Source: an uncultured Rhodocyclaceae bacterium (GTDB taxonomy: Bacteria; Pseudomonadota; Gammaproteobacteria; Burkholderiales; Rhodocyclaceae). Taken from it: a stretch of 64,000 nt of DNA. Within the stretch, counting starts at the first letter, position 1. Every line of letters begins with the position of its first letter. Positions 1-64,000 of the stretch are shown here, piece by piece. A model generated the notes under the pieces. That model saw nothing but the letters and a program-made list of their open reading frames with translations. It ran no database searches and had not been told where the DNA came from. The stretch covers positions 804 through 64,803 of the forward strand of contig CAZWFC010000001.1 of the NCBI GenBank assembly GCA_964632965.1. Direction: 5' to 3'. Both the position numbers and the translations under genes were made by a program.

Positions 1-1052
1 CGCGGCGGCGACCAGCGGCGGCCGCCGTCGACGGATTCGATCAGGCGCACCACGGTCTTGTCGCCGTCGAAGGTCTTCCAGGCCAGCAGCACGCGCGGCC
101 CCATTGCCAGCAGCGCGGGATGGGCGGCGTTCGGCTCGCCGAAGCGCAGCGCCGGTGTCAGGGCCTTGCCGTCCCGGTCCCAACTGCCGTAGAAAAGCGC
201 GGGCTCGCCGCCGGACTGGTTGAACCAGGCGCCGTGGCGCGTGCCGTCGTCGGCGATGGCGAGGTCGGGCCCGTGGTGCGGGCAGGCATTGACCTGCCAG
301 CGTTCGGCGGTCGCCCGCGGCAATCGGTCGTCGTCGGCGAGGGCACCGACGCGGGCGAGCGCATGGTCGCGCGTGCCGTCGGCGAAGACGTGGCGCCAGA
401 ATGCCACCGGGCGGCCGTCCGTGTCCGTCGCCAGCGCGATGCGGCAGCATTCGCAGCTGTGGGCGGCGAGGCGGACGTTGGGCTGGAAGCTGGCGCCGCC
501 GTCCGTGGAGACGGCGTAATAGAGCGCCGCGCCGCGATAGGTTTTTCCGGCGCGCTTGGCGGCCTCGCCTTCGCGCTTGTCGATCCAGACCAGCGTGATG
601 CGTCCGTCCGGCGCGACGTGGAGGCTCTGGAAGCGGTGCGTGATGGCGTCGCGGTTGTCGTTGACCGTCAGCGGCGCCTCAAAACTCCTGCCGCCGTCGA
701 GCGAGCGGGCGAAGCGGATGTGGCCGGCGTAGGGCGTCGGCAGCGGGGAAGTCCAGGCGACATAGACGCGGTCGCCGGCGACGGCGATCTCGGGGCGCAG
801 TTCGCCGCTGGCACCGACGGGCTCGGGTGCGGACGTCACGCGCGTGGCCGGGCCGAAATGGGCGCCGCGGTCGGCCGACGCGTCGACGACGAGATGGCCG
901 TCGGCCATCCTCGCGCGCCATAACTGGCCGGTCGCGTCGAAGGCGACGCTGGTCGCCAGCGGCGCCTTGGCGTCGGCCGCCTGGGCGCCCGCATGGGGCA
1001 GCAGGAACAGGCCGGAGATGCAGGCGATGATGCGGAACGGCGAAAGACGCAA
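1..1052 (-). CDS. Exported BNR/Asp-box repeat (sialidase-fold propeller) protein, partial (3' end outside window)
   Basis: Absent from the ORF track (TTG start, no stop in window). My minus-strand translation gives a signal peptide, (M)RLSPFRIIACISGLFLLPHAGAQA. It also gives Asp-boxes SLDGGRSF, STDGGASF and SVDGGRRW, and a Cys/His motif HSCECC...NACPHH. GGAG lies 9 nt upstream of the TTG at 1052, and the frame is GC3-rich. Confidence 0.6.
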   Translation of the reverse strand, partial: MRLSPFRIIACISGLFLLPHAGAQAADAKAPLATSVAFDATGQLWRARMADGHLVVDASADRGAHFGPATRVTSAPEPVGASGELRPEIAVAGDRVYVAWTSPLPTPYAGHIRFARSLDGGRSFEAPLTVNDNRDAITHRFQSLHVAPDGRITLVWIDKREGEAAKRAGKTYRGAALYYAVSTDGGASFQPNVRLAAHSCECCRIALATDTDGRPVAFWRHVFADGTRDHALARVGALADDDRLPRATAERWQVNACPHHGPDLAIADDGTRHGAWFNQSGGEPALFYGSWDRDGKALTPALRFGEPNAAHPALLAMGPRVLLAWKTFDGDKTVVRLIESVDGGRRWSPP

Positions 1053-1115
1053 GGCGGTTGCTCCGATGTGGTCGACGCCGCATGCTAGCAAGCGGCCGCC
1101 GCTCAGGGGGCTTCC

Positions 1116-3320
1116 TCAGAAGCGCAGCTTGATGCCCGCCGTGACGGTGCGCGGCATGGACAGGGTGCGGTTGTAGGCCTGGGTATAGGTGTAGCTGTTT
1201 TCCGAATACTCCTTGTCGAACAGATTGACCGCGCTGGCGAAGACATCCGTGGTCTTGTTCCAGGCGTAGCTGACGCTGGCGTTGAATACCGTGACGCCGC
1301 CCTGGCTGAAGACGGTGTTGGCGACCGAGGTCGTGTCGATCGGCATGGAGCCGATGTAGCGCAGTTCGGCGTGGGTGCGCAGCTTGTCGCCCGGCTTCCA
1401 GGTCGCGCCCAGGGTGGCGACGTCCTTCGGCGTGCCGGCCAGTTGCACGCCGAGCGGGTCGGTGACGATGCTGCCGCGGCGCGTCAGGTAGGTTTCCGTA
1501 TGGGTGTAGGTGGCCTCCAGCGTCAGGCTGTCCAGCGGTTTCCATTTGCCTTCCAGTTCCACGCCGTGCGACTGGCCGTCCTGGTCGTTGGTGTAGTACT
1601 TGACCGATGCCGGCGATCCGCAATTCACGAATCCGGCGCCGCAGATGGCGAGGACTTGCGCCGGCGCGCTCGCGTTGTTGGCTTGCGTGTAGGTGGCGAT
1701 CATCTTGCTGATGTTGTAGAGGAAGTAGGTCGCCCCGAAGGACAGCCTGCGGCTGTTGAAATCCGCTCCGAGTTCCCATCCCCTCAGGGTTTCGGGTTCG
1801 AGGTCGGGATTCGCGATGGTGGTGCTGCTGCTGGTGCCGTAGGTACGCGTAATGTTGTTGAAGCCCGGCGCGCGGAAGGCCTTGTAGGCGGCGCCGCGGA
1901 TCGAGAGCCGGTCGTTGAGTTCGTAGCGGGCGCCGACGCTGGGACTGAATGCGCTCGTCGATGAATCGGGCAGCGCCCCGCCGGTGGTCACGCCGGTCGA
2001 TGAGGTGCGTGTATTGACGCGGTCGCGGATGTTCCAACGGTCGAAGCGGCCGCTGAACGTGAGTTCCAGCGCGTCGAGTGGCGACACCTTGGTCTGGCCG
2101 AAGAGTCCGGTGAAGGTTTGCTCGCCCTTGCCATAGGTGCTGGCGTTGAAGTTTTGCAGGTTGGCCAGCGTCGTCGGCGCCAGGTAGAAATTCTCCAGGT
2201 CCGTCGCCGACAGGCGCCGGTAGTCCACGCCGAGCTGGAAGTTGCTCCAGCGGCCGGCCATGGCCTTGGAGTAGGCCACCGAGCCGCCCTGCTCCCGGTA
2301 GCGTTGCGATCCGTACTGGGAGAAGTACTGGACGATGTTGCCGTTGACCTGGGCCGCCGTGACGGCGGTCGACGTCGGGCACTTGGTCCCCGCTGTCTGC
2401 CAGTAGCACGAGGCGCCGTTGTACTTCTCGAAATTGACGAACTGCGCCCAGGCATTCGCCGTAATGCTGCTGGTCTTGTCGAGCGTCTGCGTCAGGCCGG
2501 CGGCGATGTCGGGGCTTTTCTGCACATTGTTGGCGAACTGGTAGCTGATGTCCTGGTCCTGGATGTGGTAGCCGAGGCGCAGGTAGCCGTTCAGGTCGGC
2601 CGTGGGCTTGAAGTAGGTGGTGAGCTGGAGATTGGTGTTCTTGCTGCCCACCGGCTGCTTGGCGGCGAAGCGCCACAGATGCTCGGCGGGCGTGGTCTGG
2701 TAGCCGTCGGTTCGGGACTGGTCGGCCGTCAGGTTGAAGCTCAGCGCATCGGAGAGGACGAAGTTCTTTCCCGCGGCGAAGTTGGCGGCGCCCTGTTGCC
2801 CTGCGCTCAAGCTCACTTCGCCGGCATTGTCTGCGGCGCGCCGGGAGACGATGTTCACGACGCCGGCAGCGGCCATGTTGCCCCACAGGCTGGAATTCCC
2901 GCCGCGGATCACTTCGACGCGTTCGATGTTGGACAGCGGCACCTTGAACCACTGCGTGGTCAGGTAGAAGGGATCGTGAATCGGGGCGCCGTCGAGCAGG
3001 ACCAGGACCTTGGCCGTGCCCATGCCGCGCATCCTGGTCGAATGGCCGGTCGGATCGGACTGGGCGGCCGGGATGCCGGTGAAGTTCAGGCCGGGCACGT
3101 TGCGCAGCAGTTGATCCAGCGATTGCGCCGGCGATTTATCGACATCCTCGCGCGAAACGACCGTCGTATGCAGCGGCATCTCGTCGAGACGCGCGGCGCT
3201 GCGGCTGGCCGTGACCACGATGCCGCCGAGTTCCTGTGCGCCGGAAATTTCCTCGCCCGCTGCCGCTGCTCCGTTCAGCATGGCGAAGGCAACGGAGATG
3301 GAGGTAACTGCGGTCTTCAT
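1116..3320 (-). CDS. TonB-dependent outer-membrane receptor
   Basis: ORF 1116..3485 trimmed to ATG 3320 (signal peptide MKTAVTSISVAFAMLNGAAA). Plug-domain motifs are present (IVVTASR, LDQLLRNVPGLN, RMRGMGTAKVLVLLDGAPI, VEVIRGGNSSLWG). A long barrel ends in an aromatic terminus, ...GIKLRF. Confidence 0.9.
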   Translation of the reverse strand: MKTAVTSISVAFAMLNGAAAAGEEISGAQELGGIVVTASRSAARLDEMPLHTTVVSREDVDKSPAQSLDQLLRNVPGLNFTGIPAAQSDPTGHSTRMRGMGTAKVLVLLDGAPIHDPFYLTTQWFKVPLSNIERVEVIRGGNSSLWGNMAAAGVVNIVSRRAADNAGEVSLSAGQQGAANFAAGKNFVLSDALSFNLTADQSRTDGYQTTPAEHLWRFAAKQPVGSKNTNLQLTTYFKPTADLNGYLRLGYHIQDQDISYQFANNVQKSPDIAAGLTQTLDKTSSITANAWAQFVNFEKYNGASCYWQTAGTKCPTSTAVTAAQVNGNIVQYFSQYGSQRYREQGGSVAYSKAMAGRWSNFQLGVDYRRLSATDLENFYLAPTTLANLQNFNASTYGKGEQTFTGLFGQTKVSPLDALELTFSGRFDRWNIRDRVNTRTSSTGVTTGGALPDSSTSAFSPSVGARYELNDRLSIRGAAYKAFRAPGFNNITRTYGTSSSTTIANPDLEPETLRGWELGADFNSRRLSFGATYFLYNISKMIATYTQANNASAPAQVLAICGAGFVNCGSPASVKYYTNDQDGQSHGVELEGKWKPLDSLTLEATYTHTETYLTRRGSIVTDPLGVQLAGTPKDVATLGATWKPGDKLRTHAELRYIGSMPIDTTSVANTVFSQGGVTVFNASVSYAWNKTTDVFASAVNLFDKEYSENSYTYTQAYNRTLSMPRTVTAGIKLRF

Positions 3321-3455
3321 GGTTTCACTATCCCTTGGAAAAACGCCGGAGTCAGGCAAGGCCGACTCCCGGACCGGTCTGGGCGTGTCGCCGTCCCGTC
3401 GCGGGGTCTCGCCTGAGGAGGTCGGGATAGTACGTTCAAAGGCGCAGCCCCCGGG

Positions 3456-3472
3456 TGCGGCAAAATGTCGCG
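3456..3472. promoter_or_regulatory. Candidate RegA/PrrA-type operator (TGCGGCA-AAA-TGTCGCG)
   Basis: A 17-bp near-palindrome read directly from the sequence, about 135 nt upstream of the TBDR start at 3320. It has the same architecture as the other sites listed below. Confidence 0.45.
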
Positions 3473-3551
3473 CACGGGGTGGCAAGTCATGGCCGACGAT
3501 GTGAGTATCGTCGCCGTCTATGTCGGTCGTGCCTTAGCGCTCGTCGCTATT

Positions 3552-3860
3552 TCACTCCTCGTTTGGCGACTGCCGGTCGGCACCGAGCACATCGCACGCC
3601 GCGCTGTCGGCGGCACCCGCCGGCGTCAGGCAGTGCTGCGCGTCGCAAAGGGCGATGCCGGAGCGGCTGCACAAGCCGAACAGCCGGCGCTGCAAGTCGG
3701 CGCCGAGATTCAGGGCGGCGGGCACCGGCCATGTCGTCATCAGCAGCGACAGATCGAGAACGTCGCCGGCCATCTTGCGTATTCCGTCGGGGCAGGCGCG
3801 GTCGTCGGCCAGCCGCCGGGCGTTGGCGGAAACCCTGCGCAGGGAATCGGTGGTCGTCAT
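3552..3860 (-). CDS. Hypothetical small cytoplasmic Cys-containing protein (102 aa)
   Basis: ORF 3552..4076 trimmed to ATG 3860, because the upstream part overlaps the 3' end of the neighbouring TBDR. No signal peptide, 5 Cys, GC3-rich codons. I recognised no family. Confidence 0.5.
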   Translation of the reverse strand: MTTTDSLRRVSANARRLADDRACPDGIRKMAGDVLDLSLLMTTWPVPAALNLGADLQRRLFGLCSRSGIALCDAQHCLTPAGAADSAACDVLGADRQSPNEE

Positions 3861-3924
3861 GAATTCCGGGTTGCATCCGATGAAGTTACGTCCGCAATTT
3901 TGACGGCCTGCGCCACCGGATTCA

Positions 3925-3958
3925 TGCGGCATGTCGCCGCATGCGACATCGTGCCGCA
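3925..3958. promoter_or_regulatory. Two abutting candidate RegA-type operators
   Basis: TGCGGCA-TGT-CGCCGCA (3925-3941) is directly followed by TGCGACA-TCG-TGCCGCA (3942-3958). They lie in the 127-nt gap between the TBDR stop (3988) and the small-gene start (3860). Confidence 0.45.
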
Positions 3959-3987
3959 GTCCCTTCCGTCGTCGCAACGGCGGCGGC

Positions 3988-6072
3988 TCACCACTTTCCT
4001 TCCAGCGACAGCAGTACGGTGCGCGTTCCCCTGTCGGTGGCGGCGAGCGACCAGGTTGCGCCGGGCGCGGAGGCATCGAGCTGGCGGCGGGTGTCGGCGC
4101 GCAGCAGGTTCTGCAAGGACAGACGCAGGTTCAGGGAGCGGCTCAGCTTCTGCAGCGCGTAGGCATCGAACACGGTGCGGCGCCGGGTTTCATAGGCTTG
4201 TTCGCCCGGCACCTGGGTGAGGACGCGGCCGTTGTGCTGCATCGATACGCCGAAGCTCTTGTCGGCCAGGGTCTGGTCGAAGCCGGCGCTGAGGATGTAG
4301 CGCGATGAATCGCGCGCGGCGCGGCTGATGCCCAAGCGCTGGTCCTCCACCCGGCTGCGCGGCACGGTCAGATGGGCACGGAATGTCGCGCCGCGCCAGC
4401 CGAGGCTGTCGGCGCGCAGCTTGCCGTCGAGTTCCACGCCCCAGTGGCGGGCGGCGCCTTCGTTGTAGGGGCGGTCCACCCAGCGCGCGCCTTCCTGCTG
4501 GACGCGCCTTTCGATGAACTCCTCCGTCTGCCGCAGATAGGCGTTGGCGCCGAAGACGCCGGCTTCGTCCGGCAGGTAGCGTTCGAGCACGGCCTCGAAA
4601 TTCACGCTGCGCTCGGGGCGCAGGTTCGGATTGCCGCGCCGGTCGGGTTCCAGCGGCGTGTTGGCATTGACGCTGAATACCGGCTGGTTGGTGAGTTCGT
4701 CGAGGCGCGGCGGCTTGATGCCGGCGCCGAGGGACGTGCGCAGCACCCAGCGCTGCACCGGTTCCCAGCGCAGGGCCAGCGAGGGCAGCAGGCGCCGGTG
4801 GCTCTGGCCGGCGCCGTCGACGGCATAGCGGAGGACTTCGCCGCGCAGACCCGATGTGACGGTCGTCCCGGCGCCCGGACTCCACTCGTCCTGCACCCAG
4901 GTGCTCCATTGCCTGTCCCAGGCCGAGTGCGTTTCGTCGGCCGTCACGGCGCCGCTGTTGATCTGGCTCTCGTCGCGGCGGTGTCCGTTCTCCTCGACGC
5001 TGGCGGCGAGCACATGCTGCCCCGCGCTCCAGTCGAGACGGACGGCGCCGCCCAGGTCGCGCTCCTTGCGGCGCATCTGTTCGTTCGAGAGCGTGGCCGC
5101 TCCGGCGGCGGTGAGCGCGTTGCGCTGCGTATCGGCGTAGCGTGCGCCATCGGAGAACGCCAGCCGCGCGGAATACTTGCGGCCGTCGCGCAGCATCTCG
5201 GCGTCGGCGCGCAGGCGGTTGAAGGCATTGCGGCTGCGCTCGTTGTCGTTGCGCGTGGTGCTGTTGGCCGGGGTGGCGAGGTCGCTGCGTTCGAAGGCGT
5301 TGTCGCCGCGCCCGAAGGAGCGGAAGATCACCGGGTTGATGGACAGGCTGTCGCTGCCGGATTTCCACGCCAGGCGCGGCGACATCACGAATTCGTTGGT
5401 CTTGCGGTCGCCGTGTTCGTCGTCTTCCTGGCGGATTCCGGTGCTGTCGCTGCGGCTCGCCTGCCGCCCCGACGGCATGTCGTGGTGGTTCAGCGTCACC
5501 GGCAGCAGCCAGGAGAAGGCCTGGTCGCCGCCGCCCTTGGTGTAGGAGGTCTGGACCAGCGGCTTGCCGTTGCGCCAGCCGCCGGCCGCCTTGAAGGCGG
5601 TGGATTCCCGCGACAAGGGCTTGTTGAGCACCAGGTTCACGCTCAGCGGCGCGCTGCCGCCGAATTCCGCCGACGAGCCGCGCACGATTTCGACCCGTTG
5701 CAGTTCCGTGGAAGGCAGGCGGCCGACGATGGCCTGGGCCATGCGCGCATTGCCGGGAACGCGCTCGCCGTCGATGAGGATTTGCACCGAATCACGCACC
5801 ATGCCCCGCGAACGCAGTCCCATGGCGCCGTCGGCGCCCGGCGTGCCGGCATCGACGCCGGGCAGCTTGCCCATCACGTCGCTGATCGTCAGCGCGCCCA
5901 TGGCCTCGATGTCCTGGCGGTTGATGACGACTTTCTGTGTCGCGGCCTGGCGGCGCTCGGCGATGTCGTCCTCGCCGCCGGCGGTGACCGTCATTTCCGG
6001 GAGTGTTTTTTCACCGGCCGCCCAGGCGTTTGCCAGGGTCAGCCACAAGGGCAGCAGAAGGTATCGTTTCAT
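3988..6072 (-). CDS. TonB-dependent outer-membrane receptor
   Basis: Signal peptide MKRYLLLPLWLTLANAWA. Plug motifs are present (EMTVTAG, GLRSRGMVRDSVQILIDGERV, VEIVRGSSAEFG). A 694-aa barrel ends in ...LSLEGKW. Confidence 0.9.
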   Translation of the reverse strand: MKRYLLLPLWLTLANAWAAGEKTLPEMTVTAGGEDDIAERRQAATQKVVINRQDIEAMGALTISDVMGKLPGVDAGTPGADGAMGLRSRGMVRDSVQILIDGERVPGNARMAQAIVGRLPSTELQRVEIVRGSSAEFGGSAPLSVNLVLNKPLSRESTAFKAAGGWRNGKPLVQTSYTKGGGDQAFSWLLPVTLNHHDMPSGRQASRSDSTGIRQEDDEHGDRKTNEFVMSPRLAWKSGSDSLSINPVIFRSFGRGDNAFERSDLATPANSTTRNDNERSRNAFNRLRADAEMLRDGRKYSARLAFSDGARYADTQRNALTAAGAATLSNEQMRRKERDLGGAVRLDWSAGQHVLAASVEENGHRRDESQINSGAVTADETHSAWDRQWSTWVQDEWSPGAGTTVTSGLRGEVLRYAVDGAGQSHRRLLPSLALRWEPVQRWVLRTSLGAGIKPPRLDELTNQPVFSVNANTPLEPDRRGNPNLRPERSVNFEAVLERYLPDEAGVFGANAYLRQTEEFIERRVQQEGARWVDRPYNEGAARHWGVELDGKLRADSLGWRGATFRAHLTVPRSRVEDQRLGISRAARDSSRYILSAGFDQTLADKSFGVSMQHNGRVLTQVPGEQAYETRRRTVFDAYALQKLSRSLNLRLSLQNLLRADTRRQLDASAPGATWSLAATDRGTRTVLLSLEGKW

Positions 6073-6090
6073 GAGTGCGGTCGATGAAAA

Positions 6091-6783
6091 TCAGAAGGTC
6101 CGGAGGATCTGGCTCACGCCGACGAGGATCAGCAGGCCGGCGCTGAGCGCCTCGATGCGCGGGCGCCACGGCCCCAGCTGTTCGCGCAGGCGCGCGCCGA
6201 TGTAAGCGACGCCGAGGCCATACACCAGCGACGGCACGACGATGGCGCCGAGGCCGAAGCTGAGCCCGAGCAGGAAGCCGTCGGCGGCCAAGCCGGACGC
6301 CGCGGCCGAGAACAGCACCACGCCCAGCGGCGCGCAGGGCGTCAGCGCCATGCCGACGCCCATCAGGAACAGGCCGCCCGGCAACAGCGGCCGCGGTGCG
6401 CCGGCGAAGTCGATGCGCCGCACCGGCTGGACGTCGCCGGCGGATGCCGCCGTCGTCGCGCAGGCGGGGCGGCGCTGCCAGAAGAGAGCGAGGCCGACCA
6501 TCAGGGCGGCGGCGCCGACGAGCAGGTGCAGCTGCGGCGCGGCGGCGGTGCCGGCCTTGACGAAATGGCCGGCCCAGCCCGCCGCCAGACCGAACAGCGA
6601 GTAGCCCGTCAGGCGTCCGAGGGACAGCGGCAGCACGACGCGCCAGGAGCGGCGAAGGCTGAAGTCGCGGGCGAGGAACACCGGGCCCAGGTAAGGCAGG
6701 CAGCTGACGAGGCAGGGGCCCAGGCCATAGACCAGCCCGAGGGCCATGGCCATGGGCAGGCCGACGACGGTTTCGACGGGCAT
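6091..6783 (-). CDS. Polytopic membrane protein, DsbD_2/CcdA-like or TauE/SafE-like
   Basis: ORF 6091..7200 trimmed to ATG 6783, which forms an ATGA overlap with the upstream stop. 230 aa, about 6 TM helices. It has GPCLVSC in TM1 and LTPCAP in a later TM. Paralog of 46226..46927. Confidence 0.75.
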   Translation of the reverse strand: MPVETVVGLPMAMALGLVYGLGPCLVSCLPYLGPVFLARDFSLRRSWRVVLPLSLGRLTGYSLFGLAAGWAGHFVKAGTAAAPQLHLLVGAAALMVGLALFWQRRPACATTAASAGDVQPVRRIDFAGAPRPLLPGGLFLMGVGMALTPCAPLGVVLFSAAASGLAADGFLLGLSFGLGAIVVPSLVYGLGVAYIGARLREQLGPWRPRIEALSAGLLILVGVSQILRTF

Positions 6784-7586
6784 CAGGACGCCTCGGCGAG
6801 GAACTCGCTGCGCGCCAGGATGGCGGCGCCCAGGGCGGTGGTCGTCTGCGCGTGCTCCGGCACCACGAGTTCGTGCTGCAACTCGTCCTGGATTGCCGCC
6901 ACCAGGCCCTTGTTCAGGGCCGGACCGCCGTCGAAATAGACCCGGCCCTCGATGCCGACGCGCTTGGCCAGACGCACCGTGCGCTTGGCGATCGAATAGT
7001 GGATGCCGGCGATGATCTCTTCCTTGCCGTGGCCGTTGGCGAGCAGGCCGATGATCTCGGATTCGGCGAACACCGTGCAGGTGGCGTTGATGGTCAGCGG
7101 CGCGCCCTTGCTGTTGAAGTGGTAGTCGCCCAGCTCCTCCAGGTCGACATCGAGATTGCGGGCGGCGACGTCGAGAAAGCGCCCGGTGCCGGCGGCGCAC
7201 TTGTCGTTCATGACGAAGTTGGCGACGTTGCCGCCGGCATCGATCTGTATCGCCTTCGAGTCCTGGCCGCCGATGTTGATGATGGTGCGCACGCCGCCGA
7301 AGGCCTTGCCGACTTCATGCGCGCCGATGGCGTTGGCGGTGATCTCGGATATCGAGTCGTCGGCTTCCTTGAACAGCTTGCGGCCGTAGCCGGTGGCGAT
7401 CAGGTATTTCACCTGCTCGCGCGCGACGCCGTGCTGCTCCAGCAGGACGTGCAGGGTTTCCTTGGCGTTCTTGTGGAACAGGCTGCCGGAGTCCCTGACA
7501 TGGACGCCGACGATTTTCCCCTCGCCATCCACCAGCGCCACCTTGATGGCGGTGGAGCCGATGTCGAGGCCGGCGAAATAGTTCAT
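6783..7586 (-). CDS. BcrAD/BadFG/HgdC-family ATPase (activase of 2-hydroxyacyl-CoA-dehydratase-type Fe-S enzymes)
   Basis: ORF trimmed to ATG 7586 (MNYFAGLDIGSTAIKVALVD). Family motifs are present: GGQDSK, NDKCAAGTGRFLD and CTVFAESE (the Cys pair that bridges the dimer 4Fe-4S cluster). Confidence 0.85.
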   Translation of the reverse strand: MNYFAGLDIGSTAIKVALVDGEGKIVGVHVRDSGSLFHKNAKETLHVLLEQHGVAREQVKYLIATGYGRKLFKEADDSISEITANAIGAHEVGKAFGGVRTIINIGGQDSKAIQIDAGGNVANFVMNDKCAAGTGRFLDVAARNLDVDLEELGDYHFNSKGAPLTINATCTVFAESEIIGLLANGHGKEEIIAGIHYSIAKRTVRLAKRVGIEGRVYFDGGPALNKGLVAAIQDELQHELVVPEHAQTTTALGAAILARSEFLAEAS

Positions 7587-7635
7587 GCTGCCTCCGCCGG
7601 GCCGCCCCAAGAGGGCAGCGAGTCGATGGCCCGGA

Positions 7636-7685
7636 GCGAACACCGTTCGCGAACAAGCGTCACCCCCCTTCCGCGGGAAGGGGGG
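7636..7685 (-). promoter_or_regulatory. Intercistronic stem-loops between the HGD-D-type gene and the activase gene
   Basis: GCGAAC-ACC-GTTCGC at 7636-7650. CCCCCCTTCC-GCG-GGAAGGGGGG at 7663-7685, a perfect 10-bp stem. No T-run follows on the transcribed strand. Confidence 0.4.
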
Positions 7686-7701
7686 CTGGGGGGGATGGTT
7701 C

Positions 7702-8985
7702 TCATGTCATTTTCCTCTTGCGGGTCTTGATCGATTCGAGGAAGGCCTCGATGCGCGTCGACAGCTGGCCCTGGTCGTCGGGGCTGTAGTCGGTTTCGAT
7801 GTAGAGCATGGGAATGCCGGCCGCGTTTAGCGCCGCGGCGACGCTCTTCTGTTCCATTTCGTACACCTGGCAGCCGGCGAAGGCCTGGTACACGACGCCG
7901 TCCACCGCGAAGCTGCGCGCCAGTTCCAGCAGGCGGCGCTTGCGGTCGTCGTTGCGCGTGAAGATGGGGCAGGTGCAGGGCTTCAGGTACCTGTCGGCGA
8001 GACTGTCCACCATGTCGTTGAGCAGCCACTCGTCGACGGCGGTCATGTCGTAGAGCATGCGGTTGGCGGAGCAGGTCTCGTCGGCGACGACGACGCCGCC
8101 CGCTTCCTCGATCAGCAGCGGCAGCTTGAGGTTCGGAAACACCGGCGGCGAGCCCGTGAACAGGATGCGCGGCGCCTTGCGCTGCGCTGCCTGGTAGCCA
8201 TCGGCCTGGCGCTGCGCCAACTCCGTGTTGAGCTTTTCCACGGCATCGGTCCAGCGTTCGATGTCGTCGAAGAAGAAGGCGTTGGTGATGAGGAAGACGT
8301 CCTTGCCGAGCATCAGCGCCGGGCTGGCCTTGCGGAAGTCGTGCAGCCGGCGGAAGGCGGCCTGGGCCTGGCCGGTGCGCGCCATCGCCGCCTTGAGGTT
8401 CTTGCGCGTCAGCTTCCTGCCGGTCACCTCGCGCAGCTTCTGCGCGAACTGGCGCACCGAGCGCTGCCAGTAGAGCCGCGCCTCCTCGCTTTCCTTGACG
8501 CTGGGCAGCTCCAGGTTGTAGACGGCATGGCCCATGTCCTCGATCATCGCCGAGGCCTTCTTCTTCTGGTCGCAGGTGGTGGGATTGACGACCAGGTCGG
8601 GCTTGCCGATCCGGGGAACGGGGGCTTCGGAATGCAGCATGCCGAGCGTGGCCTTGACCAGGGAACACGATTTCGCCGGCATGAAGTCGGCGCCGACCTG
8701 GTCGTAATGGTAGGAGCCGTTGCACAGGCGCACCGGCGTCGCGCCGAGGGCGTAGATGAGTTCGTCCGGCACCTGGATGCAGGTGGTGCCGATCAGCTTG
8801 CCGCTGTGGGGCAGCGGCTCGCCCTGGATATAGACGCGGCGGAACAGGTCGTAGAAATACTGCATCGCTGCGGGGTTGCCGTCGAAATCGTCGGTGATGT
8901 GGTCGAGTGCGACCTCCGCTTCGCGCGCCTGGCGCGACAGGTTGTAGGCCGGCTGGCCGCGTTGCGGCGTGGATGTCGTGGTCAC
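7702..8985 (-). CDS. HGD-D family Fe-S protein (2-hydroxyacyl-CoA dehydratase / benzoyl-CoA reductase B-C / double-cubane-cluster protein family), single subunit
   Basis: ORF 7702..9957 trimmed to GTG 8985, which forms a GTGA overlap with the upstream stop (427 aa). Family-like blocks are present: GTTCIQVPDELIYALGATPVRLCNG, TTCDQKKK, ADETCSANR, KPCTCP and FAGCQVY. The exact start is uncertain. Confidence 0.8.
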   Translation of the reverse strand: MTTTSTPQRGQPAYNLSRQAREAEVALDHITDDFDGNPAAMQYFYDLFRRVYIQGEPLPHSGKLIGTTCIQVPDELIYALGATPVRLCNGSYHYDQVGADFMPAKSCSLVKATLGMLHSEAPVPRIGKPDLVVNPTTCDQKKKASAMIEDMGHAVYNLELPSVKESEEARLYWQRSVRQFAQKLREVTGRKLTRKNLKAAMARTGQAQAAFRRLHDFRKASPALMLGKDVFLITNAFFFDDIERWTDAVEKLNTELAQRQADGYQAAQRKAPRILFTGSPPVFPNLKLPLLIEEAGGVVVADETCSANRMLYDMTAVDEWLLNDMVDSLADRYLKPCTCPIFTRNDDRKRRLLELARSFAVDGVVYQAFAGCQVYEMEQKSVAAALNAAGIPMLYIETDYSPDDQGQLSTRIEAFLESIKTRKRKMT

Positions 8986-9974
8986 GGCGTGTGTCCCTTG
9001 TGCATGCGCTTGATGAATCCGGCTTCGGTGGCTGCGAAGACGGGAATGCCGGCGAAGGTGGCGCTGAGCGCGCCCGGTTCCGGGCAGGCGGCGACGCACT
9101 TGAAGCACAGGGTGCAGTCGTCGCTCATGATGTCGGCCTTGTCGACGTCGTCGGCGATGGCCTTGATCTCCATGTCGCAGACGCGGTAGCAGTCGCCGCA
9201 GCGGGTGCATTTGTCGCCGTCCTTCTTCAGCTTCAGCAAGGCCGGCTTGGACATCAGGTAGTGCAGCGCGCTCATCGGGCAGAAGAAGCAGAAGAAGCGC
9301 TTCTTGACGAAGGAACCGACCAGGAACAGGCCGGTGACCGCCATGCCCAGCGCGGTCATTACCAGCGCCGTCCGGCTCGAGAAGTCGATGGTCAGCTGCG
9401 AGAAATCCCCCGTGAACATCGGCAGGACCATGCGTGCCGGGCAGATCAGACAGAACGGCGTCGCCATGTCGCGCGAGAAGAAGCCGCCGCCGATGCCGAG
9501 CGGGATCAGGATCGTCAGCGCGAGCAGGACATACTTGATCCGGGTCAGCTGCGCGAACTGCCCCCGGCTGTAGCGCGAGTAGCGGATGCCGAGGCGGCGG
9601 CGCAACGCGGTGATCCAGTCCTGGATCGTGCCGAGCGGACAGACGAAGCCGCACCAGCCCTTGTTGAGGACGATGAACCAGAGGCCGAAGACGAGGAAGC
9701 CGGTGAGGATGGCGAGGCTGGCGGCGCTGAACAGCATCGGCCAGGAGCGGCTCAGCTGGTGCTGCAGCGGCAGCAGGTAGCACACGCCGCCCCGCCCGTC
9801 CTGGTTGTAGCCGCAGGAGAAGAAGGGCAGGCGCGAGCCCAGGTCGATGGCGAGGTAGCCGCCATAGACGAAGAGGACGAAGCCGGCGATCTGGAACCAG
9901 AAGCGGAAGCGGTTCCAGTCGACGCGATTGACGGCGTCGCGAACCGCCTGCAGGCACGCGTTATTTGGCGTCAT
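8982..9974 (-). CDS. NapH/NosH/MauN-type polytopic membrane protein with two ferredoxin-type 4Fe-4S motifs
   Basis: ORF trimmed to ATG 9974. It has several TM helices, a CGFVCPLGTIQDW motif and a second membrane CxxCP motif (FFCFFCP). The C-terminus carries CTRCGDCYRVC and CTLCFKCVAACP. Confidence 0.8.
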   Translation of the reverse strand: MTPNNACLQAVRDAVNRVDWNRFRFWFQIAGFVLFVYGGYLAIDLGSRLPFFSCGYNQDGRGGVCYLLPLQHQLSRSWPMLFSAASLAILTGFLVFGLWFIVLNKGWCGFVCPLGTIQDWITALRRRLGIRYSRYSRGQFAQLTRIKYVLLALTILIPLGIGGGFFSRDMATPFCLICPARMVLPMFTGDFSQLTIDFSSRTALVMTALGMAVTGLFLVGSFVKKRFFCFFCPMSALHYLMSKPALLKLKKDGDKCTRCGDCYRVCDMEIKAIADDVDKADIMSDDCTLCFKCVAACPEPGALSATFAGIPVFAATEAGFIKRMHKGHTP

Positions 9975-11361
9975 CGAAGCGCACCTCCGGGAACGGCCTG
10001 ATCCGGCGCCGGCGATAGAGATAGACGGCGGCGCCGCCGAACAGCACGATCGCCAGGCCGACGCCGAGGCCCCAGGCATAGGAGCGGTAGTCCTCGGGCG
10101 ACGGGTAGTAGTTGCCGGCCAGGGTGGCCTGATAGCGCACACCGGTGTAGGGCTGGCCCTTGTAGCTGCCGGCTTCGGCGGCGCTGGCTTCGGCGATGAG
10201 CAGGAAGCTCGCCTTGAAGCGTTTCTGGAACTCGTTCCAGGGCGGGAAGTAGTCGCGGATGATCTGGAAGCTGACGCGGCCCTGCTCGTCGCTGACCGCT
10301 TCCTTGGTCCAGCCCTGGTGGCTGACGAAGCGCACCCGCGCCCCCGCCGCGGGCAGGCCCTTCTGCAGGACGACGAAGACCTGCTCGTCGCCGGAGCGCA
10401 GGCGGAAGAACAGCGGCTTTTCGTTCGGCTGGCGCTCGCGCACGATCTCGATCGGCGCCGAGTCCAGCACCCGGTCGGCGGCGGCGCCCCTGGCGCGTTC
10501 CTCCTCCTCGGCATCGTGGGTGAAGTTGCCGACTTCGGCCTTGGCGACGCTGACGCTCAGGGTTTCCCCCTGCAACTTGCGGGTGGTGGCGTACACGCGG
10601 TAGAAGCCCTGTGCCGGCATTTCGAAGGCCAGATTGCGCTGGCCTGCGGCGGGCGGCGGCAGGGGGTCGCCCTCCGGTTTGCCGAACGGCGCGACGAGGA
10701 CGGTCTCCGGCGCCGCATCGGCCTCCTCGCGGTAGAACGGCGACTTCTGTGGGTCCGTGCCGCTGCGCAGCCACAGGCGCTTGACGCGCGGCCCGCCGCC
10801 CATGTCCATTCCCCCCATATCCATGCCGCCCATGCCGCCGCGGCGGCTGCCTTCCGGGCGCACGGCGTCGCCGCGCATCGGCGGCATGTCCGAGATCCAG
10901 ATCGTGCCGCCGCCGCGCATGCCCATGCCGCCGGGCCGGCCGCCGCTGCGGGAACTGTCCTCGGGCTTGCCGGCGACAGTCGGTGGCGCGCCCGCGGCGA
11001 CTTTTTCCGTTGCCGTGCCGTGCCGATGGCCGGCGTCCGCAGCCGGTGGGGCGGGTGGCACGGCCTTGTCTTCCTGCGCGGCGCGTTTGGCGCGCCACTC
11101 GGCTATCTGTGCTGCGCTGGGGCGTCCGCTGCCCGGCTGGGCAGCGTCCGGTTTGCCGCCGGGCTGCGCCGATGCCGCCGGTGCGCCGTCACCTTCCGCC
11201 TTGGCGCGCTCCGCCGCCCGTTTCTGGTAGAACGCCCGCCGTTCCTCCGGGCTGGCGCCCTCGGGCGGACGCGAACCGCTGCTCCCGTCCTGCGCCAGGA
11301 CGAGGCCGCTCGCCAGCAGCGTCAGCAATGCCGGCACGATGCGATGTGTCAGGTGGCTCAT
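9961..11361 (-). CDS. Exported Met/Gly-rich protein with a DUF4198-like (CbiK/NikM-periplasmic-like) C-terminal domain and a C-terminal TM anchor
   Basis: ORF trimmed to ATG 11361 (signal peptide MSHLTHRIVPALLTLLASGLVLA). It has a low-complexity Ala/Pro/Gly region and a Met-rich tract, GGMGMRGGG...MPPMRG...GGMGGMDMGGMDMGGG. An Ig-like block (VFVVLQKGLPAAGARVRFVSHQGWTKEAVSDEQGRVSF) is followed by a terminal TM helix plus RRRR. The DUF4198 assignment is from memory of that family's pattern. Confidence 0.7.
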   Translation of the reverse strand: MSHLTHRIVPALLTLLASGLVLAQDGSSGSRPPEGASPEERRAFYQKRAAERAKAEGDGAPAASAQPGGKPDAAQPGSGRPSAAQIAEWRAKRAAQEDKAVPPAPPAADAGHRHGTATEKVAAGAPPTVAGKPEDSSRSGGRPGGMGMRGGGTIWISDMPPMRGDAVRPEGSRRGGMGGMDMGGMDMGGGPRVKRLWLRSGTDPQKSPFYREEADAAPETVLVAPFGKPEGDPLPPPAAGQRNLAFEMPAQGFYRVYATTRKLQGETLSVSVAKAEVGNFTHDAEEEERARGAAADRVLDSAPIEIVRERQPNEKPLFFRLRSGDEQVFVVLQKGLPAAGARVRFVSHQGWTKEAVSDEQGRVSFQIIRDYFPPWNEFQKRFKASFLLIAEASAAEAGSYKGQPYTGVRYQATLAGNYYPSPEDYRSYAWGLGVGLAIVLFGGAAVYLYRRRRIRPFPEVRFDDAK

Positions 11362-11368
11362 GATCGGG

Positions 11369-13669
11369 TCAGAAGCTGTAGGAGACGCCGGCACGCAGGG
11401 TCAGCGGCGTGTAGGAGCCGCTGTTGCCCTGGCTGCCTATGGCGCCGACCACGTTTGAGACTCCGCCGATCGAGAACAGCGCGGCGCGGGCGGCGTATTT
11501 CTGGTCGGTGAGGTTGAGCGCATGCAGCCAGAACGACCAGTCCTTGCCCCGATAGCTGGCGCGCAGGCTGTAGAGATCCGGACGGGAGTAGGAACCGAGG
11601 CTGTTCGTGGTTTCGAGGTAATAGCTGGCCGTGTAATCGCCCTCCAGTTCCACCAGCCAGCCGGGCGCCGGCTTCACCCCGATCCGCAGGTTGACCTTCT
11701 GGCGCGGCAGGGCCTGGTAGGACTTGCCCGCATAGTCGTAAGTGGTGGTCTTGTAGTCGGTGAAGTAGGCGCGGGCGTTGGTGTAGGTGGCGCCGAGATC
11801 GAGCCAGGAAGCGGCCGCCCAGGTGAACATCGATTCCAGCCCCCGGGTGGCGAGTTGTCCGGCGGCTTCGTTGAGGGTGCAGGTCGCCCCTGCGTTCAAG
11901 GCCGCCTGTTCCGCCGCGGTACAGGTCCGCGTCGTATTGAAGCCGTTGGCTTTTGCGTGGTAGAGGGTCACGTCGTAGTGCAGGCCGAGTTCCCGGAAAC
12001 GTCCGCGGAAGCCGATTTCCCTGGTCAGCCCCCTCTCGGGCGCCAGCACCGCGCCGATCACGTTGGCGGCCTGCCCGACGGTCTTCGTATTCACCAGGCT
12101 GGAGGTGGATTGCGGGTTGAAGGTTTCGCCCCAGTTGGCCCAGACGAGATGGCTCTTGTCGAGTTCGTAGGTCGCGCCCAGGCGCCGCACATCGCCCTTG
12201 CGCGTCATCGTCACGTCCTTGTTCGTGGCGGTCCGGTCGTCGACGTTGTAGTCGATCTTGCCGAAGCGCTCGCCGATGTGAAGCCGCAGTCTTTCGAGGG
12301 GCGAGAACTCGACATGGACGAAGGGCGTGGTCTCCCGGGTTTCGGTCAACGATCCCGACGACGACAGGCTGCCCTGCGCCCACATGCCGGCCTGGGCCTG
12401 AAGCGCGTTGAAGCTGTTGTTGTAGGTGGTCGAGTCGGTCGCGACGTCGATGACCTCGGCGCCGACATAGGCAGTGGTCTTGGCCAGGTCGAATTCCTGC
12501 CGGTACATCGCCAGGGTCGTCTTCGTGGTCGCCGCCGACTTCTTGACGGTGTTCGTGACGGTTGCGCTGCCGTTGACGGCCGCACAGCCGACGGCCACGT
12601 TGTCGCAGATCACGCTGTTGGCGCCGCCGGAACCGCCGCTGCCGTTGTTGATGCCGTCGTCGGTGATCCTGCTGTGCGCGATGGAGAACTCCCCGCGCTC
12701 GCCGATCAGTTGCTGGAGCCGCAACGACGTGGTCTTGTAGGTGTCGATGTACTGGCCGAAGGTGCCGGGTACGACCTGCCGCCAGTCCTTGTCGAAATAG
12801 GTTTCGCGCAGGTTCGCGCCGTTGAGGCTCACGTTCTTCAGTTTGGCCGCCTCGTTCGCATTCAGCGGCAGCGAACCGGCCCAGCGATAGTCGTAGCGCA
12901 GCTGGCTCTGGCCGAGGGTGATCCGGGTCGAGTCGGTCGGCCGGAACTGCGCCCGTACATTGAGGCCGTCCTTGTGCTCGGCTGCGGCATCCTGGGCCGA
13001 CGGGGCGCTGCTCTTGCGCCAGCCGCCGTTGTCCATGCTGCTGCCGGTGACGATGAAACTGAAGCGGCCATCGGCGAAGCCGGTGCCGGCGCTGCCTTGC
13101 GTGCGCAGGAAGCCCCAGCTGCCGGCCTCCTGCGACAGCCTGGCCTGAAAGCGCTCCGGCGGCTGGCGGGTGAACACGCTGATCGTGCCGCCCAGTGCGC
13201 CGCTGCCATAGAGTGCGGAAGCCGGACCGGTGATGACTTCGATGCGTTCGATATCCGCACCATCGACTTCGTCGAATACCGATGTGTTGGTCGCCGTTGC
13301 GCGCATGCCGTCGATGCGGTTCTCGGTGTACAACTTGCCGCCGTCCGGAATGCGCATGTTGCGGACCATGCTGATGCCGGGCACCCGCTTGCCGAGTTCC
13401 AGCAGGTTGTTGACCAGTTGCAGGTGCTCGATTTCCTCCTTGCCCACGACGGCGCCGGAGATCGGCGTGTACTCGGTCAGCTTGCCCAGTTCGGTACGCA
13501 GTTGTATCGGTTTGTCGGTGTCCGAGGAAACGCTCACTTCCTTGAGCCGGGTTTCGTTGTCTTCGGCAACGGCGCTGCCGGCGCAGAGCAGGCCGATGGC
13601 CGCCGCGACGGCGACGGGCAGCGGACGGCGGGCGGCGATGGCGGCTGCCGCATTGGGTTTGCGGATCAT
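11369..13669 (-). CDS. TonB-dependent outer-membrane receptor
   Basis: Signal peptide ...AIGLLCAGSAVA. Plug motifs are present (VSVSSD, ELGKRVPGISM, NRIDGMR, IEVITGPASALYGSGALGGTI). The C-terminus is ...AGVSYSF. Confidence 0.9.
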   Translation of the reverse strand: MIRKPNAAAAIAARRPLPVAVAAAIGLLCAGSAVAEDNETRLKEVSVSSDTDKPIQLRTELGKLTEYTPISGAVVGKEEIEHLQLVNNLLELGKRVPGISMVRNMRIPDGGKLYTENRIDGMRATATNTSVFDEVDGADIERIEVITGPASALYGSGALGGTISVFTRQPPERFQARLSQEAGSWGFLRTQGSAGTGFADGRFSFIVTGSSMDNGGWRKSSAPSAQDAAAEHKDGLNVRAQFRPTDSTRITLGQSQLRYDYRWAGSLPLNANEAAKLKNVSLNGANLRETYFDKDWRQVVPGTFGQYIDTYKTTSLRLQQLIGERGEFSIAHSRITDDGINNGSGGSGGANSVICDNVAVGCAAVNGSATVTNTVKKSAATTKTTLAMYRQEFDLAKTTAYVGAEVIDVATDSTTYNNSFNALQAQAGMWAQGSLSSSGSLTETRETTPFVHVEFSPLERLRLHIGERFGKIDYNVDDRTATNKDVTMTRKGDVRRLGATYELDKSHLVWANWGETFNPQSTSSLVNTKTVGQAANVIGAVLAPERGLTREIGFRGRFRELGLHYDVTLYHAKANGFNTTRTCTAAEQAALNAGATCTLNEAAGQLATRGLESMFTWAAASWLDLGATYTNARAYFTDYKTTTYDYAGKSYQALPRQKVNLRIGVKPAPGWLVELEGDYTASYYLETTNSLGSYSRPDLYSLRASYRGKDWSFWLHALNLTDQKYAARAALFSIGGVSNVVGAIGSQGNSGSYTPLTLRAGVSYSF

Positions 13670-13725
13670 GGTGCTTGACTCCGTTATCTGGATTGAATGA
13701 GGTTTTCCGTCCGGCCGACGGGCAG

Positions 13726-14136
13726 CTAGCGCGGCGATTCGGTGACGAAGGCGATCTTCGTCACCCCCGCGTTCTGCGCCACGGCCAGGATGTCGGCCAC
13801 TTTTTCGTAGGGCGTGCCGCGGTCGGCACGCAGGTGGAGTTCCGGTTGCGACGATGCGAGTTCGTTGAGGCGGGCATGGATATCGGCGCGGGTCGTCGGG
13901 ATGCCGTCGAGGTACAGGTTGCCCGGGCCGTCCAGGGCCAGCTTCACCACCACGGGCTTGTCGTCGAGCCGGGTCGAATCGACGCGCGGCAGGTCGATGG
14001 GCACGGCCTGATGGAAGAGCGGCGCGGTGATGATGAAAATGACCAGCAGCACCAGCATCACGTCGACCAGGGGCGTGGTGTTGATCTCGGCCATCGGCGC
14101 CTGGTTTGCGCCTTCGTTGAAGGAACCGAAGGCCAT
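13726..14136 (-). CDS. exbD: Biopolymer transport protein ExbD/TolR
   Basis: ORF trimmed to ATG 14136, which forms an ATGA overlap with the exbB stop. It has MAEINTTPLVDVMLVLLVIFIITAP, typical of ExbD. 136 aa. Confidence 0.9.
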   Translation of the reverse strand: MAFGSFNEGANQAPMAEINTTPLVDVMLVLLVIFIITAPLFHQAVPIDLPRVDSTRLDDKPVVVKLALDGPGNLYLDGIPTTRADIHARLNELASSQPELHLRADRGTPYEKVADILAVAQNAGVTKIAFVTESPR

Positions 14137-14957
14137 CACGCGGCCCTCGCCGTTGCCACCGCGGCGACGGCCGGGCGCGTTGCCGCGCTGGACGGGAAGC
14201 TCTCCGCCGGGCGGCGTGCGCCGGTGGTCAGGAAGGCATGCAGGTCGTGCGCGAAGCCGTCGAGCTGCGCCAGCACCAGCCGATTGCCGCGCGTCAGCGC
14301 GTTGTAGGCCAGCACGGCGGGAATGGCGACGAAAAGGCCGGCAGCGGTCATGATCAGCGCCTCGCCGACCGGGCCGGCGACCTTGTCCAGCACCACCTGA
14401 GTCGAGCCGGACAACGCGACCAGCGCATGGTAGATGCCCCATACCGTGCCGAACAGACCGATGAACGGCGCCGTCGATCCCACCGACGCCAGGAAGGTCA
14501 GGCCGCTTTCCATCCCGGCCTGGGCGTGAAGCATGTGGTTGCGCAGCGCACGGGTCACGCATTCGTTGAGGCTGACGCCGGCACCGAGGCCGCGCGCGGC
14601 ATGGCATTCCGCCGCCGCCTGGGCGCAGCTGCCGCAGTCGGCGTTTCCCGCACCCAGGTTGCGTCCCGCCGGGCAGCCGTGGATTTGCGCGGCCTGAGTG
14701 CCGGCGCGGGCCAATCCGGCGAACGCCCCGGTGCGGTCCGCGCCTTCGATGGCCGCGAGCGCTTCGGGCAAGGTGCGCGCCTGCCAGAACGTCTGCGGCG
14801 CCTGCTCCATGGCGCGGTTGAAGCGGAGCTGGAGAACGAAGCGCGTGATGGTCAGCGACCAGCCGGCGATCGACAGCAGCAGCAGCAGGACTGCCACGGA
14901 ATGGGTGACCAGATCGCCCTGTTGCCAGAAATGAGCCAAGCCGAGATCGGAGTGCAT
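14136..14957 (-). CDS. exbB: MotA/TolQ/ExbB proton-channel protein with a Cys-rich cytoplasmic-loop insertion
   Basis: Conserved ExbB blocks are present (APFIGLFGTVWGIYHAL, VAGPVGEALIMTAAGLFVAIPAVLAYN). It is 273 aa versus 236 aa for the paralog at 18904. The extra segment carries C95, C108, C111, C118 and C133. Confidence 0.9.
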   Translation of the reverse strand: MHSDLGLAHFWQQGDLVTHSVAVLLLLLSIAGWSLTITRFVLQLRFNRAMEQAPQTFWQARTLPEALAAIEGADRTGAFAGLARAGTQAAQIHGCPAGRNLGAGNADCGSCAQAAAECHAARGLGAGVSLNECVTRALRNHMLHAQAGMESGLTFLASVGSTAPFIGLFGTVWGIYHALVALSGSTQVVLDKVAGPVGEALIMTAAGLFVAIPAVLAYNALTRGNRLVLAQLDGFAHDLHAFLTTGARRPAESFPSSAATRPAVAAVATARAA

Positions 14958-14962
14958 GGAAG

Positions 14963-15634
14963 CTACCCTTGAAGGTTGAAGGTGATGGGGACCTGGACCC
15001 AGGCCGCGACCGTCTCGTCGCCGCGCCGCGCGGGAACGAAGCGCCAGCGGCTGACGGCCTCTTCGGCGGCCTGGTCGAGGCGGGCGAAGCCGCTGCTGAG
15101 CTTGATTTCGACCTTCTCGGCCAGGCCGGCGGCACTGACGCGAACCCGCAGCAGCACGCGGCCCTCTTCGCGCAGGCGGCGCGAGGCGTGCGGATAGACA
15201 GGCTTGGGGTTGTCGAGGTAATCGGCGTCGAAGCGGGCGGCTGTCACCGGCACCGCTTCGGGTGCGGCGATCGGCGCCGGGGCCGGCGCGGCCTGCGGTG
15301 CCGGCGGCTGGGGCGGTACGGCGAATGCCGCGGCCTGCGGTGCCGGTGTGTCGGCGGCGAGGACCGGCTGCGGGGCGGGTCTGGCTTTTCGCGGTGTCTG
15401 CCTGGGCGGAGGCGGCGGCGGAACTTCCGGCGCCGATTCGATCAGGCGCGCGGTGAAGGGGCGCGCCAGATCGGCGAACCGCTCGGCCGGAACGGCGAGC
15501 GCGACGAGGACGAGCAGCGCCGCATGCCCTGCGGCCACGCCGGCGAAGGAGAGCGTCTGGCCGCGCGGCTTGCCGAGCGGTGTTCCGTAATCAGGAAAAA
15601 AAAGTCCCATTGCGCCTGTCGAAGAATTTTCCAT
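14963..15634 (-). CDS. tonB: Energy transducer TonB
   Basis: N-terminal TM helix, a Pro-rich spacer (PPPPPPRQTPRKARPAPQP...) and a C-terminal TonB domain (YPHASRRLREEGRVLLRVRV...RWRFVPARRGD). The start could instead be the ATG at 15610. Confidence 0.85.
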   Translation of the reverse strand: MENSSTGAMGLFFPDYGTPLGKPRGQTLSFAGVAAGHAALLVLVALAVPAERFADLARPFTARLIESAPEVPPPPPPRQTPRKARPAPQPVLAADTPAPQAAAFAVPPQPPAPQAAPAPAPIAAPEAVPVTAARFDADYLDNPKPVYPHASRRLREEGRVLLRVRVSAAGLAEKVEIKLSSGFARLDQAAEEAVSRWRFVPARRGDETVAAWVQVPITFNLQG

Positions 15635-15730
15635 TGGCAGGCAACGCCGATCCGCCGGGTCGCGACGAAACGAAGCCGCCTATGCCTTAAGTGAGGCGGC
15701 ATTAAATCGGACACTGCCGGTGCTGGGAAT

Positions 15731-15832
15731 GCGGCACGTTGTCGCGCGGCGGATTGCCGCGCGGCATCTTGCCGCACCATCGATTCGTCATGATTGCCGT
15801 GCGGCATAACGCCGCATGCGACGCTGTGTCGC
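15731..15832. promoter_or_regulatory. Array of five GCGNC-N5-GNCGC units in the divergent tonB / TBDR control region
   Basis: Three units abut exactly: GCGGC-ACGTT-GTCGC | GCGGC-GGATT-GCCGC | GCGGC-ATCTT-GCCGC (15731-15775). They are followed by GCGGC-ATAAC-GCCGC (15801-15815) and GCGAC-GCTGT-GTCGC (15818-15832). Confidence 0.5.
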
Positions 15833-15894
15833 AGGGGCGCGGGCGGGCGCGCACCTAGAATCACGGACTTTCACGTTTCCTTCCAAAAATCATC

Positions 15895-18102
15895 ATGAAG
15901 AGTCCCGTCAGGTTCGCGCTGAAACCCCTCGCACTGCTGCTGGCCGCCGCCCCGTTCGCCGGCCAGGCGCAGGAAGCCCAGCTCACCCCGGTCGTCGTTG
16001 CGGCGCCGAAGATCGAAACGAATTCCGCCGCTGTCGCCGGGGCCGACCTGGCGCCCCTGCGGGCGTCGACCAGCGACACGGCCGGCCTGCTGCGCGACAT
16101 CCCCGGCGTCAGTCTCTACGGCGCCGGCGGCGTTTCCAGCCTGCCGGCCATCCACGGCATGGCCGACGACCGCGTGCGCGTCAAGGTCGATGGCATGGAC
16201 CTGATTTCCGCTTGCGCCAACCACATGAATCCGCCGCTGTCCTACATCGATCCGTCCAGCGTCGGCAGCGTCAAGGTGTTCGCCGGCATCACGCCGGTCA
16301 GCATGGGCGGCGACAGCATCGGCGGCACCATCGCGGTCTCCTCGGCGGCGCCCGAGTTCGCGGCGGCCGGGCAGGGCCCCCTGGTCAAGGGCCAGGCCGG
16401 CATCTTCTATCGCAGCAACGGCAATGCCCAGGGCGGCAATCTGTCGGCGACGATCGCGGGCGAGAAACTGAACCTGACATACAGCGGTTCAAGCGCGCAG
16501 TCCGGCGACTACCGGGCGGCGAAGGACTTCAAGGCGGTAAGCGCCACCGGATCGGACAAGCCGGGGAACCTGCTCCCCGGCGACGTGGTCGGGTCTTCCC
16601 GCTACAAATCGCAGAATCACGCGCTCGGTTTCGCGCTGCGCCACGAAAACCATCTGCTGGAACTGAAGCTGGGCTTTCAGGACATCCCCTACCAGGGCTT
16701 CCCGAACCAGCGCATGGACATGACCGGAAACGACAGCCAGCAGATCAACCTGCGCTATACGGGGCAATACCAGTGGGGGGCACTGGAAGCCCGCGTGTAT
16801 GACGAAAAGACGCGCCACAAGATGAACTTCGGCGACGACAAGCTGTTCTGGTACTCCACGACCACGCCCGGCATGCCGATGGATACGGAAGGGAGAAACA
16901 CCGGTGCGCTGGTCAAGGCCGACATCGCGCTTTCCGAGCGCGACATCATCCGGGTGGGCGGCGAATACCAGCGCTATCGTCTCAGGGACTGGTGGGATCC
17001 GTCCGGCACCGGCGGGATGTCGCCGCTCACGTTCTGGAACATCAACGACGGCCGGCGCGACCGTTTCGGCGCCTTCGCCGAATGGGAGGCGCGCTGGAGC
17101 CCGCAGTGGCTGAGCCAGGTGGGGTTGCGCCACGAGACCGTCAAGATGGATACGGGAACGGTACAGGGCTACAAGTCCACCGGCACCGTCTATCCGGCCC
17201 AGGCGGCGGCGTTCAACGCCGGCGACCGCAAGCGCACCGACCGCAACGTGGACCTGACCGCCCTGGCGCGCTACACGCCGGACACGAGCCAGGCCTTCGA
17301 GGCCGGCTACGCCAGGAAGGTCCGCTCGCCGAACCTGTACGAGCGCTACACCTGGTCCAGCGGCAGCACCATGGTGATGAACATGAACAACTGGTTCGGC
17401 GACGGCAACGGCTATGTCGGCAACACGGACCTGAAGCCGGAAACCGCGCATACGCTGAGCGTCACGGGCAGCTGGCACGATGCGGCGCGGGAGGCATGGG
17501 AACTGAAAGCCACGCCTTACTACACGCGCGTCCAGAACTATATCGATGCCGTGACCTGCGCCTCCGTCGGCAAGACCTGCACCACACGGACCGACGGGTT
17601 TGCCAACCTCACCCTCGCCAACCAGACCGCCCGCCTCTATGGCATGGACGTTTCCGGCCGCATGCCGCTGGCGAAAACCGCCGGCTACGGCAGCTTCACG
17701 TTTCTGGGCGGGTTGAATTACGTCAATGGCAAGAACCTGACGACGGGCGACAATCTCTACAACATCATGCCGCTGAACGTGAAGCTGGCCGTCGAGCAGC
17801 GCCTCGGCGGCTGGACCAACACCCTGGAAGCAAGACTGGTGGATGCCAAGACGCGCCTCCAGGCGGTACGCAAGGAACTCAGGACCGGCGGCTACGGCTT
17901 GCTCAACCTGCGCAGCAGCTACGACTGGAAGACAGTCCGGCTGGATGTGGGGATCGAGAATCTGCTGAACAAGCATTACGCCGATCCCTTGGGCGGGGCG
18001 TATGTCGGACAGGGCAGCACGATGTCGACGGGCGTGCCCTACGGGGTTTCCGTTCCCGGCATGGGGCGTTCGATCTACACCGGCCTGACGGTCAAGTTCT
18101 GA
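15895..18102 (+). CDS. TonB-dependent receptor, OprC/NosA-like (candidate copper receptor)
   Basis: Signal peptide MKSPVRFALKPLALLLAAAPFAGQA. Plug motif HGMADDRVRVKVDGMDL. It has a CxxxM motif (C107-ANH-M111) and an HxM motif (H308-K-M310), resembling the OprC Cu site. The C-terminus is ...GLTVKF. Confidence 0.85.
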   Translation: MKSPVRFALKPLALLLAAAPFAGQAQEAQLTPVVVAAPKIETNSAAVAGADLAPLRASTSDTAGLLRDIPGVSLYGAGGVSSLPAIHGMADDRVRVKVDGMDLISACANHMNPPLSYIDPSSVGSVKVFAGITPVSMGGDSIGGTIAVSSAAPEFAAAGQGPLVKGQAGIFYRSNGNAQGGNLSATIAGEKLNLTYSGSSAQSGDYRAAKDFKAVSATGSDKPGNLLPGDVVGSSRYKSQNHALGFALRHENHLLELKLGFQDIPYQGFPNQRMDMTGNDSQQINLRYTGQYQWGALEARVYDEKTRHKMNFGDDKLFWYSTTTPGMPMDTEGRNTGALVKADIALSERDIIRVGGEYQRYRLRDWWDPSGTGGMSPLTFWNINDGRRDRFGAFAEWEARWSPQWLSQVGLRHETVKMDTGTVQGYKSTGTVYPAQAAAFNAGDRKRTDRNVDLTALARYTPDTSQAFEAGYARKVRSPNLYERYTWSSGSTMVMNMNNWFGDGNGYVGNTDLKPETAHTLSVTGSWHDAAREAWELKATPYYTRVQNYIDAVTCASVGKTCTTRTDGFANLTLANQTARLYGMDVSGRMPLAKTAGYGSFTFLGGLNYVNGKNLTTGDNLYNIMPLNVKLAVEQRLGGWTNTLEARLVDAKTRLQAVRKELRTGGYGLLNLRSSYDWKTVRLDVGIENLLNKHYADPLGGAYVGQGSTMSTGVPYGVSVPGMGRSIYTGLTVKF

Positions 18103-18162
18103 GCCGGATTGTCGACCGTCCGCCGCGGCAGCCGCCTGCGGCGGACGATGCCGCCACCCGGC

Positions 18163-18179
18163 TGCGGCAATTTGTCGCA
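18163..18179. promoter_or_regulatory. Candidate RegA-type operator (TGCGGCA-ATT-TGTCGCA)
   Basis: Near-perfect 17-bp palindrome between the TBDR stop (18102) and the second tonB start (18265). Confidence 0.5.
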
Positions 18180-18264
18180 GCGCTGCCGCGGGTGAAGGGA
18201 TTACCCTGTCGCCCTTTCGCACAGGCGGGCGGCGGCATGGCCGGCCGCCTGTAAAATCTGGACC

Positions 18265-18900
18265 ATGGCAAGCGGGCAAACGACAGAGCGTGGAGTGGAT
18301 GCGGCGGGGCTGGCCATCGTGCTCGCCCTGCATACGGCCGTCCTCTGGGGTTTGTGGAGTCATCGCCTGATCCCGACGCCGGACGAGGCCGTGACGCTGT
18401 TCGTCAATTTCATCGCGCCGCCGGCACCCAGGGTCGAGGACCCGCCCAAGCCGCCGCCACCCAAGCCGCGGCCGGTGGAGAAGCCGCAACCCCGGCAGTT
18501 GGTCGCCGCAACTCCGGTCGTTGCGCCCACGGAATACGCCGCCCCGCCGCCCCCGCCCGCGCCGGCGATCGAGGCGCCGCCGGCCCCGGCGCCGAAGCCG
18601 GTCGGCCCGGTGACTCTCGGCTCCGAACTTTCCGTCGCCTGCCCCGAGCGCACGCCGCCGAATTACCCGTCGATCTCGCGGCGCCTCAGCGAAGAGGGTA
18701 CGGTGACCCTGCGCGTCGAACTCGACGAGCAAGGCCATGTCGCCGCGGCCCGCGTCGCCACCGGCAGCGGCCATCCGCGCCTCGACGACGCCGCGCTCGC
18801 GGCGGTGCGCACATGGCGCTGCATGCCCGCCAGCCGCAACGGCCAGCCGGTGCGCGCCGTCGCCCTGCAACCCTTCAAATTCATCCTGCAAGGAAACTGA
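18265..18900 (+). CDS. tonB: Energy transducer TonB (second copy)
   Basis: TM helix LAIVLALHTAVLWGLW, a Pro-rich linker (PPKPPPPKPRPVEKPQP) and a C-terminal TonB domain (YPSISRRLSEEGTVTLRVEL...). Confidence 0.85.
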   Translation: MASGQTTERGVDAAGLAIVLALHTAVLWGLWSHRLIPTPDEAVTLFVNFIAPPAPRVEDPPKPPPPKPRPVEKPQPRQLVAATPVVAPTEYAAPPPPPAPAIEAPPAPAPKPVGPVTLGSELSVACPERTPPNYPSISRRLSEEGTVTLRVELDEQGHVAAARVATGSGHPRLDDAALAAVRTWRCMPASRNGQPVRAVALQPFKFILQGN

Positions 18901-18903
18901 TTC

Positions 18904-19614
18904 ATGGAACAAGGACTCGGCTTTGCCCACTTTCTCACCCAGGCCGACGGCGTGGGCAAGGCCGTGCTGGGGGTGCTGCTGCTGCTCTCGGTGGCGAGCT
19001 GGTACCTCATCGTCACGCGCGCGCTCGCCAACACGCTGGCGCAGCGGAGTGCGGATGCCTTCCTCAATGACTTCTGGCAGGCCGACTCGCTCGCCGACGT
19101 TCGCCGTGCCCTGGCGGCGCGTCCGGCCGACAACGCCTTTGCCAGGCTGGTGGAGCGGGCTGCCGAAGCGGCCGAGGAAGGCGAGCGCCAGGGAACGCAG
19201 AGCCTAGCCGTGGCCGGCGGCATGGCCGAATACCTGACCCGCGTCCTTGCCAACGAGGTCGACCAGGAAGCCGCCCGCGTCGAACACGGCCTTACGGTGC
19301 TGGCTTCGGCCGGCTCGGCGGCGCCCTACATCGGTCTCTTCGGCACCGTTTGGGGCATCTACCACGCTCTGGTGCAGATCGGCATGAGCGGGCAGGGCAC
19401 CCTCGACAAGGTTGCCGGCCCGGTGGGCGAGGCACTGATCATGACCGCCCTCGGCCTGGCCGTCGCCATTCCCGCCGTGCTCGCCTACAACGCCTTCAAC
19501 CGGCGCAACCGCATGTGGCTGTCGCGCCTGGAGGGCTTCGCCCATGACTTGTATGTGCTATTGACCGTGAAGACCGGCAACGGCCAGGCGCAGCAACCGC
19601 TGGCGCAGCGCTGA
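18904..19614 (+). CDS. exbB: MotA/TolQ/ExbB proton-channel protein (second copy)
   Basis: APYIGLFGTVWGIYHAL and VAGPVGEALIMTALGLAVAIPAVLAYN. It starts 3 nt after the tonB stop. Confidence 0.9.
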   Translation: MEQGLGFAHFLTQADGVGKAVLGVLLLLSVASWYLIVTRALANTLAQRSADAFLNDFWQADSLADVRRALAARPADNAFARLVERAAEAAEEGERQGTQSLAVAGGMAEYLTRVLANEVDQEAARVEHGLTVLASAGSAAPYIGLFGTVWGIYHALVQIGMSGQGTLDKVAGPVGEALIMTALGLAVAIPAVLAYNAFNRRNRMWLSRLEGFAHDLYVLLTVKTGNGQAQQPLAQR

Positions 19615-19625
19615 GGAACGGCGAT

Positions 19626-20042
19626 ATGGCACAGGGACGCTTCGACAAGCATCGCCGCCAGGCGCCGATGGCGGACATGAACGTGGTGCCGCTGGTGGAT
19701 GTGATGCTGGTGCTGCTGGTGATCTTCATCGTCACCGCGCCGCTGCTGACCCACGCGGTGAAAATCGACCTGCCGAAGGCCTCTTCGAGCGCCAACGTCA
19801 CCAAGCCCGAGCACATCGAGTTCGGCATTCGCGAAAGCGGCGAGCTGTTCTGGAACGGCGAGGCGGTCGCCCTGGAGGCCCTGCCGCAGCGTTTCGCCGC
19901 CGAAGCGCCGAAGCAGCCGCAGCCGGAGGTGCATATCCGCGCCGACCGGCATGTGCATTACGAGAAGGTGGCTCAGGTGATGGCCCTGGCGGCCAAGGCG
20001 GGGTTGGTCCGGATCGGTTTCATCAGCGATCCGGCGCAGTAA
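19626..20042 (+). CDS. exbD: Biopolymer transport protein ExbD/TolR (second copy)
   Basis: MADMNVVPLVDVMLVLLVIFIVTAPLL, 138 aa. Confidence 0.9.
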   Translation: MAQGRFDKHRRQAPMADMNVVPLVDVMLVLLVIFIVTAPLLTHAVKIDLPKASSSANVTKPEHIEFGIRESGELFWNGEAVALEALPQRFAAEAPKQPQPEVHIRADRHVHYEKVAQVMALAAKAGLVRIGFISDPAQ

Positions 20043-20242
20043 CAAGCTCTGCCGGACATGCTCCGGCATGAGTCGCGGCAAGCGGCGATGACGGATGTCG
20101 CCCGCTCGCGCGAAATCCTTTCCGCTGCAACGCAGCGTCCCGTACTGCACTCCATGCCCGATTCCGGTATCCACCGCTGAAGGTTGCGGCGCAGGCCGGC
20201 GGATTCGTGCGCGACGACGAGGGGCGCGCCACCCCGACGCCC

Positions 20243-20259
20243 TGCGACAATATGTCCAA
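20243..20259. promoter_or_regulatory. Weak candidate RegA-type operator (TGCGACA-ATA-TGTCCAA)
   Basis: One perfect and one degenerate half-site, about 125 nt upstream of the Sel1-repeat gene. Confidence 0.3.
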
Positions 20260-20382
20260 TGGGCAAACCGGGGGCAATGGAATACGCTTTACTTGTTTCC
20301 GGTCATTGACAGACGTGACGTGTTTGTGGTCAGCGGGCTGTTTCGATATCGGGAATCCCTCCATTACAACGTGAGCCCCGCC

Positions 20383-20973
20383 ATGAGAATGTTGCCGCGA
20401 ATTGTTCTGGGAGCATGCCTCGCTCCCCTGTTGATCTGGTCGAGCCTGGCATGCGGCAGCGACGCCGACGGTGATCTGCGGCACGCGGCGAAGTTGCAGA
20501 AGAACGGCGAAACCGCGACGGCTCTGGCGATCTGGAAACGCTGGGCGGAGAAAGGCAATGCCGACGCCGCCTACAACCTGGCGGTGATTCATCAGCACGG
20601 CGACGGTGTGGCGGTTGACTACGCGCAGGCCCTGCACTGGTATCGCCATGCCGCTGCACTCGGCGACCGCATCTCGGAATACCAGATCGGACTGATGTAC
20701 CAGATCGGTCAGGGCGTGGCGGCCGATGCCGCAGAGGCACACCGCTGGTTTACCGCACACCGTTCCCATCATGCGCATCACGAGCGAAGCGAACAGATGC
20801 AGACATGGCGGAAGCAGGCGGCCCGACTGATCGAGGAGAGCGACCGGCGCGAGGCACTGGTCAAGTCGCGTGCCGATAGCGCACGCGTGCTCGCCGAATT
20901 GCGGCGGCGAGCCGGCGCATCCGCAGCGCCTACCGATGTCGCTGCTGCGGCGACGGACCGGCCCATCAATTGA
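20383..20973 (+). CDS. Sel1-repeat (SLR/TPR-like) lipoprotein with a His-rich segment
   Basis: ORF 20095..20973 trimmed to ATG 20383 (MRMLPRIVLGACLAPLLIWSSLAC, a lipobox). Sel1 repeats are present (GNADAAYNLAVIHQHGDGVAVDYAQALHWYRHAA..., YQIGLMYQIGQGVAADAAEAHRWF). A His run follows: HRSHHAHHE. Confidence 0.75.
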   Translation: MRMLPRIVLGACLAPLLIWSSLACGSDADGDLRHAAKLQKNGETATALAIWKRWAEKGNADAAYNLAVIHQHGDGVAVDYAQALHWYRHAAALGDRISEYQIGLMYQIGQGVAADAAEAHRWFTAHRSHHAHHERSEQMQTWRKQAARLIEESDRREALVKSRADSARVLAELRRRAGASAAPTDVAAAATDRPIN

Positions 20974-20989
20974 CCAGCGGGAGGTCGCC

Positions 20990-21523
20990 TTGAAGCTCCT
21001 GTTCATCGACGATGACCGCCGTTTTTCAAGCGTGGCTGCCCGCGCGCTCGGGCGGCGCGGTTTCAAAGTCAGGATCGCCCCGGATGCGGCCTCGGCTCTG
21101 CGCCTGGTCGACAGTGAAACCGGATTCGCAGTGGTCGATCTGCAACTCGGCGCGGTTTCCGGCCTGACCCTGCTGCCCCGGTTGAAGGCGACGAACCCCG
21201 CGATGCGCATCCTCATGCTGACCGGCTACGCCAGCATCGAAACGGCGGTGGAAGCCATCAAGCTCGGGGCGGACGACTATTTGCTCAAGCCGGTCGATAT
21301 CGACACCCTCGTCGCGGCCTTGCGCAACGACACCGCCGGACAGCATGAACGGGCCGACGCCAAGCCGCTGCCGCTCAAACGGCTGGAGTCCGCCCACATT
21401 CGGCAGGTGCTGTCCGATTGCCGCGGCAACATTTCCGCCGCCGCGCGCGCCCTGCAGATGCATCGGCGCACCTTGCAAAGGAAGCTGGCAAAAAGCGAGG
21501 CCGGGCGAAACGTTGCGATATGA
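20990..21523 (+). CDS. RegA/PrrA/ActR-family response regulator (receiver + Fis-type HTH); no partner kinase adjacent
   Basis: TTG start at 20990, 7 nt after GGGAGG. Receiver blocks are present: LLFIDDD, VVDLQLG..SGL, MLTGYASIETAVEAIKLGADDYLLKP. The C-terminal HTH GNISAAARALQMHRRTLQRKLAK is the near-invariant RegA-family signature. Confidence 0.8.
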   Translation: MKLLFIDDDRRFSSVAARALGRRGFKVRIAPDAASALRLVDSETGFAVVDLQLGAVSGLTLLPRLKATNPAMRILMLTGYASIETAVEAIKLGADDYLLKPVDIDTLVAALRNDTAGQHERADAKPLPLKRLESAHIRQVLSDCRGNISAAARALQMHRRTLQRKLAKSEAGRNVAI

Positions 21524-22176
21524 ATATGCGGTTGCGGCAATCCGCTGAAGCGTTCTTGAAAGCGGAGCCCTTGTCCGCCGCCGCAAGTGACGATGGCACG
21601 TCGAGTGCGAGGCATCATGCACCGGGCGAGCGCATCCATGAAGCAGGCGCATCGGGTTCGGCATGGCGCGTGATATCGGGCGTCGTGCGCCTGGATGCGC
21701 CCGAAGGCGCGGACGGCCGCCTGGTGTTCGCGGGCCTCGCCGTTCCGGGAGACATCGTCGGCGCCGAAACCCGGATGTTCGGCCTGTGCTTTTTCGGCGC
21801 CACGGCGCTGACGCCCACGAAACTGTCGCCCTGGCCCGGGGCAACGGCGCCGCAGGCGGACTTCCTCATGAACGCCCTGGCCCGGGCCGAGAGACGCACC
21901 GCCAGAATGATGGGGCTGCGGGCTGGACAGGCGATCGACCGGGTCAAGCGCCTGATCCAGTTGCTGGTGCCGCACAGGGACGGCGAAGCCTTCATCGAGA
22001 TCGAGCTGCCGTCCTTGCGCGACATCGCCGACATCACCGCCTTGACCATGGAAACGGTTTCCCGTTCGTTGAGCGGCCTGCGTCGGCAAGGCATGCTCGA
22101 ACCCAGCGGCCAGCGGCGCGGCAACGGCAGGAAGAACTGCCGTTGCCGCGTGCCGGACGCCCCGGCGGCAGCCTGA
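21520..22176 (+). CDS. Crp/Fnr-family transcriptional regulator
   Basis: ATG 21520 forms an ATGA overlap with the regulator stop. It has a cNMP-binding-like beta-roll (VISGVVRLD...VFAGLAVPGDIVG) and a C-terminal HTH (LPSLRDIADITALTMETVSRSLSGLRRQGML). Confidence 0.75.
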   Translation: MNMRLRQSAEAFLKAEPLSAAASDDGTSSARHHAPGERIHEAGASGSAWRVISGVVRLDAPEGADGRLVFAGLAVPGDIVGAETRMFGLCFFGATALTPTKLSPWPGATAPQADFLMNALARAERRTARMMGLRAGQAIDRVKRLIQLLVPHRDGEAFIEIELPSLRDIADITALTMETVSRSLSGLRRQGMLEPSGQRRGNGRKNCRCRVPDAPAAA

Positions 22177-22210
22177 GTCGGGCGGGCCGGCAGCGAAAGG
22201 TTCTGCCCCC

Positions 22211-22227
22211 TGCGACAACATGTCGCA
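22211..22227. promoter_or_regulatory. Perfect 17-bp palindrome TGCGACA-ACA-TGTCGCA (candidate RegA-type operator)
   Basis: Read directly from the sequence. It lies 35 nt after the crp/fnr-like stop and 64 nt upstream of the small ORF that precedes SCO1. Confidence 0.55.
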
Positions 22228-22290
22228 TCCCAATTTGCTTCCGCCGGCATTAGCATTCCCTCCAGGCTCTGATCAAGATGGGAGACGGAC

Positions 22291-22470
22291 ATGAACCAGC
22301 AACCCGCCCGCCGGGAAAACGACATCGAGATGTCTTCGCTGCTGCTCGGCGCAGGCTTCGCGCTCGCTTCGCTGATCCTGCTGCCGGCCGTGGCGCAGCG
22401 CATCGGCATGGGCTCCAGCCTCACCATCGCCCTGCGCGGCGCCTTGATGCGCGCAGCCAACCGTCTCTAG
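22291..22470 (+). CDS. Possible 59-aa small membrane protein
   Basis: Below the ORF-track size cut-off. GGAGACGGAC precedes the ATG. Translation: MNQQPARRENDIEMSSLLLGAGFALASLILLPAVAQRIGMGSSLTIALRGALMRAANRL, with one clear TM helix. Confidence 0.35.
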   Translation: MNQQPARRENDIEMSSLLLGAGFALASLILLPAVAQRIGMGSSLTIALRGALMRAANRL

Positions 22471-22491
22471 TCGCCAACGAAAGTTTTTACG

Positions 22492-22524
22492 ACGGCCGTC
22501 CCGGAACCTTGCCGGGACGGCCGT
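22492..22524 (+). terminator. Strong stem-loop (13-bp perfect stem) just upstream of the SCO1 start; terminator or attenuator candidate
   Basis: ACGGCCGTCCCGG-aaccttg-CCGGGACGGCCGT, followed by TCTTGCT. It ends 7 nt before ATG 22532. Confidence 0.45.
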
Positions 22525-22531
22525 TCTTGCT

Positions 22532-23107
22532 ATGCTTCGCCGCGCCATGCCGATCCCCGTCCGCTTTCTCGCCGTTCTTGCCGTCGCCTTGCTTGCCGCC
22601 TGTTCCGATGCCCGCTCGCCCGCGGATGCTCCGGCCGGCGGCGATTTCGTGCTGCAATCCTCCGCCGGCCCCTTCGATACCAGGGTCTTGCGCGGCAAGG
22701 TGTTGATCCTGTTCTTCGGCTACACGAACTGCCCGGATATCTGCCCGACCTTCCTCGGCAACGGCGCGCAGGCGCTGAACCGGCTGTCGGCGGCGGAACG
22801 TGCGCGGGTGCGTCTGGTGCTGGTGGGCGTCGATCCCGAGCGCGATACGCCGGCCGGCCTCAAGGAATACACGGCCTTCTTCCATCCGGAGATGATCGGC
22901 GTCACCGGTTCGCCGGCGGAAATCGCGGCCGTGGCGAAGCTCTACGGCGCGGGTTACGTGAAGCAGCCGGCGCGGCCGGATGGCAGCTATGCCGTCGATC
23001 ACAGTGCGCAGACCTATGTGGTGGGGCCGGACGGACGGCTGGCCGCCACGCTCGATCTCGGCACGCCGGTGGACAAGGTGGTCGATACGGTGAGGAAGTT
23101 CCTGTGA
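22532..23107 (+). CDS. SCO1/SenC-family copper chaperone / thiol-disulfide protein (lipoprotein)
   Basis: Lipobox LLAAC. The CPDIC motif sits in FGYTNCPDICP, and a conserved His is in VDHSAQTYVVGPDG. Confidence 0.85.
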   Translation: MLRRAMPIPVRFLAVLAVALLAACSDARSPADAPAGGDFVLQSSAGPFDTRVLRGKVLILFFGYTNCPDICPTFLGNGAQALNRLSAAERARVRLVLVGVDPERDTPAGLKEYTAFFHPEMIGVTGSPAEIAAVAKLYGAGYVKQPARPDGSYAVDHSAQTYVVGPDGRLAATLDLGTPVDKVVDTVRKFL

Positions 23108-23424
23108 CGAGCCGGCCATCGACCCGCGCCTTCGTGGCACTGGCTGCGGCGGTCGCGGTGTTTTTCCTCACCTTCGCCGATGCCGCGCAACTGGCGCACA
23201 TGCGCGCCGCCGGTCGGGCCGAAGCCGCCGCACTCGCGGCCCGGCTCGGCCTCACCGATCTTGCGCTATTCACGGAGGCGCGCTACACGCGCCATCCGAC
23301 GCAGGCGGATCTGCACTCGGCCTTTCAGGACCACCCGCTCGCCCTGGAGCACTTTCCCACCGGCAGCCTGCTGCCGCCCCAACCTCATGAATCCGTGGAT
23401 CGAAAAGCAGCGCAGCCTGATTGA
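23104..23424 (+). CDS. Hypothetical membrane-anchored protein (106 aa)
   Basis: GTG start forms a GTGA overlap with the SCO1 stop. N-terminal TM helix AFVALAAAVAVFFLTF. The frame is strongly GC3-rich. No family recognised. Confidence 0.5.
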   Translation: MTSRPSTRAFVALAAAVAVFFLTFADAAQLAHMRAAGRAEAAALAARLGLTDLALFTEARYTRHPTQADLHSAFQDHPLALEHFPTGSLLPPQPHESVDRKAAQPD

Positions 23425-24520
23425 CTTCACGCTGGCATCGCTGGCGCGGCGCAAGACCCGCAATCTCGGCCTGCTGGCCGTGTACAGCGTGCTGGTGTTC
23501 GTGCTCGCTTCGGTGATGCTGTTCACCCATGCCCTGCGCCAGGAGGCGACCGCCGTGCTCGCCGGAACGCCGGAGGTGATACTCCAGCGCATGGTCGCCG
23601 GGCGCCACGATCTGATTCCGCCGGGCTACCTGGAGCGCATCGGCCGCATTCGCGGCGTGCAGCGGAAGGAGGGCCGCCTCTGGGGCTACTACTACGATCC
23701 GGTAGTCAAGGCCAACTACACGTTCATGGTGCCGCCGCACGAAGTCACCGACGGCACGCTGCACATCGGCCCGGCGCTGGCGCGCGAGCGCGGGCTGATC
23801 GTCGGCAACACCGTGTCCTTCCGTTCCTATTCGGGCCGGCTGTTCGCCTTCACGGTTTCGGCCGTCCTGCCGCAGCGCTCGGAGCTGGCGAGCGCCGACC
23901 TGGTGCTGCTGTCCGAGAAGGACTTCCGCGCCTTTTTCGAGTATCCGGCGGGGCATTACACGGATATCGCGCTGTCGGTGGCCAATCCGCAGGAAGTGCG
24001 CACCGTGGCGACCAAACTGGCGAGTGCGTTGCCCGATGCGCGCCCCATCCTGCGCGAGGAAGTGCTGCGCACTTATGCGTCGATCTTCGACTGGCGCGAG
24101 GGCATCGTGCTGACTGTGCTGTCGGGCGCGCTGTTCGCCTTCGCCATCCTCGCCTGGGAAAAGGCGTCGGGACTCTCGGCCGACGAGAAGCGCGAGATCG
24201 GCATCCTCAAGGCCATCGGCTGGGAAACCGGCGACGTCATCAAGATGAAGTTCTGGGAGGGGGCGCTGATCTCGCTCAGCGCCTTCCTGCTGGGTTACGT
24301 CGCCGCCTACCTGCATGTGTTCCGTTTCGATGCCACCCTGTTCGAACCGGTGCTCAAGGGCTGGGCGGTGCTCTACCCGCGCTTTTCGCTGACGCCGGCC
24401 ATCGACGGCCTCGCCGTGGCGACGCTGTTCTTCTTCACGGTGGTGCCTTATACAGCGGCGGTGCTGGTGCCGATCTGGCGCGCGGCGATCACCGATCCGG
24501 ACGCGGTGATGCGGGCATGA
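23387..24520 (+). CDS. ABC transporter permease, FtsX/MacB-type
   Basis: ORF 23180..24520 trimmed to ATG 23387 (MNPWIEKQRSLIDFTLASLARRKTRNLGLLAV). It has a large periplasmic loop and a C-terminal FtsX-type 3-TM bundle (REIGILKAIGWETGDVIKM). Confidence 0.8.
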   Translation: MNPWIEKQRSLIDFTLASLARRKTRNLGLLAVYSVLVFVLASVMLFTHALRQEATAVLAGTPEVILQRMVAGRHDLIPPGYLERIGRIRGVQRKEGRLWGYYYDPVVKANYTFMVPPHEVTDGTLHIGPALARERGLIVGNTVSFRSYSGRLFAFTVSAVLPQRSELASADLVLLSEKDFRAFFEYPAGHYTDIALSVANPQEVRTVATKLASALPDARPILREEVLRTYASIFDWREGIVLTVLSGALFAFAILAWEKASGLSADEKREIGILKAIGWETGDVIKMKFWEGALISLSAFLLGYVAAYLHVFRFDATLFEPVLKGWAVLYPRFSLTPAIDGLAVATLFFFTVVPYTAAVLVPIWRAAITDPDAVMRA

Positions 24521-25191
24521 TCGAACTCAAGGATATCCGCAAGGCCTTCAACCAGGGCCGGCCAAACGAATACTGGGCGCTGTCGGGCATCGATCTCGCC
24601 ATCGAGGCCAACCGCGTCACCGCCTTTCGCGGCCCCAGCGGCTCGGGCAAGACGACGCTGCTGACCCTCGTCGGCTGCCTGGCGCGGCCGACCTCGGGCC
24701 GCGTACGCCTGAAGGGCGAGGATATTTCGGGCTTGCCCGAACGCTTCCTTACCGAAATTCGCCGCCGCACCTTCGGCTTCGTCTTCCAGCAGTTCAACCT
24801 GATCAAGGGACTTTCGGCGCTCGATAACGTCATGTTGCCGGCGGCGCCGACGGGACGCCCCCACCGTGAGGTGCGCGAACAGGCGACGGCGTTGCTGGAT
24901 CGATTGCATCTGGCCCATCGCCGCGAGGCGCGCGTCGAATGGCTGTCCGGCGGCGAGCAGCAGCGCGTCGCCATCGCCCGCGCCCTGATCAACGATCCCG
25001 AGGTGGTCATCGCCGACGAGCCGACCGCCAATCTCGACACGGCGCTGTCGCTGCAGTTCATGAACATACTCGAAGAGCTGAGCGCCGAAGGCCGCACGGT
25101 GCTACTGACCAGCCACGATCCGCTGGTGGTCGAATCCATCGCCGTGCATCGCGTCGTCAGCATGCGCGACGGGCGGTTGGTCGAGTCGTGA
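24517..25191 (+). CDS. ABC transporter ATP-binding protein (MacB/LolD-like)
   Basis: Walker A GPSGSGKTT, signature LSGGEQQRVAIARAL, Walker B VVIADEPT. ATGA overlap with the permease. Confidence 0.9.
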   Translation: MIELKDIRKAFNQGRPNEYWALSGIDLAIEANRVTAFRGPSGSGKTTLLTLVGCLARPTSGRVRLKGEDISGLPERFLTEIRRRTFGFVFQQFNLIKGLSALDNVMLPAAPTGRPHREVREQATALLDRLHLAHRREARVEWLSGGEQQRVAIARALINDPEVVIADEPTANLDTALSLQFMNILEELSAEGRTVLLTSHDPLVVESIAVHRVVSMRDGRLVES

Positions 25192-26186
25192 TCTTTCAGC
25201 CGGCGATCATCGCGCTGCTGCTCGCCTCCGGGCTGGGCGTGGCGATGCTGCTGGCCGCCGCACCGTTCGCGCTGCAAGTGATTCGCCGCTGGGATATCGC
25301 CAGCGGCTCCGAACTGCAACTGCAACTGGAGCGACGCACCTACCTCTTCTCCACGCTGCTCAGTTTCGTTTTCGCCATCCAGTTGGTCGCCCTGCTGCTG
25401 TTCATTTTCAACGCCGACAAGATGGCGGTGATGTTCGTCGGCGCCATGTGCGCGGTCGGCACCTTGAATGCCAATGCCTGGGGGTTTCCGGCGCTGATCG
25501 CACAGATGGCGGTTTTCTTCCTCGCCGCCATGTGGCTGGCGATCAACCATGTCGATGTCCGTGCCCCGGACTATCCGCTGGTGCGGATCAAGTACGGCCT
25601 GCTGGTAGCCCTGCTGCCGGTGCTCGCCGCGGCTTTCGCGTTCCAGTTGGCGTACTTCCTCGGTCTCAAGGCCGACGTCATCACCTCCTGCTGCGGCAGC
25701 CTGTTCTCGGGCGAGACGAAGGGGTTGTCGGGCGACCTCTCGGCATTGCCGCCCGGCCCGGCACTGGCGGGCTTCTACGCCGCGCTGGCGTGCGCCGTCG
25801 CTGCGGCCGGCTATTGCGCCCGGCGGCAGCGCGGCGGCTATCTCGTCGCCCTCGCCAGTGCCGCCGCTTTCGCCGCCGCCATCGCTGGCATTCTTTCCTT
25901 TCTCTCGCTTTACCTCTACGAGCATCCTCATCACCACTGCCCGTTCTGCATTCTCAAGCCGGAATACGACCGCCAGGGCTACTGGCTCTACATTCCCATC
26001 TTCGCCGCCACGGCGGCGGGTCTGGGCGTCGGCGCCATCCAGCCGTTTCGCCGCGTGGCAAGCCTTGCCGGGATTGTTCCAGCGGTTTCGGCCCGGCTGG
26101 CGGCGGTGGCGGTCGGCGGTTTCCTGTTGTTCGCCGCCATTGCTTCGGTGATGATCTGGCGATCCAACCTGATTCTTCTCGAATGA
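25188..26186 (+). CDS. Hypothetical polytopic membrane protein with SCCGS and HPHHHCPFC motifs
   Basis: GTG 25188 forms a GTGA overlap with the ATPase stop. 332 aa, about 8 hydrophobic helices. No family recognised. Confidence 0.6.
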   Translation: MIFQPAIIALLLASGLGVAMLLAAAPFALQVIRRWDIASGSELQLQLERRTYLFSTLLSFVFAIQLVALLLFIFNADKMAVMFVGAMCAVGTLNANAWGFPALIAQMAVFFLAAMWLAINHVDVRAPDYPLVRIKYGLLVALLPVLAAAFAFQLAYFLGLKADVITSCCGSLFSGETKGLSGDLSALPPGPALAGFYAALACAVAAAGYCARRQRGGYLVALASAAAFAAAIAGILSFLSLYLYEHPHHHCPFCILKPEYDRQGYWLYIPIFAATAAGLGVGAIQPFRRVASLAGIVPAVSARLAAVAVGGFLLFAAIASVMIWRSNLILLE

Positions 26187-26280
26187 GAATCTTCGCGCCT
26201 CTTTTCGCCTTGCGGGCCTCTGCCGGGTTTATGGCAGGCGATGCCCCGATTCGCCCTCCCAGCGGCATGTCGTAGTCGCC

Positions 26281-26799
26281 ATGTCAGACACCAAATCCGC
26301 CATTGCCGAGTTGTATCGCGAACATTACGGAAGCGTTCATCGTTTCCTCGCAAAGCAGGTGTCTTGCCGCGAACTCGCCGCCGATCTGGTGCAGGAACTG
26401 TTCCTGCGCCTGCTGTCGCGGGAAGTGGCCATGGCGGACGTGCGCCATCCGCGCGGCTTCCTGTTTTCCTCGGCGCGGAACATGGCCGCCGAAGCGCAAC
26501 GCTCGCCACGCTGGCGTGGCACGCCCAGAGTCGATGGGGACGAGGACGAGCCAGCCGATACCGCGCCATCGCCCGACCTTCTGGCGGAAGACCGGCAAGC
26601 CCTTGGCTTGCTGCTGGAAGTGGTGGCCGGGCTGCCGCCCCGCTGCCGCGAAACCTTCATCCTGCACAAGTTCGAAGGACTCTCCTATCCTGAGATTGCA
26701 GCCCGGCTCGGCATCTCGGTGAGTGCCGTCGAGAAGCACCTGATGCGGGCGCTCGATGCCTGTCGTGCCGGGATTGATCGACAGGGCAACGTCCCATGA
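26281..26799 (+). CDS. ECF sigma-70 factor (FecI-like)
   Basis: Region 2 (DLVQELFLRLL) and region 4 (FEGLSYPEIAARLGISVSAVEKHLMRAL). Confidence 0.85.
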   Translation: MSDTKSAIAELYREHYGSVHRFLAKQVSCRELAADLVQELFLRLLSREVAMADVRHPRGFLFSSARNMAAEAQRSPRWRGTPRVDGDEDEPADTAPSPDLLAEDRQALGLLLEVVAGLPPRCRETFILHKFEGLSYPEIAARLGISVSAVEKHLMRALDACRAGIDRQGNVP

Positions 26800-27737
26800 G
26801 CCACGCCGATGTCGCTCAGGAGGCTTTGCGCTGGTTCATCCGTGCCCGGGCTCCCGACTTTTGCCCCGAGGAGCAGCGCGCCTTGGACACATGGCTGACG
26901 GGCGACGTCGTCCACCAACGGGAATTCGACCGCCTCAAAGACACTTGGCGGACGCTCGACGGACTTGCCCCACATCTGCCTGCCCTGCGGCAGCCTCGGC
27001 CCGCTGCGGAAATAGTAGCCCCGCCCCGCTGGCGAGGATTTCTCCCCTGGTCCGGCCTGGGCGCCGCCCTGGCCGTGGCGCTGCTGGTTTTCCTCATTCC
27101 CGTCCCGGTGGAAAGCCTGCGTTACGAAACGACCCCCGGCCAGCATCGCAGCATCGCCCTCGCGCCGCGCATGGAACTCGTGCTCGATGCCGACAGCGCC
27201 GTCACTATCGCCCGAAGCAATCCCCCGCGCGTTCAACTCTTACAGGGGAAGGCGTATTTCGACATCGGCGACCATGCCTCGCATGGGTTGGAGGTCAGTC
27301 TGGGCAGCGTGCGCATCAAGGACATCGGTACCCGATTCGCCGTGGTGCGAAGGCCGGAAGGCGGCAGTGTCGCCGTGGCCGAGGGCCTGGTGGAGGTCCA
27401 TGTGGGTGGCGGTCTGCACCTCGTCAGTCCCGGTCAGCGCGTAGAGTTCGACCAAACCCGCATCACCGGCGAAACGGCTATCGCCGCGAGCGACGTGGCG
27501 CCCTGGCGCCTCGGTCAATGGCGTTTCGCCGCCACGCCCCTAGCCGAGGTGGCGGACGAAATGGCCCGCCAGACTCGCATCCGGCTCGATATTCCGGACC
27601 CGAAAGTCGCCGCGCTGACCGTCAGCGGCAACTTCGACATGCAGCAGCCGGAACAAGTGCTCTGGGCCGTCGCCCAGGTGCATGGACTCAAGGTGGAACC
27701 CATCGGAGAGCGCCGGTTCGTTATGAAACGGCGTTAA
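26796..27737 (+). CDS. FecR-family anti-sigma / signal transducer
   Basis: ATGA overlap with the sigma gene. N-terminal block ALRWFIR...EQRALDTWL, a central TM helix and a C-terminal FecR domain (LLQGKAYFDI...IKDIGTRFAV). Confidence 0.85.
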   Translation: MSHADVAQEALRWFIRARAPDFCPEEQRALDTWLTGDVVHQREFDRLKDTWRTLDGLAPHLPALRQPRPAAEIVAPPRWRGFLPWSGLGAALAVALLVFLIPVPVESLRYETTPGQHRSIALAPRMELVLDADSAVTIARSNPPRVQLLQGKAYFDIGDHASHGLEVSLGSVRIKDIGTRFAVVRRPEGGSVAVAEGLVEVHVGGGLHLVSPGQRVEFDQTRITGETAIAASDVAPWRLGQWRFAATPLAEVADEMARQTRIRLDIPDPKVAALTVSGNFDMQQPEQVLWAVAQVHGLKVEPIGERRFVMKRR

Positions 27738-27884
27738 GCCGCGCGTCATTTGCCGCCCGATCGCGCACGCAAGCATGAAGAACGCAAGGGTGCGGCATCG
27801 TGTCACATGAGGTATCAGCCCTCTCGGCGCATCTCCCCGACTGTAGCTGCAAATCCGGCAGCCGAAACATTAGCGGGGATCACC

Positions 27885-30326
27885 ATGCAAGACCGAAAGA
27901 CAGCATTGCAACACGTCCGTCGTCATCTGGTTTACGTCGTGTTGCGCCGTACCGCCTTGTGCCCGGCCCTCGTCCTGGCCGGCATCATTCAAGCGCCCAC
28001 TGTGCTGGCCCAGGCCGAGTTGCCTGCCATCAGCATCCCGGCGCAGCCGCTGGGCGCGGCCCTTGACGCCCTGGCTGTCCAGGCGCGATTCAAACTGCTG
28101 TATTCGCCCGACGCCGTAAAAGGCAAGACGGCCCCGGCGCTGGCCGGCCGCCTCTCTCCAGACGAGGCTCTGCGTCGTTTGCTTGCGGGCTCGGGCTTGA
28201 CCTATTCGGGCGCGGATGGAGCTTATGCGATCAAGGAAGCGACAGTCGAAAAGCTCACCAAGCTCAGCGATATCGTCGTCAAGGGCCTGCGGGCGGAAAC
28301 GGACGGAACGGGGTCGTACACCAGCCCAGCGCTTACCGTGGCGGGCAAGGTTCCCCTGCCAATGAAGGAGATTCCCAACTCGGTGTCCGTCCTGACCCGG
28401 CAGCAGATGGACGACCAGAACATGGTATCGGTCTGGGATGCCATGACCCAGATCGCTGGCGTCCAGCCCATCTGGAACGACAACCTTCAAGGCCAATACC
28501 ATGCTCGCGGCAATGCGCTGGACATCCGCTACGATGGCGTGCCGTCCCTGTTTCCCTTCAGTGGCAACCGCCAGTTCGACCTGGCGATTTACGATCGCAT
28601 CGAGGTGCAGCGGGGTTCGGCGGGTTTGCTGCAAGGCTCGGGTTCCTTTGCCGGGACGGTGAACATGGTCAAGAAACGGCCGCGGGACAGCTTCGGCGCC
28701 TATGTTCTTGGCACCGTCGGATCTTGGAACAACAAGAAAATTGAAGCCGATGTAACCGGCCCGCTGAACGAAGACAAAAGCGTGCGCGGAAGGTTTGTCG
28801 CCTCGGCCATCGACAAGGACTGGTTCGTCAATCGGGTCTATGACAAAAGTTGGTTAGCCTATGGCGTCCTGGAAGTCGACCTGTCGCCGGCAACGACCGT
28901 TCGGGTGTCGACAACGGGACAGCGTGACGAAACCCCCTCGTTTTCGGGGCTCCCGACCTACACCAATGGAACACTGCTCAACGTCGATCGGTCATTCAAC
29001 CATCTCCCGACCTGGAACAAGACGCTATGGCGCTCGGCCGATCTCAGCGCCGAGATCGAGCATCGCTTCGACAACCGCTGGGTGGGCAAAGTCAGCGTCA
29101 TCCAACGCGATGCATTCCAGCATTTCAAGGACGCCTACCTGACCACCGGCGTCAATCCGCTCACCAACACCGCCACCTACACGCGTCGGGAATTCGACTA
29201 CCACTACCGTTCGGAGGACCTCGATGCCTACGTTTCCGGCCCCTTCGAATTGCTGGGCCGGACCCACAACCTCCTGCTCGGCGCTAATTACAGTTGGTAC
29301 CGGAGCGCCGGCAAAGGGGTCAATCGCAACCAGACGGGGATGGCGGCTGTACTGGACGTAACGAACGTCGTTTTCAACGATCCGCCGAATGTTCCGGAAA
29401 TTAACGTCGGCTTCAGGACTGGTAGCGAAAACATCACTTGGCAGCAAGGACTTTACGGACAAGTTCGTCTCAGCCTTGCCGATCCGCTGACCCTGGTACT
29501 GGGCGGGCGCTCCACCGACTACTATGCCAAATCGCACAACGTGGCCCCCGCCGCACAGACGGGCTGGACTCCGGGCACCACCATTCGGCATCACATCACG
29601 CCCTACGCCGGTACGGTCTACGATCTGACCAAGCAGGTTTCTCTGTACGCCAGCTATTCGGATGTCTTTGTCCCGCAGAGCAATCTTCAGTCCGACGGTA
29701 CGCCGTTGAAGCCCCGCGAGGGACGCCAATATGAAATCGGCGCCAAGGGCGAATTCTTCGACGGCAAGTTGACGCCTTCGTTTGCCGTTTTCAACATCCG
29801 GGACGAGAACCGGTCGTATGCCGACCCTAATTATCCTGGCTTTTATCTTCCCCTCGGAAAAGTCGAGAGCAAGGGGTGGGAAACCGAAATCGCCGGCAGC
29901 CCCGCACGCGGCTGGGATATTTCCACGAGCTATACCAACCTCATTACGCGGCAGTTGAGCACTTCGACCGCCGCATCGATGGGTGCGCCCATCAGCTACT
30001 GGTATCCGCGGCATCTCTTCAAGCTCTGGTCGAACTACCGCTTCCAGGACGGACAACTGGACGGCTTCAACGTCGGCTTTGGGTTGAACGGTCAAAGCCA
30101 TACCGCCAGCGGGACGTCGACGGCCACCGAGCAGGCGCGCGAACAAGGCGCCTACACGGTGGCCAGCATCCAGGTCGGCTACAAGATCAACAAGACATTC
30201 ACCACCACGCTGACCGTAAACAATCTGTTTGACCGGGCCTATTTCACCCGTGTTCAGGGCACCAACAGCTACATGATGTATGGCGAACCCAGAAACTGGC
30301 TGCTGGCGGTTCGCGCGGCCTACTGA
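27885..30326 (+). CDS. TonB-dependent receptor with N-terminal STN signalling domain (transducer type)
   Basis: ORF 27750..30326 trimmed to ATG 27885. STN block ISIPAQPLGAALDALAVQARFKLLYSPDAVKGKTAPALAGRLSPDEALRRLLAGSGLTY, followed by plug and barrel. The C-terminus is ...AVRAAY. Confidence 0.85.
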   Translation: MQDRKTALQHVRRHLVYVVLRRTALCPALVLAGIIQAPTVLAQAELPAISIPAQPLGAALDALAVQARFKLLYSPDAVKGKTAPALAGRLSPDEALRRLLAGSGLTYSGADGAYAIKEATVEKLTKLSDIVVKGLRAETDGTGSYTSPALTVAGKVPLPMKEIPNSVSVLTRQQMDDQNMVSVWDAMTQIAGVQPIWNDNLQGQYHARGNALDIRYDGVPSLFPFSGNRQFDLAIYDRIEVQRGSAGLLQGSGSFAGTVNMVKKRPRDSFGAYVLGTVGSWNNKKIEADVTGPLNEDKSVRGRFVASAIDKDWFVNRVYDKSWLAYGVLEVDLSPATTVRVSTTGQRDETPSFSGLPTYTNGTLLNVDRSFNHLPTWNKTLWRSADLSAEIEHRFDNRWVGKVSVIQRDAFQHFKDAYLTTGVNPLTNTATYTRREFDYHYRSEDLDAYVSGPFELLGRTHNLLLGANYSWYRSAGKGVNRNQTGMAAVLDVTNVVFNDPPNVPEINVGFRTGSENITWQQGLYGQVRLSLADPLTLVLGGRSTDYYAKSHNVAPAAQTGWTPGTTIRHHITPYAGTVYDLTKQVSLYASYSDVFVPQSNLQSDGTPLKPREGRQYEIGAKGEFFDGKLTPSFAVFNIRDENRSYADPNYPGFYLPLGKVESKGWETEIAGSPARGWDISTSYTNLITRQLSTSTAASMGAPISYWYPRHLFKLWSNYRFQDGQLDGFNVGFGLNGQSHTASGTSTATEQAREQGAYTVASIQVGYKINKTFTTTLTVNNLFDRAYFTRVQGTNSYMMYGEPRNWLLAVRAAY

Positions 30327-30335
30327 TCGATCTGC

Positions 30336-30917
30336 ATGAAATCGGAGAACCGCATGGACAGAAGAACCCTGTTGCGCAGCGCCTTGCTGCTGGCCGCCTC
30401 GACCCAGGTTGGCGCGGGCGAGACGACGGAACCGGCGCTCGACCCCGCGCCGCTGGAAAACGAACTGGAGAAATATTCCCGTTGCGTCATTTGCAACATG
30501 GATCGCCGCAAGTTCCACTTTGCGCGGCATCTGCTGCACTACGGCGACGGTCATGCCCAAGGTACTTGCTCGATCAACTGCGCCGCCGAGTGCATGCTGA
30601 AGGAACGTCGCCGTGGATTCCAGGTCATCTATGCGCCGGACTACGGCGCGGAAGGCGAACCCAAGCCGCTAATCGAAGCGTCTGCGGCGGCCTACCTGAT
30701 CGGCAGCGACTTGCGCGGAGTCATGACCCCCGTCAGCAAATACGCCTTCGCGACTCTGGATGCAGCCCAGAAAGCGCAGACGGTTGCCGGCGGCAAGATC
30801 GGCAGTTTTGCCGATGCGATCAATGCCTCGTTCGGAGAATTCGGCGCCGGCGCAATCCGCCGCTACGAAACCGACCGCGACCGCCTGCGGCGCAAGAAGA
30901 CGGAAAGCACAGGCTGA
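30336..30917 (+). CDS. Tat-exported Cys4 (TRASH-like) / NosL-like metal-binding protein, paralog 1
   Basis: Twin-arginine signal MDRRTLLRSALLLAA. Motif C50-VI-C-x24-C-SIN-C82. The C-terminal half resembles NosL (AAAYLIGSDLRGVMTPVSKYAFATLDAAQ). Basic tail. It starts 9 nt after the TBDR stop; the start may instead be ATG 30354. Confidence 0.7.
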   Translation: MKSENRMDRRTLLRSALLLAASTQVGAGETTEPALDPAPLENELEKYSRCVICNMDRRKFHFARHLLHYGDGHAQGTCSINCAAECMLKERRRGFQVIYAPDYGAEGEPKPLIEASAAAYLIGSDLRGVMTPVSKYAFATLDAAQKAQTVAGGKIGSFADAINASFGEFGAGAIRRYETDRDRLRRKKTESTG

Positions 30918-30984
30918 TTGTTGCGCGCTCGCAGGGCGCGCGGAGTGCGCCGGGCGCCCATGATTCTGCATCCGAATCTCGTGC

Positions 30985-32268
30985 TCATCGAATAGGTAAG
31001 GTGCCGCCGTCCGCCGCTTGCCTTGCCGCCGACTTCTGACGGGCGCGACGTTTTTTCCGCCAGACATATACTCCCGTTGCCGCCAGCATGGCGACGGCCA
31101 GGCCGAGGATGCAAACGAAGATGCGGTAGGGCAGGCCGAACACATTGGCTTCGTGCAAGGTTTGCAGCCAGTGGGTAACGGTGCTGCCGCTGTGCTGTCC
31201 GGAAGGAAGCACCAGTTGTCTGAGTTCTCCGGTGTCGGCATCGAAGATTGCTTGCGTGCGTCCACGCTTGTCCTGGAAGTCCAGGCTGCTGTGGACGACG
31301 TAGTGGTAGTTGCCATGTTCGCGGTCGATCCAGAGATTGACCGGGCGTTCGACGACGAAGCCATGGCGTCGCGCTTGCTCAGCCATCAGGCGCTCGGCGG
31401 CTTGTTGCGCCTGCCGCCAGCCAAGCAGGGGATTTTCCACCGGCTTGTCCAGTCTTGAGCCCTCCCAGGGGCGTTGCGGGTAGTCGAGCACCAGGCGGGT
31501 CACCGGCGCATAAACCTGGTCATGCAGATTCATGAAGACGCTCGACCAGGCGAAAATCAGCAGCGGCAGCCACAGCCACAAGCCGCTGGCACGGTGCAAA
31601 TCGAAGTTGATGCGATAGGCGGAAGCCTGCCTCTTCACCAGCCAGGCTGGCTTCCAGCGGACAAGAAAGCTGCGCCGGCCGGACAAATCTCCCGTCGTCG
31701 GCAAAGCCGCGTGGACGTTCTCCCGATCGCTTCGCTTGCGCCGCCTGGCCGGCAAGGTGAGGTACAAACCTGCAAAACAGTCGATGGTCCAGAGCAAGGC
31801 GGTGATGCCGAGGATCCACTTCCCGATGTTTCCAAGCGCCAGGTTGAAGTGCAGTTTGTAGATGAACGGCATGAGGTTGACCCAGCCGGTGGAGATGGCA
31901 CCCCATTGACGGCGTCCCAGTTCGTTCCCGGTATAGGGATCCAGGAATATGGAATTGAAACCCAGTTCGACGGGCCTGCCGGTCAATGGATCGATACGCG
32001 GTGCGAGATACACCAAGGCCGTTCCGGCTTCTCCCAGGAAGACGCCGTTGATGCGTGCCTGCGGGACCAGGCTTTCGGCGCGCTCGGCCAGGGCGGCCTG
32101 ATCCAGCATCTTGCCCGCGTGCGGTGCCGGAAACAGTTGTGGCGCGGTGATGCGGTTCAGTTCGGGTAGAAACGCGAGCAGGCTGCCGGTCAGCCCGGCA
32201 AGCATCAGCGGCAAGGCCATGCCGAGGCCGACGTAGCGGTGCAGGCGGGCCCATAGCCTCCGTGTCAT
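30985..32268 (-). CDS. PepSY-associated TM-helix protein (PiuB/FoxB-like)
   Basis: ORF trimmed to ATG 32268 (MTRRLWARLHRYVGLGMALPLML). LHFNLALGNIGKWILGITALLW, and a terminal TM helix plus a basic tail. Confidence 0.8.
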   Translation of the reverse strand: MTRRLWARLHRYVGLGMALPLMLAGLTGSLLAFLPELNRITAPQLFPAPHAGKMLDQAALAERAESLVPQARINGVFLGEAGTALVYLAPRIDPLTGRPVELGFNSIFLDPYTGNELGRRQWGAISTGWVNLMPFIYKLHFNLALGNIGKWILGITALLWTIDCFAGLYLTLPARRRKRSDRENVHAALPTTGDLSGRRSFLVRWKPAWLVKRQASAYRINFDLHRASGLWLWLPLLIFAWSSVFMNLHDQVYAPVTRLVLDYPQRPWEGSRLDKPVENPLLGWRQAQQAAERLMAEQARRHGFVVERPVNLWIDREHGNYHYVVHSSLDFQDKRGRTQAIFDADTGELRQLVLPSGQHSGSTVTHWLQTLHEANVFGLPYRIFVCILGLAVAMLAATGVYVWRKKRRARQKSAARQAADGGTLPIR

Positions 32269-32343
32269 GGGCAGCACCGGCCGGCGTCGGTCGGTTCGGC
32301 GGCAGTCAGGAAATGCCAAGCCGGGAACTGCCGCGCCATCGTC

Positions 32344-34677
32344 TTAGAACTCGTATTTCAGCGACGCCAGGAAACTGCGGGGCGACCCCGGCATGATCGA
32401 CGTGCGGCTGCCGCCGGAATTCGCGTAGTACTCCTTGTTGAACAGGTTGTTGATGTTCAGTTGCACGGTCATCCGGTGCTGTCCGACACGTTGCGTATAG
32501 GCCGCCATCGCATCGATCCGGCCATAGCCCGGAAGTTGGACGGTATTGTTGGCGTCGGCCTGCCGGGTGCCGATCGCGACGCCGCCCAATCCGGCCTTGA
32601 CGGCATCGTTGACTCGATAGGTGCCCCACAGACTGCCCTGGTTCATCGGCACGTTCTCCAGGCGCATCCCCATCAATCCGTTGTTGTTGCGGGTATACCG
32701 GGCATCGGTGTGCGCATAGGTTGCCAGCAGGTCGAGTTTGCCGGTGACTTGTCCGGCGACGTCGACCTCGACACCCTTGCTCTTGGCTTCCCCGGCCAGG
32801 ATCTGGAACAAGGCGTTGTTGGGGTCGGTGGTCAGCATGTTGTATTTGGTCAGATCGAACAGCGCAACCGTCGATGTGAAGCGTTTGTCCTGCGACTCGG
32901 TCTTGAAGCCGACTTCGTATTGCTTGCCTTTCTGCGGATCGAAGGACTGACCGCTTGCACTCACGCCATTGTTTCCGCCGAACGATTCCGTATAGCTCCC
33001 GTATACCGACAACCAGTTTCTGATCTGATACAGCACGCCGAGACGGGGGCTGAGTTGTTTGTCGGTGCGCTCTATGCGCGCCGCCTTGGCGGTATCCATC
33101 GATACGAGAGAGGACGCCGAACCGGTTTTCACGCTGTCGTGGCGGAGGCCCACCAGAACATGGAGCTTGTCGAGAACCGTGATCTGGTCCTGAACATAGA
33201 GGCCGGACCATGCCTCCTTCCTGTAGAAGTTGTTGTTCGGCGTGATCGCCTCCCAGTTCACGGCGCCATAGACGGGGTTAAGGATATTGATGGTCGGAGC
33301 GGCCATGAATATCTGTGGCAGCGACGCTGTTTCGGCCCAGAAATTGTCCACGCCGACCAGAAAATTGTGCTTGGCACCGAACAGTTCGAATTTGCCGCTC
33401 AAGTCCAGGTTTGTAGCGCTCGTATCGACATTCTGCGTGCCGACCAGCAGGTTTCTGTTCTGCGTGACGTTGTTCGCCTGCAACGCGCCGGCCAGCACGC
33501 CGCGCATGTTGTATTGCCAGTTCTGCTGGTGATAGCGCTGCGTCAGTTTCCAGTCCTCATTGAAACGGTAGGTCCAGTCGAACGCGATGAGCGTGTTGTC
33601 GATGGATGCCCGGAGGGGACCGTCGGACAGGCTCCGGTTGAGCGGGATCGGCGCCGGACGGTTGCCGATGGACGGAATGCCGATGTCGGCCTGAAAACTG
33701 TCGTGTTTGCGTTCGAGTTCGAGATTGGCTTCGAAGTCCTTGGTGGGGCGCCAGGTCAGCGTTGGCGCGACGAACTCCCTCTTGCTGCCGACGAAGTCCC
33801 TGAACGACTCGTTGTCCGTAAAGGATGCGTTAATCCGATAGAGCAGCGTCCGATTTTCGTCGATCGGCCCGGTGGCATCGGCCGAGGTACGGAACTGATG
33901 ATCGGAGCCGAGTTGCTGCTGTATGGCATGGTACGGCGTGTCGAGCGGCTTCTTGGTGACGTAATTGACGAGGCCGCCAGGCTCGATGCGGCCATAGAGG
34001 ATCGCCGCCGGTCCCTTGACCACCTCGATCTGTTCGATGTTGGACAGGTCGTAGATGTCTTGCCGGTTGTAGAGACCATTTCGGTACGCGTCGCCGAAAC
34101 CGCTGCCGGCGAAGCCGCGGATCACGAAGTTATCGTAAAGAGTGCCGCCGCCGGTGCGTGCGAGTACGCCGCTCACATGGCCGTTGATGGCATCGGGCAA
34201 GGTCATGGACTGCTTGTCCTCCAGCACGGCCTTCGGTATCACCTGGATGGAAACTGGCGTGTACAAGAGCGGCGTGTCGGTCTTGGTGGCGGCCGATGCC
34301 CGCTTGACCGCGTATCCCGTTTCTCCGTCATCCCGCACCTCGATCGGCGCCAGTTGCGTCAGCTTTTCCGCTGGCGCCAGTTTGATCGCCACCGCCTTCT
34401 CCGCCGTGAATTGGAAGGACAGTCCGCTGCCGGCCAGCAGTTTCTCCAATGCCTCGCGCGTCGTGAGCGTTCCCCTGAGAGCCGCCGTGCGCTTGCCGTC
34501 CAGCGCCTTGCGGTCGAACAGCAGTTGCAGGTCGGTTTGGCGGGCGAGGGTCTCGACGGCGGCGGCGAGGGTTCCGGCCGGCAGGTCGAGATCGAAGCGC
34601 TTGTCGTCGGCCCAAGCGGCGCCGGCGATGAGGCCGGCGCTGAGCAGCAGGGCGCGGAGCAGGCAGGTGGCGGTCAT
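32344..34677 (-). CDS. TonB-dependent siderophore receptor with STN domain
   Basis: STN block LDLPAGTLAAAVETLARQTDLQLLFD...LLAGSGLSF. Siderophore-receptor-like plug (ASAATKTDTPLLYTPVSIQVI, VVKGPAAILYGRIEPGG). The C-terminus is ...ASLKYEF. Confidence 0.9.
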   Translation of the reverse strand: MTATCLLRALLLSAGLIAGAAWADDKRFDLDLPAGTLAAAVETLARQTDLQLLFDRKALDGKRTAALRGTLTTREALEKLLAGSGLSFQFTAEKAVAIKLAPAEKLTQLAPIEVRDDGETGYAVKRASAATKTDTPLLYTPVSIQVIPKAVLEDKQSMTLPDAINGHVSGVLARTGGGTLYDNFVIRGFAGSGFGDAYRNGLYNRQDIYDLSNIEQIEVVKGPAAILYGRIEPGGLVNYVTKKPLDTPYHAIQQQLGSDHQFRTSADATGPIDENRTLLYRINASFTDNESFRDFVGSKREFVAPTLTWRPTKDFEANLELERKHDSFQADIGIPSIGNRPAPIPLNRSLSDGPLRASIDNTLIAFDWTYRFNEDWKLTQRYHQQNWQYNMRGVLAGALQANNVTQNRNLLVGTQNVDTSATNLDLSGKFELFGAKHNFLVGVDNFWAETASLPQIFMAAPTINILNPVYGAVNWEAITPNNNFYRKEAWSGLYVQDQITVLDKLHVLVGLRHDSVKTGSASSLVSMDTAKAARIERTDKQLSPRLGVLYQIRNWLSVYGSYTESFGGNNGVSASGQSFDPQKGKQYEVGFKTESQDKRFTSTVALFDLTKYNMLTTDPNNALFQILAGEAKSKGVEVDVAGQVTGKLDLLATYAHTDARYTRNNNGLMGMRLENVPMNQGSLWGTYRVNDAVKAGLGGVAIGTRQADANNTVQLPGYGRIDAMAAYTQRVGQHRMTVQLNINNLFNKEYYANSGGSRTSIMPGSPRSFLASLKYEF

Positions 34678-34805
34678 GGCGTATTTCTTCCCTTTGATGA
34701 ACGGTCGATATCCTTACGACGTTCGGGGCAGGGAGAAGTGGACATGCTTGGCGTACTGGCGTTTCCGCAGCACTCCATGACGAGGGGCGACCGGCCTGAT
34801 CCGGT

Positions 34806-35762
34806 TCAGGAAGCCGCTGCGCGCCGCAGGATCACCCGATCCGGCGCCTGGATCTGCGCCCTCACCGGGAACCCGGCTTCGAGCGTCTTCAGGAACAGGT
34901 TGAGATCGGTGATGCGGAAAATTCCGCTGATGCGCAGGTCGGCCAGCGCGGGATCGGCGAGGTCGAAATGCACGGGGTAGTAGCGGACGAGGCGTTCCAG
35001 TACTTCGCCCAAGGGTTCGTTGCGGAAGACCCGCAGCCCTTCCTGCCAGGCGGCGGCCGTAGCGTCCACGGGTACGACCGGAGACACGGCGCCGGCATTG
35101 TCGAAGCCGACGCCCTGACCGGCATCGAGTGCCACGCGGCCGTGCGGGGTGCCGATGTCGACCTTGCCTTCGAGAACGGCGACATGGACATGGCCGTGTT
35201 GCATCTCGACATTGAAGCGGGTGCCCAGATCGACGATACGGCCGGCTCCCGCCGTTACCGCAAAGGGTCGCGACTCGTCGTGCGTGACGGCAAACAGCGC
35301 TTCGCCGCGGACCAGGGTGACGTTGCGCCGCCGGTAGCCGATCCGATGCGTGATCTCGCTGCCGGCGTCGAGGACGACCTTCGAGCCGTCGGCGAGGGTG
35401 AGGATTTTCTGCTGGCCGCGGGCAGTGGCAATGGTTTCGGACACGCCGTTCCACCAGCGGTCGGCCATCACGCCGAGCGGAATCGTCAGCAGGGCGAAGG
35501 CGAACCCGATGGCGGCACCAACCAGAGGGCCGCGACCCAGAATGCGTCGCGGCGGCGGTTTGCAATGACTGCCGGCTTCGGCCAGTTCGCCGGCGATGCC
35601 CCAGGTTCGGGCCACCCGCGCGTAGGCTTGCCGATGTGCCGGGTCGGCCGCCAGCCAGTCGTCTAGTTCCTGCGCATCCTTCCCGCCCCACTCGCCGGAA
35701 TGGGCGGCAACCCACCAGCGGATGGCTTGCCGTTCAGCCGGAGAAAGATTCGGATCGGACAT
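34806..35762 (-). CDS. FecR-family anti-sigma / signal transducer
   Basis: ORF trimmed to ATG 35762 (MSDPNLSPAERQAIRWWV). A TM helix and a FecR domain (LVRGEALFAVTHD...IVDLGTRFNV). Confidence 0.85.
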   Translation of the reverse strand: MSDPNLSPAERQAIRWWVAAHSGEWGGKDAQELDDWLAADPAHRQAYARVARTWGIAGELAEAGSHCKPPPRRILGRGPLVGAAIGFAFALLTIPLGVMADRWWNGVSETIATARGQQKILTLADGSKVVLDAGSEITHRIGYRRRNVTLVRGEALFAVTHDESRPFAVTAGAGRIVDLGTRFNVEMQHGHVHVAVLEGKVDIGTPHGRVALDAGQGVGFDNAGAVSPVVPVDATAAAWQEGLRVFRNEPLGEVLERLVRYYPVHFDLADPALADLRISGIFRITDLNLFLKTLEAGFPVRAQIQAPDRVILRRAAAS

Positions 35763-35837
35763 CGAGGTTGGCTCTGCCGGGGAAGATGGGAGCATATACC
35801 TTACGACGGCCGGGGCGATGCAAAGTGGACAGGGTCA

Positions 35838-36341
35838 TCAATCCGCCAGCCGGGCCAGACAATGGCTCAGGGCGCGTTCGATGTGGCGCTGGACGGTCTT
35901 GGTGGAGACGCCGAGCCGGTCGGCGATCTGGGCATGAGTGAGTCCTTCCAGCCGGTTCAGCAGGAAGGCGTTTCGGCAGGCGGCAGGCAGGTCGTCGAGG
36001 GCGTTCGCCAGCCGTTCCACCTGCCGCCGGGCGTCTATCACGGTTTCGTGACAGGGCTGCGGGCAGATCGGTTCGAAGTCCGCATCGGCAGCGTCGAACA
36101 GGTCTTTGCGCACTTGCTGCCGGCGCCAGGCATCCACCGTCAGGTTGCCGGCCGTGGCGAAGGCGATGGCACGCGGTTCGCGCCATGACTCGGGATTGCC
36201 ATGTTGGTGAAGATTGAGCCAAGTGTCCTGCACGATGTCCTCGGCATCCTGGCTGCCGACACGGCGTGTCACGTAGGAGAGAAGGTCTTCCCTCGCGTCA
36301 TGAAACAGCGAGATCAGAAAATTGGGTTTGTTGGCCGGCAT
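35838..36341 (-). CDS. ECF sigma-70 factor (FecI-like)
   Basis: DAEDIVQDTWLNL and LEGLTHAQIADRLGVSTKTVQRHIERAL. I chose the start at ATG 36341; ATG 36386 is possible. Confidence 0.8.
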   Translation of the reverse strand: MPANKPNFLISLFHDAREDLLSYVTRRVGSQDAEDIVQDTWLNLHQHGNPESWREPRAIAFATAGNLTVDAWRRQQVRKDLFDAADADFEPICPQPCHETVIDARRQVERLANALDDLPAACRNAFLLNRLEGLTHAQIADRLGVSTKTVQRHIERALSHCLARLAD

Positions 36342-36378
36342 CGAGCGCAAATTCTGCCTGCGACACAGCGTATCCGTG

Positions 36379-36395
36379 TGCGGCAAATTGCCGCA
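36379..36395. promoter_or_regulatory. Candidate RegA-type operator (TGCGGCA-AAT-TGCCGCA)
   Basis: Perfect 7-3-7 inverted repeat in the divergent region between the ECF sigma gene and the tlpA-like/Cu-ATPase operon (start 36457). Confidence 0.5.
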
Positions 36396-36456
36396 GAAGG
36401 CCGTGGAGCGGGGTTTGCGCTATGATGCGAACGACTAACTCCGGTGTGCGCCACGC

Positions 36457-36951
36457 ATGAAACTCCTGCTTTTTTCGCTTCTGGTTTTTCTCGGCACCGC
36501 CTGCGGCGGCAACGAAGCACAATCCAAGCTCAACATCGGCGGTATGGCGCCGACATTCCAGACCTACCGGCTCGACGGCGCGCCGGCCCATTTCCCTGCC
36601 GCTTATGCCGGCAAGCCGGTGGTGATCCGTTTCTGGGCCGACTGGTGCAAGTTCTGCGAGGGCGAGATGAAGGCCATCGAGGCGGTCTACCGGCGCCACA
36701 AGGGCCGCGGCCTCGAAGTCCTGGCCGTCAATGCCGGCCAGGACAAGGCCAGCGTCGAGGCCTTCGTGAAGAAGATCGGCATCAGCTATCCGGCGCTGCT
36801 CGACGAGAAATCCGCCATCGCCAGGCAGTACGGCGTGGTGGGGCTGCCGACGACGTACTTCGTCGACGCCAAGGGCATCGTCCGCGCCAAGATCGTCGGC
36901 GAGGCCGACGAGGCCACTTTCGAGCGGCATGTGCTGGACCTGCTGAAATGA
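36457..36951 (+). CDS. TlpA/ResA-family periplasmic thioredoxin-like lipoprotein
   Basis: Lipobox FLGTAC. Active-site motif WADWCKFCEGE. GLPTTYFVD. Confidence 0.85.
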   Translation: MKLLLFSLLVFLGTACGGNEAQSKLNIGGMAPTFQTYRLDGAPAHFPAAYAGKPVVIRFWADWCKFCEGEMKAIEAVYRRHKGRGLEVLAVNAGQDKASVEAFVKKIGISYPALLDEKSAIARQYGVVGLPTTYFVDAKGIVRAKIVGEADEATFERHVLDLLK

Positions 36952-37136
36952 GCGACCCGAACCGGCCCTGCGATCTTTGCGCCCTCGCCGTCGGCATCAA
37001 GCCTTTCGCGTTGCCGACCCCGGGAAAGACGCTCGAATTCTGCTGCGAGGGCTGCAAGGGGATTTACGAAATGTTGCACCAGATCAATGAACCGCCGGCT
37101 GGATCGGCACAGAATGATTCGACCGAATCGCACTAA
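36948..37136 (+). CDS. 62-aa Cys-rich mini-protein resembling the N-terminal metal-binding domain of FixI/CcoI-type ATPases
   Basis: ATGA overlap with the tlpA-like stop. Translation MSDPNRPCDLCALAV...LEFCCEGCKGIYEML (a CxxC ... CCxxC pattern). Confidence 0.6.
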   Translation: MSDPNRPCDLCALAVGIKPFALPTPGKTLEFCCEGCKGIYEMLHQINEPPAGSAQNDSTESH

Positions 37137-37146
37137 GGAGATCGCC

Positions 37147-37503
37147 ATGTTGATGGAAGAAGCTGCCAAACACGCCGCAGGACAGATGCCTGGCATGATG
37201 GGTGGGATGATGACCAATCCGATGGCCCACGGCGCCATGATGGCGGCCACCGGCTTCGCTGCCGGGCGCGGACTGGTCGGCGCGACGCTGTTCCGCAATC
37301 CGCTGCTGCTGCTGGCTGGCGGCATTGCCGTCGGTTACCTGCTGCACAAGTACGAAAAGGAAATCGTGCTGGCGGTGACCAAGGCCACGGGCATGGGCAA
37401 GGACTTCGTGTTGCAGCAGCAGGAAAACCTCAACGACCTCGTCGCCGAGGCGCAGCAGACAGAGGCGCAGGAAGGTGCCGCCGCCGCGCCGCCGCAGGGC
37501 TGA
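37147..37503 (+). CDS. Small Met-rich membrane protein (118 aa)
   Basis: ORF 37087..37503 trimmed to ATG 37147, with AGGAG 8 nt upstream. N-terminus QMPGMMGGMMTNPMAHGAMMAATG, then TM helix LLLLAGGIAVGYLL. Confidence 0.6.
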   Translation: MLMEEAAKHAAGQMPGMMGGMMTNPMAHGAMMAATGFAAGRGLVGATLFRNPLLLLAGGIAVGYLLHKYEKEIVLAVTKATGMGKDFVLQQQENLNDLVAEAQQTEAQEGAAAAPPQG

Positions 37504-37510
37504 TCCCGTC

Positions 37511-38167
37511 ATGAACGTAGAGGAATTGGCGCGGCGGATCGTCGTCCGCCACCGGGAGCTTGGTCATTTGCGGCTGGAACTGCCGGCGGAGTTGTGTCGC
37601 GCCGCGACGGCGGCCGTGGTGGAAGGAAGCCTGAGGCAGGTGGAAGGAGTCTATCGCGTCGACTTCGATCTCCCCTCGCGACGGCTGTCGATTCGTTTCG
37701 ACAGCCATGTCTGTACGACCGGCGATGTGGCGCGCCAGTTGAAAACATTGCTGAAGCGGGTGGCGCCTCATTTGCCCGCTTACCTGCCCCCATCGGCCGC
37801 TTCGGCGTCATCGGATGGCGAAGTGCTGGCGAACCATCCGTTCCACAAGGTCGGCGAGCGGGTGCGCGAGGTGGCACGGGAGGCCGCCGCGCGCGTGAAG
37901 GTGGCGCTTGCGGGCCTGAATCCGCCCGCGGTCGCGGAGGGTTCGCTGCAAGCCAAGCTGCAGCCGGTGATCGCCAGTGCGCTCACCGAGAAGGCGATCA
38001 CCAACTTCATCAACGACATCGTCGCCTTCTACCTGATCAAGGTGCATTGGGAACTTATTTCGCAGCGCTGGCTGAAAGACCCGCTCAAGTTCCGCAACGC
38101 CTGGCTGACCACTTTCTACCTCGTCTTCCTGCTCGTGCGTTACCGCAAGCAGGGCGCGAAGAAATGA
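37511..38167 (+). CDS. Hypothetical protein: Cys-less HMA-like N-domain + C-terminal membrane segment
   Basis: ORF trimmed to ATG 37511. The N-domain pattern (LGHLRLELP...[21 protein letters not shown]) parallels the first domain of the downstream ATPase. C-terminal helices [11 protein letters not shown] and [10 protein letters not shown]. Confidence 0.55.
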
Positions 38168-40590
38168 ACTTCAGCGTCGCCCATCGCCTGACACGCCGCA
38201 TCCGCCTGGTGGCGCCGCCGCTGGTCAAGCAGCCGGAGCGCTGCTACCTGCTCGAAATTTTGCTGCGCAAGCATGCCGCAGTGAAGGATGTGCGCATCGT
38301 GCCGGAGATCGGCTCGTTGACGTTGTATTACGATCCCGCGCAACTGCCCGAGCCGCGCCTGCTCGCCGTTGTCGATGCGGTGATCGGCAATATTGCCACG
38401 GCTGCGCCTGCGCCCCCGCCACCGGCCCCTCTGGTGGCCGACGGCCCGGTGCAGGAGTGCAACGTCGCTGTCGAGGGCATGACATGCGCCTCGTGCGCAG
38501 CATTGATCGAAATGTCGCTGAAGCGCGATCCGCGCGTGGCCGATGCCGGCGTGAATTACGCCGCGGAAACGGCGACCGTGCGCGGCCAATTGACACGCGA
38601 CGATGTCTTCGCGCTCGTGAACAAGCTCGGCTACCGGCCGCACCCGATGGATACGCTGGCCCAGCGCCGCCTGATGGTCGAGCGCGAGAAGGTGCGGCTG
38701 GCCGAAGCGAAGCGGCGCCTGGTGCAGGCCGCATGGCTGACGGTGCCGGTGATGGTGTCCGGCATGCTGATGCACCGTTCGCCGGCCCTGCGCGTCATGG
38801 AACTGGCGCTGTCGTCGGCCGTCCTGTTCGGCAGCGGCAGCGAGATTTTCCGCAAGGCCTGGGCTCTCGCCAAGCAGCGCGAGGCGAACATGGACACGCT
38901 GATCGCGGTCGGTGCCGGCGCTGCCTACGCCTACAGCCTGCCCGGCGCGCTGCGCATGCACCACCACGTCTATTTCGAGTCGGCCGCCGGCATCGTCGCC
39001 TTCGTGCTGCTCGGCCGCTACATGGAGGAACGAGCCAAGGGCAAGGCCTCCGAGGCGATACGCAAGCTCATCGAACTGCAGCCCGAGACGGCGATTCGCA
39101 TCACGGTGCAGGGCGACGAGACCGTGCCGATCGACGCGGTGCAGGTCGGCGACCTGCTGCGCGTGCGGCCCGGCGACAAGGCGCCGACTGACGGGGTGGT
39201 GGTCGAGGGCGCCTCGCGCGTCGACGAATCCATGCTCACCGGCGAGTCGCTGCCGGTGGCGAAAGGGCCGGGCGACGCGGTCGTCGGCGGTTGTCTGAAC
39301 GGCAACGGCGCCTTCACCCTGCGCGTTACGGCCATCGGCGGCAATACCGTGCTCGCCGGCATCGTCAAACTCGTCGATCACGCGCAAGGCTCGAAACTGC
39401 CGGTGCAGAAGCTGGCCGACCGCATCTCCGCGCGTTTCGTGCCGGCCGTCGGCGTCGTTGCCGCAGCCACCTTCGGCGGCTGGCTGCTGGCGGGCCACCC
39501 GACCTCGCGCGCGCTGGCGCACGCCGTCGCGGTGCTGCTGATCGCCTGCCCCTGCGCGCTCGGGCTGGCCACACCGACCGCGATCATGGTCGGCACCGGC
39601 CAGGCGGCGCGGCGCGGCATCTACATTCGCAACGGCGAAGCATTGGAAACCGCGGCGCAACTCACCACCCTGGTGTTCGACAAGACCGGCACCATCACCG
39701 AGGGCCGGCCGGTCGTCACCGACTTCGTCGCCATCGAGGGCGCGGATGAAGCGCACCTGCTTGCCCTGGTCGCCGGTGTCGAAGCGCATTCCGAACATTT
39801 TCTCGCCCGGGCCATCGGCGCCTTCTGCCGGGCGCGCGGCGCCGCGCCCGCGCCGGTGGCCGATTTCGAGGCCTGGCCCGGCCGCGGCGTGCGTGCCCAT
39901 GTCGGCGCGGGCGAACTCCTGATCGGCAACAGCGCGCTGATGGAATCAGCCGGCATCGCCGTCGACCGGCAGGCCGACCAGGCCGAGGCACTGGCGGCGC
40001 AGGGGAAGACGCCGGTATTCGTGGCCCACGAGGGCATGTGCGTCGCGCTCTTCGCCATCGCCGACCGGCCGCGCGCCGGCGCGCGCGAAGCCATCGCCCT
40101 GCTGCACCGGCTCGGCCTCGTCACCATCATGGCGACGGGCGACGTGGCCGCGGCCGCCAACCATATCGCGCGCGAAGTCGGCATCGATCGCGTCATCGCC
40201 CGCGCCACGCCGGCCGACAAGCTGGCGCTGATTCGCAGTTTGCAGGCGGAAGGAAAGAAAGTCGGCATGATCGGCGACGGCATCAACGACGCCCCCGCGC
40301 TGGCGGCGGCGGATGTCGGCTTCGCCATCGGCGGCGGTGCCGACATCGCGGTGGAATCCGCCGACGTCACGCTGGTCGGCGGCGACATCGCCCGCGTCGC
40401 GGCCGGCATCGACCTTTCGCGGCGCACCATGACCGTGATTCGCCAGAACCTCTTCTGGGCGCTGGGCTACAACACCGTTTCCATTCCCGTCGCGGTGGCC
40501 GGACGCCTCAATCCGATGATCGCCTCGGCGGCCATGGCGCTCTCTTCGGTGTCGGTGGTGACGAATTCGCTGCGGCTGCAGCGGCCGTAG
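38164..40590 (+). CDS. P1B-type heavy-metal (Cu+) translocating ATPase
   Basis: ORF 37594..40590 trimmed to ATG 38164 (ATGA overlap). HMA GMTCASC, TGES, CPC in TM6 ([14 protein letters not shown]), [13 protein letters not shown]. 808 aa. Confidence 0.9.
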
Positions 40591-40597
40591 GCGATCT

Positions 40598-41362
40598 CTA
40601 TTCCAGAACCCTGACCACCCGGAAGCCGAAGTCGCCGGCGCGGAAACTCGGCTTGAAACTGAACCGGAGCGTGGCGCGGCTGTACTGGGGGCCGCTGAGC
40701 CAGGAGCCGCCGCGCAGGATGCGGCTGGCGCATTCACCTGCATCCTCCCAAGAGGACCCGTCCGCCGGGGCACCGGCATAGCTGGCGTGGCTGCAATCCT
40801 GAATCCACTCCCAGACATTGCCGCTCATGTCGTACAGGCCCCAGATGTTGGGCTGCTTCTGGCCGGCCGGATGGGGGCTACCGTATGTGTCCCCGGCCCA
40901 GGCGACCCGGTCGGCATCATCGCCGCCGCAGTAGTCATGCCGGCCACCGGCGCGGCATGCGTATTCCCATTCCGCTTCGGAGGGCAGGCGGTAGGCTTTC
41001 CCGGTCTTCGCGCTCAGGCGTTTCACGAATTCCTGCGCATCGTGCCAACTGACGCTTTCTACCGGGCAGGTGTCGCCGCAAGTGACGGCCTTGCTCGGAT
41101 TGCTACCCATGACGGCCTTCCATTCTCCCTGCGTGACTTCATATTTTCCGATGGCGAAGGCGCGCAGGGTCACGACATGAACCGGCGCGGCGTTGGAGGG
41201 CATCGCCGCGCCCATCTGGAAGCTCCCGGTCGGCAGGGTTTCCATTTCCGGGCAGTCGGCGCAGTCCTTGAAGGATGCGGCTTGCGCGCCGATCTGCCAC
41301 AGAGCGGCGATCAGCAAAAGCAGGTGGGAATATTTTTTCATCGGGGCTTTTCTCGCGGCCAT
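40598..41362 (-). CDS. Exported FGE/SUMF1-sulfatase-domain protein
   Basis: ORF trimmed to ATG 41362, which forms an ATGA overlap with the upstream stop; ATG 41341 is an alternative. Signal peptide KKYSHLLLLIAALWQIGAQA. Blocks FAIGKYEVTQGEW, VSWHDAQEFV, YRLPSEAEWEYACRAG, GNVWEWIQD, RGGSW. Confidence 0.8.
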   Translation of the reverse strand: MAARKAPMKKYSHLLLLIAALWQIGAQAASFKDCADCPEMETLPTGSFQMGAAMPSNAAPVHVVTLRAFAIGKYEVTQGEWKAVMGSNPSKAVTCGDTCPVESVSWHDAQEFVKRLSAKTGKAYRLPSEAEWEYACRAGGRHDYCGGDDADRVAWAGDTYGSPHPAGQKQPNIWGLYDMSGNVWEWIQDCSHASYAGAPADGSSWEDAGECASRILRGGSWLSGPQYSRATLRFSFKPSFRAGDFGFRVVRVLE

Positions 41363-41970
41363 CAGCTTTGCGGTTTTTTCGCCGCGCGGCGGCGGCGCTC
41401 TTCGCGGTTCTTGCGCATGCGGTCGAGATCGTCGGCGAGGTCGGTGAACGAGACCTTCAATGTCTGCTGAAAGTCCAGGAGTTGTCCGCCATGAGTTTTC
41501 TGCATGGAGGTAGCCGCTTCCACGCTGCTGAAGGCGACCTTGCTGTTCCAGGTCATTACGCCCGGCAGGTCGCTGCCGACGAGGAAGGTCGCCTTGCCGA
41601 CTTCGACGAGCGGCCGCGGATCGGTTTCGATGGCATTGTCGCCGACGTAGATCGCCTTCGGGTCGAGCGCCAGGTTGATGGCTAGGCTGATGACGGCGCA
41701 ATGGATGGAACAGAGCGGGTCGGGCAGGTCGTTGCTGAAGTGGATCAACATCCGGGCGCGATGGTTGTAGCGACGATCCATACCGCAATAGGGACAGGTC
41801 GGGTACTTCTCGATGTCGTCGATTTCGGGCGCGGGATCGAACGGCTTCTTCGGTAGAAATTGGGCCGGCGTACCGTCAGTCGGCTTGCTTTGACAATCGG
41901 CGCGGGCGGGCGCGGTGGCGATGCCGGCGCCTACGAGTAGGGAAAGTTTAAGTAGTTCGCGGCGGTCCAT
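41362..41970 (-). CDS. Tat-exported Cys4 (TRASH-like) / NosL-like metal-binding protein, paralog 2
   Basis: ORF trimmed to ATG 41970, 2 nt after the TBDR stop. MDRRELLKLSLLVGAG. Motif CPYC-x24-CSIHC. NosL-like block IYVGDNA...ATFLVGSDLPGVMT. Basic tail RKNREERRRR. Confidence 0.75.
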   Translation of the reverse strand: MDRRELLKLSLLVGAGIATAPARADCQSKPTDGTPAQFLPKKPFDPAPEIDDIEKYPTCPYCGMDRRYNHRARMLIHFSNDLPDPLCSIHCAVISLAINLALDPKAIYVGDNAIETDPRPLVEVGKATFLVGSDLPGVMTWNSKVAFSSVEAATSMQKTHGGQLLDFQQTLKVSFTDLADDLDRMRKNREERRRRAAKKPQS

Positions 41971-41972
41971 GA

Positions 41973-44348
41973 TCAGAAGTCCATGCCGAGAGAGACCTTC
42001 AGGCTGCGCCCTTCCTGATAAGTGTAGGCGTAGGCATTGGACGACTGGTAAGCCGAGTAGCGTTTGTCGAACAAGTTGCCGACGCCGGCATCGATCTTGT
42101 AGCGCTGACCAGTCGGTGCCCAACTCAGGAACAGGTCGTGGGTGGCGTAGCCGGGGCGGCGGCGCAGTACGGTGGCATCGTAGTCCTGGGAGGCTATGGC
42201 CGTGGTGTTCCAGAATACCGCCACACTTTCCCTGGGCAACTGTCGGCGAACCTGGAGCGAGAATTTGTCCGGCGGCGAGAACAGCCCATTGCCGCTGCTG
42301 CTGTCGGTGATGCGCACCCGGCTGTAGGCGGCATTGAATTGCCAGAGGTCGATGCCGTATCCGCCTTCGATTTCGCCACCGGTGCGCTTGGCATTGGGAA
42401 TGTTCTGATACTGGAGTTTGCAGTTGAGTCCCGTGGCGGCGCAGTTGGCGGCGTAGGTGGCTTGTTGCGCCGGAGTCGAGCCGGCGGGGGCCATGCCGCC
42501 GAGATTGGTGCTGTAGATGAGGTCGGTGGCGCGGGAGTCAAACACGGAAACGCGTAGCTTCAGCGTGTCTCGTTCGGCGAAGACGTTCTTGCGCCGGAAG
42601 TCGGCGCCGATTTCGGCGGTCTTGTCGATTTCGGGTTTCAGGCCGGCATTGGGAAGGAAGTTGGTTAGACCGAAGCCCGTATAGTTCTGATAGAGCTCGT
42701 TTACCGTTGGTGCCCGGAATGCCTCGCCGAAGCTGCCATACAACATCAGTCCCTTGTCATTCCATGCCAGTGCCAGCTTGGGGGATAAGCGGCCGGCACC
42801 GTTGGGCGCCAAGCTGTTGTCGCCGAGGGCGGCGTCGTAATGGTCGGAGCGCAGGCTGGGCGTCAGGCTCCAACTTTCACCCAAGGCGATTTCATCCTGG
42901 ACGAAGATTCCGGTCACCTTGCGGTTGCCGTCGCGGATCACCGTGCTCGGTGCCGACGGGTTGGCCGCCGACGCCGAGACCGCGAACTGGCGGTCCTTGA
43001 AGTAATCGATACCGCCGGTGAGACGATGCTGCACCGTATCCGCCGCACCGAGCATCAGGGTGCCTTGCACGCTGGCGCCATCGGTGATGGTCCGACTGTT
43101 GCTGTACAGGACATTGGTGATGGTGGGGTCAGGGCTTTTATCGGCGATGATTTTCAGATCGGCCCGATACACCGTGGCAACGACGGCCGGAGCGCCGCCG
43201 GCGTTTCCGAACAGCCCCTTCAGGACGCTATTGCTCTGGTCGATGTGGGTGAGTTGGATTGCCGGCTTGTCGATCGGGAGGTTGGCTGTCTTGTAGTCGG
43301 TCGCCTGCGGATTGTTCACCTGAAGGTTCTGGCTGCGATAAAACTGATGGGAAAGTTCTATGCGGCCGTCCTTGATCGGTTGTATGCCAAGCTTGACGAG
43401 TCCGGTAGCGGAATTGCCGTCATTGGGATCGAGGTAGGAACCGCCGCCTTGCCTGACCTTGTTCCAATCGTGCTTGCCCAGTGCCAGCAGTCCGTCCGCC
43501 CCATCGTTCGCTGCATAGATACGGGCATTGAGGTTGTCCGACCCATCGGCCGTTGCGTGACCCGCCTTGATCCCGCCGCCCAATGTCTGCCCCGGCGCCA
43601 GCAGATCCCGCGCCGACAGCGTAGTGAACGTCATGAGGCCGCCGATCCCGCCGGATCCATACAGGGACGAAGCCGACCCCCGCAGGACTTCGGCTTGCTT
43701 CAGGAAGTAGGGGTCCAAATAAAGCGGCGACTTCATTCCGGGCGAGGTGGTGTCGTTCTGGCGTGCGCCGTCCACCAGCAAGGTCAGGGATGCACCAAAT
43801 ACGCCGCGTACCGTGGGGACTTCTCCGTTGACTCGCGGGCCGCCGCCGAATTCGACGTTGGGCAGCTTCTTCATCACGTGAGAAACGGTGGACGCTTGTA
43901 CTTCGTCGAAATCGTCCTGAGTCACGACGCTCAGAGATGCCGCAATCTTGTCAAGTGGATTGGCGGTTCGGGTGGCGGATACAACCATTTCGGCGAGTTG
44001 TTGGTCCGCCGTGCCATCGTGTTTCTTCGGCGGCTGTGCCGGACGCAAGGCGAACGTACCGTCGCCGTTGGCCTTGAATTCCAGGCCGCTGCCCGCCAGC
44101 AATGTCCGCAACGCGGCTTCCGGCGTATAGCCACCTTTCAGGGCGGGGCTTCTTTTCCCATCCACCAGGTTTGTCGCAAACAGTATCTGGACGTTTGCCT
44201 GTCTGGCCAGCAGGTTGATGGCGCCACCCATATCCTGGGCGGGGATATCGAGGGCCAGATCGCCGGCATGGGCGACGGCGATGGAAAGGAATGCCATCGC
44301 GACGGCGGTGCAGAGCCTGCGACGCAGGACGGGCGGACGAACGGACAT
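41973..44348 (-). CDS. TonB-dependent receptor with N-terminal STN signalling domain (transducer type)
   Basis: ORF trimmed to ATG 44348. STN block LDIPAQDMGGAINLLARQANVQILF...LLAGSGLEF. Plug MVVSATRTANPLDKIAASLSVV. The C-terminus is ...VSLGMDF. Confidence 0.9.
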   Translation of the reverse strand: MSVRPPVLRRRLCTAVAMAFLSIAVAHAGDLALDIPAQDMGGAINLLARQANVQILFATNLVDGKRSPALKGGYTPEAALRTLLAGSGLEFKANGDGTFALRPAQPPKKHDGTADQQLAEMVVSATRTANPLDKIAASLSVVTQDDFDEVQASTVSHVMKKLPNVEFGGGPRVNGEVPTVRGVFGASLTLLVDGARQNDTTSPGMKSPLYLDPYFLKQAEVLRGSASSLYGSGGIGGLMTFTTLSARDLLAPGQTLGGGIKAGHATADGSDNLNARIYAANDGADGLLALGKHDWNKVRQGGGSYLDPNDGNSATGLVKLGIQPIKDGRIELSHQFYRSQNLQVNNPQATDYKTANLPIDKPAIQLTHIDQSNSVLKGLFGNAGGAPAVVATVYRADLKIIADKSPDPTITNVLYSNSRTITDGASVQGTLMLGAADTVQHRLTGGIDYFKDRQFAVSASAANPSAPSTVIRDGNRKVTGIFVQDEIALGESWSLTPSLRSDHYDAALGDNSLAPNGAGRLSPKLALAWNDKGLMLYGSFGEAFRAPTVNELYQNYTGFGLTNFLPNAGLKPEIDKTAEIGADFRRKNVFAERDTLKLRVSVFDSRATDLIYSTNLGGMAPAGSTPAQQATYAANCAATGLNCKLQYQNIPNAKRTGGEIEGGYGIDLWQFNAAYSRVRITDSSSGNGLFSPPDKFSLQVRRQLPRESVAVFWNTTAIASQDYDATVLRRRPGYATHDLFLSWAPTGQRYKIDAGVGNLFDKRYSAYQSSNAYAYTYQEGRSLKVSLGMDF

Positions 44349-44420
44349 CTTGACTTCTCCCTGAGTTGGCAACGATCAGGGTGTAGACGCCGAAGGGTGG
44401 GGTTCACCCAACCCCGGCAT

Positions 44421-45419
44421 TCAGCGAAGTGGCGGGAGCGGCGTTTCTTTCCCGCCAGGCCGGATGGCTACGAGGTCTACGCGCCCGTCGCGACCGACAG
44501 CCCGCAGCGGCAGTGTCTGTTCGAGCGCCCAGACGAGACCCCTGTTGTCATCGAGGCGGAAGACGCCGGAAACTTTCAGTCCTTCAAGTGCCGTGTCGGC
44601 AATCGCGAGCGGTTCCTTGCGGTAGCGATTGGCGCGAACAACCGCTACGCGCAATGGCGTGCGGTCGAATACCAGGCGACCTTCGCGCCAGGCGAAAGTG
44701 GCGTCGGCATCGAGGGGCATGGGTTGGCTGACCGTTTGAGGGCCGAGAACGACACCTTGCCCCGCAGTGACCCGATGCGGCGGGCTGTCGCCCTCGCGCA
44801 GGCCGGCTTCCACTTCGCCCTCGGCAACGGCGACGGTGGTGCGTCCGTCGTCTTCCAGACGCACACCGAAGCGCGTGCCGATGTCGACGATCCGCCCGGC
44901 ACCGGCCTCCACCACGAAACGTCGCTCGGGTCGATGAACTACTTCGAAATAGGCTTCGCCGCGCTCGACGACGATGTGCTGGCTATTGTCGGAAGGATGG
45001 ACAGTGACGACGGAGTCGACATCGAGATGCAGGCGAGAGCCGTCGTCGAGGACGATCTGCTTGCGTTCTCCGGATGCGGTGGTCAGGCGCAGCGTGCGCA
45101 TCGGGCTCTCCAGCGTGACAAGGCCGATGGCAACGACGAGGACGAAGGCGGCGGCCAACGCCGGTCGCCAGGGAACCGCGCGCCGGGCGGAAGCGTCGCG
45201 ACGTTCGCTCCGAACGACCGGGCTGTCGGCCAGGTCGCCGACGGCATCCCAGAGTGCGTGCAATGCCTCGAATTCGCGGCGATGGCGGGTATCGGCAGCG
45301 AGCCAGGCGTCCAGTTGCCGCCTGTCGTCCGCGGTGAGACGGCCTGACCGGCAGCGGGCCAGCCAGGAGGCGGCCTGTTCGCGGATTGTCGCGGCCGAAG
45401 CGTTGTCGGAACGGGTCAT
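44421..45419 (-). CDS. FecR-family anti-sigma / signal transducer
   Basis: ORF trimmed to ATG 45419 (MTRSDNASAATIREQAASWL). TM helix ALAAAFVLVVAIGLV. FecR domain VERGEAYFEVVH...IVDIGTRFGV. Confidence 0.85.
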   Translation of the reverse strand: MTRSDNASAATIREQAASWLARCRSGRLTADDRRQLDAWLAADTRHRREFEALHALWDAVGDLADSPVVRSERRDASARRAVPWRPALAAAFVLVVAIGLVTLESPMRTLRLTTASGERKQIVLDDGSRLHLDVDSVVTVHPSDNSQHIVVERGEAYFEVVHRPERRFVVEAGAGRIVDIGTRFGVRLEDDGRTTVAVAEGEVEAGLREGDSPPHRVTAGQGVVLGPQTVSQPMPLDADATFAWREGRLVFDRTPLRVAVVRANRYRKEPLAIADTALEGLKVSGVFRLDDNRGLVWALEQTLPLRAVGRDGRVDLVAIRPGGKETPLPPLR

Positions 45420-45478
45420 CGGCCGAAGCTTACGCGCGTGTCGAGGCGGTTGCCAACAGGAGAGATTCTGCGCCCCGA

Positions 45479-46042
45479 TCAACGCTGATCCGGCTCGTCG
45501 AGCCGTGTTCGCAGATGCAATAAGGCCTTGGCAATGTGGCGCTCGGTCATTTGTCGCGAAATGCCCATTCGTTCGGCTACCTCGACTTGCGACAAGCCTT
45601 CGAAGCGGTTGAGAACGAAAGCGCGTCGACATTGGGGCGACAATTCCGCGACGGCAGCTTCGGCCCGGTGCATGAGCTGCCGGAATGCGGCGGTTTCTTC
45701 CGGATCGGGCGCGGACGAAGGCATGTCGTCGAATACCCGTGATTCGGCAGTTTCGGGTCGCTTCCGCATGTTCCGGTAATGGTCGACGACAAGATTGCGG
45801 GCGATGCAGTAGGCGAACGCGAGCGGATTGCGTACCTCCGCTTCGTTCTGTCCAGACAGTCGCACGAAAATTTCCTGCGTCAGATCGGCAGCCGTTTCTT
45901 CACAGCGCAGACGCGCCGACAGAAATCCGCGCAGTTCGGCCGCATGATGGAAGTAGAGATCGAAAAGCGGTGACTTGCGCGACACGTCGTGGCCTGAAGT
46001 TGTTCCTTGTTTTTGCAGAGAGCGCATTCCCGACGCAGGCAA
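45479..46042 (-). CDS. ECF sigma-70 factor (FecI-like)
   Basis: AADLTQEIFVRL and FEGLSQVEVAERMGISRQMTERHIAKAL. The start may be 46042 or 46027. Confidence 0.8.
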   Translation of the reverse strand: MPASGMRSLQKQGTTSGHDVSRKSPLFDLYFHHAAELRGFLSARLRCEETAADLTQEIFVRLSGQNEAEVRNPLAFAYCIARNLVVDHYRNMRKRPETAESRVFDDMPSSAPDPEETAAFRQLMHRAEAAVAELSPQCRRAFVLNRFEGLSQVEVAERMGISRQMTERHIAKALLHLRTRLDEPDQR

Positions 46043-46134
46043 CCATCGGCGGAGGTAAGACGCAAACAGTTGCCGGAATGGGGTATCGCGCCGGGAATGG
46101 ACGGCATCCTATGCTTTCGCCGCCGTTCCCGGAA

Positions 46135-46151
46135 TATGGCAAATTGCCGCA
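46135..46151. promoter_or_regulatory. Weak candidate RegA-type operator (TATGGCA-AAT-TGCCGCA)
   Basis: One perfect and one degenerate half-site in the divergent region between the ECF sigma gene and 46226. Confidence 0.3.
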
Positions 46152-46225
46152 GGCTGCCGGTTTTAGAGTTATCCAGCGGTTGTTGGTTAGAATCCACCGG
46201 CCCGATTTCTCATGTCTGAACATTC

Positions 46226-46927
46226 ATGGATCATTCGCATCACCATGCCGTAGCCGAGTTCTCCTACTGGCTGGCCTTCATGACCGGGCTGCTCGGCAGC
46301 GGCCATTGCCTGGGTATGTGCGGCGGCCTGGTGTCCGGCTTCTTCATGAAGCTCAACGCGAAAGGCGTGTCGCCCTACCTCGCCTACCATGGCGCACGTG
46401 TATCGGTGTATGCGCTGATCGGCCTCGTCGCCGCGCTGGTGGGCACGGTGCTGGTGGCGACCGGCATGGTCGGCCTGGCGCAGGGGGTGTTGCAGATTGT
46501 CGCCGGCGTCATCGTCATCCTGCTCGGACTCGATCTGCTGGGCGTTTCGCCGTTGCGCAACAGCGTCGGTTTTGCTCCCCTGGCCTGGTTGCGCCGCCAG
46601 TTTGTCGCCGCAACGCAGAAGGGGCCGGTGGCCGGCGCGCTGATCGGCGGCGCCATCAACGGCCTCATGCCCTGCTCGATGACCATGGCGATGGCGGTGC
46701 AGGCGACCACCGCACCGTCGCCACCCGAGGGCATGCTGCTGATGCTGGCCTTCGGCGCCGGCACGCTGCCGGCGATGCTCTCGGCCTCTTTCCTCTTCGG
46801 CAAGTTCGGTCCGCGGCTGCGCGGCTGGCTGCTCCGGGGCGCGGCGCTGTTCGTCATCGCCTTGGGCGTGTCGACGCTGTGGCAGGGCGTGCGCTTCTAT
46901 CTCGTCATGTACAAGCTGGTGCTCTGA
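46226..46927 (+). CDS. Polytopic membrane protein, DsbD_2/CcdA-like or TauE/SafE-like, with a His-rich N-terminus
   Basis: MDHSHHHAV..., GSGHCLGMCGG in TM1, GLMPCSMTMAM in a later TM. 233 aa, about 6 TM helices. Paralog of 6091..6783. Confidence 0.75.
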   Translation: MDHSHHHAVAEFSYWLAFMTGLLGSGHCLGMCGGLVSGFFMKLNAKGVSPYLAYHGARVSVYALIGLVAALVGTVLVATGMVGLAQGVLQIVAGVIVILLGLDLLGVSPLRNSVGFAPLAWLRRQFVAATQKGPVAGALIGGAINGLMPCSMTMAMAVQATTAPSPPEGMLLMLAFGAGTLPAMLSASFLFGKFGPRLRGWLLRGAALFVIALGVSTLWQGVRFYLVMYKLVL

Positions 46928-46928
46928 C

Positions 46929-46945
46929 TGCGACAACATGCCGCA
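46929..46945. promoter_or_regulatory. Candidate RegA-type operator (TGCGACA-ACA-TGCCGCA)
   Basis: Begins 2 nt after the stop of 46226..46927 and lies 67 nt upstream of the ATG at 47012. Confidence 0.5.
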
Positions 46946-47011
46946 GTGGAGATATATTCAGCAAGACTAATATTGCGGGGAAACTTATTCCCTTTGTGAA
47001 GGAGCCATGAC

Positions 47012-47623
47012 ATGGATCGCCGCGATTTGCTCAAACTTTCCCTCGCCGCCGGCGCCGGCCTCGCCGTGCACACCGCCCAGGCGCAGCAGCCCGCGTGCGC
47101 GACCGATGGTACGCCCGCCCAGTTCACACCGAAGCGGCCGCCTGACGCGAGTCCGGCGGAGAACGACATCGGCAAGCAGCCCAAGTGTCCCTACTGCGGC
47201 ATGGACCGCAAGCAGTTCGGCCATACGCGCATGCTGGTGCATTACAGCGACGACCTGTCCGACGGCACCTGTTCCCTGCATTGCGCGGCGATCAGTCTCG
47301 CGGTGAATGTCGATCGCGAGCCGAAGGCGATCTATGTCGGCGACAACGCCGCGACTGCGGAGACGAAGCCGCTGGTCGAAGTGGGCAAGGCGACCTTTCT
47401 CATCGGCAGCGGCATCAAGGGCGTGATGACCAAGCGCAGCAAGATGGCCTACGGCACGGCCGACGTCGCCAGGGCGGCGCAGGCCGCGCATGGCGGCGAA
47501 CTCGCCGGTTTCGATCAGGCGTTGCTGGCGGCCTATGCCGACATGGCCGCCGACGTCGCCATGATCCGCAAGAACCGCGAGGAGCGCCGCAAACGCATGA
47601 TGGATCAGCAGCACAAGGGATGA
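47012..47623 (+). CDS. Tat-exported Cys4 (TRASH-like) / NosL-like metal-binding protein, paralog 3
   Basis: MDRRDLLKLSLAAGAGLAV. Motif CPYC-x24-CSLHC. NosL-like block IYVGDNA...ATFLIGSGIKGVMT. Tail RKNREERRKR. Very similar to paralog 2. Confidence 0.75.
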   Translation: MDRRDLLKLSLAAGAGLAVHTAQAQQPACATDGTPAQFTPKRPPDASPAENDIGKQPKCPYCGMDRKQFGHTRMLVHYSDDLSDGTCSLHCAAISLAVNVDREPKAIYVGDNAATAETKPLVEVGKATFLIGSGIKGVMTKRSKMAYGTADVARAAQAAHGGELAGFDQALLAAYADMAADVAMIRKNREERRKRMMDQQHKG

Positions 47624-48096
47624 AGCGCTTTCTCTGCGCCCTGTCGCTCCTCTTCTGGGCCGTCCTGACGGCGGCCCAGGTGCCGCCGAAGCCGGGAACA
47701 AAGGATTTGTGCCCGGTCTGCGGCATGCTGGTCGCGAAATATCCGAACTGGGCGGCCACCGTCGTCTGGCGCGACGGCCATGCCCACCACTTCGACGGCG
47801 CCAAGGACATGTTCAAGTTCCTTCACGACCTGGCGAAATTCGCTCCCGGCCACAAGTCGCAGGATATCGCCGGTCTGTACGTCACCGACTTCTACGGCCT
47901 GGGAAAAATCGATGCGAAGAAGGCCTTCTATGTCATCGGTTCCGACGTGCTCGGGCCGATGGGACACGAACTGGTGCCGCTGGCCAATGCGGAAGATGCC
48001 GCGGATTTCATGAAGGACCACAAGGGAAAGCGCCTGCTCGGTTTCGACCAGGTGAGCCGCGACGTGCCGCAGGGCCTGGATTCCGGGAAATTCTGA
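47620..48096 (+). CDS. NosL-family exported copper-binding protein
   Basis: ATGA overlap with the upstream gene. Signal peptide MKRFLCALSLLFWAVLTAAQ. DLCPVCGMLVAKYPNW..., AFYVIGSDVLGPMGHELVPLANAEDAADFM, typical of the NosL family. No nosZ/nosDFY nearby. Confidence 0.75.
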   Translation: MKRFLCALSLLFWAVLTAAQVPPKPGTKDLCPVCGMLVAKYPNWAATVVWRDGHAHHFDGAKDMFKFLHDLAKFAPGHKSQDIAGLYVTDFYGLGKIDAKKAFYVIGSDVLGPMGHELVPLANAEDAADFMKDHKGKRLLGFDQVSRDVPQGLDSGKF

Positions 48097-48102
48097 CTGG
48101 TA

Positions 48103-49002
48103 TCAGGCGTCGCGCAGGTATTGCCGCAGCGACAGCGAGGCGCCGAGCCAGCCGAGACCGGCGGCGAGCGTCAGCAGCAGCAGGGAGTCGATGCCGCCGA
48201 GCGGTTTGAGCGCGAAGTCAAGGCTGTAGAGCTGGGCCAGTTCGTCAATGGGGCCGCGCAGCCAGAGCACGACCGCCCAGACGATGGCCGCGGCGACCGC
48301 ACCGCCGAGCAGCCCCAGCAAAGTGCCGAAGTAGTGGAAGGGGCGGCGGATGTAGGCGTCGGTGGCGCCGAGCAGGCGGCTCACCTCGATTTCGGCGCGC
48401 TGCGTCAGCACCTGCAGGCGGATGGTGTTGAAGGTGATGGACACCAGCCCGATGCCGAGCAGGACCGCCAGCAGGACGACGCCGGTGCGGCCGATTTTGA
48501 GGATGGCGTCGAGTCGCCGCACCCAGGCCGAGTCGAGCTGCACATGCTCGACGCGCGGCAGTTTCCTCAGTTCCTGCGCCAGGGTTTCCATGGCTTGCGG
48601 CCGCTCGTCCTTCGGGTCGATGACGAAGGCGTCGGGAAAGGGGTTCTTCGGCAGCACCTCGATCACCTCGCCCAGGCCTTCCGCCGTTTTCATGCGCGCC
48701 AGTGTGTCCTCGCGCGGCACGAAGCGGATGTTCCTGATGCCGGCATTGTTCCTGAGCCGGGTCTCGATTTCGCCGGCGGCGGTGCGCGAGGCGTCGAGCG
48801 CCATGAACAGCGAAATTTGCGGCGTGGGCGCCGCGCTCGACGCCAGTTGCAGCGCATTGGCGACCAGCATCTGGCCGCCGGCGGGCAGCGCCAGGGCGAT
48901 GCCGATGGCGAGCAGCGAGAGCAGGGTATTGAGCGGCGTCGCCGCCAGCCGGCGCAGGGCCAGCAGGAAGGCGTCGCGGTGCTGGATCAGCCAGGCCGTC
49001 AT
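48103..49002 (-). CDS. ftsX: Cell-division ABC transporter permease FtsX
   Basis: 299 aa, four-TM FtsX topology, RAEIEVSRLLGATDAYIRRPF. ATGA-type overlap with ftsE. Confidence 0.85.
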   Translation of the reverse strand: MTAWLIQHRDAFLLALRRLAATPLNTLLSLLAIGIALALPAGGQMLVANALQLASSAAPTPQISLFMALDASRTAAGEIETRLRNNAGIRNIRFVPREDTLARMKTAEGLGEVIEVLPKNPFPDAFVIDPKDERPQAMETLAQELRKLPRVEHVQLDSAWVRRLDAILKIGRTGVVLLAVLLGIGLVSITFNTIRLQVLTQRAEIEVSRLLGATDAYIRRPFHYFGTLLGLLGGAVAAAIVWAVVLWLRGPIDELAQLYSLDFALKPLGGIDSLLLLTLAAGLGWLGASLSLRQYLRDA

Positions 49003-49646
49003 GATGTCATCCGGCCGTGGTCGAGCACGATGCGGCGCGATCCGGCGAACAGCGGGTTGTCGTAGGTGGCGATGACGACGCCGACGCCGACCTGGTGGAA
49101 GTCGCGGAATATCTGCGCGACGTCGCGCGCCGTCTCCGGGTCGAGGTGCGCGGTGGGTTCGTCGGCAAGCAGCAGGTTGGGCCGGTTCACCACGGCGCGG
49201 GCGATGGCCAGGCGCTGCTGTTCGCCGCCCGAGAGCGCTATCGGCAGTGCCTTCTCGCGCGCCAGCAGGCCGACCTTGTCGAGCGCGGCGCGCACGCGCT
49301 TGGCCGCCTCGCGCGGTGGAAAGCCGGCGATGGCCAGCGGCAGCATGGCGTTCTCGAAGACGTTGCGGTCGAACAGCAGTTTCTGGTCCTGGAAGATCAG
49401 ACCGAGATTGCGGCGCAGGTAGGGAATCGCCGCGCGCTTGAGGGCGCCAACGTTCTGGCCATTGACCAGCACCACGCCGCCGCTGGGCCGCTCGATGGCG
49501 GCGATGAGCTTCAGCAGCGTGGACTTGCCGGCGCCGGAGTGGCCGCTGATGATCGCCATTTCGCCGTCGGCGATCTCGAAATTGATCGCCGCCAGGGCGT
49601 CGATGCCCGGCGGGTAGCGCTTGGAGACGTGGCGGAATTCGATCAT
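48999..49646 (-). CDS. ftsE: Cell-division ATP-binding protein FtsE
   Basis: ORF trimmed to ATG 49646 (MIEFRHVSKRYP). GHSGAGKST, LSGGEQQRLAIARAV, LLLADEPT. Confidence 0.9.
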   Translation of the reverse strand: MIEFRHVSKRYPPGIDALAAINFEIADGEMAIISGHSGAGKSTLLKLIAAIERPSGGVVLVNGQNVGALKRAAIPYLRRNLGLIFQDQKLLFDRNVFENAMLPLAIAGFPPREAAKRVRAALDKVGLLAREKALPIALSGGEQQRLAIARAVVNRPNLLLADEPTAHLDPETARDVAQIFRDFHQVGVGVVIATYDNPLFAGSRRIVLDHGRMTS

Positions 49647-49969
49647 AAGGTGACTATTGCAAGCGGCTCGGCCGTCAGCCGGCGGCGTTGCCGTGAAGCG
49701 GCGATCGAGCGGAAATCTTAGCGCGTCAGGATAAACCACTCGACGCCGCGTTGCGCATTCCGGCGATTATTTCATTGGCTGGAGGGCTGCCGAACGATGC
49801 CGAGCCGGATGCGCCCGTCAAGTCGCGCCGACAATCAAGACCCGACGGAGTCTTCCCGCCATCCCGATACCTGATGTAAGTCAAAAGTTATATCATCCGA
49901 ACGGTTAGGCTATGCGACGAAACTTTGTTAAAGACCCCGTTTGACGTGCCGAGACGCCGCACCTTATCC

Positions 49970-50821
49970 ATGAAGACATTTCGCCGCCTGTTCGGCATCC
50001 TCGCTTTCATTCCTTGCGCGGCCTCGGCCGCATGTCCCGACGGCAATGCCGTTGCGGCCTATCTCGCCGAGTTCAAGTCCGCGACGCTCAGCAAGGGATT
50101 CGGCAAGGAGATGAGTCTCGAAGACGCACTATGCGCCCGCGCCAAGCTCATCGATGCGCTCCCGGCCGTGCTGGGCAGCCGGCGAGGCTACAAGGCCGTA
50201 TTCACCAATGCGGACGCGCAGCGCCGTTTCGGCGTCAGCGGCCCCGCTTGGGGCGCCATGTTCGGCAACATGATGCTTGCGAACGATGCGCATGTGCCGG
50301 CCAAATTCGGCGCGCGGCCGCTTTATGAATCCGACTTTATCGTCGTGGTCAAGGATGCCGGGCTTGCCGATGCAACGACGCCTTTGGACGCGCTTGACCA
50401 TATCAGCGAACTTGTCCCCTTCGTCGAATTGCCCGACCTGATGCTGGAAGGCGCGCTGTCCGGTCCGGAACTGATTGCCACCAACGCGGCATTCCGCGGT
50501 GGAGTTCTCGGTCCGGGAATCGAGGTCGTGCCAAGCCAGGCACTGCTGGACGCGCTGTCCGAGATGGAAGTGGTCATCAGCGAAGAGCGCAGTGGCAAGG
50601 AAATCGGGCGGGCCAAGGGCAATGTGCTGATGTCCCAGCCGATCAACGCCGCCATCTGGCTGGCCAAAGCCCTGAAGCAAGACGGCATCGTCCTCAAGCC
50701 CGGCGACTTGCTGAGTCTGGGCGGGTTTCGCGCTTCCGCCCCGGTCCAGCCACACAGCACCATCACCGTTCGTTACCTCGGCCTGCCTGGCAATCCCACC
50801 GTGACCGTACATTTCGACTGA
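49970..50821 (+). CDS. Exported 2-keto-4-pentenoate-hydratase-like (MhpD/FAH-superfamily) protein
   Basis: ATG 49970 (signal peptide MKTFRRLFGILAFIPCAASA). General resemblance to hydratase/decarboxylase family members (GYKAVFTN..., PINAAIWLAKALKQDGIVLKPGDLLSLG). The assignment is tentative. Confidence 0.5.
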   Translation: MKTFRRLFGILAFIPCAASAACPDGNAVAAYLAEFKSATLSKGFGKEMSLEDALCARAKLIDALPAVLGSRRGYKAVFTNADAQRRFGVSGPAWGAMFGNMMLANDAHVPAKFGARPLYESDFIVVVKDAGLADATTPLDALDHISELVPFVELPDLMLEGALSGPELIATNAAFRGGVLGPGIEVVPSQALLDALSEMEVVISEERSGKEIGRAKGNVLMSQPINAAIWLAKALKQDGIVLKPGDLLSLGGFRASAPVQPHSTITVRYLGLPGNPTVTVHFD

Positions 50822-50826
50822 ATCGA

Positions 50827-51840
50827 ATGCGCATTGATGCAAATAGGCGCAATGCAAGCCTGTTGGCGGCAGGCGCCGCGGTACTGGGGCTGCTGCTCTT
50901 CCTCGCCGCGCGCGGACACTTGGACCACTGGCGAACGGATCCGCCGGAATCCCTCAGCGTCGGCGCGTTTTCCGGCGATGTCGGCGCTTTGACCTGGATC
51001 GCCAAGGAACATGGATTCTTCGATCGCGTCGGTCTCGATGTGGAAGTGCATGGCTATGCGTCCGGCAAAGACAGCGTGGATGCTCTGCGTGCGCGGCAAG
51101 TGGATCTGGCGACGGCTTCCGAGTTTGTCGTCGCCGACCGCAGTTTTGCCGAACCTGATCTGCGCATCTTGGCCAGCGTCTGCCAATACTGGAACAAGGG
51201 ACTGATCGGCCGCCGCGACCATGGTATCGCCAAGCCGGCCGACCTAAAGGGCAAGCGTGTCGGCGTCACGACGACCTCGACCGCCGAACATACCTTGGCG
51301 GTATTCCTGGCGATGCAGGGCTTGGTCATGAAGGATATCCAGGCGGTCAATCTTGCGCCCCGGCAGATGGTCGAACAAATCGGCACCGGCGCGATTGACG
51401 CCGCCATGACCTGGCAGCCGCATGTGAGCGTGATCGAGCGTCGACTGGGCGACAACGCGGTCAGCCTGCTGGACCACGGATCCGACGCCTATCTGCTGGT
51501 TCTGACGCGGCAAGATGCCTTGCCTGCCAAAGCCGAGGCGTTCAAGCGATTTCTGCGGGCTTTGCTGCTGGCGGAGGACTGGATCCGGACCGACCCGGGG
51601 CGTGCCAGGAAGTGGCTGGCCACCCGGTTCTCCCTGGACGATGCCTATGTCGAAAAGCTGTGGTCCAAGATACGTCTGGAGGTCAGTCTGCCCCAGGAAA
51701 TTCTCGACATCATGGATGGGGAGGCCCGCTGGTTGGCGAGAGCAAAAGGGAGCAGCGTGCAGCCGGATTATTCGCAATTTTTGTACAGTGCGCCGCTGGC
51801 CGCGATCAAGCCGCCCGCCGTAACCCTGTTTTCTCGCTGA
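50827..51840 (+). CDS. Membrane-anchored NMT1/SsuA-like periplasmic solute-binding protein
   Basis: N-terminal TM helix. Typical SBP blocks are present (VDLATASEFVVA, LKGKRVGVTTTSTAEHTL, IDAAMTWQPH). Confidence 0.65.
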   Translation: MRIDANRRNASLLAAGAAVLGLLLFLAARGHLDHWRTDPPESLSVGAFSGDVGALTWIAKEHGFFDRVGLDVEVHGYASGKDSVDALRARQVDLATASEFVVADRSFAEPDLRILASVCQYWNKGLIGRRDHGIAKPADLKGKRVGVTTTSTAEHTLAVFLAMQGLVMKDIQAVNLAPRQMVEQIGTGAIDAAMTWQPHVSVIERRLGDNAVSLLDHGSDAYLLVLTRQDALPAKAEAFKRFLRALLLAEDWIRTDPGRARKWLATRFSLDDAYVEKLWSKIRLEVSLPQEILDIMDGEARWLARAKGSSVQPDYSQFLYSAPLAAIKPPAVTLFSR

Positions 51841-51852
51841 TTCCATCGACAT

Positions 51853-53346
51853 ATGCGCAGCATCAAGACGAGCTTTCATGCCGCCCTGGTAATGGGAGCC
51901 AGCCTGATAGGCAGTTCGCTGTTGGCCTACACTGTCAGCCAGTCGATGTTTGTCGTCGATTCCTCGCGCAGCCAGGTGCTGGACAGAATTGCCGACGAGG
52001 GCATGGAACTGGTGCATCTGACTCACGCCGTCCTGCAATATCCCGGTCCCAGAAGCATCGGGCAGTGGCAAAGCCAGCTCGCCGAGCTCAGCGAACTCTG
52101 CGCGGCGAACGACAAGGCAGCCGAACCGGATATTGCCAAAATACTGGAGCAGACCAGGATTCGTCTCGACGTCTTGGCCCCCATCAAGGGAAAGCTTCTC
52201 GACGCCCGCGACAGGAGTGCCTTCGACCGGCAGTCGTCGGAGGTTGCCGCCATTCTTTCCGCGCAGATGTTTCAGGAGGCGACGCAATTGCAGGCCACCA
52301 TGAAGGCCTTGCGGGCGGCGGTCGACGTTTCCTTGCAGGCGGCATACGAACAGGCCCGCATCCGTCAGGTCGGCATTTTCCTGTTTTTCGCGACGCTGGG
52401 AACGTTGTTCGGAATCTATTTGTCGCTTGGCTTTCGGAAGCGAGTTCTTTACCCCTTGAACGGTCTCGAACGCACCATTGACGCGCTCAGGGATGGGCAG
52501 CGTCAGCGTGCGCCGATCATCGGCAACGACGAAATCGGCGCCATCAGCATGGCTTTCAACAATCTCCTCGACGAACAGGAAGAAGATGAAATAAAGCTCC
52601 GGACATCGGCGGACGAGATCATGAAGCTGAACAGCGCGCTGGAGCATCGGGTGCAGGAAAGGACGGCGCAGCTGGAGGCTGCCAACAAGGATCTGGAGGC
52701 CTTTTCCTATTCGGTGTCCCACGATCTGCACGCACCGCTGCGGGCAATCGACAACTTTGCGCGCATTCTCCGCGAAGATGAAGCCGAACGCCTCAGTCCG
52801 GGCGGGTTACAGTCGCTTGAGCGGATTTGGACCAACGCGGAAAAGATGGGCGCCCTGATCGACGATATCCTGCACTTTTCCCGCGTCGGGCGGCATGAGA
52901 TACGGCGTGCGGATGTCGATATGACGGCGCTGGCGCGGGAGGTGGTCGACGAATTGCGCGTCGAATATCCCCGGGCCGAGGCGACGGTTGCAGAACTGGC
53001 GAACGTTAGCGCCGACGCATCGATGCTGAGGCAGGTTTGGGTGAACCTGATCGGGAACGCCCTCAAGTTTTCCTCGAAAGCCGAGACGCCGCGCATTGTC
53101 GTCGGCATGGCGGCGGCACAAGAAATACCGACGTTCTTTGTTCGCGACAACGGCGTCGGCATCGATATGGCGCATGCCGGGAAGCTCTTCCAAGTCTTCG
53201 AACGAATGCATGCATACAGCGACTTCCCCGGCACCGGAGCGGGCCTTGCCATCGTCAAACGCATTGTCGAGCGGCACGGCGGGCGCATCTGGGTGGAGTC
53301 GCAGCCCGGCATGGGCGCGACGTTCTACTTTACGGTCGGCGACTAG
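51853..53346 (+). CDS. Sensor histidine kinase (TM sensor - HAMP - coiled coil - HisKA - HATPase_c)
   Basis: H-box FSYSVSHDLHAPLRAI, N-box NLIGNALKFS, G-boxes RDNGVGID and GTGAGLAIVKRI. No adjacent response regulator. Confidence 0.85.
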   Translation: MRSIKTSFHAALVMGASLIGSSLLAYTVSQSMFVVDSSRSQVLDRIADEGMELVHLTHAVLQYPGPRSIGQWQSQLAELSELCAANDKAAEPDIAKILEQTRIRLDVLAPIKGKLLDARDRSAFDRQSSEVAAILSAQMFQEATQLQATMKALRAAVDVSLQAAYEQARIRQVGIFLFFATLGTLFGIYLSLGFRKRVLYPLNGLERTIDALRDGQRQRAPIIGNDEIGAISMAFNNLLDEQEEDEIKLRTSADEIMKLNSALEHRVQERTAQLEAANKDLEAFSYSVSHDLHAPLRAIDNFARILREDEAERLSPGGLQSLERIWTNAEKMGALIDDILHFSRVGRHEIRRADVDMTALAREVVDELRVEYPRAEATVAELANVSADASMLRQVWVNLIGNALKFSSKAETPRIVVGMAAAQEIPTFFVRDNGVGIDMAHAGKLFQVFERMHAYSDFPGTGAGLAIVKRIVERHGGRIWVESQPGMGATFYFTVGD

Positions 53347-53406
53347 CCGGATACCCCGTATCCGCAGCCTTGTCGAACGACAGCCCGTCCTCGTGACAGC
53401 GGTCGC

Positions 53407-54366
53407 TTAGTTGTCGAACAGCGCCGCGACGAATTCCTTGACGCGAAACGGCTGCAAGTCCTGGATGCCTTCGCCGACGCCGATATAGCGCACGGGCTTG
53501 GGGCACTGGCGCGCAATCGCGGCGAGCACGCCGCCCTTGGCGGTGCCGTCGAGCTTGGTGACGACGAGGCCGGTGACGCCGATGGCCTTGTCGAAGGCCT
53601 TGACCTGCTGCACGGCGTTCTGGCCGATGTTGGCGTCGAGCACCAGCAGCACTTCGTGCGGGCCGGTCGGGTCGGCTTTCTGGATCACGCGCCGCACCTT
53701 GGCGATTTCTTCCATCAGGTGCAGTTGGGTCGGCAGGCGGCCGGCGGTGTCGGCGAGCACGATGTCGATGTTGCGCGCCTTGGCGGCGCTGATGGCGTCG
53801 AAGACGACGGCGGCCGGATCTCCCGACTCCTGGGCAATGACGGTGACGTCGTTGCGGCGGCCCCATTCGACGAGCTGTTCGCGCGCGGCGGCGCGGAAGG
53901 TGTCGCCGGCGGCGAACAGTACGCTCTTTCCGTCGTCGTGAAAATGGTGGGCCAGCTTGCCGATGGAGGTGGTCTTGCCGGCGCCGTTGATGCCGGCGAT
54001 CATGACGATGAAGGGCTTGTGGGTCGTTACGGCTAGCGGCTGTTCCAGCGGTGCGAGCAATTGTTCGAGCAGGGCCACGAGGGCCTGCCGCAGCTGCGCC
54101 GGGGTATCGAGTTTTTCGCGCTTGACCCGGGCCTTGAGTTCGTCGAGCAGCCAAGTGGTGGCATCGACGCCGCAATCGGCCATCAGCAGCGTGGTTTCCA
54201 GTTCTTCGAGCAGTTCGTCGTCGATCCGGGCGCGGCTGAACAATTCGCCCAGCGGCGTATTGAGCGCGGTGCGTGTCTTGGCGAGGCCGGCCTTGAGGCG
54301 ATCCGCCCAGCTATCGGTGCTCGCTGCGGCGGGCTCGGGGACTTTCTTTTTCAGGAAACCAAACAT
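53407..54366 (-). CDS. ftsY: Signal recognition particle receptor FtsY
   Basis: GINGAGKTTSIGKLA, DTAGRL, TKLDGTAKGG. 319 aa. Confidence 0.95.
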   Translation of the reverse strand: MFGFLKKKVPEPAAASTDSWADRLKAGLAKTRTALNTPLGELFSRARIDDELLEELETTLLMADCGVDATTWLLDELKARVKREKLDTPAQLRQALVALLEQLLAPLEQPLAVTTHKPFIVMIAGINGAGKTTSIGKLAHHFHDDGKSVLFAAGDTFRAAAREQLVEWGRRNDVTVIAQESGDPAAVVFDAISAAKARNIDIVLADTAGRLPTQLHLMEEIAKVRRVIQKADPTGPHEVLLVLDANIGQNAVQQVKAFDKAIGVTGLVVTKLDGTAKGGVLAAIARQCPKPVRYIGVGEGIQDLQPFRVKEFVAALFDN

Positions 54367-54469
54367 GGGGCGTTCGTGTCACAGGCAGTGCCGCGCTATC
54401 ATGTGCGGCTCGGAAAATCATTCTAACAGAAGCCCTTATGGCGACATGGGGGCGCACATGGGCGCTGAC

Positions 54470-55825
54470 ATGAGAAGAACCCTGGCCTTTGCGGCACTGG
54501 TGGCCTGCACGGCAACGGCGGCAGCCAATCCCTACGAAAAACAGTTGGCGAACGGTTTGCGCGTCATCGTCAAGGAAGACCACCGCGCGCCTTCGGCCGT
54601 GCATATGGTCTGGTACCGCGCCGGCGCGATGGACGAATACGACGGCTATTCGGGCCTCGCCCACGCCCTCGAACACATGATGTTCAAGGGCACGAAGAAT
54701 GTGCCGCCCGGCGGCTTCAACAAGCGCGTCGCCGAGGCCGGCGGCCGCGACAACGCTTTCACCAGCCTCGACTACACCGCCTACTTCCAGATCGTGCCCA
54801 AGCGCGCGCTGCCGGAGATGATGGCGCTGGAGGCCGATCGCATGGCCAACCTGACGCTGACGGAAAAGGAGTTCGCCGCCGAGATCAAGGTGGTGATGGA
54901 AGAGCGGCGCATGCGCACCGACGACAATCCGCAGGCGCTGGTGTACGAGGCCCTCAACTCGGTGGCCTTCCAGTCCCATCCCTACCGCCGTCCCATCATC
55001 GGCTGGATGGACGACCTGGAGAACATGACCTGGCTGGACGCCCGCGACTGGTACCGGCGCTGGTACGCGCCGAACAACGCCTACGTGGTGGTGGTCGGCG
55101 ACGTCGATCACCGGGAAGTGTTCCGCCTCGCCGAGAAGACCTACGGCAAGCTGAAGGCCCATGCGCTGCCCGGCCGCAAGCCGCAGAAGGAGCCGGAGCA
55201 GACCGGCACCAAGCGCGTCACCGTCAAGGCGCCGGCGAAGCTCGCCTACCTGGCGATGGCCTGGAAGGTGCCCAAGCTCAAGGATGTCGACAACGACCGC
55301 GAACCCTACGCGCTCGAAGTCCTGGCGGCGTTGCTCGACGGCCACGATGCCGCGCGCTTCGCCCGCAACCTGGTGCGCGAGCAGAAGGTCGCCCAGTCCG
55401 CCGGAGCCCATTACGACAGCACGCTGCGTGGCGAAAGCCTGTTCATCCTCGGCGGTCAGCCGGGCGAGGGCCGGAGCGTCGCCGACCTGGAGGCGGCCCT
55501 GCGCGGCGAGATCAGGCGCATCCAGGACGAGGGCGTCTCGGCGGAAGAGCTGGCGCGGGTGAAGACCCAACTGGTCGCCGCCCAGGTGTACAAGCGCGAC
55601 TCGATGATGGCGCAGGCGATGGAGCTCGGTTTCATGGAAGCCTCGGGCTTCCACTGGCGCGACGTCGACAAGGTCGTCGACAAGCTGCGTACGGTGACGG
55701 CCGAGGAAGTGCTGGCCGTCAGCAAGAAGTATTTCAAGGACGACACCCTGTCGGTGGCGGTGCTCGATCCGCAGCCCATGGACAAGGCCCAGCCGAAGAA
55801 GCCCGCGGCGGCGGCGCGCCATTGA
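54470..55825 (+). CDS. M16-family zinc peptidase (active subunit, HxxEH)
   Basis: ORF 53957..55825 trimmed to ATG 54470 (signal peptide MRRTLAFAALVACTATAAA); ATG 54446 is possible. Zinc motif GLAHALEHMMFKGT. Confidence 0.85.
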   Translation: MRRTLAFAALVACTATAAANPYEKQLANGLRVIVKEDHRAPSAVHMVWYRAGAMDEYDGYSGLAHALEHMMFKGTKNVPPGGFNKRVAEAGGRDNAFTSLDYTAYFQIVPKRALPEMMALEADRMANLTLTEKEFAAEIKVVMEERRMRTDDNPQALVYEALNSVAFQSHPYRRPIIGWMDDLENMTWLDARDWYRRWYAPNNAYVVVVGDVDHREVFRLAEKTYGKLKAHALPGRKPQKEPEQTGTKRVTVKAPAKLAYLAMAWKVPKLKDVDNDREPYALEVLAALLDGHDAARFARNLVREQKVAQSAGAHYDSTLRGESLFILGGQPGEGRSVADLEAALRGEIRRIQDEGVSAEELARVKTQLVAAQVYKRDSMMAQAMELGFMEASGFHWRDVDKVVDKLRTVTAEEVLAVSKKYFKDDTLSVAVLDPQPMDKAQPKKPAAAARH

Positions 55826-55839
55826 GGAGCAGCGGAAAC

Positions 55840-57135
55840 ATGACCATGAAAAAACTCTACCTTGCCGGTATCGCCCTGCTGATGACCCTTTCCGCTCATG
55901 CCGGTGTCAAGATCGAACACTGGGTCACGCCGTCCGGCGCCCGCGTCTATTTCGTCGAAACCCACGCGTTGCCCATTCTCGACGTGCAGGCGGATTTCTC
56001 CGCCGGCTCGGCTTTCGATCCGCCCGGCAAGAGCGGGCTGGCGGCGATGACACGCGGACTGCTCGACACCGGCACCGGCGACATGGACGAGGAGAAGATC
56101 GCCGGCCGGCTGGTCGACCTCGGCGTGCGGCTCGCCGGTTCGATCGATTACGACCGCGCCGGACTCAGTCTGCGCACCCTGTCGTCGCGGACGGAACGCG
56201 ATGCGGCGCTGGATCTCATGCGCCGGCTGCTGGCGCAGCCCGCCTTTCCCGAGGCGCCGCTGGCGCGCGAGAAGACGCGCACCATCGCCGAGATACAGGA
56301 GTCGGAGACGCGCCCGGACAGCATCGCCGCAAAGCGCTTCGCCGCGGCCATCTATCCGGGCCACCCCTACGGCGTCACGGCGACGGCCGAGAGCGTCGGC
56401 CGCATCGCGCGCGAGGACCTCGTCGCCTTCCATCGCGACTACTACTCGGCGAAGCGCGCGGTGATCTCGATCATCGGCGACGTCTCGCGCGCGGAAGCCG
56501 AAACCATCGCCCAAAACCTGTCCGGCGCCTTGCCCGCCGGCATCGACGAGCAACCGCTGCCCGCGGTCGCCAGCCCGGCGCAGGGCGTCGTCAAGGTCGC
56601 GCATCCGGCATCGCAGAGCCATATCCACGTCGGCCTGCCGGCGGTCAAGCGCGGCGACCCCGATTTCTACGCGCTCCAGGTTGGCAACTACAGCCTCGGC
56701 GGCGGCGGTTTCGTCTCGCGGCTGATGAAGGAAGTGCGCGAGAAGCGCGGCTATGCCTACAGCGTCTATTCCTACTTCGCGCCGCGCCGGCTCGAAGGGC
56801 CCTTCGAGATCGGCCTGCAAACCAAGCGCGAACAGGCCGACGCGGCGCTCAAGGTGGCGCGGGACGTGCTGACCGACTTCCTCGCCCAGGGGCCGACCGA
56901 CAAGGAACTGGCGGCGGCGAAGAAGAACCTCATCGATGGCCTGTCGCTGCGCATCGACAGCAATGCCAAGCTGCTCGGCTATCTCGCGGTGATCGGCTTC
57001 TACAACCTGCCGCTGACCTATCTCGACGATTTCCCGGCCAAGGTGCAGGCCGTGACGGCCAAGGACGTGCGCGCGGCCTTCGCGCGCCACGTCAAGCCGG
57101 AAAACCTCGTGACGGTGATCGTGGCGACGGATTGA
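55840..57135 (+). CDS. M16-family peptidase-like protein (no HxxEH, probably the non-catalytic partner)
   Basis: ATG 55840 after GAGGAG (MTMKKLYLAGIALLMTLSAHA). It has the M16 fold pattern but GLAAMTRGLLDTGTG in place of the zinc motif. Confidence 0.8.
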   Translation: MTMKKLYLAGIALLMTLSAHAGVKIEHWVTPSGARVYFVETHALPILDVQADFSAGSAFDPPGKSGLAAMTRGLLDTGTGDMDEEKIAGRLVDLGVRLAGSIDYDRAGLSLRTLSSRTERDAALDLMRRLLAQPAFPEAPLAREKTRTIAEIQESETRPDSIAAKRFAAAIYPGHPYGVTATAESVGRIAREDLVAFHRDYYSAKRAVISIIGDVSRAEAETIAQNLSGALPAGIDEQPLPAVASPAQGVVKVAHPASQSHIHVGLPAVKRGDPDFYALQVGNYSLGGGGFVSRLMKEVREKRGYAYSVYSYFAPRRLEGPFEIGLQTKREQADAALKVARDVLTDFLAQGPTDKELAAAKKNLIDGLSLRIDSNAKLLGYLAVIGFYNLPLTYLDDFPAKVQAVTAKDVRAAFARHVKPENLVTVIVATD

Positions 57136-57319
57136 TGGTCCGCCCACCCCCGACCTCTCCCTCTCGGGAGGGGAGCTCGCAAGCTCGCTGCGCTCGATCG
57201 TTTTGGGGCGCGCTGTCTTGCTACCGGCGCGGATGCCGCCTCCGACGGCGTGCCGTTTCGCCTTGTCCCGCGGGGATTTCCTCCGGTCAGGGCGGCCCGG
57301 CGGCGAAACTGTCCGGGTT

Positions 57320-58640
<1,321 letters not shown>

Positions 58641-58644
58641 GCGG

Positions 58645-59457
58645 CTACCTCTGGCAGCGCGGGCAGAAGAATGTGCTTCGCTGTCCCTGGCGGATCGCCT
58701 TGATCGGCGTGCCGCAATTTGTGCAGGGCTGGCCGGCGCGGTCGTAGACCCGGTGGCGCGTCTGGAAACAGCCGAGTTCCCCGTCCGAATGCGAGAAGTC
58801 GCGCAGGCTGCTGCCGCCGGCGGCGATCGCCGCGCGCAGTATCTTCCTGATCGCCGGCACCAGTCTGCCCAGCCGTTCGTCGGCGATGCGGCCGGCCGCG
58901 CGGCGCGGGTCTATGCCGGCGAGGAAGAGGCTTTCCGAGGCGTAGATGTTGCCGATGCCGACGACCAGATGGGCATCCATCAGCGCCGGCTTGATCGCCG
59001 TCTTGCGGCCGGAGAGGCGTTCCGCCAGCCATGCGGCGGTGAATGCCGACGCCAGCGGTTCCACGCCCAGGCTCGCCAGCAGCGGATGGTCTGCGGGATC
59101 GCCCTCGATCCACAGCAATGCGCCGAAGCGGCGCGGGTCGCGCAGGCGCAGCGCGGTGGCGCCGAAAACCAGATCGACGTGATCGTGCTTTTCCGGCGCC
59201 GATTCCGCCGGCACCAGCCTCAGGCTGCCCGACATGCCCAGGTGCAGCAGCAGGTGGCCGCTGCCGAAGTCCAGCAGCAGGTATTTGCCGCGGCGCGCGA
59301 CGGAGACCAGTTCGGCGCCGGCGAGACGGCGGCCCAGTTCCGCCGGCAGCGGGTAGCGCAGTGCCGGCACGCGCATCACGGCGCCGGTCAGACGCTCTCC
59401 GGCGAGGCGGGGCTCGATGCCGCGCCGCGTGACTTCGACCTCGGGCAGTTCAGGCAT
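58645..59457 (-). CDS. mutM: Formamidopyrimidine-DNA glycosylase
   Basis: N-terminal MPELPEVE. C-terminal zinc finger CTNCGTPI...FFCPRCQ. Confidence 0.95.
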   Translation of the reverse strand: MPELPEVEVTRRGIEPRLAGERLTGAVMRVPALRYPLPAELGRRLAGAELVSVARRGKYLLLDFGSGHLLLHLGMSGSLRLVPAESAPEKHDHVDLVFGATALRLRDPRRFGALLWIEGDPADHPLLASLGVEPLASAFTAAWLAERLSGRKTAIKPALMDAHLVVGIGNIYASESLFLAGIDPRRAAGRIADERLGRLVPAIRKILRAAIAAGGSSLRDFSHSDGELGCFQTRHRVYDRAGQPCTNCGTPIKAIRQGQRSTFFCPRCQR

Positions 59458-59552
59458 CGCGGTCTGTCCCTGCGCGCGCGGCGTTTCGGGAGGCTTGCGA
59501 AACTGCTAACATGGCCGCATTGTATTGGAACACCCGCCCATACCGTTCTCCG

Positions 59553-61247
59553 ATGAAGCTGCGACTCCTTGTCACCCTGATTTGCGCCAGTCTCGGCAGC
59601 GGGTTTGTCCATGCCGACGATGCTGTCGTCGCACCCGATGACGTTGCTGCCGCAGCACGCCTGCCCAGGATCGATCTCACGCCGCAACTGCTGCACCAGT
59701 TCCTGGTCGCAGAAATGGCGGGCCATCGCGGTCAGATGGCGCTGGCGGTCGGCGCCTACCGCGACCTCGCCAAATCGACGCGCGACCCTCGTGTCGCCAG
59801 GCGTGCCGCCGAAATTGCCATCTATGCGCGCCAGTACGATGCCGCGCTCGACGCCGCACGCATCTGGGTCGATGCCGATCCGGATTCGCAAGGCGCGCGG
59901 CAAATGCTCGCGAGCCTCCTCGCGGCCAGCGGCCGCGGCGACGAATTATCGGTCCATGTCGCCAAGATGCTGGCGGCGGCCGGCCCCGATATCGGTCCCG
60001 CACTCCTGCGCCTGAACCGCGTCTTCGCGCGCAGCACGGACAAGGCGGCCGTGCAGAGACTCATTGACGAAGTGACGGCACCCTACCTGGGTATGGCCGA
60101 AGCGCATTTCGCCCGTTCCATTGCCGCCGTCGAAGCCCAGGACCTGTTTCGGTCCCGCGCCGAGGTCGAGCGTGCCCTGGCACTGCGTCCCGATTGGGAG
60201 CAGGCGGCGCTGCTGCGCGCCCAGGTGTCGCCGCGTGCCGAGGTGCTCGACGGCCTGAAGCGTTTCGTCGCCGACAACCCGAAGGCGCGCGAGGCCCGTC
60301 TGGCCTATGCCCGTGCCCTGGTCGGCGAAAAGCGTTTCGAGGAGGCGCGGCGCGAATTCGCCGATATCCTTGCCGACAACCCGGATAACGCCGATGTGAT
60401 CTATGCGGTCGCCGTGCTCTCGCTGCAGTTGGGCGATACCGCGCTGGCCGAGGTGCATCTCAAGCGTCTGGTCGAACTCGGCTACAGCGAAGCCGGCAGC
60501 GCCCGCCTGTATCTCGGCCAGATCGCCGAGGAGAAGAAGCGCTGGGACGATGCGATCCAGTGGTATTCCCAGGTCGGCGCCGGCGAGCAATATCTGGCGG
60601 CGCAGGTGCGGCTGGCCAGCGTATTGGCTCAGACCGGGCGGCTCGACGAAGCGCGCCGCCACCTGCAGGAGGCCCGCGCCGGCAGTCCGCGCGAACGGGT
60701 GCAGCTGATTCTCGGCGAAGCCCAGCTTCTGCGCGAGGCGCGCCGCAACGACGAGGCGTTCCAGGTGCTCGAAGCGGGTCTCGCCGCCCTGCCGGACCAG
60801 CCCGAGCTGCTCTACGAAGCCGGCCTGGCCGCGGAAAAGATCGGCCGCCCGGCCGTGCTCGAAAAATACTTGCGCCAGCTCATCCAGATCAAGCCCGATC
60901 ACGCCCACGCCTACAACGCGCTCGGCTATTCGCTGGCCGACCGTGGCGAGCGCCTCGACGAAGCGCAGCAACTGATCGACAAGGCGCTGCTGATTTCCCC
61001 GGAAGACCCCTTCATTCTCGACAGCAAGGGCTGGCTGCTCTACCGCAGGGGCGACAGCGGTGCCGCGCTCGACGTGCTGAAGAAGGCGCTGGCCCTGCGC
61101 GCCGACCCGGAGATCGCCGCGCACTGCGGTGAAGTGCTGTGGGTGCTTGGCCGTCGCGACGAAGCGCTCAAGACCTGGAGCGATGCGGTGCAGGCCAGCC
61201 CCGGCAACGAAGCGCTGGCGGCGACGATCAAGCGGTTCAAACCCTGA
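59553..61247 (+). CDS. Exported tetratricopeptide-repeat protein
   Basis: ORF 59511..61247 trimmed to ATG 59553 (signal peptide MKLRLLVTLICASLGSGFVHA). Multiple TPR-like helical repeats. It holds the position upstream of lolB that I recall as typical in beta/gamma-proteobacteria. Confidence 0.8.
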   Translation: MKLRLLVTLICASLGSGFVHADDAVVAPDDVAAAARLPRIDLTPQLLHQFLVAEMAGHRGQMALAVGAYRDLAKSTRDPRVARRAAEIAIYARQYDAALDAARIWVDADPDSQGARQMLASLLAASGRGDELSVHVAKMLAAAGPDIGPALLRLNRVFARSTDKAAVQRLIDEVTAPYLGMAEAHFARSIAAVEAQDLFRSRAEVERALALRPDWEQAALLRAQVSPRAEVLDGLKRFVADNPKAREARLAYARALVGEKRFEEARREFADILADNPDNADVIYAVAVLSLQLGDTALAEVHLKRLVELGYSEAGSARLYLGQIAEEKKRWDDAIQWYSQVGAGEQYLAAQVRLASVLAQTGRLDEARRHLQEARAGSPRERVQLILGEAQLLREARRNDEAFQVLEAGLAALPDQPELLYEAGLAAEKIGRPAVLEKYLRQLIQIKPDHAHAYNALGYSLADRGERLDEAQQLIDKALLISPEDPFILDSKGWLLYRRGDSGAALDVLKKALALRADPEIAAHCGEVLWVLGRRDEALKTWSDAVQASPGNEALAATIKRFKP

Positions 61248-61273
61248 AGCCCGGTTCAACGAGTTCGTCGCGG

Positions 61274-61855
61274 ATGCGTCGCCTGGCGGGACAAGCCTTG
61301 TTCTTGCGCGGACTGTTCCTTTGTCTCGTGGCCGGCCTGCTGGCGGGTTGCGAAGCCTTGCCGGTCAGGGAAAACCATTTCGCGCCGCGGCCGGCGCCGG
61401 CGGACATCGCGGCGTTTTCCTTCGATGGGCGCATTTCGGCGCGCCAGGGCGAGACTAGCCACCATGCCAATATCGCTTGGCGGCACACGCCGGATGACGA
61501 CGAAATCCTGCTGACCACGCCGCTGGGCCAGGGCGTGGCGGAACTCACTCGCGGCGCCCGCGGCGCCCGGCTCGTGGGCGCCGACCGGCAGGTGTTCGAG
61601 GCGCCGGACTGGGAGGGACTTTCCGCCCGCCTGTTCGGCTTCGAACTGCCGCTGACCGGCCTGCCGCGCTGGGTGCTCGGCGACGTGCCGTCCGCCGGGC
61701 GCGGCGCCCAGCTCGATGCGGCGCGGGTTGCCGGCTGGGATATCCGCTATCTCGACCGTGAGTCGGATGCACCCGGTGCCCTGCCGGTGCTGATCGAATT
61801 CCGGCGCGACGACATCGAACTGCGGCTCAAGGTGGACGAATGGCATCTGGAATAG
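61274..61855 (+). CDS. lolB: Outer-membrane lipoprotein insertion protein LolB
   Basis: ORF trimmed to ATG 61274. Lipobox LLAGC. FSFDGRISARQGE...ANIAWRH pattern. Context immediately upstream of ispE. Confidence 0.8.
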   Translation: MRRLAGQALFLRGLFLCLVAGLLAGCEALPVRENHFAPRPAPADIAAFSFDGRISARQGETSHHANIAWRHTPDDDEILLTTPLGQGVAELTRGARGARLVGADRQVFEAPDWEGLSARLFGFELPLTGLPRWVLGDVPSAGRGAQLDAARVAGWDIRYLDRESDAPGALPVLIEFRRDDIELRLKVDEWHLE

Positions 61856-62688
61856 CGGACTGGAATCGCGACTGGCCGGCGCCGGCTAAGATCAATCTGT
61901 TCCTCCATGTGGTGGGCCGTCGCGACGACGGCTATCACCTGTTGCAGACCGTGTTCCGTTTCCTCGATTTCGGCGACGTGCTGCGCTTCGCGCCGCGCCC
62001 GGACGGCGCCATCGTCGCCGCCAATCCCCTGCCCGGCGTCGATCCGGAAACCGATCTCACGGTACGCGCGGCGCGCCTGCTGCAGGAAGCCGCGGGCGGT
62101 CGGGAGGGCGTGAGCATCGCGCTGGAGAAGCGCATCCCGATGGGCGGCGGACTCGGCGGCGGCAGTTCCGATGCGGCAACCACCCTGATCGCCCTGAACC
62201 GGCTCTGGAGCTGCGGCCTGTCGTCCGCCGACTTGCAGGCGCTGGGCCTTCGGCTCGGCGCCGACGTGCCGATCTTCATTCACGGCCGCAGCGCCTTCGC
62301 CGAAGGCGTGGGGGAGCGCTTTACCGACGTTTTTCCGCCGCCGGCCTGGTATCTGGTGACGATGCCGCATGTCGCCGTGCCGACGCCCGAAATTTTCCGT
62401 GCCGCCGACTTGCGGCGCGACACGCCGGCCATCGGCACGGGCGACTGGCGCCCCGGTTTCGGCGGCAACGACCTTGAAGCCGTGGCCTGCCGGCTCTACC
62501 CCGCAGTGGCCGAGCACCTCCGTTGGCTGCGGCAGCGCGCACCGGCCCGCATGAGCGGCTCGGGGGCCTGCTGCTTCGCGGAGTTCGCCGCCGCGGACGA
62601 AGCGCGTGCGGCGCTGGCTGCCCTGCCGGCGACCATGCGCGGTTTCGTCGCCTGTGGGCTGGACCGGCATCCTCTGGAAGATTCCTGA
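61840..62688 (+). CDS. ispE: 4-diphosphocytidyl-2-C-methyl-D-erythritol kinase
   Basis: PAPAKINLFLHVVGRRDDGYH, IPMGGGLGGGSSDAA (GHMP kinase motif). Confidence 0.95.
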   Translation: MASGIADWNRDWPAPAKINLFLHVVGRRDDGYHLLQTVFRFLDFGDVLRFAPRPDGAIVAANPLPGVDPETDLTVRAARLLQEAAGGREGVSIALEKRIPMGGGLGGGSSDAATTLIALNRLWSCGLSSADLQALGLRLGADVPIFIHGRSAFAEGVGERFTDVFPPPAWYLVTMPHVAVPTPEIFRAADLRRDTPAIGTGDWRPGFGGNDLEAVACRLYPAVAEHLRWLRQRAPARMSGSGACCFAEFAAADEARAALAALPATMRGFVACGLDRHPLEDS

Positions 62689-62757
62689 TTGACATCCGCA
62701 GCGGAAAGCCCGTAAAATCCGCGTCCTTTCGACGGTACTGCAAAAGTGCTGCCGAGT

Positions 62758-62834
62758 TGGGGAGTCGCCAAGCTGGTTAAGGCACTGGATTTTGATTCCA
62801 GCATGCGAAGGTTCGAATCCTTCCTCCCCAGCCA
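62758..62834 (+). tRNA. tRNA-Gln (anticodon TTG)
   Basis: Hand-folded cloverleaf. Acceptor TGGGGAG/CTCCCCA. Anticodon stem CTGGA/TCCAG with loop TT-TTG-AT. T-arm GAAGG-TTCGAAT-CCTTC. Discriminator G plus encoded CCA. Closely resembles E. coli tRNA-Gln. Confidence 0.9.
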
Positions 62835-62889
62835 AAATCCATAGCGGGCGGGCTTTCGATGCCTGCCCGATTTGTTTCCAGGGGCGCCC

Positions 62890-63840
62890 ATGGCCTTCGA
62901 CAGCCTGATGGTATTCACCGGCAACGCCAATCCCAAGTTGGCGACCGACGTCGTGAAACGGCTCAACATCAAGCTGGGTCGGGCCACGGTCGGCCGCTTC
63001 TCGGATGGCGAGATCACCGTCGAGATTCTCGAACATGTGCGTGGCCACGACTGCTTCATCCTGCAGCCGACCTGCCAGCCCACCAACGACAGCCTGATGG
63101 AAGTGGTGATCCTCGCCGACGCCCTCAAGCGCGCCTCGGCCGGCCGCATCACCGCCGCCATCCCCTATTTCGGCTATGCCCGCCAGGACCGCCGCCCGCG
63201 CTCGGCGCGCGTGCCGATCACGGCCAAGGTCATCGCCAACATGCTGCAGGCCGCCGGCGTGCAGCGCCTGCTGACGGTCGACCTTCACGCCGACCAGATC
63301 CAGGGCTTCTTCGACATCCCCGTCGACAACATCTACGCCGCGCCCATCCTGCTCGGCGACATCTGGAAGCAGAGCCATCCGGACCTGCTTGTGGTGTCGC
63401 CCGACGTCGGCGGCGTGGTGCGCGCACGCGCCATCGCCAAGCGCCTCGAATCCGACCTCGCCATCATCGACAAGCGTCGCCCGAAGGCCAACGTCTCGGA
63501 AGTGATGAACATCATCGGCGACGTCGATGGCCGCACCTGCGTCATCATGGACGACATCGTCGATACCGCCGGCACGCTGTGCAAGGCGGCCCAGGCACTG
63601 AAGCAGCAAGGCGCCAAGCGCGTGCTGGCCTACTGTACCCACCCGGTTCTGTCGGGTTCCGCCGTCGCCCGCATCGCCGAATCCGAACTCGACGAGCTGG
63701 TCGTCACCGACACCATTCCGCTGCGCGAGGATGCCCGCGCCTGCAAGCGCATCCGCGTCGTGCCGATCGCCGGCCTGCTGGCGGAGACCCTGCTGCGCAT
63801 CAGCAACGAGGAATCGGTGTCCTCGCTGTTCATGGACTGA
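62890..63840 (+). CDS. prs: Ribose-phosphate pyrophosphokinase
   Basis: ORF 62872..63840; ATG 62890 preferred ([18 protein letters not shown]). [42 protein letters not shown]. Confidence 0.95.
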
Positions 63841-63847
63841 TTTTTTT

Positions 63848-63900
63848 GCCGCGATTCCTTCGCGGCTCAACCTGAATCGTCTGGTCGCGGACGATTTTTT
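63848..63900 (+). terminator. Two stem-loops after prs; the second is a rho-independent-terminator-like hairpin with a T-run
   Basis: GCCGCGA-ttcct-TCGCGGC (63848-63866). AATCGTC-tggtcgcg-GACGATT followed by TTTT (63875-63900). Confidence 0.45.
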
Positions 63901-63914
63901 ACTGGAGCAACAAA

Positions 63915-64000
63915 ATGCAAATAGAATTTAACGCGCAAGCGCGCGAACTGCAGGGAACGGGTGCGAGCCGCCGTCTGCGTCGCGCCGGCCGGGTCCCCGG
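63915..64000 (+). CDS. rplY: 50S ribosomal protein L25/general stress protein Ctc, partial (5' end only)
   Basis: GGAG 8 nt upstream of the ATG. MQIEFNAQARELQGTGASRRLRRAGRVP matches the L25 N-terminus. It holds the usual position after prs. Confidence 0.8.
   Translation, partial: MQIEFNAQARELQGTGASRRLRRAGRVP

Follow-up and report, generated by a model that had tools for sequence, protein, structure and literature searches.

A recurrent palindrome as the candidate operator of a RegA-type copper-acquisition regulon in a Rhodocyclaceae genome

The window, by which we mean the whole 64-kb stretch of DNA analysed, encodes TonB-dependent receptors, two tonB-exbBD sets, an SCO1-ABC operon, a TlpA-like/copper P1B-ATPase operon and DsbD_2 and NosL-like proteins, as the original prediction had described. 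Between these genes a palindrome, TGCGRCA-N3-TGYCGCA (TGCGRCANNNTGYCGCA), recurs. Exact copies begin at positions 3942, 18163, 22211, 36379 and 46929 (n=5), whereas 100 dinucleotide shuffles of the window gave an expectation of 0.00. When up to two mismatches are allowed, 17 matches are found against 2.46 expected, the largest number in any shuffle being 7. Copies with one mismatch begin at 3456, 3925, 15730, 15760, 15800, 15817 and 27791, and weak copies with two mismatches at 20243 and 46135; the other two-mismatch matches (38264, 44776 and 57567) lie inside coding sequence and are probably due to chance. After gene starts had been refined by Pfam domains and signal peptides, all 12 palindromes with at most one mismatch proved to be intergenic, although intergenic DNA makes up only 9.95% of the window (binomial p = 9e-13). 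An unbiased 7-mer count also ranked TGCGACA/TGTCGCA first and TGCGGCA/TGCCGCA fourth among the intergenic-enriched words. Every site listed in the original prediction is present, between genes as claimed, and its total of at least nine intergenic regions agrees with the nine that we count; its own list, however, covers only eight, because 3456 and the 3925/3942 pair lie in one region, and it missed 27791.

At the left end, a box with one mismatch (3456..3472) lies about 136 bp upstream of the gene for TonB-dependent receptor a (1116-3320, minus strand; real start at about 3320), with a −10-like TACTAT on the minus strand at 3432-3427. Two abutting boxes with a 17-bp step (3925-3941 and 3942-3958) follow between two receptor genes, and a −10-like CAAAAT lies 23 bp beyond the proximal box on the minus strand. 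The pair has no clear downstream gene; it may belong to a second promoter for receptor a or to an unannotated transcript. The divergent region between the tonB-exbBD-receptor-c operon (minus) and the receptor-d gene (plus) holds an array (15730..15833). Here, the boxes at 15730, 15745 (weak) and 15760 follow a 15-bp step toward the minus-strand promoter, with TTTAAT 24 bp on, the weak copy (15745-15761) sharing 2 bp with each of its neighbours; the boxes at 15800 and 15817 abut and lie toward the plus-strand promoter, with TAGAAT at 15856-15861. An exact box (18163..18179) is located 85 bp upstream of tonB2-exbB2-exbD2 (18265-20042), with a −10-like TACCCT at 18202-18207. A weak box with the right half TGTCCAA (20243..20259) precedes the Sel1-RR-Crp operon by 123 bp, with TACGCT at 20283-20288, and is a putative autoregulatory site. 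The exact box at 22211..22227 lies 63 bp upstream of an operon, ending at 26186, that encodes a small ORF (22291-22470), SCO1, a 106-aa protein, FtsX, an ABC ATPase and a 332-aa membrane protein; its −10, TAGCAT, is at 22251-22256. In the gap from the FecR1 stop (27737) to the real start of receptor e (27882) there is a box with one mismatch (27791..27807), whose function is uncertain because no −10 is found at the standard distance. The exact box at 36379..36395 lies in the divergent region between ECF2 (minus) and an operon (plus; 36457-40590) encoding a TlpA-like protein, a Met-rich protein and a copper P1B-ATPase, with TATGAT at 36421-36426 on the plus side and CAGAAT 23 bp on toward the minus side. 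Between ECF3 (minus) and DsbD_2 (plus), a weak box (46135..46151) has a −10-like TAGGAT at the standard distance toward ECF3 and none at that distance on the plus side. Finally, an exact box (46929..46945) lies 66 bp upstream of a NosL-like gene with a TAT signal (47012-47623), with TAATAT at 46968-46973. Several receptors in the window look like siderophore or haem receptors, so that 'copper' is too narrow a word for the whole set.

How are these boxes placed relative to promoters? The hexamer TAnnnT is found at +23 to +26 in 8 of the 13 gene-facing site orientations in the window, against a background of 1.4% (p~1.6e-12), and at loci around RegA homologues it starts 23 or 24 bp after the box in 70 of 94 distinct sites. 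Judged from this −10 spacing, the box ends near −35 and is centred around −43/−44, and a −35 hexamer is absent. A box centre near −43 beside a missing −35 suggests activation. Rhodobacter RegA is said to autoregulate negatively, so that a box ending at −35 could repress too. No Fur box was found in any intergenic region of the window, so that there is no sign of the regulator that usually governs tonB and receptor genes.

The window also encodes a candidate for the protein that binds the boxes. An orphan RegA/PrrA/ActR-like response regulator gene (20990..21523, plus strand) specifies a 177-aa protein, equal in length to its 98%-identical cluster representative P0001, with a receiver and a Fis-type HTH_8 domain (Pfam Response_reg 1.4e-22, HTH_8 3.5e-12) and no AAA+ domain. 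Its best NCBIfam family is ActR/PrrA/RegA (NF033791) at 148 bits, below the 250-bit equivalog cut-off, and by sequence we regard it as a divergent relative or paralogue of RegA/PrrA/ActR, not an equivalog. Its helix MHRRTLQRKLAK is the same as in Burkholderia pseudomallei RegA (3RQI), and that of PrrA (1UMQ, MHRRTLQRILAK) differs by one residue, K for I; the family recognition helix NMHRRTLQR(I/K)LAK is present in the alignment of QMHRRTLQRKLAK with NMHRRTLQRKLAK of 3RQI and NMHRRTLQRILAK of 1UMQ (PrrA). The predicted phospho-acceptor and receiver residues (the N-terminal DDD, D in VVDLQL, T in LTGY and K in LKP) likewise align with 3RQI. Signatures of the regulator's clade are RLE(S/A)xHIR for RLEWEHIQ and NIS(A/G)AARAL for NISATARAL. 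The conserved upstream partner of the gene encodes a Sel1-repeat protein (20383..20973, plus strand) that carries a signal peptide and an invariant cluster of His residues, HRxHHxHH, and the Crp-family regulator gene downstream (21520..22176, plus strand) occupies this position in close relatives only. No RegB/PrrB/ActS-type six-TM redox kinase is encoded in the 64-kb window or adjacent to the regulator; the sole kinase of the window (51853-53346) has HAMP, HisKA and HATPase domains.

A comparison of 167 loci (2.33 Mb) around RegA homologues revealed 98 exact copies of the core TGCGRC-N5-GYCGCA, against about 2 expected from a composition estimate. Seventy-three copies lie 1250-1500 bp before the regulator start, that is, just 5′ of the RegB-like kinase gene, and the core stands just upstream of that gene in 72 of the 129 loci with enough upstream DNA. 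Such clustering before regB is the classic mark of an autoregulated operator. The same comparison acts as footprinting for the island operons. First, upstream of the SCO1 operon, box 22211 and its −10 are invariant among the window and loci L081, L170 and L171, including the alphaproteobacterial orthologues, while the flanks diverge. Second, the box is kept 65 bp upstream of the NosL orthologue in L173 and 63 bp upstream in L175, and it precedes the orthologous TlpA gene in L174, L170 and L081 in an arrangement like that at 36379. Third, Sel1-RR or RR genes are preceded by a box in L081, L087, L170, L171 and L173; the L087 site is weak and resembles 20243 both in the degeneracy of its right half and in its approximate distance from the Sel1 start, and the site upstream of the regulator gene in L173 is also comparable to 20243. 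The position of the box is thus kept before the SCO1-ABC, TlpA/Cu-ATPase, NosL and regulator operons across Alpha- and Betaproteobacteria, in relatives distant enough to bear out the conservation before orthologous operons that the original prediction had proposed as one of its tests. The proteins of these operons share 66-87% identity between the two classes, and the island therefore looks mobile; orphan RegA-like regulators are lodged in it in three lineages.

This conservation bears on the idea that the copies represent extragenic palindromes of the REP type, or RNA hairpins acting in termination or stability, with no dedicated regulator. Each copy can indeed fold into a hairpin (7-bp stem and 3-nt loop, −9 to −14 kcal/mol), some copies are tandem, and 3925/3942 and 46929 are positioned just after stop codons; but no U-tract lies behind the box hairpins, and the copies precede the inferred transcription starts at a constant 23-24 bp from −10 hexamers. 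Moreover, the box is unchanged at orthologous promoters across bacterial classes while its flanks diverge, and the 16-kb housekeeping segment (48-64 kb of the window) has no box with at most one mismatch. We consider this explanation extremely improbable. REP/BIME elements are high-copy, mostly 3′ of genes and promoter-independent; the fixed −10 spacing and the conserved promoter positions place the boxes outside that class. An Rfam search of the window returned one tRNA only.

The sequence of the box points to the RegA family. Two consensus sequences derived from experiment, the PrrA motif YSCGGC(5)GWCRMA and the RegR box GNGRCRTTNNGNCGC, the latter verbatim as in the original prediction, are given in PMC5506826. 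Of the 14 window sites, the PrrA motif fits 12 and the RegR box 10 with 0-1 mismatch, and GCGNC-N5-GNCGC is exact in 11. Bradyrhizobium copCAB is under RegR control (PMC4064962). The suggested RegA/PrrA-type consensus gains further from the RegA-like regulator encoded in the window and from the box before regB-regA operons in many other bacteria. Could the Crp-family regulator beside the response regulator be the binder instead? The half-site spacing of about 11 bp would suit Crp-type dimers, and the window, L084/L085, L173 and L175 have a Crp-family gene within the island or close to it. However, the palindrome is kept in L081, L170, L171 and L087, whose regulator genes have no Crp companion, and 72 of 129 unrelated loci carry it upstream of regB; we regard this possibility as very unlikely. 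We rejected a Crp site since the box is unlike TTGAT-N4-ATCAA or TGTGA-N6-TCACA and matches the PrrA/RegR consensus. These comparative grounds replace the earlier argument from the odd total length of the palindrome, which is weak because the half-site spacing is about 11 bp in both cases.

We therefore propose, with a probability of roughly 0.7, that a response regulator of the RegA/PrrA/ActR family uses the palindrome as its operator, the likeliest binder being the island orphan at 20990-21523. Elsewhere in its genome the organism probably has a canonical RegA, which would share the recognition helix and could also recognise these boxes. This canonical RegA might even be the principal binder, as a RegB-partnered global redox regulator, the local orphan being a modulator or binding other DNA: canonical and island-encoded proteins have identical recognition helices, boxes before canonical regB genes are indistinguishable from those of the window, the NosL box of L175 has no RegA-like gene within 10 kb, and in L168 the box of the canonical regBA promoter is shared with a divergent PCuAC-type copper chaperone gene. 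Against this, a RegA-like gene is part of the island itself in the window, L081, L170, L171, L087 and L173, with boxes before each of these genes, often tandem, in an autoregulation-like arrangement. We hold this alternative to be rather unlikely; it differs only in the binding paralogue and is compatible with the orphan-regulator reading.

In the mechanism that we envisage for the orphan, the regulator would bind the core TGCGRC-N5-GYCGCA as a dimer and, once phosphorylated, would most probably recruit sigma-70 RNA polymerase as a class-II-like activator, and stronger promoters would accommodate a pair of dimers on abutting boxes (17-bp step). We infer the identity of the binding regulator, activation versus repression, the kinase and the signal (copper or redox). 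The conserved core of the regulon would comprise the small ORF-SCO1-ABC operon, the TlpA-like/Met-rich protein/Cu P1B-ATPase operon, NosL and the regulator's own operon; in the Rhodocyclaceae genome, an OprC-like receptor, other TonB-dependent receptors and the two tonB-exbBD sets may be additional members. Through this regulon the cell would acquire copper and provide it to cuproenzymes. One regulator for the whole 48 kb, as originally suggested, is an overreach beyond this box regulon, because the three ECF-sigma/FecR/receptor modules (siderophore/haem-like) are probably under their own control, with boxes at some of their promoters only. More tentatively, the secreted Sel1 protein with its His cluster could possibly join the orphan RegA-like regulator in an undescribed copper-starvation sensing module that travels with, and activates, a mobile copper-acquisition and cuproenzyme-maturation island.

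The island shares several features with the global redox systems RegB/RegA (Rhodobacter capsulatus), PrrB/PrrA (R. sphaeroides), RegS/RegR (Bradyrhizobium), ActS/ActR and RoxS/RoxR: a regulator of common architecture (~180 aa), a GCG...CGC inverted-repeat operator with a 5-bp spacer, and boxes at its own operon, which suggest autoregulation in both. An SCO1/SenC gene lies close to the regulator in the island too, as in the Rhodobacter regB-senC-regA cluster. Unlike these systems, the island has a secreted His-rich Sel1-repeat neighbour in place of a RegB-type kinase, and its regulon is a compact metal-uptake and cuproenzyme-maturation set instead of photosynthesis or respiration genes. Its operator is sharp, with fixed spacing and position, whereas published RegA/PrrA sites have been called degenerate, with variable spacers, and PrrA ChIP-seq yielded no motif (PMC4263372). 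The CruR-CrtA-PepSY_TM copper-uptake operons of Bordetella and other Betaproteobacteria resemble the island in tying TonB-dependent copper import to the supply of haem-copper oxidases, sometimes with dedicated tonB-exbBD, ScoI and PCuAC genes, and in the absence of a Fur box. Their control, however, is post-transcriptional, via an upstream ORF and Rho (PMC12914433), whereas the island element is a DNA palindrome beside −35, which implies control of transcription initiation. In an undirected reading of the window, no CruR-like Cys/His peptide was noticed. CopRS/CusRS, CueR and CsoR also control copper-handling genes, including those for P1B-ATPases and the OprC receptor, but these regulators, of the OmpR, MerR or CsoR families, react to an excess of copper and use unrelated operators; none of their genes or boxes is found next to the island operons.

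Bacterial defence against copper excess is well understood, whereas the sensing of copper shortage and the switching on of uptake are not. Copper acquisition pathways have been called 'poorly characterized', and the single control mechanism described is post-transcriptional (PMC12914433, 2026). The compact conserved regulon proposed here joins candidates for copper import, the chaperones SCO1 and NosL, a TlpA-like reductase and a copper ATPase through one operator and one embedded RegA-type regulator. It supplies promoters that can be tested directly and a candidate sensor protein, and it connects respiratory-chain sensing (the RegB/RegA logic) with the copper supply of oxidases. The Sel1 and orphan-regulator module, if true, would give Proteobacteria a transcriptional regulator dedicated to low copper. 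The RegA family would then also have a sharp grammar in Beta- and Gammaproteobacteria, TGCGRC-N5-GYCGCA followed after 22-23 bp by TAnnnT. The comparison of loci by itself already provides the family with a precise operator of fixed promoter geometry, which could permit regulon prediction in many members of these classes, including pathogens such as Stenotrophomonas.

How unusual is the 17-bp palindrome TGCGRCA-N3-TGYCGCA (hereafter the box, with individual copies named by their first coordinate in the window)? In the 64-kb window, TGCGRCANNNTGYCGCA has 5 exact matches and 17 matches at ≤2 mismatches, against 0.00 and 2.46, respectively, expected from dinucleotide shuffles. The site coordinates of the original prediction were all correct on rescanning, but its list had overlooked a one-mismatch site at 27791, and the box array extends over 15730-15833. 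The gene map was built from GC3-guided ORF choice together with Pfam and NCBIfam matches, and several starts were corrected via signal peptides. On this refined map, intergenic DNA makes up 9.95% of the window, and all boxes with ≤1 mismatch (12/12) fall within it (p = 9e-13), in agreement with the claim that the boxes sit between genes. Both half-site words are among the most intergenically enriched in an unbiased 7-mer count of the window. Three two-mismatch matches are located within genes and are probably due to chance.

The proposed likeness of the box to the operators of PrrA and RegR holds up: the PrrA consensus YSCGGC(5)GWCRMA is fitted by 12/14 window sites and the RegR consensus GNGRCRTTNNGNCGC by 10/14 at 0-1 mismatch, both consensuses being second-hand, as quoted in PMC5506826; a related form is given in PMC5435760. 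We also considered 167 beta- and gammaproteobacterial loci (2.33 Mb), each fetched around a RegA homologue from among the matches listed in genome and metagenome contig scans. These homologues are ~44-56% identical, and their loci were used as a dataset for autoregulation, not for orthologous footprinting, the orthologous loci being obtained through exact-protein look-ups. The 167 loci contain 98 copies of the exact core TGCGRC-N5-GYCGCA, against ~2 by a composition estimate, and 73 of these copies lie 1250-1500 bp 5′ of the regulator start, immediately 5′ of a kinase gene whose best family is ActS/PrrB/RegB. The box is carried by 72 of the 129 loci that have enough upstream DNA, and this placement 5′ of a RegB-like kinase gene is the pattern expected of an own-operon operator. 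The pattern links the box with the RegA family in general. It might be supposed that the palindrome is instead bound by the product of the Crp-like gene that neighbours the regulator in the window (the Sel1-repeat, response regulator and Crp-like genes together occupy 20383-22176); this is unlikely, since loci without the Crp gene retain the motif and since it marks regBA operons.

In a canonical regBA locus (L168, 6644-7322), a box is flanked by regB and by a divergent gene for a PCuAC-type (PF04314) copper chaperone, and in a Thauera locus (L014, 3538-6310) a conserved box is found ~6.5 kb 5′ of regA, in the vicinity of a NosR-like gene. RegA may generally target accessory genes for copper and N2O reductase.

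Our candidate for the binding protein is the orphan RegA/PrrA/ActR-like response regulator encoded at 20990-21523 (+), which consists of a receiver domain and a Fis-type HTH_8 domain. Among NCBIfam families it scores best against ActR/PrrA/RegA, with 148 bits, which is under the 250-bit equivalog cut-off. Its helix QMHRRTLQRKLAK is the same as that of Burkholderia pseudomallei RegA (PDB 3RQI) and differs from the PrrA DNA-binding domain (1UMQ) at one residue, K for I. Because canonical, RegB-partnered RegA has an identical recognition helix, the boxes may also be bound by such a protein encoded elsewhere; that it is the main actor there is, in our judgement, unlikely. The orphan regulator belongs to a small clade, with members only from metagenomes and MAGs, that carries the signatures RL(E/Q)(S/A)xHIR and NIS(A/G)AARAL, as opposed to RLEWEHIQ and NISATARAL in canonical RegA, and whose genes have no neighbouring RegB kinase gene. 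Elsewhere in the window, an orphan HAMP histidine kinase gene (51853-53346) lies 3′ of an NMT1-like periplasmic-binding-protein gene (50827-51840), itself preceded by an unassigned ORF at 49925-50821. The kinase gene has no adjoining response regulator gene and is ~30 kb from that of the orphan regulator; a partnership between the two is pure speculation.

In most of the fetched clade loci, a gene for a secreted Sel1-repeat protein precedes the regulator gene, an exception being L170, in which no Sel1 gene was called beside it. This gene is situated just 5′ of the regulator gene in the window (20383-20973), L081 (5131-5700), L171 (341-949) and L087 (776-1366), and an HRxHHxHH histidine cluster is invariant in the 4/4 aligned orthologues. 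The protein has a signal peptide, the invariant cluster reads RWFT-HR-HH-HH, and identity across classes is 56-67%. From these sequence features, the Sel1 protein is a candidate periplasmic metal-binding partner.

The boxes also hold a fixed position relative to putative promoters. Among the 167 loci, 70 of 94 distinct sites have TAnnnT starting 23 or 24 bp past the box. Within the window, this hexamer is found at +23 to +26 in 8 of 13 gene-facing site orientations, against a background of 1.4% (p~1.6e-12), and three further orientations have five-of-six near-matches in the same place. If TAnnnT serves as the -10 element, the box would span about -51 to -35, with its centre near -43/-44; transcription starts are placed here from such -10-like hexamers. 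No -35-like hexamer was found at the proper distance from the putative -10, and the right half of the box was rejected as one, since the spacer would then be 24-25 bp. A box and a -10 without a -35 would be arranged as in a class-II-like sigma-70 promoter that depends on an activator; the box may conceivably repress by occlusion instead. Abutting pairs with a 17-bp step, present in the window (3925/3942 and 15800/15817) and in L081, L087, L170 and L171, suggest the binding of two dimers. A different geometry occurs in the same intergenic region as the second window pair, where three boxes (15730, 15745 and 15760; 15730-15776) are arranged at a 15-bp step with 2-bp overlaps.

Two further features lie near receptor a. 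The ~450 bp separating the 3456 box from the 3925/3942 tandem (3473-3924) contain no convincing gene, their ORFs having poor GC3 or no family, and the tandem has its own -10-like hexamer directed into this interval, which is possibly an unannotated transcript or a long leader. A hairpin that resembles a terminator and has a T-run (3348-3369, minus strand) falls within the predicted leader of receptor a, past the inferred transcription start (~3420) and ahead of the start codon (~3320); ~0.4 chance matches are expected in the region scanned, and the hairpin could be an attenuator.

Which genes might be served by these promoters? The window derives from a Rhodocyclaceae (Betaproteobacteria) genome, and its Prs protein is 100% identical to that encoded on a 67-kb contig of a Rhodocyclaceae MAG at NCBI. 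The first 47.6 kb of the window encode seven TonB-dependent receptors (a to g), two tonB-exbB-exbD sets, three ECF-sigma/FecR/receptor modules, a SCO1-FtsX-ABC operon, a TlpA-like thioredoxin, a Met-rich protein, a copper P1B-ATPase (TIGR01511, 572 bits, above cut-off), DsbD_2 and two NosL-like proteins. We rejected the idea that all of the receptors transport copper: only receptor d resembles OprC/TonB-copper, and weakly; e and f are of siderophore type, with f being FoxA/CntO-like and followed by a PepSY_TM gene; g is of haem type; and a to c are unassigned. Control by Fur was likewise rejected, because Fur boxes (≥12/19 matches) are absent from every intergenic region of the window and the 10 intragenic ones, against 4.2 in shuffles, are near chance level. 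A small ORF, a 106-aa protein, a 332-aa membrane protein and the Met-rich protein have no Pfam or NCBIfam match. The HPHHHCPFC motif of the multi-pass 332-aa protein (25188-26186), encoded by the last gene of the SCO1-ABC operon, and the Met-rich stretch MPGMMGGMMTNPMAHGAMM of the 138-aa protein (37087-37503), encoded between the TlpA-like and Cu-ATPase genes, look like copper ligands. The first gene of the SCO1 operon is the small ORF (22291-22470), whose hydrophobic 59-aa product lacks Cys, His and a Pfam family and is 87% identical to its Alphaproteobacterial counterpart in L081, exceeding any neighbouring enzyme. The tonB-exbB-exbD-receptor c operon (6783-15634, minus strand) extends into three more genes, DUF4198-like, 2-hydroxyglutaryl-CoA dehydratase D-component-like (751 aa) and BcrA/BadF-type activator ATPase, which are not usually carried by a TonB uptake operon.

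The window shares three modules with L081, L170 (labelled Kiloniellales, Alphaproteobacteria; no Sel1 gene called) and L171, namely Sel1-response regulator, small ORF-SCO1-106aa-FtsX-ABC-332aa and TlpA/Met-rich/Cu-ATPase. Because the shared proteins are 66-87% identical, above the 61-62% of the regulator, the island is probably horizontally mobile. A nucleotidyltransferase/HepT toxin-antitoxin pair interrupts the otherwise contiguous copper island of a Sterolibacteriaceae MAG5 (L173, 8492-9111), which is consistent with mobile DNA. In the orthologous loci, the box and -10 before the SCO1 operon are invariant while the flanks have diverged, and boxes are also kept before the NosL, TlpA and regulator genes, as expected if the motif is conserved with its operons. 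Tandem boxes precede the Sel1-response regulator genes and divergent TlpA or receptor genes. In other Rhodocyclales genomes, NosL orthologues have an exact box at a distance of 65 bp (L173) or 63 bp (L175) on their 5′ side, compared with 66 bp in the window; a box is located between ECF and TlpA genes (L174); and a box precedes another orphan RegA-like gene within the island (L173). Palindromes of this kind could also be REP elements or RNA hairpins; this is unlikely because the promoter geometry is fixed, U-tracts are absent and the boxes are conserved at orthologous sites. RNA elements were rejected, given that the hairpins are short and without U-tracts and that the sole Rfam match in the window is a tRNA gene (62758-62831, just 5′ of prs).

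Neither the cis element nor the protein class is new. RoxSR is important in copper-starved Pseudomonas, and in Rhodobacter senC adjoins regA. Copper, redox or both may be the signal here; the kinase and the part played by the Sel1 protein are likewise hypothetical. An effect of Bradyrhizobium RegR on copCAB has been reported (PMC4064962), and the sole control described for a betaproteobacterial copper receptor is post-transcriptional, via the CruR upstream ORF (PMC12914433). What is new is an orphan, Sel1-partnered RegA paralogue, resident in a copper-related island that is probably mobile, and a putative regulon in which tonB and receptor genes would be joined by genes for copper import and copper chaperones. 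Also new is an operator that is sharp in its sequence and in its position, where descriptions of this family speak of degenerate sites; ChIP-seq of PrrA found no motif (PMC4263372), and for Acidithiobacillus RegA none was derivable (PMC5506826).

Follow-up and report, generated by a model that had tools for sequence, protein, structure and literature searches.

A conserved TonB-linked gene cassette with a double-cubane cluster protein points to a possible oxygen-free release of metal from an imported complex

What an ATP-driven iron-sulfur reductase does among outer-membrane importers is the question raised by a 64,000-nt stretch of DNA from an uncultured Rhodocyclaceae bacterium (the window). 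A co-directional, minus-strand string of genes encodes TonB-ExbB-ExbD, a TonB-dependent receptor (TBDR), a Met-rich periplasmic protein, a NapH-like protein, a double-cubane cluster protein (DCCP), an activase, a DsbD_2-family permease and another TBDR (Table 1). A previous sequence-only reading gave gene coordinates that were all borne out, and NCBI gene calls on the identical contig have matching lengths of 330, 427, 267 and 230 aa. It had counted six co-directional genes between TBDRs; the shared direction stands, but the non-receptor genes number five, six being reached by counting TBDR-A, and the string has to be extended to TonB-ExbB-ExbD (13726-15634).

Table 1. Features of the string and of its putative regulation, in window coordinates
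Feature	Coordinates	Strand	Remarks
TonB	14963..15634	-	opens the string; Pfam TonB_C 74.1 bits; 5-nt gap to exbB
ExbB	14136..14957	-	Pfam MotA_ExbB 105.3 bits
ExbD	13726..14139	-	Pfam ExbD 99.3 bits; 4-nt overlap with exbB
TBDR-A	11369..13669	-	outer-membrane TonB-dependent receptor; Plug + beta-barrel (Pfam)
Periplasmic Met/Gly-rich capture protein (putative)	9961..11361	-	weak DUF4198 match (Pfam)
NapH-like four-TM polyferredoxin	8982..9974	-	Fer4_5 + two-cluster [4Fe-4S] domain (Fer4_10)
DCCP, one HGD-D subunit	7702..8985	-	HGD-D 338.7 bits; NF040772 370.2 bits
DCCP/activase spacer, 115 nt	7587..7701	-	GC-rich hairpin inside
Archerase-type ATP-dependent activase (HgdC/HadI/DCCP-R family)	6783..7586	-	BcrAD_BadFG, TIGR00241
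DsbD_2-family six-TM permease	6091..6783	-	Pfam DsbD_2 69.3 bits
TBDR-B, second receptor	3988..6072	-	Plug + barrel (Pfam); 18 nt 3' of DsbD_2
Five inverted repeats GCG(A/G)CA-N3-TG(T/C)CGC	15731..15832	.	divergent tonB / TBDR-C promoter region
RegA/ActR/PrrA-like response regulator	20870..21523	+	Pfam Response_reg + HTH_8 (REC + Fis-type HTH)

Most of the junctions described earlier were correct: the 7-nt gap at 11362-11368, the 14-nt overlap of the periplasmic-protein and NapH-like genes (9961-9974), the GTGA at 8985-8982 in which the GTG start of DCCP overlaps the NapH-like stop, and the 18-nt gap before TBDR-B (6073-6090). The activase/DsbD_2 junction, read as ATGA, is TGATG (6785-6781) with a 1-nt stop/start overlap, and the picture of tight junctions passed over one loose junction, between the DCCP and activase genes (7587-7701). 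The GC-rich hairpin in this spacer, with the arms CCCCCCTTCC...GGAAGGGGGG, has a fold ordinary for its composition (z = -0.41). Of 76 orthologous loci, 48 show the two genes overlapping by 4 nt, and REP-like inserts or palindromes occur at their junction in a minority of other orthologous loci; the spacer represents REP-like DNA inserted where the genes mostly overlap elsewhere.

Conservation of the cassette extends to many more than a hundred species of environmental bacteria, cultured carriers among them being Azovibrio restrictus DSM 23866, Azonexus caeni and Sulfurimicrobium lacus. The arrangement is far beyond chance: the order of the five-gene core recurs in 59 of the 62 species-level genomes with enough flank, spread over Beta-, Gamma- and Alphaproteobacteria, Desulfobacterota and Bacteroidota. 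The periplasmic-protein and NapH-like genes stand together in all 71 loci with enough upstream flank, the activase and DsbD_2 genes in 63 of 66, and start/stop overlaps join cassette genes. The five genes proposed as an operon are a conserved unit, and the neighbourhood survey extends it beyond the source genome. The proposed link to TonB import holds in part, being frequent in the window clade and present in all seven sister-clade loci examined, but an adjacent TBDR is not universal: a TBDR lies directly upstream in 42 of 66 loci (tblastn, an underestimate), a TBDR-B orthologue immediately follows the cassette in 28 of the 56 loci where this could be tested, and some loci truly have no adjacent TBDR. 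TonB-ExbB-ExbD precedes the cassette in many betaproteobacterial loci. No published description of such an architecture and no known pathway with this gene string were found in the literature, in agreement with the earlier reading.

The DCCP passes the NCBIfam double_cubane model NF040772 (cutoff 350 bits), and its best PDB matches are 7YYL/6ENO, the Carboxydothermus DCCP (E 1.5e-74, residues 58-420 aligned). Its cysteines 69, 88, 107, 138, 305, 339 and 372 align with the seven-Cys double-cubane motif used as reference (PMC7317905), all seven being kept, so that the cluster cysteines whose presence in the product of 7702-8985 had been left for checking are all there; the protein also has class-I length and an N-terminal extension. 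The activase matches BcrAD_BadFG (180.5 bits) and TIGR00241 (231.6 bits, cutoff 125.4), is closest in the PDB to HadI (4EHT, 212.6 bits; DCCP-R chain 7YYL_E, 154 bits), and has the motifs NDKCAAGTGRF and TCTVFAESE aligned and conserved. As noticed previously, the window contains one HGD-D and one activase gene (tblastn), and no CoA-transferase, CoA-ligase or acyl-CoA dehydrogenase was found among the approximately 60 window proteins scanned. With an activase of its own, this single-subunit HGD-D protein is of the double-cubane type and is neither a dehydratase nor a benzoyl-CoA reductase. Its complete class-I catalytic signature, seven Cys including a non-ligand one near the cluster opening together with the N-terminal extension (PMC7317905), speaks more for a terminal small-molecule reductase than for an electron relay. 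A double-cubane cluster can also serve electron transfer and storage, as in BzdN, which accepts electrons below -600 mV (PMC11971306).

The NapH-like protein has NapH as its best named relative (84 bits, cutoff 234; NCBIfam) and contains Fer4_5 (43.1 bits) and Fer4_10 domains. Four Cys pairs, C54/C65, WCGxxCP, PFCxICP and FFCFxCPM, are conserved in 77 orthologues, and the C-terminal domain carries two CxxCxxCxxxC motifs. The earlier reading had suggested that quinol-pool electrons may reach the reductase through it; such a feed to the activase would be thermodynamically uphill and found no support in the analysis. The protein is no accessory but the constant partner, occurring with DsbD_2 minus DCCP or with DCCP minus DsbD_2. 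Mini-modules of TBDR, DUF4198-like protein, NapH-like protein and DsbD_2 without DCCP were found in four loci (L012, L041, L046, L052), and a further one (L039) showed just the NapH-like/DsbD_2 pair. Because sub-modules exist without DCCP or without DsbD_2, and all NapH-like proteins, including those of mini-modules and of the sister clade described below, share identical Cys motifs, the NapH-like protein is the system's hub. Its topology, predicted by eye from hydrophobic stretches and the positive-inside rule, would have an internal N-terminus, periplasmic loops with C54/C65 and C175/C178, and a cytoplasmic C-terminal Fe-S domain. The CX3CP motifs of genuine NapH are reportedly on the cytoplasmic side, which counts against a release of metal in the periplasm. 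NapH-like proteins were described as modular trans-membrane electron conduits, and PepSY/DUF4198/TBDR clusters were linked to metal reduction in the periplasm (bioRxiv 10.1101/2021.01.07.425746).

A sister DCCP clade with ~30% identity keeps the arrangement TBDR, protein X, NapH-like, DCCP-like and activase, without DsbD_2 in 7/7 loci. The sister clade is linked to a metal cofactor: all four loci with a covered 5' end have cobalamin riboswitches immediately 5' (83-120 bits against a gathering score of 31.5), and the neighbours include a CobN/HmuS-like chelatase with DUF2162/ExbB/DUF2149, CbiK, CbiZ, CobA/BtuR and BtuCDF-like genes. CobA/BtuR directly after the activase (L087) and ABC importers nearby (L082, L086) would suit a cytoplasmic cob(II)-to-cob(I) reductase equally well. 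HmuS is an anaerobic heme de-chelatase that needs reduction of the heme iron by an unknown physiological electron route, the freed Fe2+ then being imported as an ion (PMC12583661). An hhalign probability of 17% does not establish that protein X and the periplasmic protein are homologous. Whereas the sister clade has cobalamin riboswitches, none was found in the window's clade, which has RegA-type repeats or sigma-54-like promoters, so function can be transferred by analogy only.

The periplasmic protein comprises a signal peptide, a low-complexity region, a conserved W-L/I-S-D-x-P-P motif, a Met/Gly-rich loop, a K-R-L-W motif, a divergent DUF4198-like beta domain, and a C-terminal TM helix with a conserved cytoplasmic tail (Y-RRRR-x2-P-x2-E). 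Its DUF4198 match is below cutoff (20.9 bits against 34), with equally weak paralogues; with a poor structural model (pLDDT 55), the sole two Foldseek matches at E<0.001 were to Zcp (DUF4198, PDB 9MHL, E 6e-5). DUF4198 proteins are periplasmic, bind Zn or Ni, and often stand beside TBDRs (PMC12663993, PMC12537917). The "Met-rich" label suits the window lineage but is not a general trait, the loop being His-rich in other lineages: at least three Met occur in 29 of 72 orthologues, at least three His in 37, and at least three His plus Met in 66. The protein has no Cys, and its fold has conserved columns rich in Tyr, Arg, Trp, Asp and Glu but lacks any His, Cys or Met that is invariant; no classical metal-ion site is therefore evident, which also counts against reductive release in the periplasm.

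No ABC, MFS or other transporter able to carry a large chelate over the inner membrane is present in the cassette, only the small six-TM DsbD_2 protein, named a "sulfite exporter TauE/SafE family protein" by PGAP. Processing of an intact TonB-imported chelate in the cytoplasm alone, as proposed originally, is for this reason not the most economical reading. The permease has conserved Cys in TM1 (C24xxxC28-x-P), TM4 (P-C150-x-P-L) and a predicted cytoplasmic loop (C108) across 65 orthologues, with matching motifs in the mini-module paralogues. Every specific NCBIfam receptor model scores far below cutoff for TBDR-A, whose nearest solved structures (FpvA, PhuR, CirA) match the plug region only; likewise only the plug of TBDR-B is matched, to BtuB (E 1.6e-11). 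Also encoded in the window are an OprC-like TBDR (motifs CxxxM and HxM), SCO1, four NosL genes, a P1B-ATPase and another DsbD_2 adjoining two NosL genes, and this context favours copper as the cargo; cobalt/nickel or heme iron are the alternatives. The Met- or His-rich loop and PCuAC, which adjoins the cassette in 5 loci, are further hints of copper. Ordinary complexes of Cu(II) and Fe(III) do not require potentials below -500 mV, so a cargo of this kind would not explain why ATP is needed, a point against the release module proposed below.

The inverted repeats at the divergent promoter region presumably fit the RegA consensus and are probably the operator of a RegA/ActR-like regulator. Across the loci, 269 matches were found versus 81-122 in shuffles, clustering upstream of tonB (28), TBDR-A (20), TBDR-C (7) and the periplasmic-protein gene (6). 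A candidate regulator of the string is the window's response regulator, which matches ActR_PrrA_rreg over its full length (147.4 bits, below the cutoff of 250; NCBIfam). In Sulfuricella (L010, L033), genes for a six-TM histidine kinase and a RegA/ActR/PrrA-like regulator lie directly 5' of the cassette; gammaproteobacterial loci have sigma-54-like promoters, and two loci have FNR-like boxes. Archerases are extremely oxygen-sensitive (PMC7317905; also quoted from Haft), and together with the RegA-type repeats and FNR-like boxes this hints at a low-oxygen logic.

Our preferred reading, which this logic supports and to which we tentatively give somewhat less than an even chance, is a module for reductive release that is coupled to uptake and operates in the absence of oxygen; the loci lacking an adjacent TBDR count against it. 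The TBDR would import a redox-inert metal complex (a chelate, metal-sulfur species or metallotetrapyrrole) into the periplasm, where the membrane-anchored DUF4198-like protein may grip it by its His- or Met-rich loop. In the cytoplasm, ATP hydrolysis by the activase would drive electrons of very low potential into DCCP's [8Fe-9S] cluster, and DCCP, in a contact suggested by gene order, would pass them to the NapH-like protein at its two-cluster [4Fe-4S] domain. From there we infer an outward electron flow, through Cys pairs on both membrane faces, to the bound cargo, as well as a periplasmic site of chemistry and a role for the cysteine-lined DsbD_2 permease in taking in the reduced labile metal ion. 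Expression may be coupled to low oxygen or redox state by the RegA-like regulator, or by sigma-54 promoters in gammaproteobacteria. The natural job of this ATP-powered, very-low-potential Fe-S reductase has been a puzzle since 2018; the cassette ties it to outer-membrane importers and points to a previously undescribed, oxygen-free release of metal from an imported complex.

The cassette lies within ten genes arranged head to tail on the minus strand, from tonB through TBDR-B (3988-15634), in a window of about 67% G+C. Its five-gene core encodes a secreted Met/Gly-rich periplasmic protein, a NapH-like membrane Fe-S protein, a double-cubane-cluster protein (DCCP) with a single HGD-D subunit, an archerase-type ATPase (activase) and a DsbD_2 permease, and is flanked by two TonB-dependent receptors (TBDRs), TBDR-A upstream and TBDR-B downstream. 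The cassette gene lengths match the NCBI gene calls on the identical contig. The tight junctions listed in the sequence-only reading were real when checked against the sequence, apart from the activase/DsbD_2 junction, which is TGATG and not ATGA. A 4-nt overlap joins the DCCP and activase genes in 48 of 76 orthologous loci, and REP-like palindromes are inserted at this junction in a minority of loci; in the window they are separated by a 115-nt spacer with a GC-rich hairpin, the fold of which is nothing unusual for its composition (z = -0.41). As a hot spot for insertion, the junction has taken up REP-like GC-rich palindromes of 58-405 nt in the window and, among the numbered loci of other genomes, in L005, L010, L015, L020, L027, L034, L044, L048, L053 and L062. 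The receptor cluster is bordered by a gene for a BNR/Asp-box repeat protein in the window, and so it is in the Sulfuricella locus L010.

Coordinates of the cassette, its surroundings in the window and related features of other loci
Feature	Locus	Coordinates	Strand
BNR/Asp-box repeat protein	window	3-1115	-
TBDR-B	window	3988-6072	-
DsbD_2 permease	window	6091-6783	-
Activase	window	6783-7586	-
DCCP-activase spacer	window	7587-7701	
HGD-D protein (DCCP)	window	7702-8985	-
NapH-like membrane Fe-S protein	window	8982-9974	-
Secreted Met/Gly-rich periplasmic protein	window	9961-11361	-
TBDR-A	window	11369-13669	-
exbD	window	13726-14139	-
exbB	window	14136-14957	-
tonB	window	14963-15634	-
Five copies of the inverted repeat	window	15731-15832	
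TBDR-C with its own TonB-ExbB-ExbD	window	15895-20042	+
RegA/ActR-like response regulator	window	20870-21523	
SCO1 block	window	22448-26186	+
SCO1	window	22448-23107	
Receptor-plus-NosL pair	window	27939-30917	
PepSY_TM	window	30985-32277	
P1B-ATPase	window	38164-40590	
Receptor-plus-NosL pair	window	40598-43877	
Second DsbD_2 with two NosL genes	window	46226-48096	+
SCO1 block	L002	9517-13269	
BNR/Asp-box repeat protein	L010	1225-2448	
Partial second cassette copy	L015	2220-5164	
Mini-module	L012	696-5580	
Mini-module	L041	10948-15848	
Mini-module	L046	16065-20910	
Mini-module	L052	2682-7511	
Sister-clade locus	L077	12162-18221	
Sister-clade locus	L083	2398-10024	
Sister-clade locus	L086	4655-11077	
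Sister-clade locus	L087	6842-11980	
Sister-clade locus	L082/L088		

The HGD-D protein passes the NF040772 equivalog model for double-cubane reductases (370.2 bits, cutoff 350) and matches the solved DCCP of Carboxydothermus with an E-value of 1.5e-74. The published double-cubane motif, CX19CX18-19CX29CX166-170CX32-34CX32C, contains six cluster ligands and one Cys near the opening (PMC7317905). All seven Cys are kept in the window protein (positions 69, 88, 107, 138, 305, 339 and 372; spacings 18, 18, 30, 166, 33 and 32), each column-aligned with the Carboxydothermus DCCP, in support of the double-cubane type proposed from the sequence alone. The activase scores 231.6 bits with TIGR00241 (cutoff 125.4), matches HadI (4EHT; 212.6 bits) and DCCP-R (7YYL_E; 154 bits), and keeps both cluster-Cys motifs. 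Judged by these scores and motifs, the two proteins are members of their families. JGI labels the orthologues 'benzoyl-CoA reductase/2-hydroxyglutaryl-CoA dehydratase subunit', and HGD-D and BcrAD_BadFG domains are present, as they would be in a fragment, used in fermentation or aromatic degradation, of a conventional 2-hydroxyacyl-CoA dehydratase or class I benzoyl-CoA reductase; against the seven-Cys double-cubane motif and the following results, the probability of such an origin is negligible. The dehydratase models remain far under their cutoffs (HadC, 71.9 bits against 700; HadB, 19.6 against 750), as do those for benzoyl-CoA reductase (BzdN, 87.2 bits against 453.8; BcrC, 60.1 against 421). 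The window has a single HGD-D gene and a single activase gene, in line with the earlier count of one HGD-D subunit. A dehydratase of the HgdAB/HadBC type, with two different HGD-D subunits (alpha and beta) and a CoA-transferase, and a benzoyl-CoA reductase of class I, with two HGD-D-type and two activase-type subunits, were both rejected on this ground, and the sequence-only reading was right to set both enzymes aside. No CoA-transferase, CoA-ligase or acyl-CoA dehydrogenase was found among the approximately 60 window proteins scanned or as a conserved gene across 79 loci. A correlation of DCCPs with SelD, reported by Haft, is the origin of a selenium hypothesis (bioRxiv 10.1101/2022.07.06.499078); the window encodes neither sel genes nor a tRNA-Sec, and no feature of the cassette suggests selenium binding, which leaves the hypothesis unsupported.

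The NapH-like protein combines a Fer4_5 membrane domain with a two-cluster [4Fe-4S] domain. Its assignment as a true NapH was rejected (84 bits, cutoff 234; 83 bits, cutoff 213), and no nap genes (napG, napA, napC) occur among the window proteins scanned. It matches no CcoG model at E<=0.001, contains no FixG_C domain, and yielded ferredoxin-domain matches only in a sequence search of the PDB. Four Cys pairs and both ferredoxin motifs are conserved in 77 orthologues; hydrophobicity and the positive-inside rule would place two of the pairs in the periplasm, and the other two, together with the ferredoxin domain, in the cytoplasm.

The permease contains the DsbD_2 membrane domain of the DsbD superfamily (69.3 bits, cutoff 24.9), and a sequence search of the PDB found nothing for it. 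Its conserved Cys, established in 65 orthologues, are C24 and C28 in TM1 (CxxxC-x-P) and C150 in TM4 (PC-x-PL), at the positions typical of CcdA, as well as C108 in a predicted cytoplasmic loop. Since the protein belongs to the DsbD/CcdA superfamily with conserved TM1 and TM4 Cys, and thioredoxin-like genes are nearby in five loci, it might export reductant: a CcdA/DsbD-like permease would deliver thiol-reducing power to the periplasm, the Fe-S proteins would regenerate its Cys, and periplasmic proteins or thiols of the receptor cargo would be kept reduced. We regard this as very improbable, given that the cassette has neither a thioredoxin-fold gene nor a thioredoxin-like periplasmic partner, that its periplasmic protein is free of Cys, that disulfide reduction takes only about -250 mV and no ATP-driven archerase, and that a sister clade of operons is devoid of DsbD_2. 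Moreover, a second DsbD_2 in the window adjoins two NosL copper chaperones and carries His/Met/Cys motifs, a context that points to metal transport for the family. This second protein has only 27% identity to the cassette permease; its motifs are MDHSHHH, GHCLGMCGG and MPCSMTMAM, the two NosL genes follow it directly, and by sequence the group looks like an operon for a Cu(I) permease plus chaperone.

The periplasmic protein starts with a signal peptide; a conserved WLSD-x-PP motif is followed by the variable loop, a KRLW motif, a domain rich in beta structure, a C-terminal TM helix and, on the cytoplasmic side, a conserved tail (Y-RRRR-x2-P-x2-E). In 29 of 72 orthologues the loop is rich in Met and Gly, in 37 it is rich in His. 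No His, Cys or Met of the fold is invariant across the same 72 sequences, and many Tyr, Arg, Trp, Asp and Glu are conserved. Characterised DUF4198 proteins are periplasmic, bind Zn or Ni, and are often encoded beside TonB receptors (PMC12663993, PMC12537917). The link to this family is weak at the sequence level: Pfam PF10670 (DUF4198) is matched at 20.9 bits, under the gathering cutoff of 34, over model positions 130-195 only, a profile search of the PDB did not return Zcp, and membership by Pfam score was rejected. Neither the three-His site of Zcp nor the N-terminal-His site of IsDUF4198 is present, as no His is invariant in the folded domain of the 72 orthologues, His or Met being gathered in the variable loop instead, and sequence and profile searches of the PDB gave nothing relevant. 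With an AlphaFold2 model built from 30 homologues of about 70% identity, a poor model with a mean pLDDT of 55, the sole Foldseek matches at E<0.001 were Zcp chains (9MHL; E 6e-5, TM 0.35-0.40), a likeness that is only a hint. The membership tests having failed for both, the NapH-like and periplasmic proteins are, so far as their sequences tell, kin to NapH and DUF4198 by architecture only.

A scan with one genome per species identified 191 genomes that encode a close DCCP relative, and 79 loci with a DCCP identity of 72-89% were examined. The carriers belong to Rhodocyclaceae, Gallionellaceae, Sulfuricellaceae, Thiobacillus, Sedimenticolaceae, Candidatus Thiodiazotropha and Thiohalomonadaceae, and further to Methylocystaceae, Desulfuromonadaceae, Desulfobacteraceae, Desulfurivibrio and Bacteroidota. 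In each of the 71 loci with sufficient flank, DCCP is preceded by genes for the periplasmic and NapH-like proteins; in 63 of 66 it is followed by activase and DsbD_2, and 59 of 62 contain the complete set of five. By tblastn, a TBDR directly precedes the cassette in at least 42 of 66 loci and one follows it in 28 of 56, both of which are underestimates because receptors in L013 and L026 were missed; an adjacent TBDR is truly missing from the gammaproteobacterial loci L005, L028, L049, L050, L058 and L078. De novo clustering of ORFs from the 79 loci revealed, beyond the core, the receptors and TonB-ExbBD, no gene family in more than 11 loci. In a Sedimenticolaceae locus (L015), a partial second copy of the cassette stands directly upstream of the full one, with identities of 27% for the periplasmic protein, 54% for the NapH-like protein and 75% for DCCP.

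An inverted repeat, GCG(A/G)CA-N3-TG(T/C)CGC, is found in two to five copies in the betaproteobacterial loci and the window, upstream of tonB, TBDR-A, TBDR-C or the periplasmic-protein gene (269 matches across loci, against 81-122 in shuffles). We take this repeat to fit the RegA/PrrA consensus. It probably marks the regulon of the RegA/ActR-like response regulator encoded in the window; in Sulfuricella, a six-TM kinase and a RegA/ActR-like regulator are encoded directly upstream of the cassette. Repeats of the GCGGCAAATTGTCGC type also precede several receptor and metal genes of the window (18164, 3457, 3926-3957, 22212, 27743-27806, 36380 and 46930). In the gammaproteobacterial loci, a sigma-54-type -24/-12 element, TGGC(A/C)C-N5-TTGC, comes after a palindrome of the GTGCGGCATATGCCGCAC type. 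Such elements stand some 170-320 nt ahead of the cassette, counted from its first tblastn match (L005, L029, L030, L035, L036, L038, L049-L052, L058, L060, L078 and L079). No sigma-54 promoter was found in the window, and no enhancer-binding protein is systematically encoded near the gammaproteobacterial cassettes. Boxes for Fur, Zur, NikR, CsoR, CueR, ModE and IscR showed no positional enrichment upstream of the cassette, and FNR-like boxes occurred in two loci only.

As an alternative, the cassette might not serve uptake at all. DCCP and activase, with the NapH-like protein and DsbD_2, might instead reduce an endogenous or diffusible small molecule, for detoxification or as an electron sink, with the TBDRs as mere neighbours in receptor-rich islands; the window is such a receptor-dense island, with seven TBDRs, the adjacent receptor is missing in several gammaproteobacterial loci, and DCCP reduces acetylene, hydrazine and azide in vitro (PMC7317905). 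Such a role is improbable in our view, since a TBDR stands beside the module in two clades that are only about 30% identical (7 of 7 loci in one, at least 42 of 66 in the other), a secreted membrane-anchored protein with a His/Met-rich loop is encoded in each of the 71 loci with upstream flank, and the operator repeats are common to the tonB/TBDR promoters and the cassette.

By its gene content, the window looks like an island for the homeostasis of copper or of metals more widely. Among its seven TonB receptors, TBDR-C, divergent from tonB, is OprC-like (best match PDB 6FOK, with C107xxxM111 and H308xM310) and is followed by its own TonB-ExbB-ExbD; its orthologues adjoin the cassette in about six other genomes. 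The window also has genes for SCO1, a P1B-ATPase, PepSY_TM, four NosL and an FGE-like protein, and in other loci PCuAC adjoins the cassette in five cases and PepSY_TM in eight. Copper is favoured for the window clade because of this metal-gene context, which is an association only. Two receptor-plus-NosL pairs are present, one of them with FecR and an FGE-sulfatase-like gene near. A block encoding SCO1, an FtsX-like permease, an ABC ATPase and a 332-aa protein is shared with a second Rhodocyclaceae genome (L002), in which it adjoins the cassette. The block recalls the accessory genes of P19/Ftr1 iron-uptake loci.

Parts of the cassette also occur in other combinations. Mini-modules of TBDR, DUF4198-like protein, NapH-like protein and DsbD_2, without DCCP or activase, were found in four loci (L012, L041, L046 and L052), and L039 has the NapH-like/DsbD_2 pair only; the Cys motifs of the mini-modules are identical to those of the cassette. 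Their DUF4198-like proteins have 273-307 aa, a PREH motif, a C-terminal TM helix and RRRR, and in L012 the mini-module is in tandem with a full cassette. The second arrangement is that of a sister DCCP clade with 29-33% identity to the window DCCP, which keeps Cys at window positions 69, 107, 138, 305, 337, 339 and 372, while position 88 varies. In all seven of its loci, the string is TBDR, a secreted protein (X), NapH-like protein, HGD-D protein and activase, without DsbD_2. The hosts are Desulfobacteraceae, Desulfospira, Desulfobacter, Sporomusa ovata, Phascolarctobacterium and two further genomes. Protein X has 284-322 aa and a C-terminal TM helix, and its homology to the window periplasmic protein is tentative at best (hhalign probability 17%). 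The NapH-like protein is the constant element of the system.

A cobalamin riboswitch is located directly upstream of the operon in every one of the four sister-clade loci that include the 5' end (83-120 bits against a gathering score of 31.5). Neighbouring genes encode a CobN/HmuS-like chelatase with DUF2162, ExbB and DUF2149, in the hmuSTUV pattern, as well as CbiK, CbiZ, BtuCDF-like and NifH/NifDK-like proteins; in L087, a gene for a CobA/BtuR adenosyltransferase comes right after the activase. The sister clade is a candidate reductase system for corrinoid or cobalt salvage, of which we found no description. The window clade has no cobalamin riboswitch in the window, in 14 orthologous loci searched with Rfam or in all 79 loci searched with nhmmer; the CobN/HmuS-type chelatase and DUF2162/DUF2149 are missing both in the window and among the gene clusters that recur in the 79 loci, and the window receptors show no special similarity to the riboswitch-controlled receptors of the sister clade.

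To the observed identities, order and combinations of these parts, the sister-clade riboswitches and the operator repeats, we add five steps that we infer from genomics only, and that make up our best reading, held tentatively and at somewhat less than even confidence. The TBDR would import a redox-inert metal complex, which the anchored periplasmic protein would hold; the activase would spend ATP to load electrons of very low potential onto DCCP; the NapH-like protein would carry them to the membrane or its periplasmic face; and the released ion would enter via DsbD_2. Such a relay is supported by the pairing of the NapH-like protein with DsbD_2 even where DCCP is missing, by the lack of a transporter for a large chelate in the cassette, and by the role of NapH-like proteins as modular trans-membrane electron conduits (bioRxiv 10.1101/2021.01.07.425746). 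It gains further support from BzdN, the double-cubane cluster of which is an electron transfer and storage cofactor and not the active site (PMC11971306), a precedent for DCCP as a relay. The embedding of the sister clade in Hmu-like operons speaks for it as well, given that HmuS requires reduction of heme iron and that the released Fe2+ is imported as an ion (PMC12583661). The broader proposition, that ATP-driven electrons far below the normal physiological range are brought through DCCP and the NapH-like polyferredoxin to the cell envelope to strip metal from inert TonB-imported complexes, with a corrinoid or metallotetrapyrrole as the cargo of the sister clade and copper, cobalt/nickel or iron as that of the cassette considered here, is more doubtful still.

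The main alternative, the one put forward in the sequence-only reading, is a Mer-like processing in the cytoplasm: the cargo, or a small thiophilic metal or metalloid product of it, would cross via DsbD_2 and be reduced by DCCP at its double-cubane cluster, with the NapH-like protein as a tether or feeder. DCCP has the complete class-I catalytic motif and length that this would take, C108 in the predicted cytoplasmic loop of DsbD_2 could pass on a thiophilic cargo, and the cob(I)alamin adenosyltransferase gene after the activase in L087 fits a cytoplasmic Co(II)-to-Co(I) step, which lies at about -610 mV. The Carboxydothermus DCCP does reduce small molecules at its cluster (PMC7317905), and Haft independently tied DCCPs to an import system that has Cys/Sec metal ligands, with a proposed reduction after import (bioRxiv 10.1101/2022.07.06.499078). 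We nevertheless consider cytoplasmic processing unlikely, if a serious contender. Mini-modules exist without DCCP, so in them it must be the NapH-like protein that acts, either on the cargo or on DsbD_2, and the sister-clade operons have no DsbD_2. By established redox potentials, electron transfer from quinol to the activase is uphill by several hundred millivolts, which also speaks against the earlier suggestion that the reductase is fed from the quinol pool through the NapH-like protein. Finally, a polyferredoxin with predicted periplasmic Cys pairs would be left unexplained as the most constant partner.

Several known systems share elements with the cassette. The closest relative of its reductase is the DCCP/DCCP-R pair of Carboxydothermus hydrogenoformans (6ENO, 7YYL; Jeoung & Dobbek), of the same family, with seven Cys, an archerase-type activase, and a DCCP of similar length and N-terminal extension. 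That pair is a soluble two-gene system without known physiological substrate or context, whereas the pair described here is placed between a polyferredoxin and a permease, behind TBDRs, in facultatively anaerobic proteobacteria. In BzdNOPQ (8S02), an ATP-driven archerase module likewise loads a double-cubane [8Fe-9S] cluster, but benzoyl-CoA reductases use two different HGD-D and two activase-like subunits on a CoA ester, and the cassette has one of each and no CoA metabolism. NapH/NapGH and CcoG share the Fer4_5 membrane domain, CxxxCP-type motifs and a two-cluster [4Fe-4S] domain, and the cupric reductase CcoG exemplifies a NapH-like fold able to reduce a metal ion. In FtrABCD/P19 iron uptake, the NapH-like polyferredoxin FtrD acts with a periplasmic metal-binding protein and a permease in redox-coupled import; electron flow there presumably runs from Fe2+ to FtrD, that is, oxidatively, and without an ATP-driven component. 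Compared with FtrABCD, the cassette has no P19, cupredoxin or FTR1 permease. The Hmu system of Bacteroidota (HmuY/R/S/T/U/V; PMC12583661) combines TonB-dependent import of metallotetrapyrroles, anaerobic reductive metal release and a separate ion permease, and the sister clade lies physically within hmuR/STUV-like operons; the described Hmu system lacks DCCP, activase and NapH-like protein alike, while the window cassette has no CobN/HmuS-type chelatase, DUF2162 or DUF2149. Clusters of PepSY-TM (FoxB/VciB-type), DUF4198 and TBDR genes (Meheust et al. 2021), associated with extracytoplasmic metal reduction, likewise join a receptor to a secreted DUF4198-type protein and a trans-membrane electron protein (bioRxiv 10.1101/2021.01.07.425746), but the NapH-like polyferredoxin and ATP-driven reductase used by the cassette do not occur there. 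The cassette thus resembles the PepSY/DUF4198/TBDR, Hmu and FtrABCD systems in logic, and none of these has an ATP-driven reductase. The SAO locus, which Haft described in Clostridia and further anaerobes, independently provides a second genomic connection of NF040772-type DCCPs, here with an import system whose components carry soft (Cys/Sec) metal ligands; it contains an ABC importer, a MerB-like lyase and selenoproteins, without TonB receptor, NapH-like protein or DsbD_2, and is likewise a genomic inference only.

A full-text literature search retrieved no paper on the gene string. DCCPs were structurally defined in 2018, and their biological function was still called unknown in papers of 2020 and 2025 (PMC7317905; PMC11971306). 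The cassette is a candidate system of TonB-dependent reductive metal acquisition, a kind already known, and there is a real chance that it embodies a new principle. Together with the sister clade, it offers a testable setting for DCCPs, namely TonB-dependent acquisition of metal cofactors under anoxia, and cultured carriers include Azovibrio restrictus, Azonexus caeni, Sulfurimicrobium lacus, Sporomusa ovata and Desulfospira joergensenii. Should the broader proposition hold, double-cubane proteins would gain their first physiological role, and anaerobic metal acquisition a new principle; the model, if correct, would suggest the missing electron route for Hmu-type reductive de-chelation, and ATP-driven electron injection would join the known ways of energising nutrient uptake. 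It would also account for the supply of scarce chalcophile metals or corrinoids to denitrifiers that oxidise sulfur and iron, to symbionts and to sulfate reducers in sulfidic, anoxic habitats.

Follow-up and report, generated by a model that had tools for sequence, protein, structure and literature searches.

Five clustered RegA/PrrA-type palindromes as probable regulator sites at two putative back-to-back promoters of TonB-dependent uptake genes in a Rhodocyclaceae bacterium

SpdR of Caulobacter crescentus, a RegA homologue, binds the palindrome CTGCGAC-N5-GTCGCAG, as seen by EMSA (PMC4830024). The boxes described here, from a window of 64,000 nucleotides of an uncultured Rhodocyclaceae bacterium, are nearly identical to it (the box at 22211 reads CTGCGAC-AACAT-GTCGCAT). 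However, SpdR sites are single, rare and found at stationary-phase genes (cspD), whereas those of the window are multimerised and lie at TonB-dependent uptake and copper-chaperone genes. PrrA, RegA and RegR of Rhodobacter and Bradyrhizobium likewise combine a Fis-type helix-turn-helix (HTH) with GCG inverted repeats, often at least two sites per promoter, and in Rhodobacter senC is co-encoded with regA. A GCG-containing inverted repeat has been proposed as the PrrA/RegA site (as cited second-hand in PMC4263372), and RegR, with two putative boxes per promoter, controls nos, nor and copCAB genes (PMC4064962). The motif of these alphaproteobacterial regulators has been described as degenerate and variable in spacing, and no clear consensus emerged from ChIP-seq (PMC4263372). 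In contrast, the window boxes form a sharp 17-bp palindrome in which the spacing is fixed at 5 nt; its distance to the -10 hexamer is likewise fixed, and stacking is at exactly 15 or 17 bp. In Methylomonas sp. DH-1, RegA is enriched by ChIP at a TonB-dependent receptor, the tonB-exbBD operon and feo (PMC13274454). That organism is a gammaproteobacterial methanotroph, its case was interpreted as iron uptake, and the study gave neither a binding motif nor a site architecture; in the present window the receptor resembles OprC, if distantly, and copper is the metal suggested by the genes that appear to share its control.

On the side of the transported metal, the nearest systems are OprC/NosA and CrtA, outer-membrane TonB-dependent copper importers tied to cuproenzyme maturation. 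The control of bacterial copper import is far less understood than copper defence, the known cases being CopR, which controls oprC, and CruR. The latter, an upstream ORF, controls crtA with Rho, and some operons of the CrtA family include PCuAC and ScoI genes (PMC12914433). Unlike in these systems, the apparent control element at the present locus is an array of RegA-type boxes. A further parallel is offered by NtrC, whose sites (TGCACC-N5-GGTGCA), likewise 17-bp palindromes recognised by a Fis-type HTH, promote oligomerisation when adjacent. NtrC, however, has an AAA+ domain and works at sigma-54 promoters from afar, whereas the regulator considered here is without AAA+ and the -10/-35 frame directly next to the boxes is of sigma-70 type.

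As the earlier note had held, the array lies in a divergent control region. It occupies part of the 260 bp between a minus-strand tonB-exbB-exbD-receptor string and a plus-strand receptor-tonB-exbB-exbD string, the latter followed by a Sel1-repeat lipoprotein gene and a response regulator gene:

11369-13669, minus strand, TonB-dependent receptor downstream of exbD (Pfam Plug and TonB_dep_Rec_b-barrel)
about 13726-14130, minus strand, exbD (ExbD domain, the C-terminal part of ORF 13726-15135; start approximate)
14136-14957, minus strand, exbB (42-63% tblastn matches to exbB genes in related loci)
14963-15634, minus strand, tonB, heading its string (Pfam TonB_C, 74.1 bits)
15895-18102, plus strand, distantly OprC-like TonB-dependent receptor (Pfam Plug and barrel)
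18265-18900, plus strand, second tonB (Pfam TonB_C)
18904-19614, plus strand, second exbB (Pfam MotA_ExbB)
19626-20042, plus strand, second exbD (Pfam ExbD)
20384-20973, plus strand, Sel1-repeat lipoprotein (Pfam Sel1; signal peptide with LAC lipobox)
20990-21523, plus strand, orphan RegA/PrrA/ActR-like response regulator, candidate binder (Pfam Response_reg and HTH_8, that is, REC plus a Fis-type HTH)

The plus-strand receptor had been called OprC-like, which stands in a distant sense. Its best solved relative is OprC (6fok, 64.7 bits), and its CANHM aligns with CPNRM in the plug domain of that structure. We take CxxxM-HxM to be the OprC copper site, of which the CxxxM part alone is aligned here. 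The protein falls below the cut-off of the NCBIfam family TonB-copper (TIGR01778; 130.8 against 472.45 bits). An exact search for it among public assemblies gave no match. The association with copper chaperones known for OprC/NosA is found in the window, where Sco1, NosL and TlpA-like genes carry boxes.

Direct reading of 15731-15832 gives five GCGNC-N5-GNCGC boxes, three of them abutting at a 15-bp period, as first noted, and Tandem Repeats Finder returns 15731-15775 as period 15 with 3.0 copies. Each box is given below as the 17-bp unit, with the 15-bp core in brackets and its score under a matrix derived from orthologous loci:

15730-15746, no strand, box 1, TGCGGCACGTTGTCGCG (15731-15745, GCGGCACGTTGTCGC), 18.8 bits
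15745-15761, no strand, box 2, CGCGGCGGATTGCCGCG (15746-15760, GCGGCGGATTGCCGC), 12.4 bits, weak; abuts box 1 at 15 bp
15760-15776, no strand, box 3, CGCGGCATCTTGCCGCA (15761-15775, GCGGCATCTTGCCGC), 21.1 bits; abuts box 2 at 15 bp
15785-15799, no strand, degenerate relic box, right half ATTGCCG only, in 15-bp register with box 4
15800-15816, no strand, box 4, TGCGGCATAACGCCGCA (15801-15815, GCGGCATAACGCCGC), 21.8 bits; distal box of the receptor promoter
15817-15833, no strand, box 5, TGCGACGCTGTGTCGCA (15818-15832, GCGACGCTGTGTCGC), 17.2 bits; promoter-proximal box of the receptor promoter

Box 2 matches the strict pattern, and its spacer sequence is common to the L114 and L140 arrays. The relic scores under the matrix threshold; a direct repeat (D1) of 84% identity links 15792-15816 to 15752-15776. 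In all five boxes the inverted GCG half-sites (GCGNC and GNCGC) stand about one helical turn apart. The loose pattern alone is of low specificity, with 39 matches in the window against 16.65 +/- 3.91 expected, those outside the array falling mostly in ordinary coding DNA. The clustering is another matter: in 300 second-order Markov simulations of the window, at most three boxes fell within 102 bp (five observed) and 15-bp abutting pairs never arose (two observed).

The unit proper is the 17-bp palindrome T-GCGRCA-WNW-TGYCGC-A, the consensus of 41 ortholog sites. The matrix was built solely from other genomes, with sites picked by the strict pattern; the window scan and the positions outside that pattern are free of this training circularity. 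At the unselected positions the bias is strong: 84% have A at position 6, 84% have T at position 10 and 73% have the T/A flanks. In the window the matrix finds 11 sites of at least 15 bits against 0.17 expected, and four of the five array boxes score 17-22 bits. By direct reading, all 11 are intergenic and ahead of genes, namely TonB-dependent receptors, both tonB genes, Sco1, NosL and an ECF-sigma/TlpA-like pair. The boxes outside the array, including one weaker site, are as follows, with the hexamer found after each:

3456-3472, no strand, box of 24.6 bits upstream of the TonB-dependent receptor 1116-3319 (minus strand, ATG at 3319); TACTAT at +24 to +29, minus strand
3925-3958, no strand, double box at 17-bp spacing, 19.8 and 21.3 bits, upstream of a 99-aa ORF running from 3851 to 3552 (minus strand); CAAAAT at +23 to +28
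18163-18179, no strand, near-consensus box TGCGGCAATTTGTCGCA, 27.4 bits, between the receptor stop and the second tonB, 86 bp ahead of its ATG at 18265; no clear -10 at the canonical distance
20243-20259, no strand, weak box TGCGACAATATGTCCAA, 14.8 bits, upstream of the Sel1-regulator pair (likely true start of the lipoprotein, ATG 20384); TACGCT at +24 to +29
22211-22227, no strand, box of 26.4 bits upstream of a small membrane ORF (22293) and Sco1/SenC (22532-23107, Pfam SCO1-SenC); TAGCAT at +24 to +29
36379-36395, no strand, box of 26.1 bits between a divergent ECF sigma gene (35838-36386, minus strand, Pfam Sigma70_r2/r4) and a TlpA-like redoxin gene (36457, plus strand); CAGAAT at +23 to +28, minus strand
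46929-46945, no strand, box of 25.1 bits upstream of nosL (47012-47623, Pfam NosL); TAATAT at +23 to +28

The double layout of boxes 4 and 5 thus recurs at 3925-3958. The array had been thought able to control both gene strings, some 15 kb of them on the minus strand. Both sides are probably served, but the internal boxes at 3456, 3925/3942, 18163 and 20243 indicate that the array is not the sole control of that length.

Promoters were inferred from a box-anchored alignment of orthologs instead of a sigma-70 scan. In the ungapped alignment of 51 ortholog promoters, TTCCC occupies +1 to +5 after the proximal box and TAnAAT +24 to +29, and TTCCC is kept at this position in metagenomic triple arrays as well. 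The corresponding elements at the array are:

15701-15706, minus strand, TTTAAT, putative -10 hexamer of the tonB promoter, +24 to +29 after box 1
15724-15729, minus strand, TTCCCA, weak -35-position element directly after box 1
15856-15861, plus strand, TAGAAT, putative -10 hexamer of the receptor promoter, +23 to +28 after box 5

The tonB side, with box 1, TTCCCA and a -10-like hexamer, has the layout of the 51 ortholog promoters, although TTTAAT has T instead of the conserved and canonical A at its second position. Box 1 is the promoter-proximal box of this putative minus-strand promoter. On the receptor side TAGAAT follows box 5 after 22 nt, one base nearer than in the ortholog consensus. 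The geometry of the ortholog promoters is also kept at six or seven sites of the window. A scan of 15560-15960 for consensus sigma-70 promoters and terminators found neither; TAGAAT went uncalled by this strict scan because it has no -35 match. With TAnAAT fixed 23 nt past the proximal box, the box centre would fall near -44, a position resembling that of an activator site. The proximal box overlaps or abuts the -35 position, an arrangement with which repression is also compatible. Two promoters set back to back describe the array better than a single shared operator does.

The layout, boxes before a TonB energiser operon and a receptor, recurs in many related bacteria and is a known kind of switch. 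A comparison of orthologous intergenic regions, whose alignment had been proposed as a check, bears this out: at least one box lies within 350 bp upstream of the receptor in 52 of 80 orthologous loci, so that the sites are in promoter regions and conserved ahead of orthologous genes, and exactly 15 bp is the commonest two-box spacing (11 of 21). Box density in these 80 receptor loci is 2.67 per kb upstream against 0.094 per kb elsewhere, a 28-fold enrichment that is partly circular, as the matrix sites were picked from the same loci by the strict pattern. The Sulfurimicrobium MAG L058, which has the closest relative of the receptor, did not serve as an orthologous intergenic region, its receptor lying directly after exbD; its nucleotide identity to the window ends at 16058. 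A protein-blind metagenome search for triple abutting boxes gave 70 matches, of which 53 are trivial identical 15-bp tandem repeats and about 17 are genuine arrays, 13 of these beside identifiable genes for TonB-dependent receptors or RegA/RegB-like proteins. Triple arrays homologous to the present one, followed by the same ATTCC and -10, are found in unrelated metagenomes.

The orthologous loci also point to the kind of protein that may read the boxes. In 17 of them a RegB-like kinase and a RegA-like regulator flank the receptor, usually divergently and with a box in between. The kinases carry the GGSTNPF motif and have ActS_PrrB_HisK as best NCBIfam match, and the receptor-linked regulators of related genomes score 165-203 bits for ActR_PrrA_rreg, under its cut-off. 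The window regulator at 20990-21523 has the same best match, its 148.3 bits falling short of the cut-off (250). With PDB 3rqi it aligns at 6e-41, and the recognition helix MHRRTLQRKLAK is the same in 3rqi, in the window regulator and in the receptor-linked RegA-like regulators; its HTH NISAAARALQMHRRTLQRKLAK is nearly identical to theirs and to that of 3rqi. The architecture and the shared helix make this protein a plausible candidate binder, as had been suggested. A tblastn search with the RegB-like kinase of locus L002 found no RegB-type kinase within the 64-kb window. Given this and the score under the cut-off, the regulator may sense another signal, or another RegA paralogue may read the boxes. 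A Crp/Fnr-like protein encoded at about 21663-22176 had been named as a second possible binder, and nothing points to it: Crp/Fnr-type sites are TTGAT-N4-ATCAA, and the box motif is not of that type. The usual motifs of Fur, Zur, CueR and CopR are also unlike it, and their boxes were set aside as candidates. A literature search found no paper on RoxR together with oprC.

Most likely, the boxes are docking sites for a RegA/PrrA-type response regulator. We judge it probable, from motif, geometry and gene context, that the five boxes are sites of the RegA/PrrA/ActR/SpdR family which serve two back-to-back promoters from an activator-like position within an autoregulated copper regulon. Each 17-bp palindrome would take one dimer on its two GCGRC half-sites, one helical turn apart. 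Boxes 1-3, which end at TTCCCA with 23 nt to the -10-like hexamer, would drive the minus-strand tonB-exbB-exbD and the receptor behind them; boxes 4 and 5, at 17-bp spacing and 22 nt from TAGAAT on the plus strand, would drive the OprC-like receptor, both promoters being of sigma-70 type. At the proximal box, near -44, the phosphorylated regulator would most likely act as an activator that replaces the missing -35 element, and the boxes further upstream may raise occupancy through dimer-dimer cooperativity. The presence of boxes before other receptors, the second tonB, Sco1, NosL, the ECF sigma/TlpA-like pair and the regulator's own operon looks like a regulon, one that would join TonB-dependent, probably copper, acquisition to cuproprotein maturation, with autoregulation. 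The signal may be redox, copper or both.

Which RegA-type protein would bind is a separate matter, the candidates being the local orphan and a canonical RegA encoded elsewhere. It is possible, though on balance doubtful, that a canonical RegB/RegA pair elsewhere in the genome reads the boxes, in which case the locus would simply belong to a global redox regulon and the orphan would have another target or act only as a modulator. The complete pairs beside the receptor in the 17 related loci and the lack of such a kinase in the window are in keeping with this, and the recognition helices of orphan and receptor-linked regulators are indistinguishable, so that either protein could bind. The orphan, however, closes the receptor-tonB-exbBD-Sel1 string behind its own weak box, as is typical of a dedicated autoregulated factor. 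A more far-reaching and decidedly tentative proposal is that the orphan, a RegA paralogue without RegB, is the dedicated master activator of a copper-acquisition and cuproprotein regulon shared by Nitrosomonadales, Rhodocyclales and Burkholderiales, its dimers, set at 15 bp on nearly opposite helix faces, forming a filament. If so, such a higher-order dimer filament would give switch-like, bidirectional promoter firing, and the logic of copper uptake would be distinct from the known CopR, CueR and CruR systems. The regulator could in principle repress instead, occluding the -35 of both promoters so that the array shuts the uptake genes tightly when metal is plentiful. Repression by the transported metal is classical for uptake receptors such as OprC/NosA, multiple adjacent sites also suit tight repression, and the proximal box abuts the -35 position. 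This is nevertheless unlikely, since neither promoter has a usable -35 hexamer (the orthologs have TTCCC, the receptor promoter GGGGCG), as is characteristic of promoters that depend on an activator, and RegA-family members mostly activate from comparable upstream sites. In R. sphaeroides PrrA regulates its direct target operons positively, with a single exception (PMC4263372), and RegA of Methylomonas up-regulates the receptor, tonB and feo genes (PMC13274454).

It is also conceivable that the boxes act without a dedicated protein. As REP/BIME-like repeats or 5'-leader RNA hairpins, they would act on mRNA stability or DNA structure: each box could form a 6-7 bp hairpin, the 170-nt region folds at z = -4.1 relative to shuffles, and the boxes are dispersed in intergenic DNA. 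However, positions R4 and Y12 vary independently (Fisher p = 0.41), and the resulting A.C mismatch at the variable stem pair, seen in 7 of 25 distinct sites, speaks of absent compensatory covariation, which argues for protein recognition rather than a hairpin. The boxes also precede a conserved -10 by a constant interval and would thus mostly go untranscribed, and 15560-15960 contains no terminator-like tails. A search of the array region against Rfam at gathering and permissive thresholds gave no riboswitch or sRNA, only sub-threshold miRNA noise. We therefore regard an RNA or structural-repeat role as very improbable. That the cluster has no function and arose by chance from GC-rich sequence or through a recent tandem duplication of 15 bp is scarcely credible. 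Although the loose pattern is common (39 in the window), most metagenomic triple matches are trivial repeats and the relic half-box indicates that duplication did occur, the three abutting units differ in their spacers while keeping all half-site positions, the simulations yielded neither five boxes nor an abutting pair, and homologous triple arrays exist in unrelated metagenomes.

The preferred reading, activation by a RegA-type protein, predicts that a probably redox-linked regulator drives the OprC-like receptor, TonB-ExbBD, Sco1, NosL and PCuAC-type chaperones. The pattern is found in many iron- and sulfur-oxidising and methylotrophic Betaproteobacteria known mainly from metagenomes, and a clean motif and promoter geometry, both computable, become available with it for a family whose alphaproteobacterial sites proved hard to define. 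Natural stacks of one to five boxes offer a ready series for tests of cooperativity. Among the box-adjacent ORFs there is one AhpC-TSA/Redoxin member, assigned to the gene at 36457 by reading its sequence. PCuAC genes make up 5 of 55 box-adjacent ORFs, and two of them follow the receptor ortholog in L002.

The five GCGNC-N5-GNCGC boxes that the earlier note had read between a minus-strand tonB gene and a plus-strand TonB-dependent receptor gene agreed exactly, in sequence and position, on re-reading of the window, and Tandem Repeats Finder returned the claimed 15-bp periodicity of boxes 1-3 (period 15, 3.0 copies).

Boxes, as read in the sequence, and flanking ORFs with their Pfam domains
14963-15634, minus strand: TonB_C protein
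15731-15745: box 1, GCGGC-ACGTT-GTCGC
15746-15760: box 2, GCGGC-GGATT-GCCGC
15761-15775: box 3, GCGGC-ATCTT-GCCGC
15801-15815: box 4, GCGGC-ATAAC-GCCGC
15818-15832: box 5, GCGAC-GCTGT-GTCGC
15895-18102, plus strand: Plug/beta-barrel receptor

The loose pattern is not rare, with 39 matches in the window, mostly in coding DNA, against 16.65 +/- 3.91 expected. Its clustering and abutment, however, had no equal when the window was simulated 300 times with a second-order Markov model. The simulations gave at most three matches per 102-bp stretch, where five are observed, and matches abutting at 15 bp were absent from all of them. The cluster is far outside chance.

The motif was defined from 80 loci that encode a relative of the receptor, at 59-73% amino-acid identity in all but one, which reaches 94%. 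Almost all of these loci come from metagenome-assembled genomes (MAGs), most labelled Betaproteobacteria, and they include Gallionellaceae, Sulfuricellaceae, Methylophilaceae, Rhodocyclales and Burkholderiales. In 35 of the 80, the 400 bp upstream of the receptor contain a strict GCGRC-N5-GYCGC, usually 55-160 bp before the start codon. The consensus of 41 sites is a 17-bp palindrome, T-GCGRCA-WNW-TGYCGC-A, which is biased also outside the search pattern (A at position 6 and T at position 10, 84% each; T/A flanks, 73%). Applied to the window, the matrix from these foreign sites found 11 sites of at least 15 bits, where 0.17 were expected. Four are array boxes, the middle abutting box (box 2) scoring 12.4 bits; the remaining seven lie at 3456, 3925, 3942, 18163, 22211, 36379 and 46929. 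As read from the sequence, all 11 are intergenic and upstream of genes.

Boxes outside the array
3456: upstream of a TonB-dependent receptor gene that in fact starts at ATG 3319
3925-3958: double box in the same 17-bp layout as boxes 4-5, 64 bp upstream of ORF 3851->3552 (minus strand)
18163: upstream of a second tonB
20243-20259: weak (14.8 bits), before a Sel1 lipoprotein and response-regulator pair, with TACGCT at +24
22211: upstream of a small membrane ORF, then Sco1/SenC
36379: between divergent ECF-sigma and TlpA-like genes
46929: upstream of nosL

The unannotated 99-aa ORF at 3851->3552 (minus strand) gave no family match. The weak box suggests autoregulation of the Sel1-regulator pair; the Sel1 lipoprotein probably starts at ATG 20384 rather than 20095. 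Between the receptor stop codon and box 18163 lies a GC-rich hairpin, CCGCCGCGGCAGCCGCCTGCGGCGG (18119-18145), which may be a partial terminator between the receptor and the second tonB.

Alignment of orthologous upstream regions, suggested in the earlier note, bore out a conserved element. At least one box (9 bits or more) is kept in the 350 bp before the receptor in 52 of 80 loci, and box density is 2.67 per kb in these regions vs 0.094 per kb over the remainder of the loci. In loci with two or more boxes, 11 of 21 inter-box spacings are exactly 15 bp. In an ungapped alignment of 51 promoters anchored on the receptor-proximal box, TTCCC is conserved at +1 to +5 after the box and a TAnAAT hexamer at +24 to +29 (A at its position 2, 0.86; T at position 6, 0.80). 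If the hexamer is taken as -10, the box would extend from about -52 to -36, with its centre near -44, and would directly abut a very poor -35 element. We infer from this layout an activator that would substitute for the -35 contact.

In the window, 22 nt separate box 5 from TAGAAT (15856-15861) downstream of it, and box 1, on the minus strand, is followed by TTCCCA and, after 23 nt, TTTAAT (15706-15701). The frame of box and -10 hexamer recurs at 3456, 3925, 22211, 36379 (minus strand), 46929 and 20243; box 18163, also checked, lacks it. Since the window boxes fit the box-anchored frame of the orthologs, the region is read as a pair of promoters placed back to back. The tonB-exbB-exbD promoter would be served by boxes 1-3, with centres at about -44, -59 and -74, and the receptor promoter by boxes 4-5, at about -43 and -60. 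The idea of a multimerised operator in a divergent control region is largely supported; on this reading each promoter would have boxes of its own rather than one shared operator. The putative -10 hexamer and start site of tonB are overlapped by an inverted repeat, GCCGCCT-N12-AGGCGGC (15676-15701), which may serve as a second operator, e.g. for a repressor, or form a leader hairpin.

The array region has a strong predicted fold (z = -4.1), as hairpin or REP elements would, but stacked palindromes account for it. No covariation is seen at the variable stem pair (Fisher p = 0.41; A.C combinations 7/25), the boxes precede the putative -10 element, and an Rfam search finds nothing, which makes such elements unlikely. 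Repression rather than activation from the boxes is possible but less likely. The boxes are, with good confidence, predicted RegA-family operators at two divergent promoters.

The local regulator (20990-21523, plus strand) has a receiver domain and a Fis-type HTH (Pfam). In NCBIfam it scores highest against ActR/PrrA/RegA, with 148 bits, short of the equivalog cut-off of 250; among solved structures PDB 3rqi (deposited as 'response regulator protein', E = 6e-41) is closest to it, with helix MHRRTLQRKLAK kept. Regulators about 50% identical to it lie within a few kb of the receptor in 17 of 80 loci, and their HTH regions are nearly identical to its own. A membrane kinase usually precedes them; its best family is ActS/PrrB/RegB, and it carries GGSTNPF, GGXXNPF being the RegB quinone-site motif. 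In one receptor locus (L002), a perfect palindrome, TGCGGCAATATGCCGCA, occupies the 125-bp gap between the kinase-regulator operon and the receptor. SpdR, a Caulobacter homologue, binds CTGCGAC-N5-GTCGCAG in EMSA (PMC4830024), RegR boxes come in pairs per promoter (PMC4064962), and in Methylomonas RegA is bound at the promoters of feo, a tonB-exbBD operon and a TonB-dependent receptor gene (PMC13274454). This literature agrees with a GCG inverted repeat as the RegA-family site type. No RegB-like kinase was found within the 64-kb window, so the local regulator is an orphan there. It is somewhat favoured as the binder of the boxes; a canonical RegA encoded elsewhere could read them equally well. 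A Crp/Fnr-like HTH protein, encoded at about 21663-22176 (plus strand) between the response regulator and the Sco1 box, had no Pfam or NCBIfam match at the thresholds used.

In a protein-blind test, metagenome contigs were searched for three abutting boxes, giving 70 matches (L081-L150). Of these, 53 are trivial runs of one repeated 15-mer in GC-rich DNA and have no relation to the regulator motif. The loose pattern is therefore not diagnostic by itself, and searches by pattern only call for caution. About 17 have non-identical GCGRCA...TGYCGC units followed by ATTCC and a -10 hexamer. Where neighbours were identifiable, triple arrays adjoin orthologs of the window receptor in L101, L114 and L140, other TonB-dependent receptors in seven loci, and RegA-like regulators or a RegB-like kinase in L090, L101, L119 and L141. 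In L101 one triple array separates divergent receptor and RegA-like genes and is flanked at both ends by a -10 hexamer. The tonB-facing triple of the window even has spacer sequences in common with the triples that face the receptor in L114 and L140. Chance or neutral duplication as the origin of the array is excluded by the simulations and these homologous arrays. A relic half-box (15785-15799) and a 25-nt direct repeat, D1, in the array region show that it grew by duplication.

By motif the array groups with RegA/PrrA/SpdR operators, and would work like them; a known kind is extended, and none newly defined. New here are the sharpness of the motif, its fixed position of class-II-like type, the exact stacking at 15 bp that recurs between loci (in the window up to three boxes abut, of five in all), the orphan regulator, and the link in Betaproteobacteria to copper chaperones and an OprC-like receptor. 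None of the 80 receptor loci has an array of this size; runs of four abutting boxes occur in two metagenomic arrays.

The closest solved relative of the receptor is the copper importer OprC, a weak match (64.7 bits); the OprC CxxxM motif is present as CANHM, and the score is below the NCBIfam copper-receptor cut-off. PCuAC copper chaperone genes follow receptor orthologs. Among 55 non-receptor ORFs next to strong boxes, other TonB-dependent receptors (7), Iron_traffic/YggX (6) and PCuAC (5) recur, as do kinase, regulator and TonB. Boxed genes in the window include Sco1, NosL and a TlpA-like redoxin. They lie in a dense metal-uptake island (1116-47623) with seven TonB-dependent receptors, two TonB-ExbB-ExbD sets, two NosL, two DsbD_2, Sco1/SenC, the TlpA-like redoxin, a PepSY_TM protein, an HMA P-type ATPase and two ECF-sigma/FecR pairs. 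The associations with PCuAC, Sco1, NosL and the redoxin make copper acquisition for cuproenzyme assembly the best reading of the regulon's putative role; iron acquisition is a further candidate. In six Gallionellaceae-type loci (L013, L019, L027, L029, L052, L056), small Iron_traffic (YggX-like) genes are divergent to the receptor promoter and lie about 60-250 bp away from its box.

The receptor gene body (16058-18093) is 98.9% identical in nucleotides to positions 6164-8199 of L058, a Sulfurimicrobium MAG contig. Identity ends abruptly at 16058, about codon 55, and L058 has exbD directly upstream of the receptor in place of the box array. The boundary is either a recent recombination breakpoint or the mark of a chimeric MAG contig.
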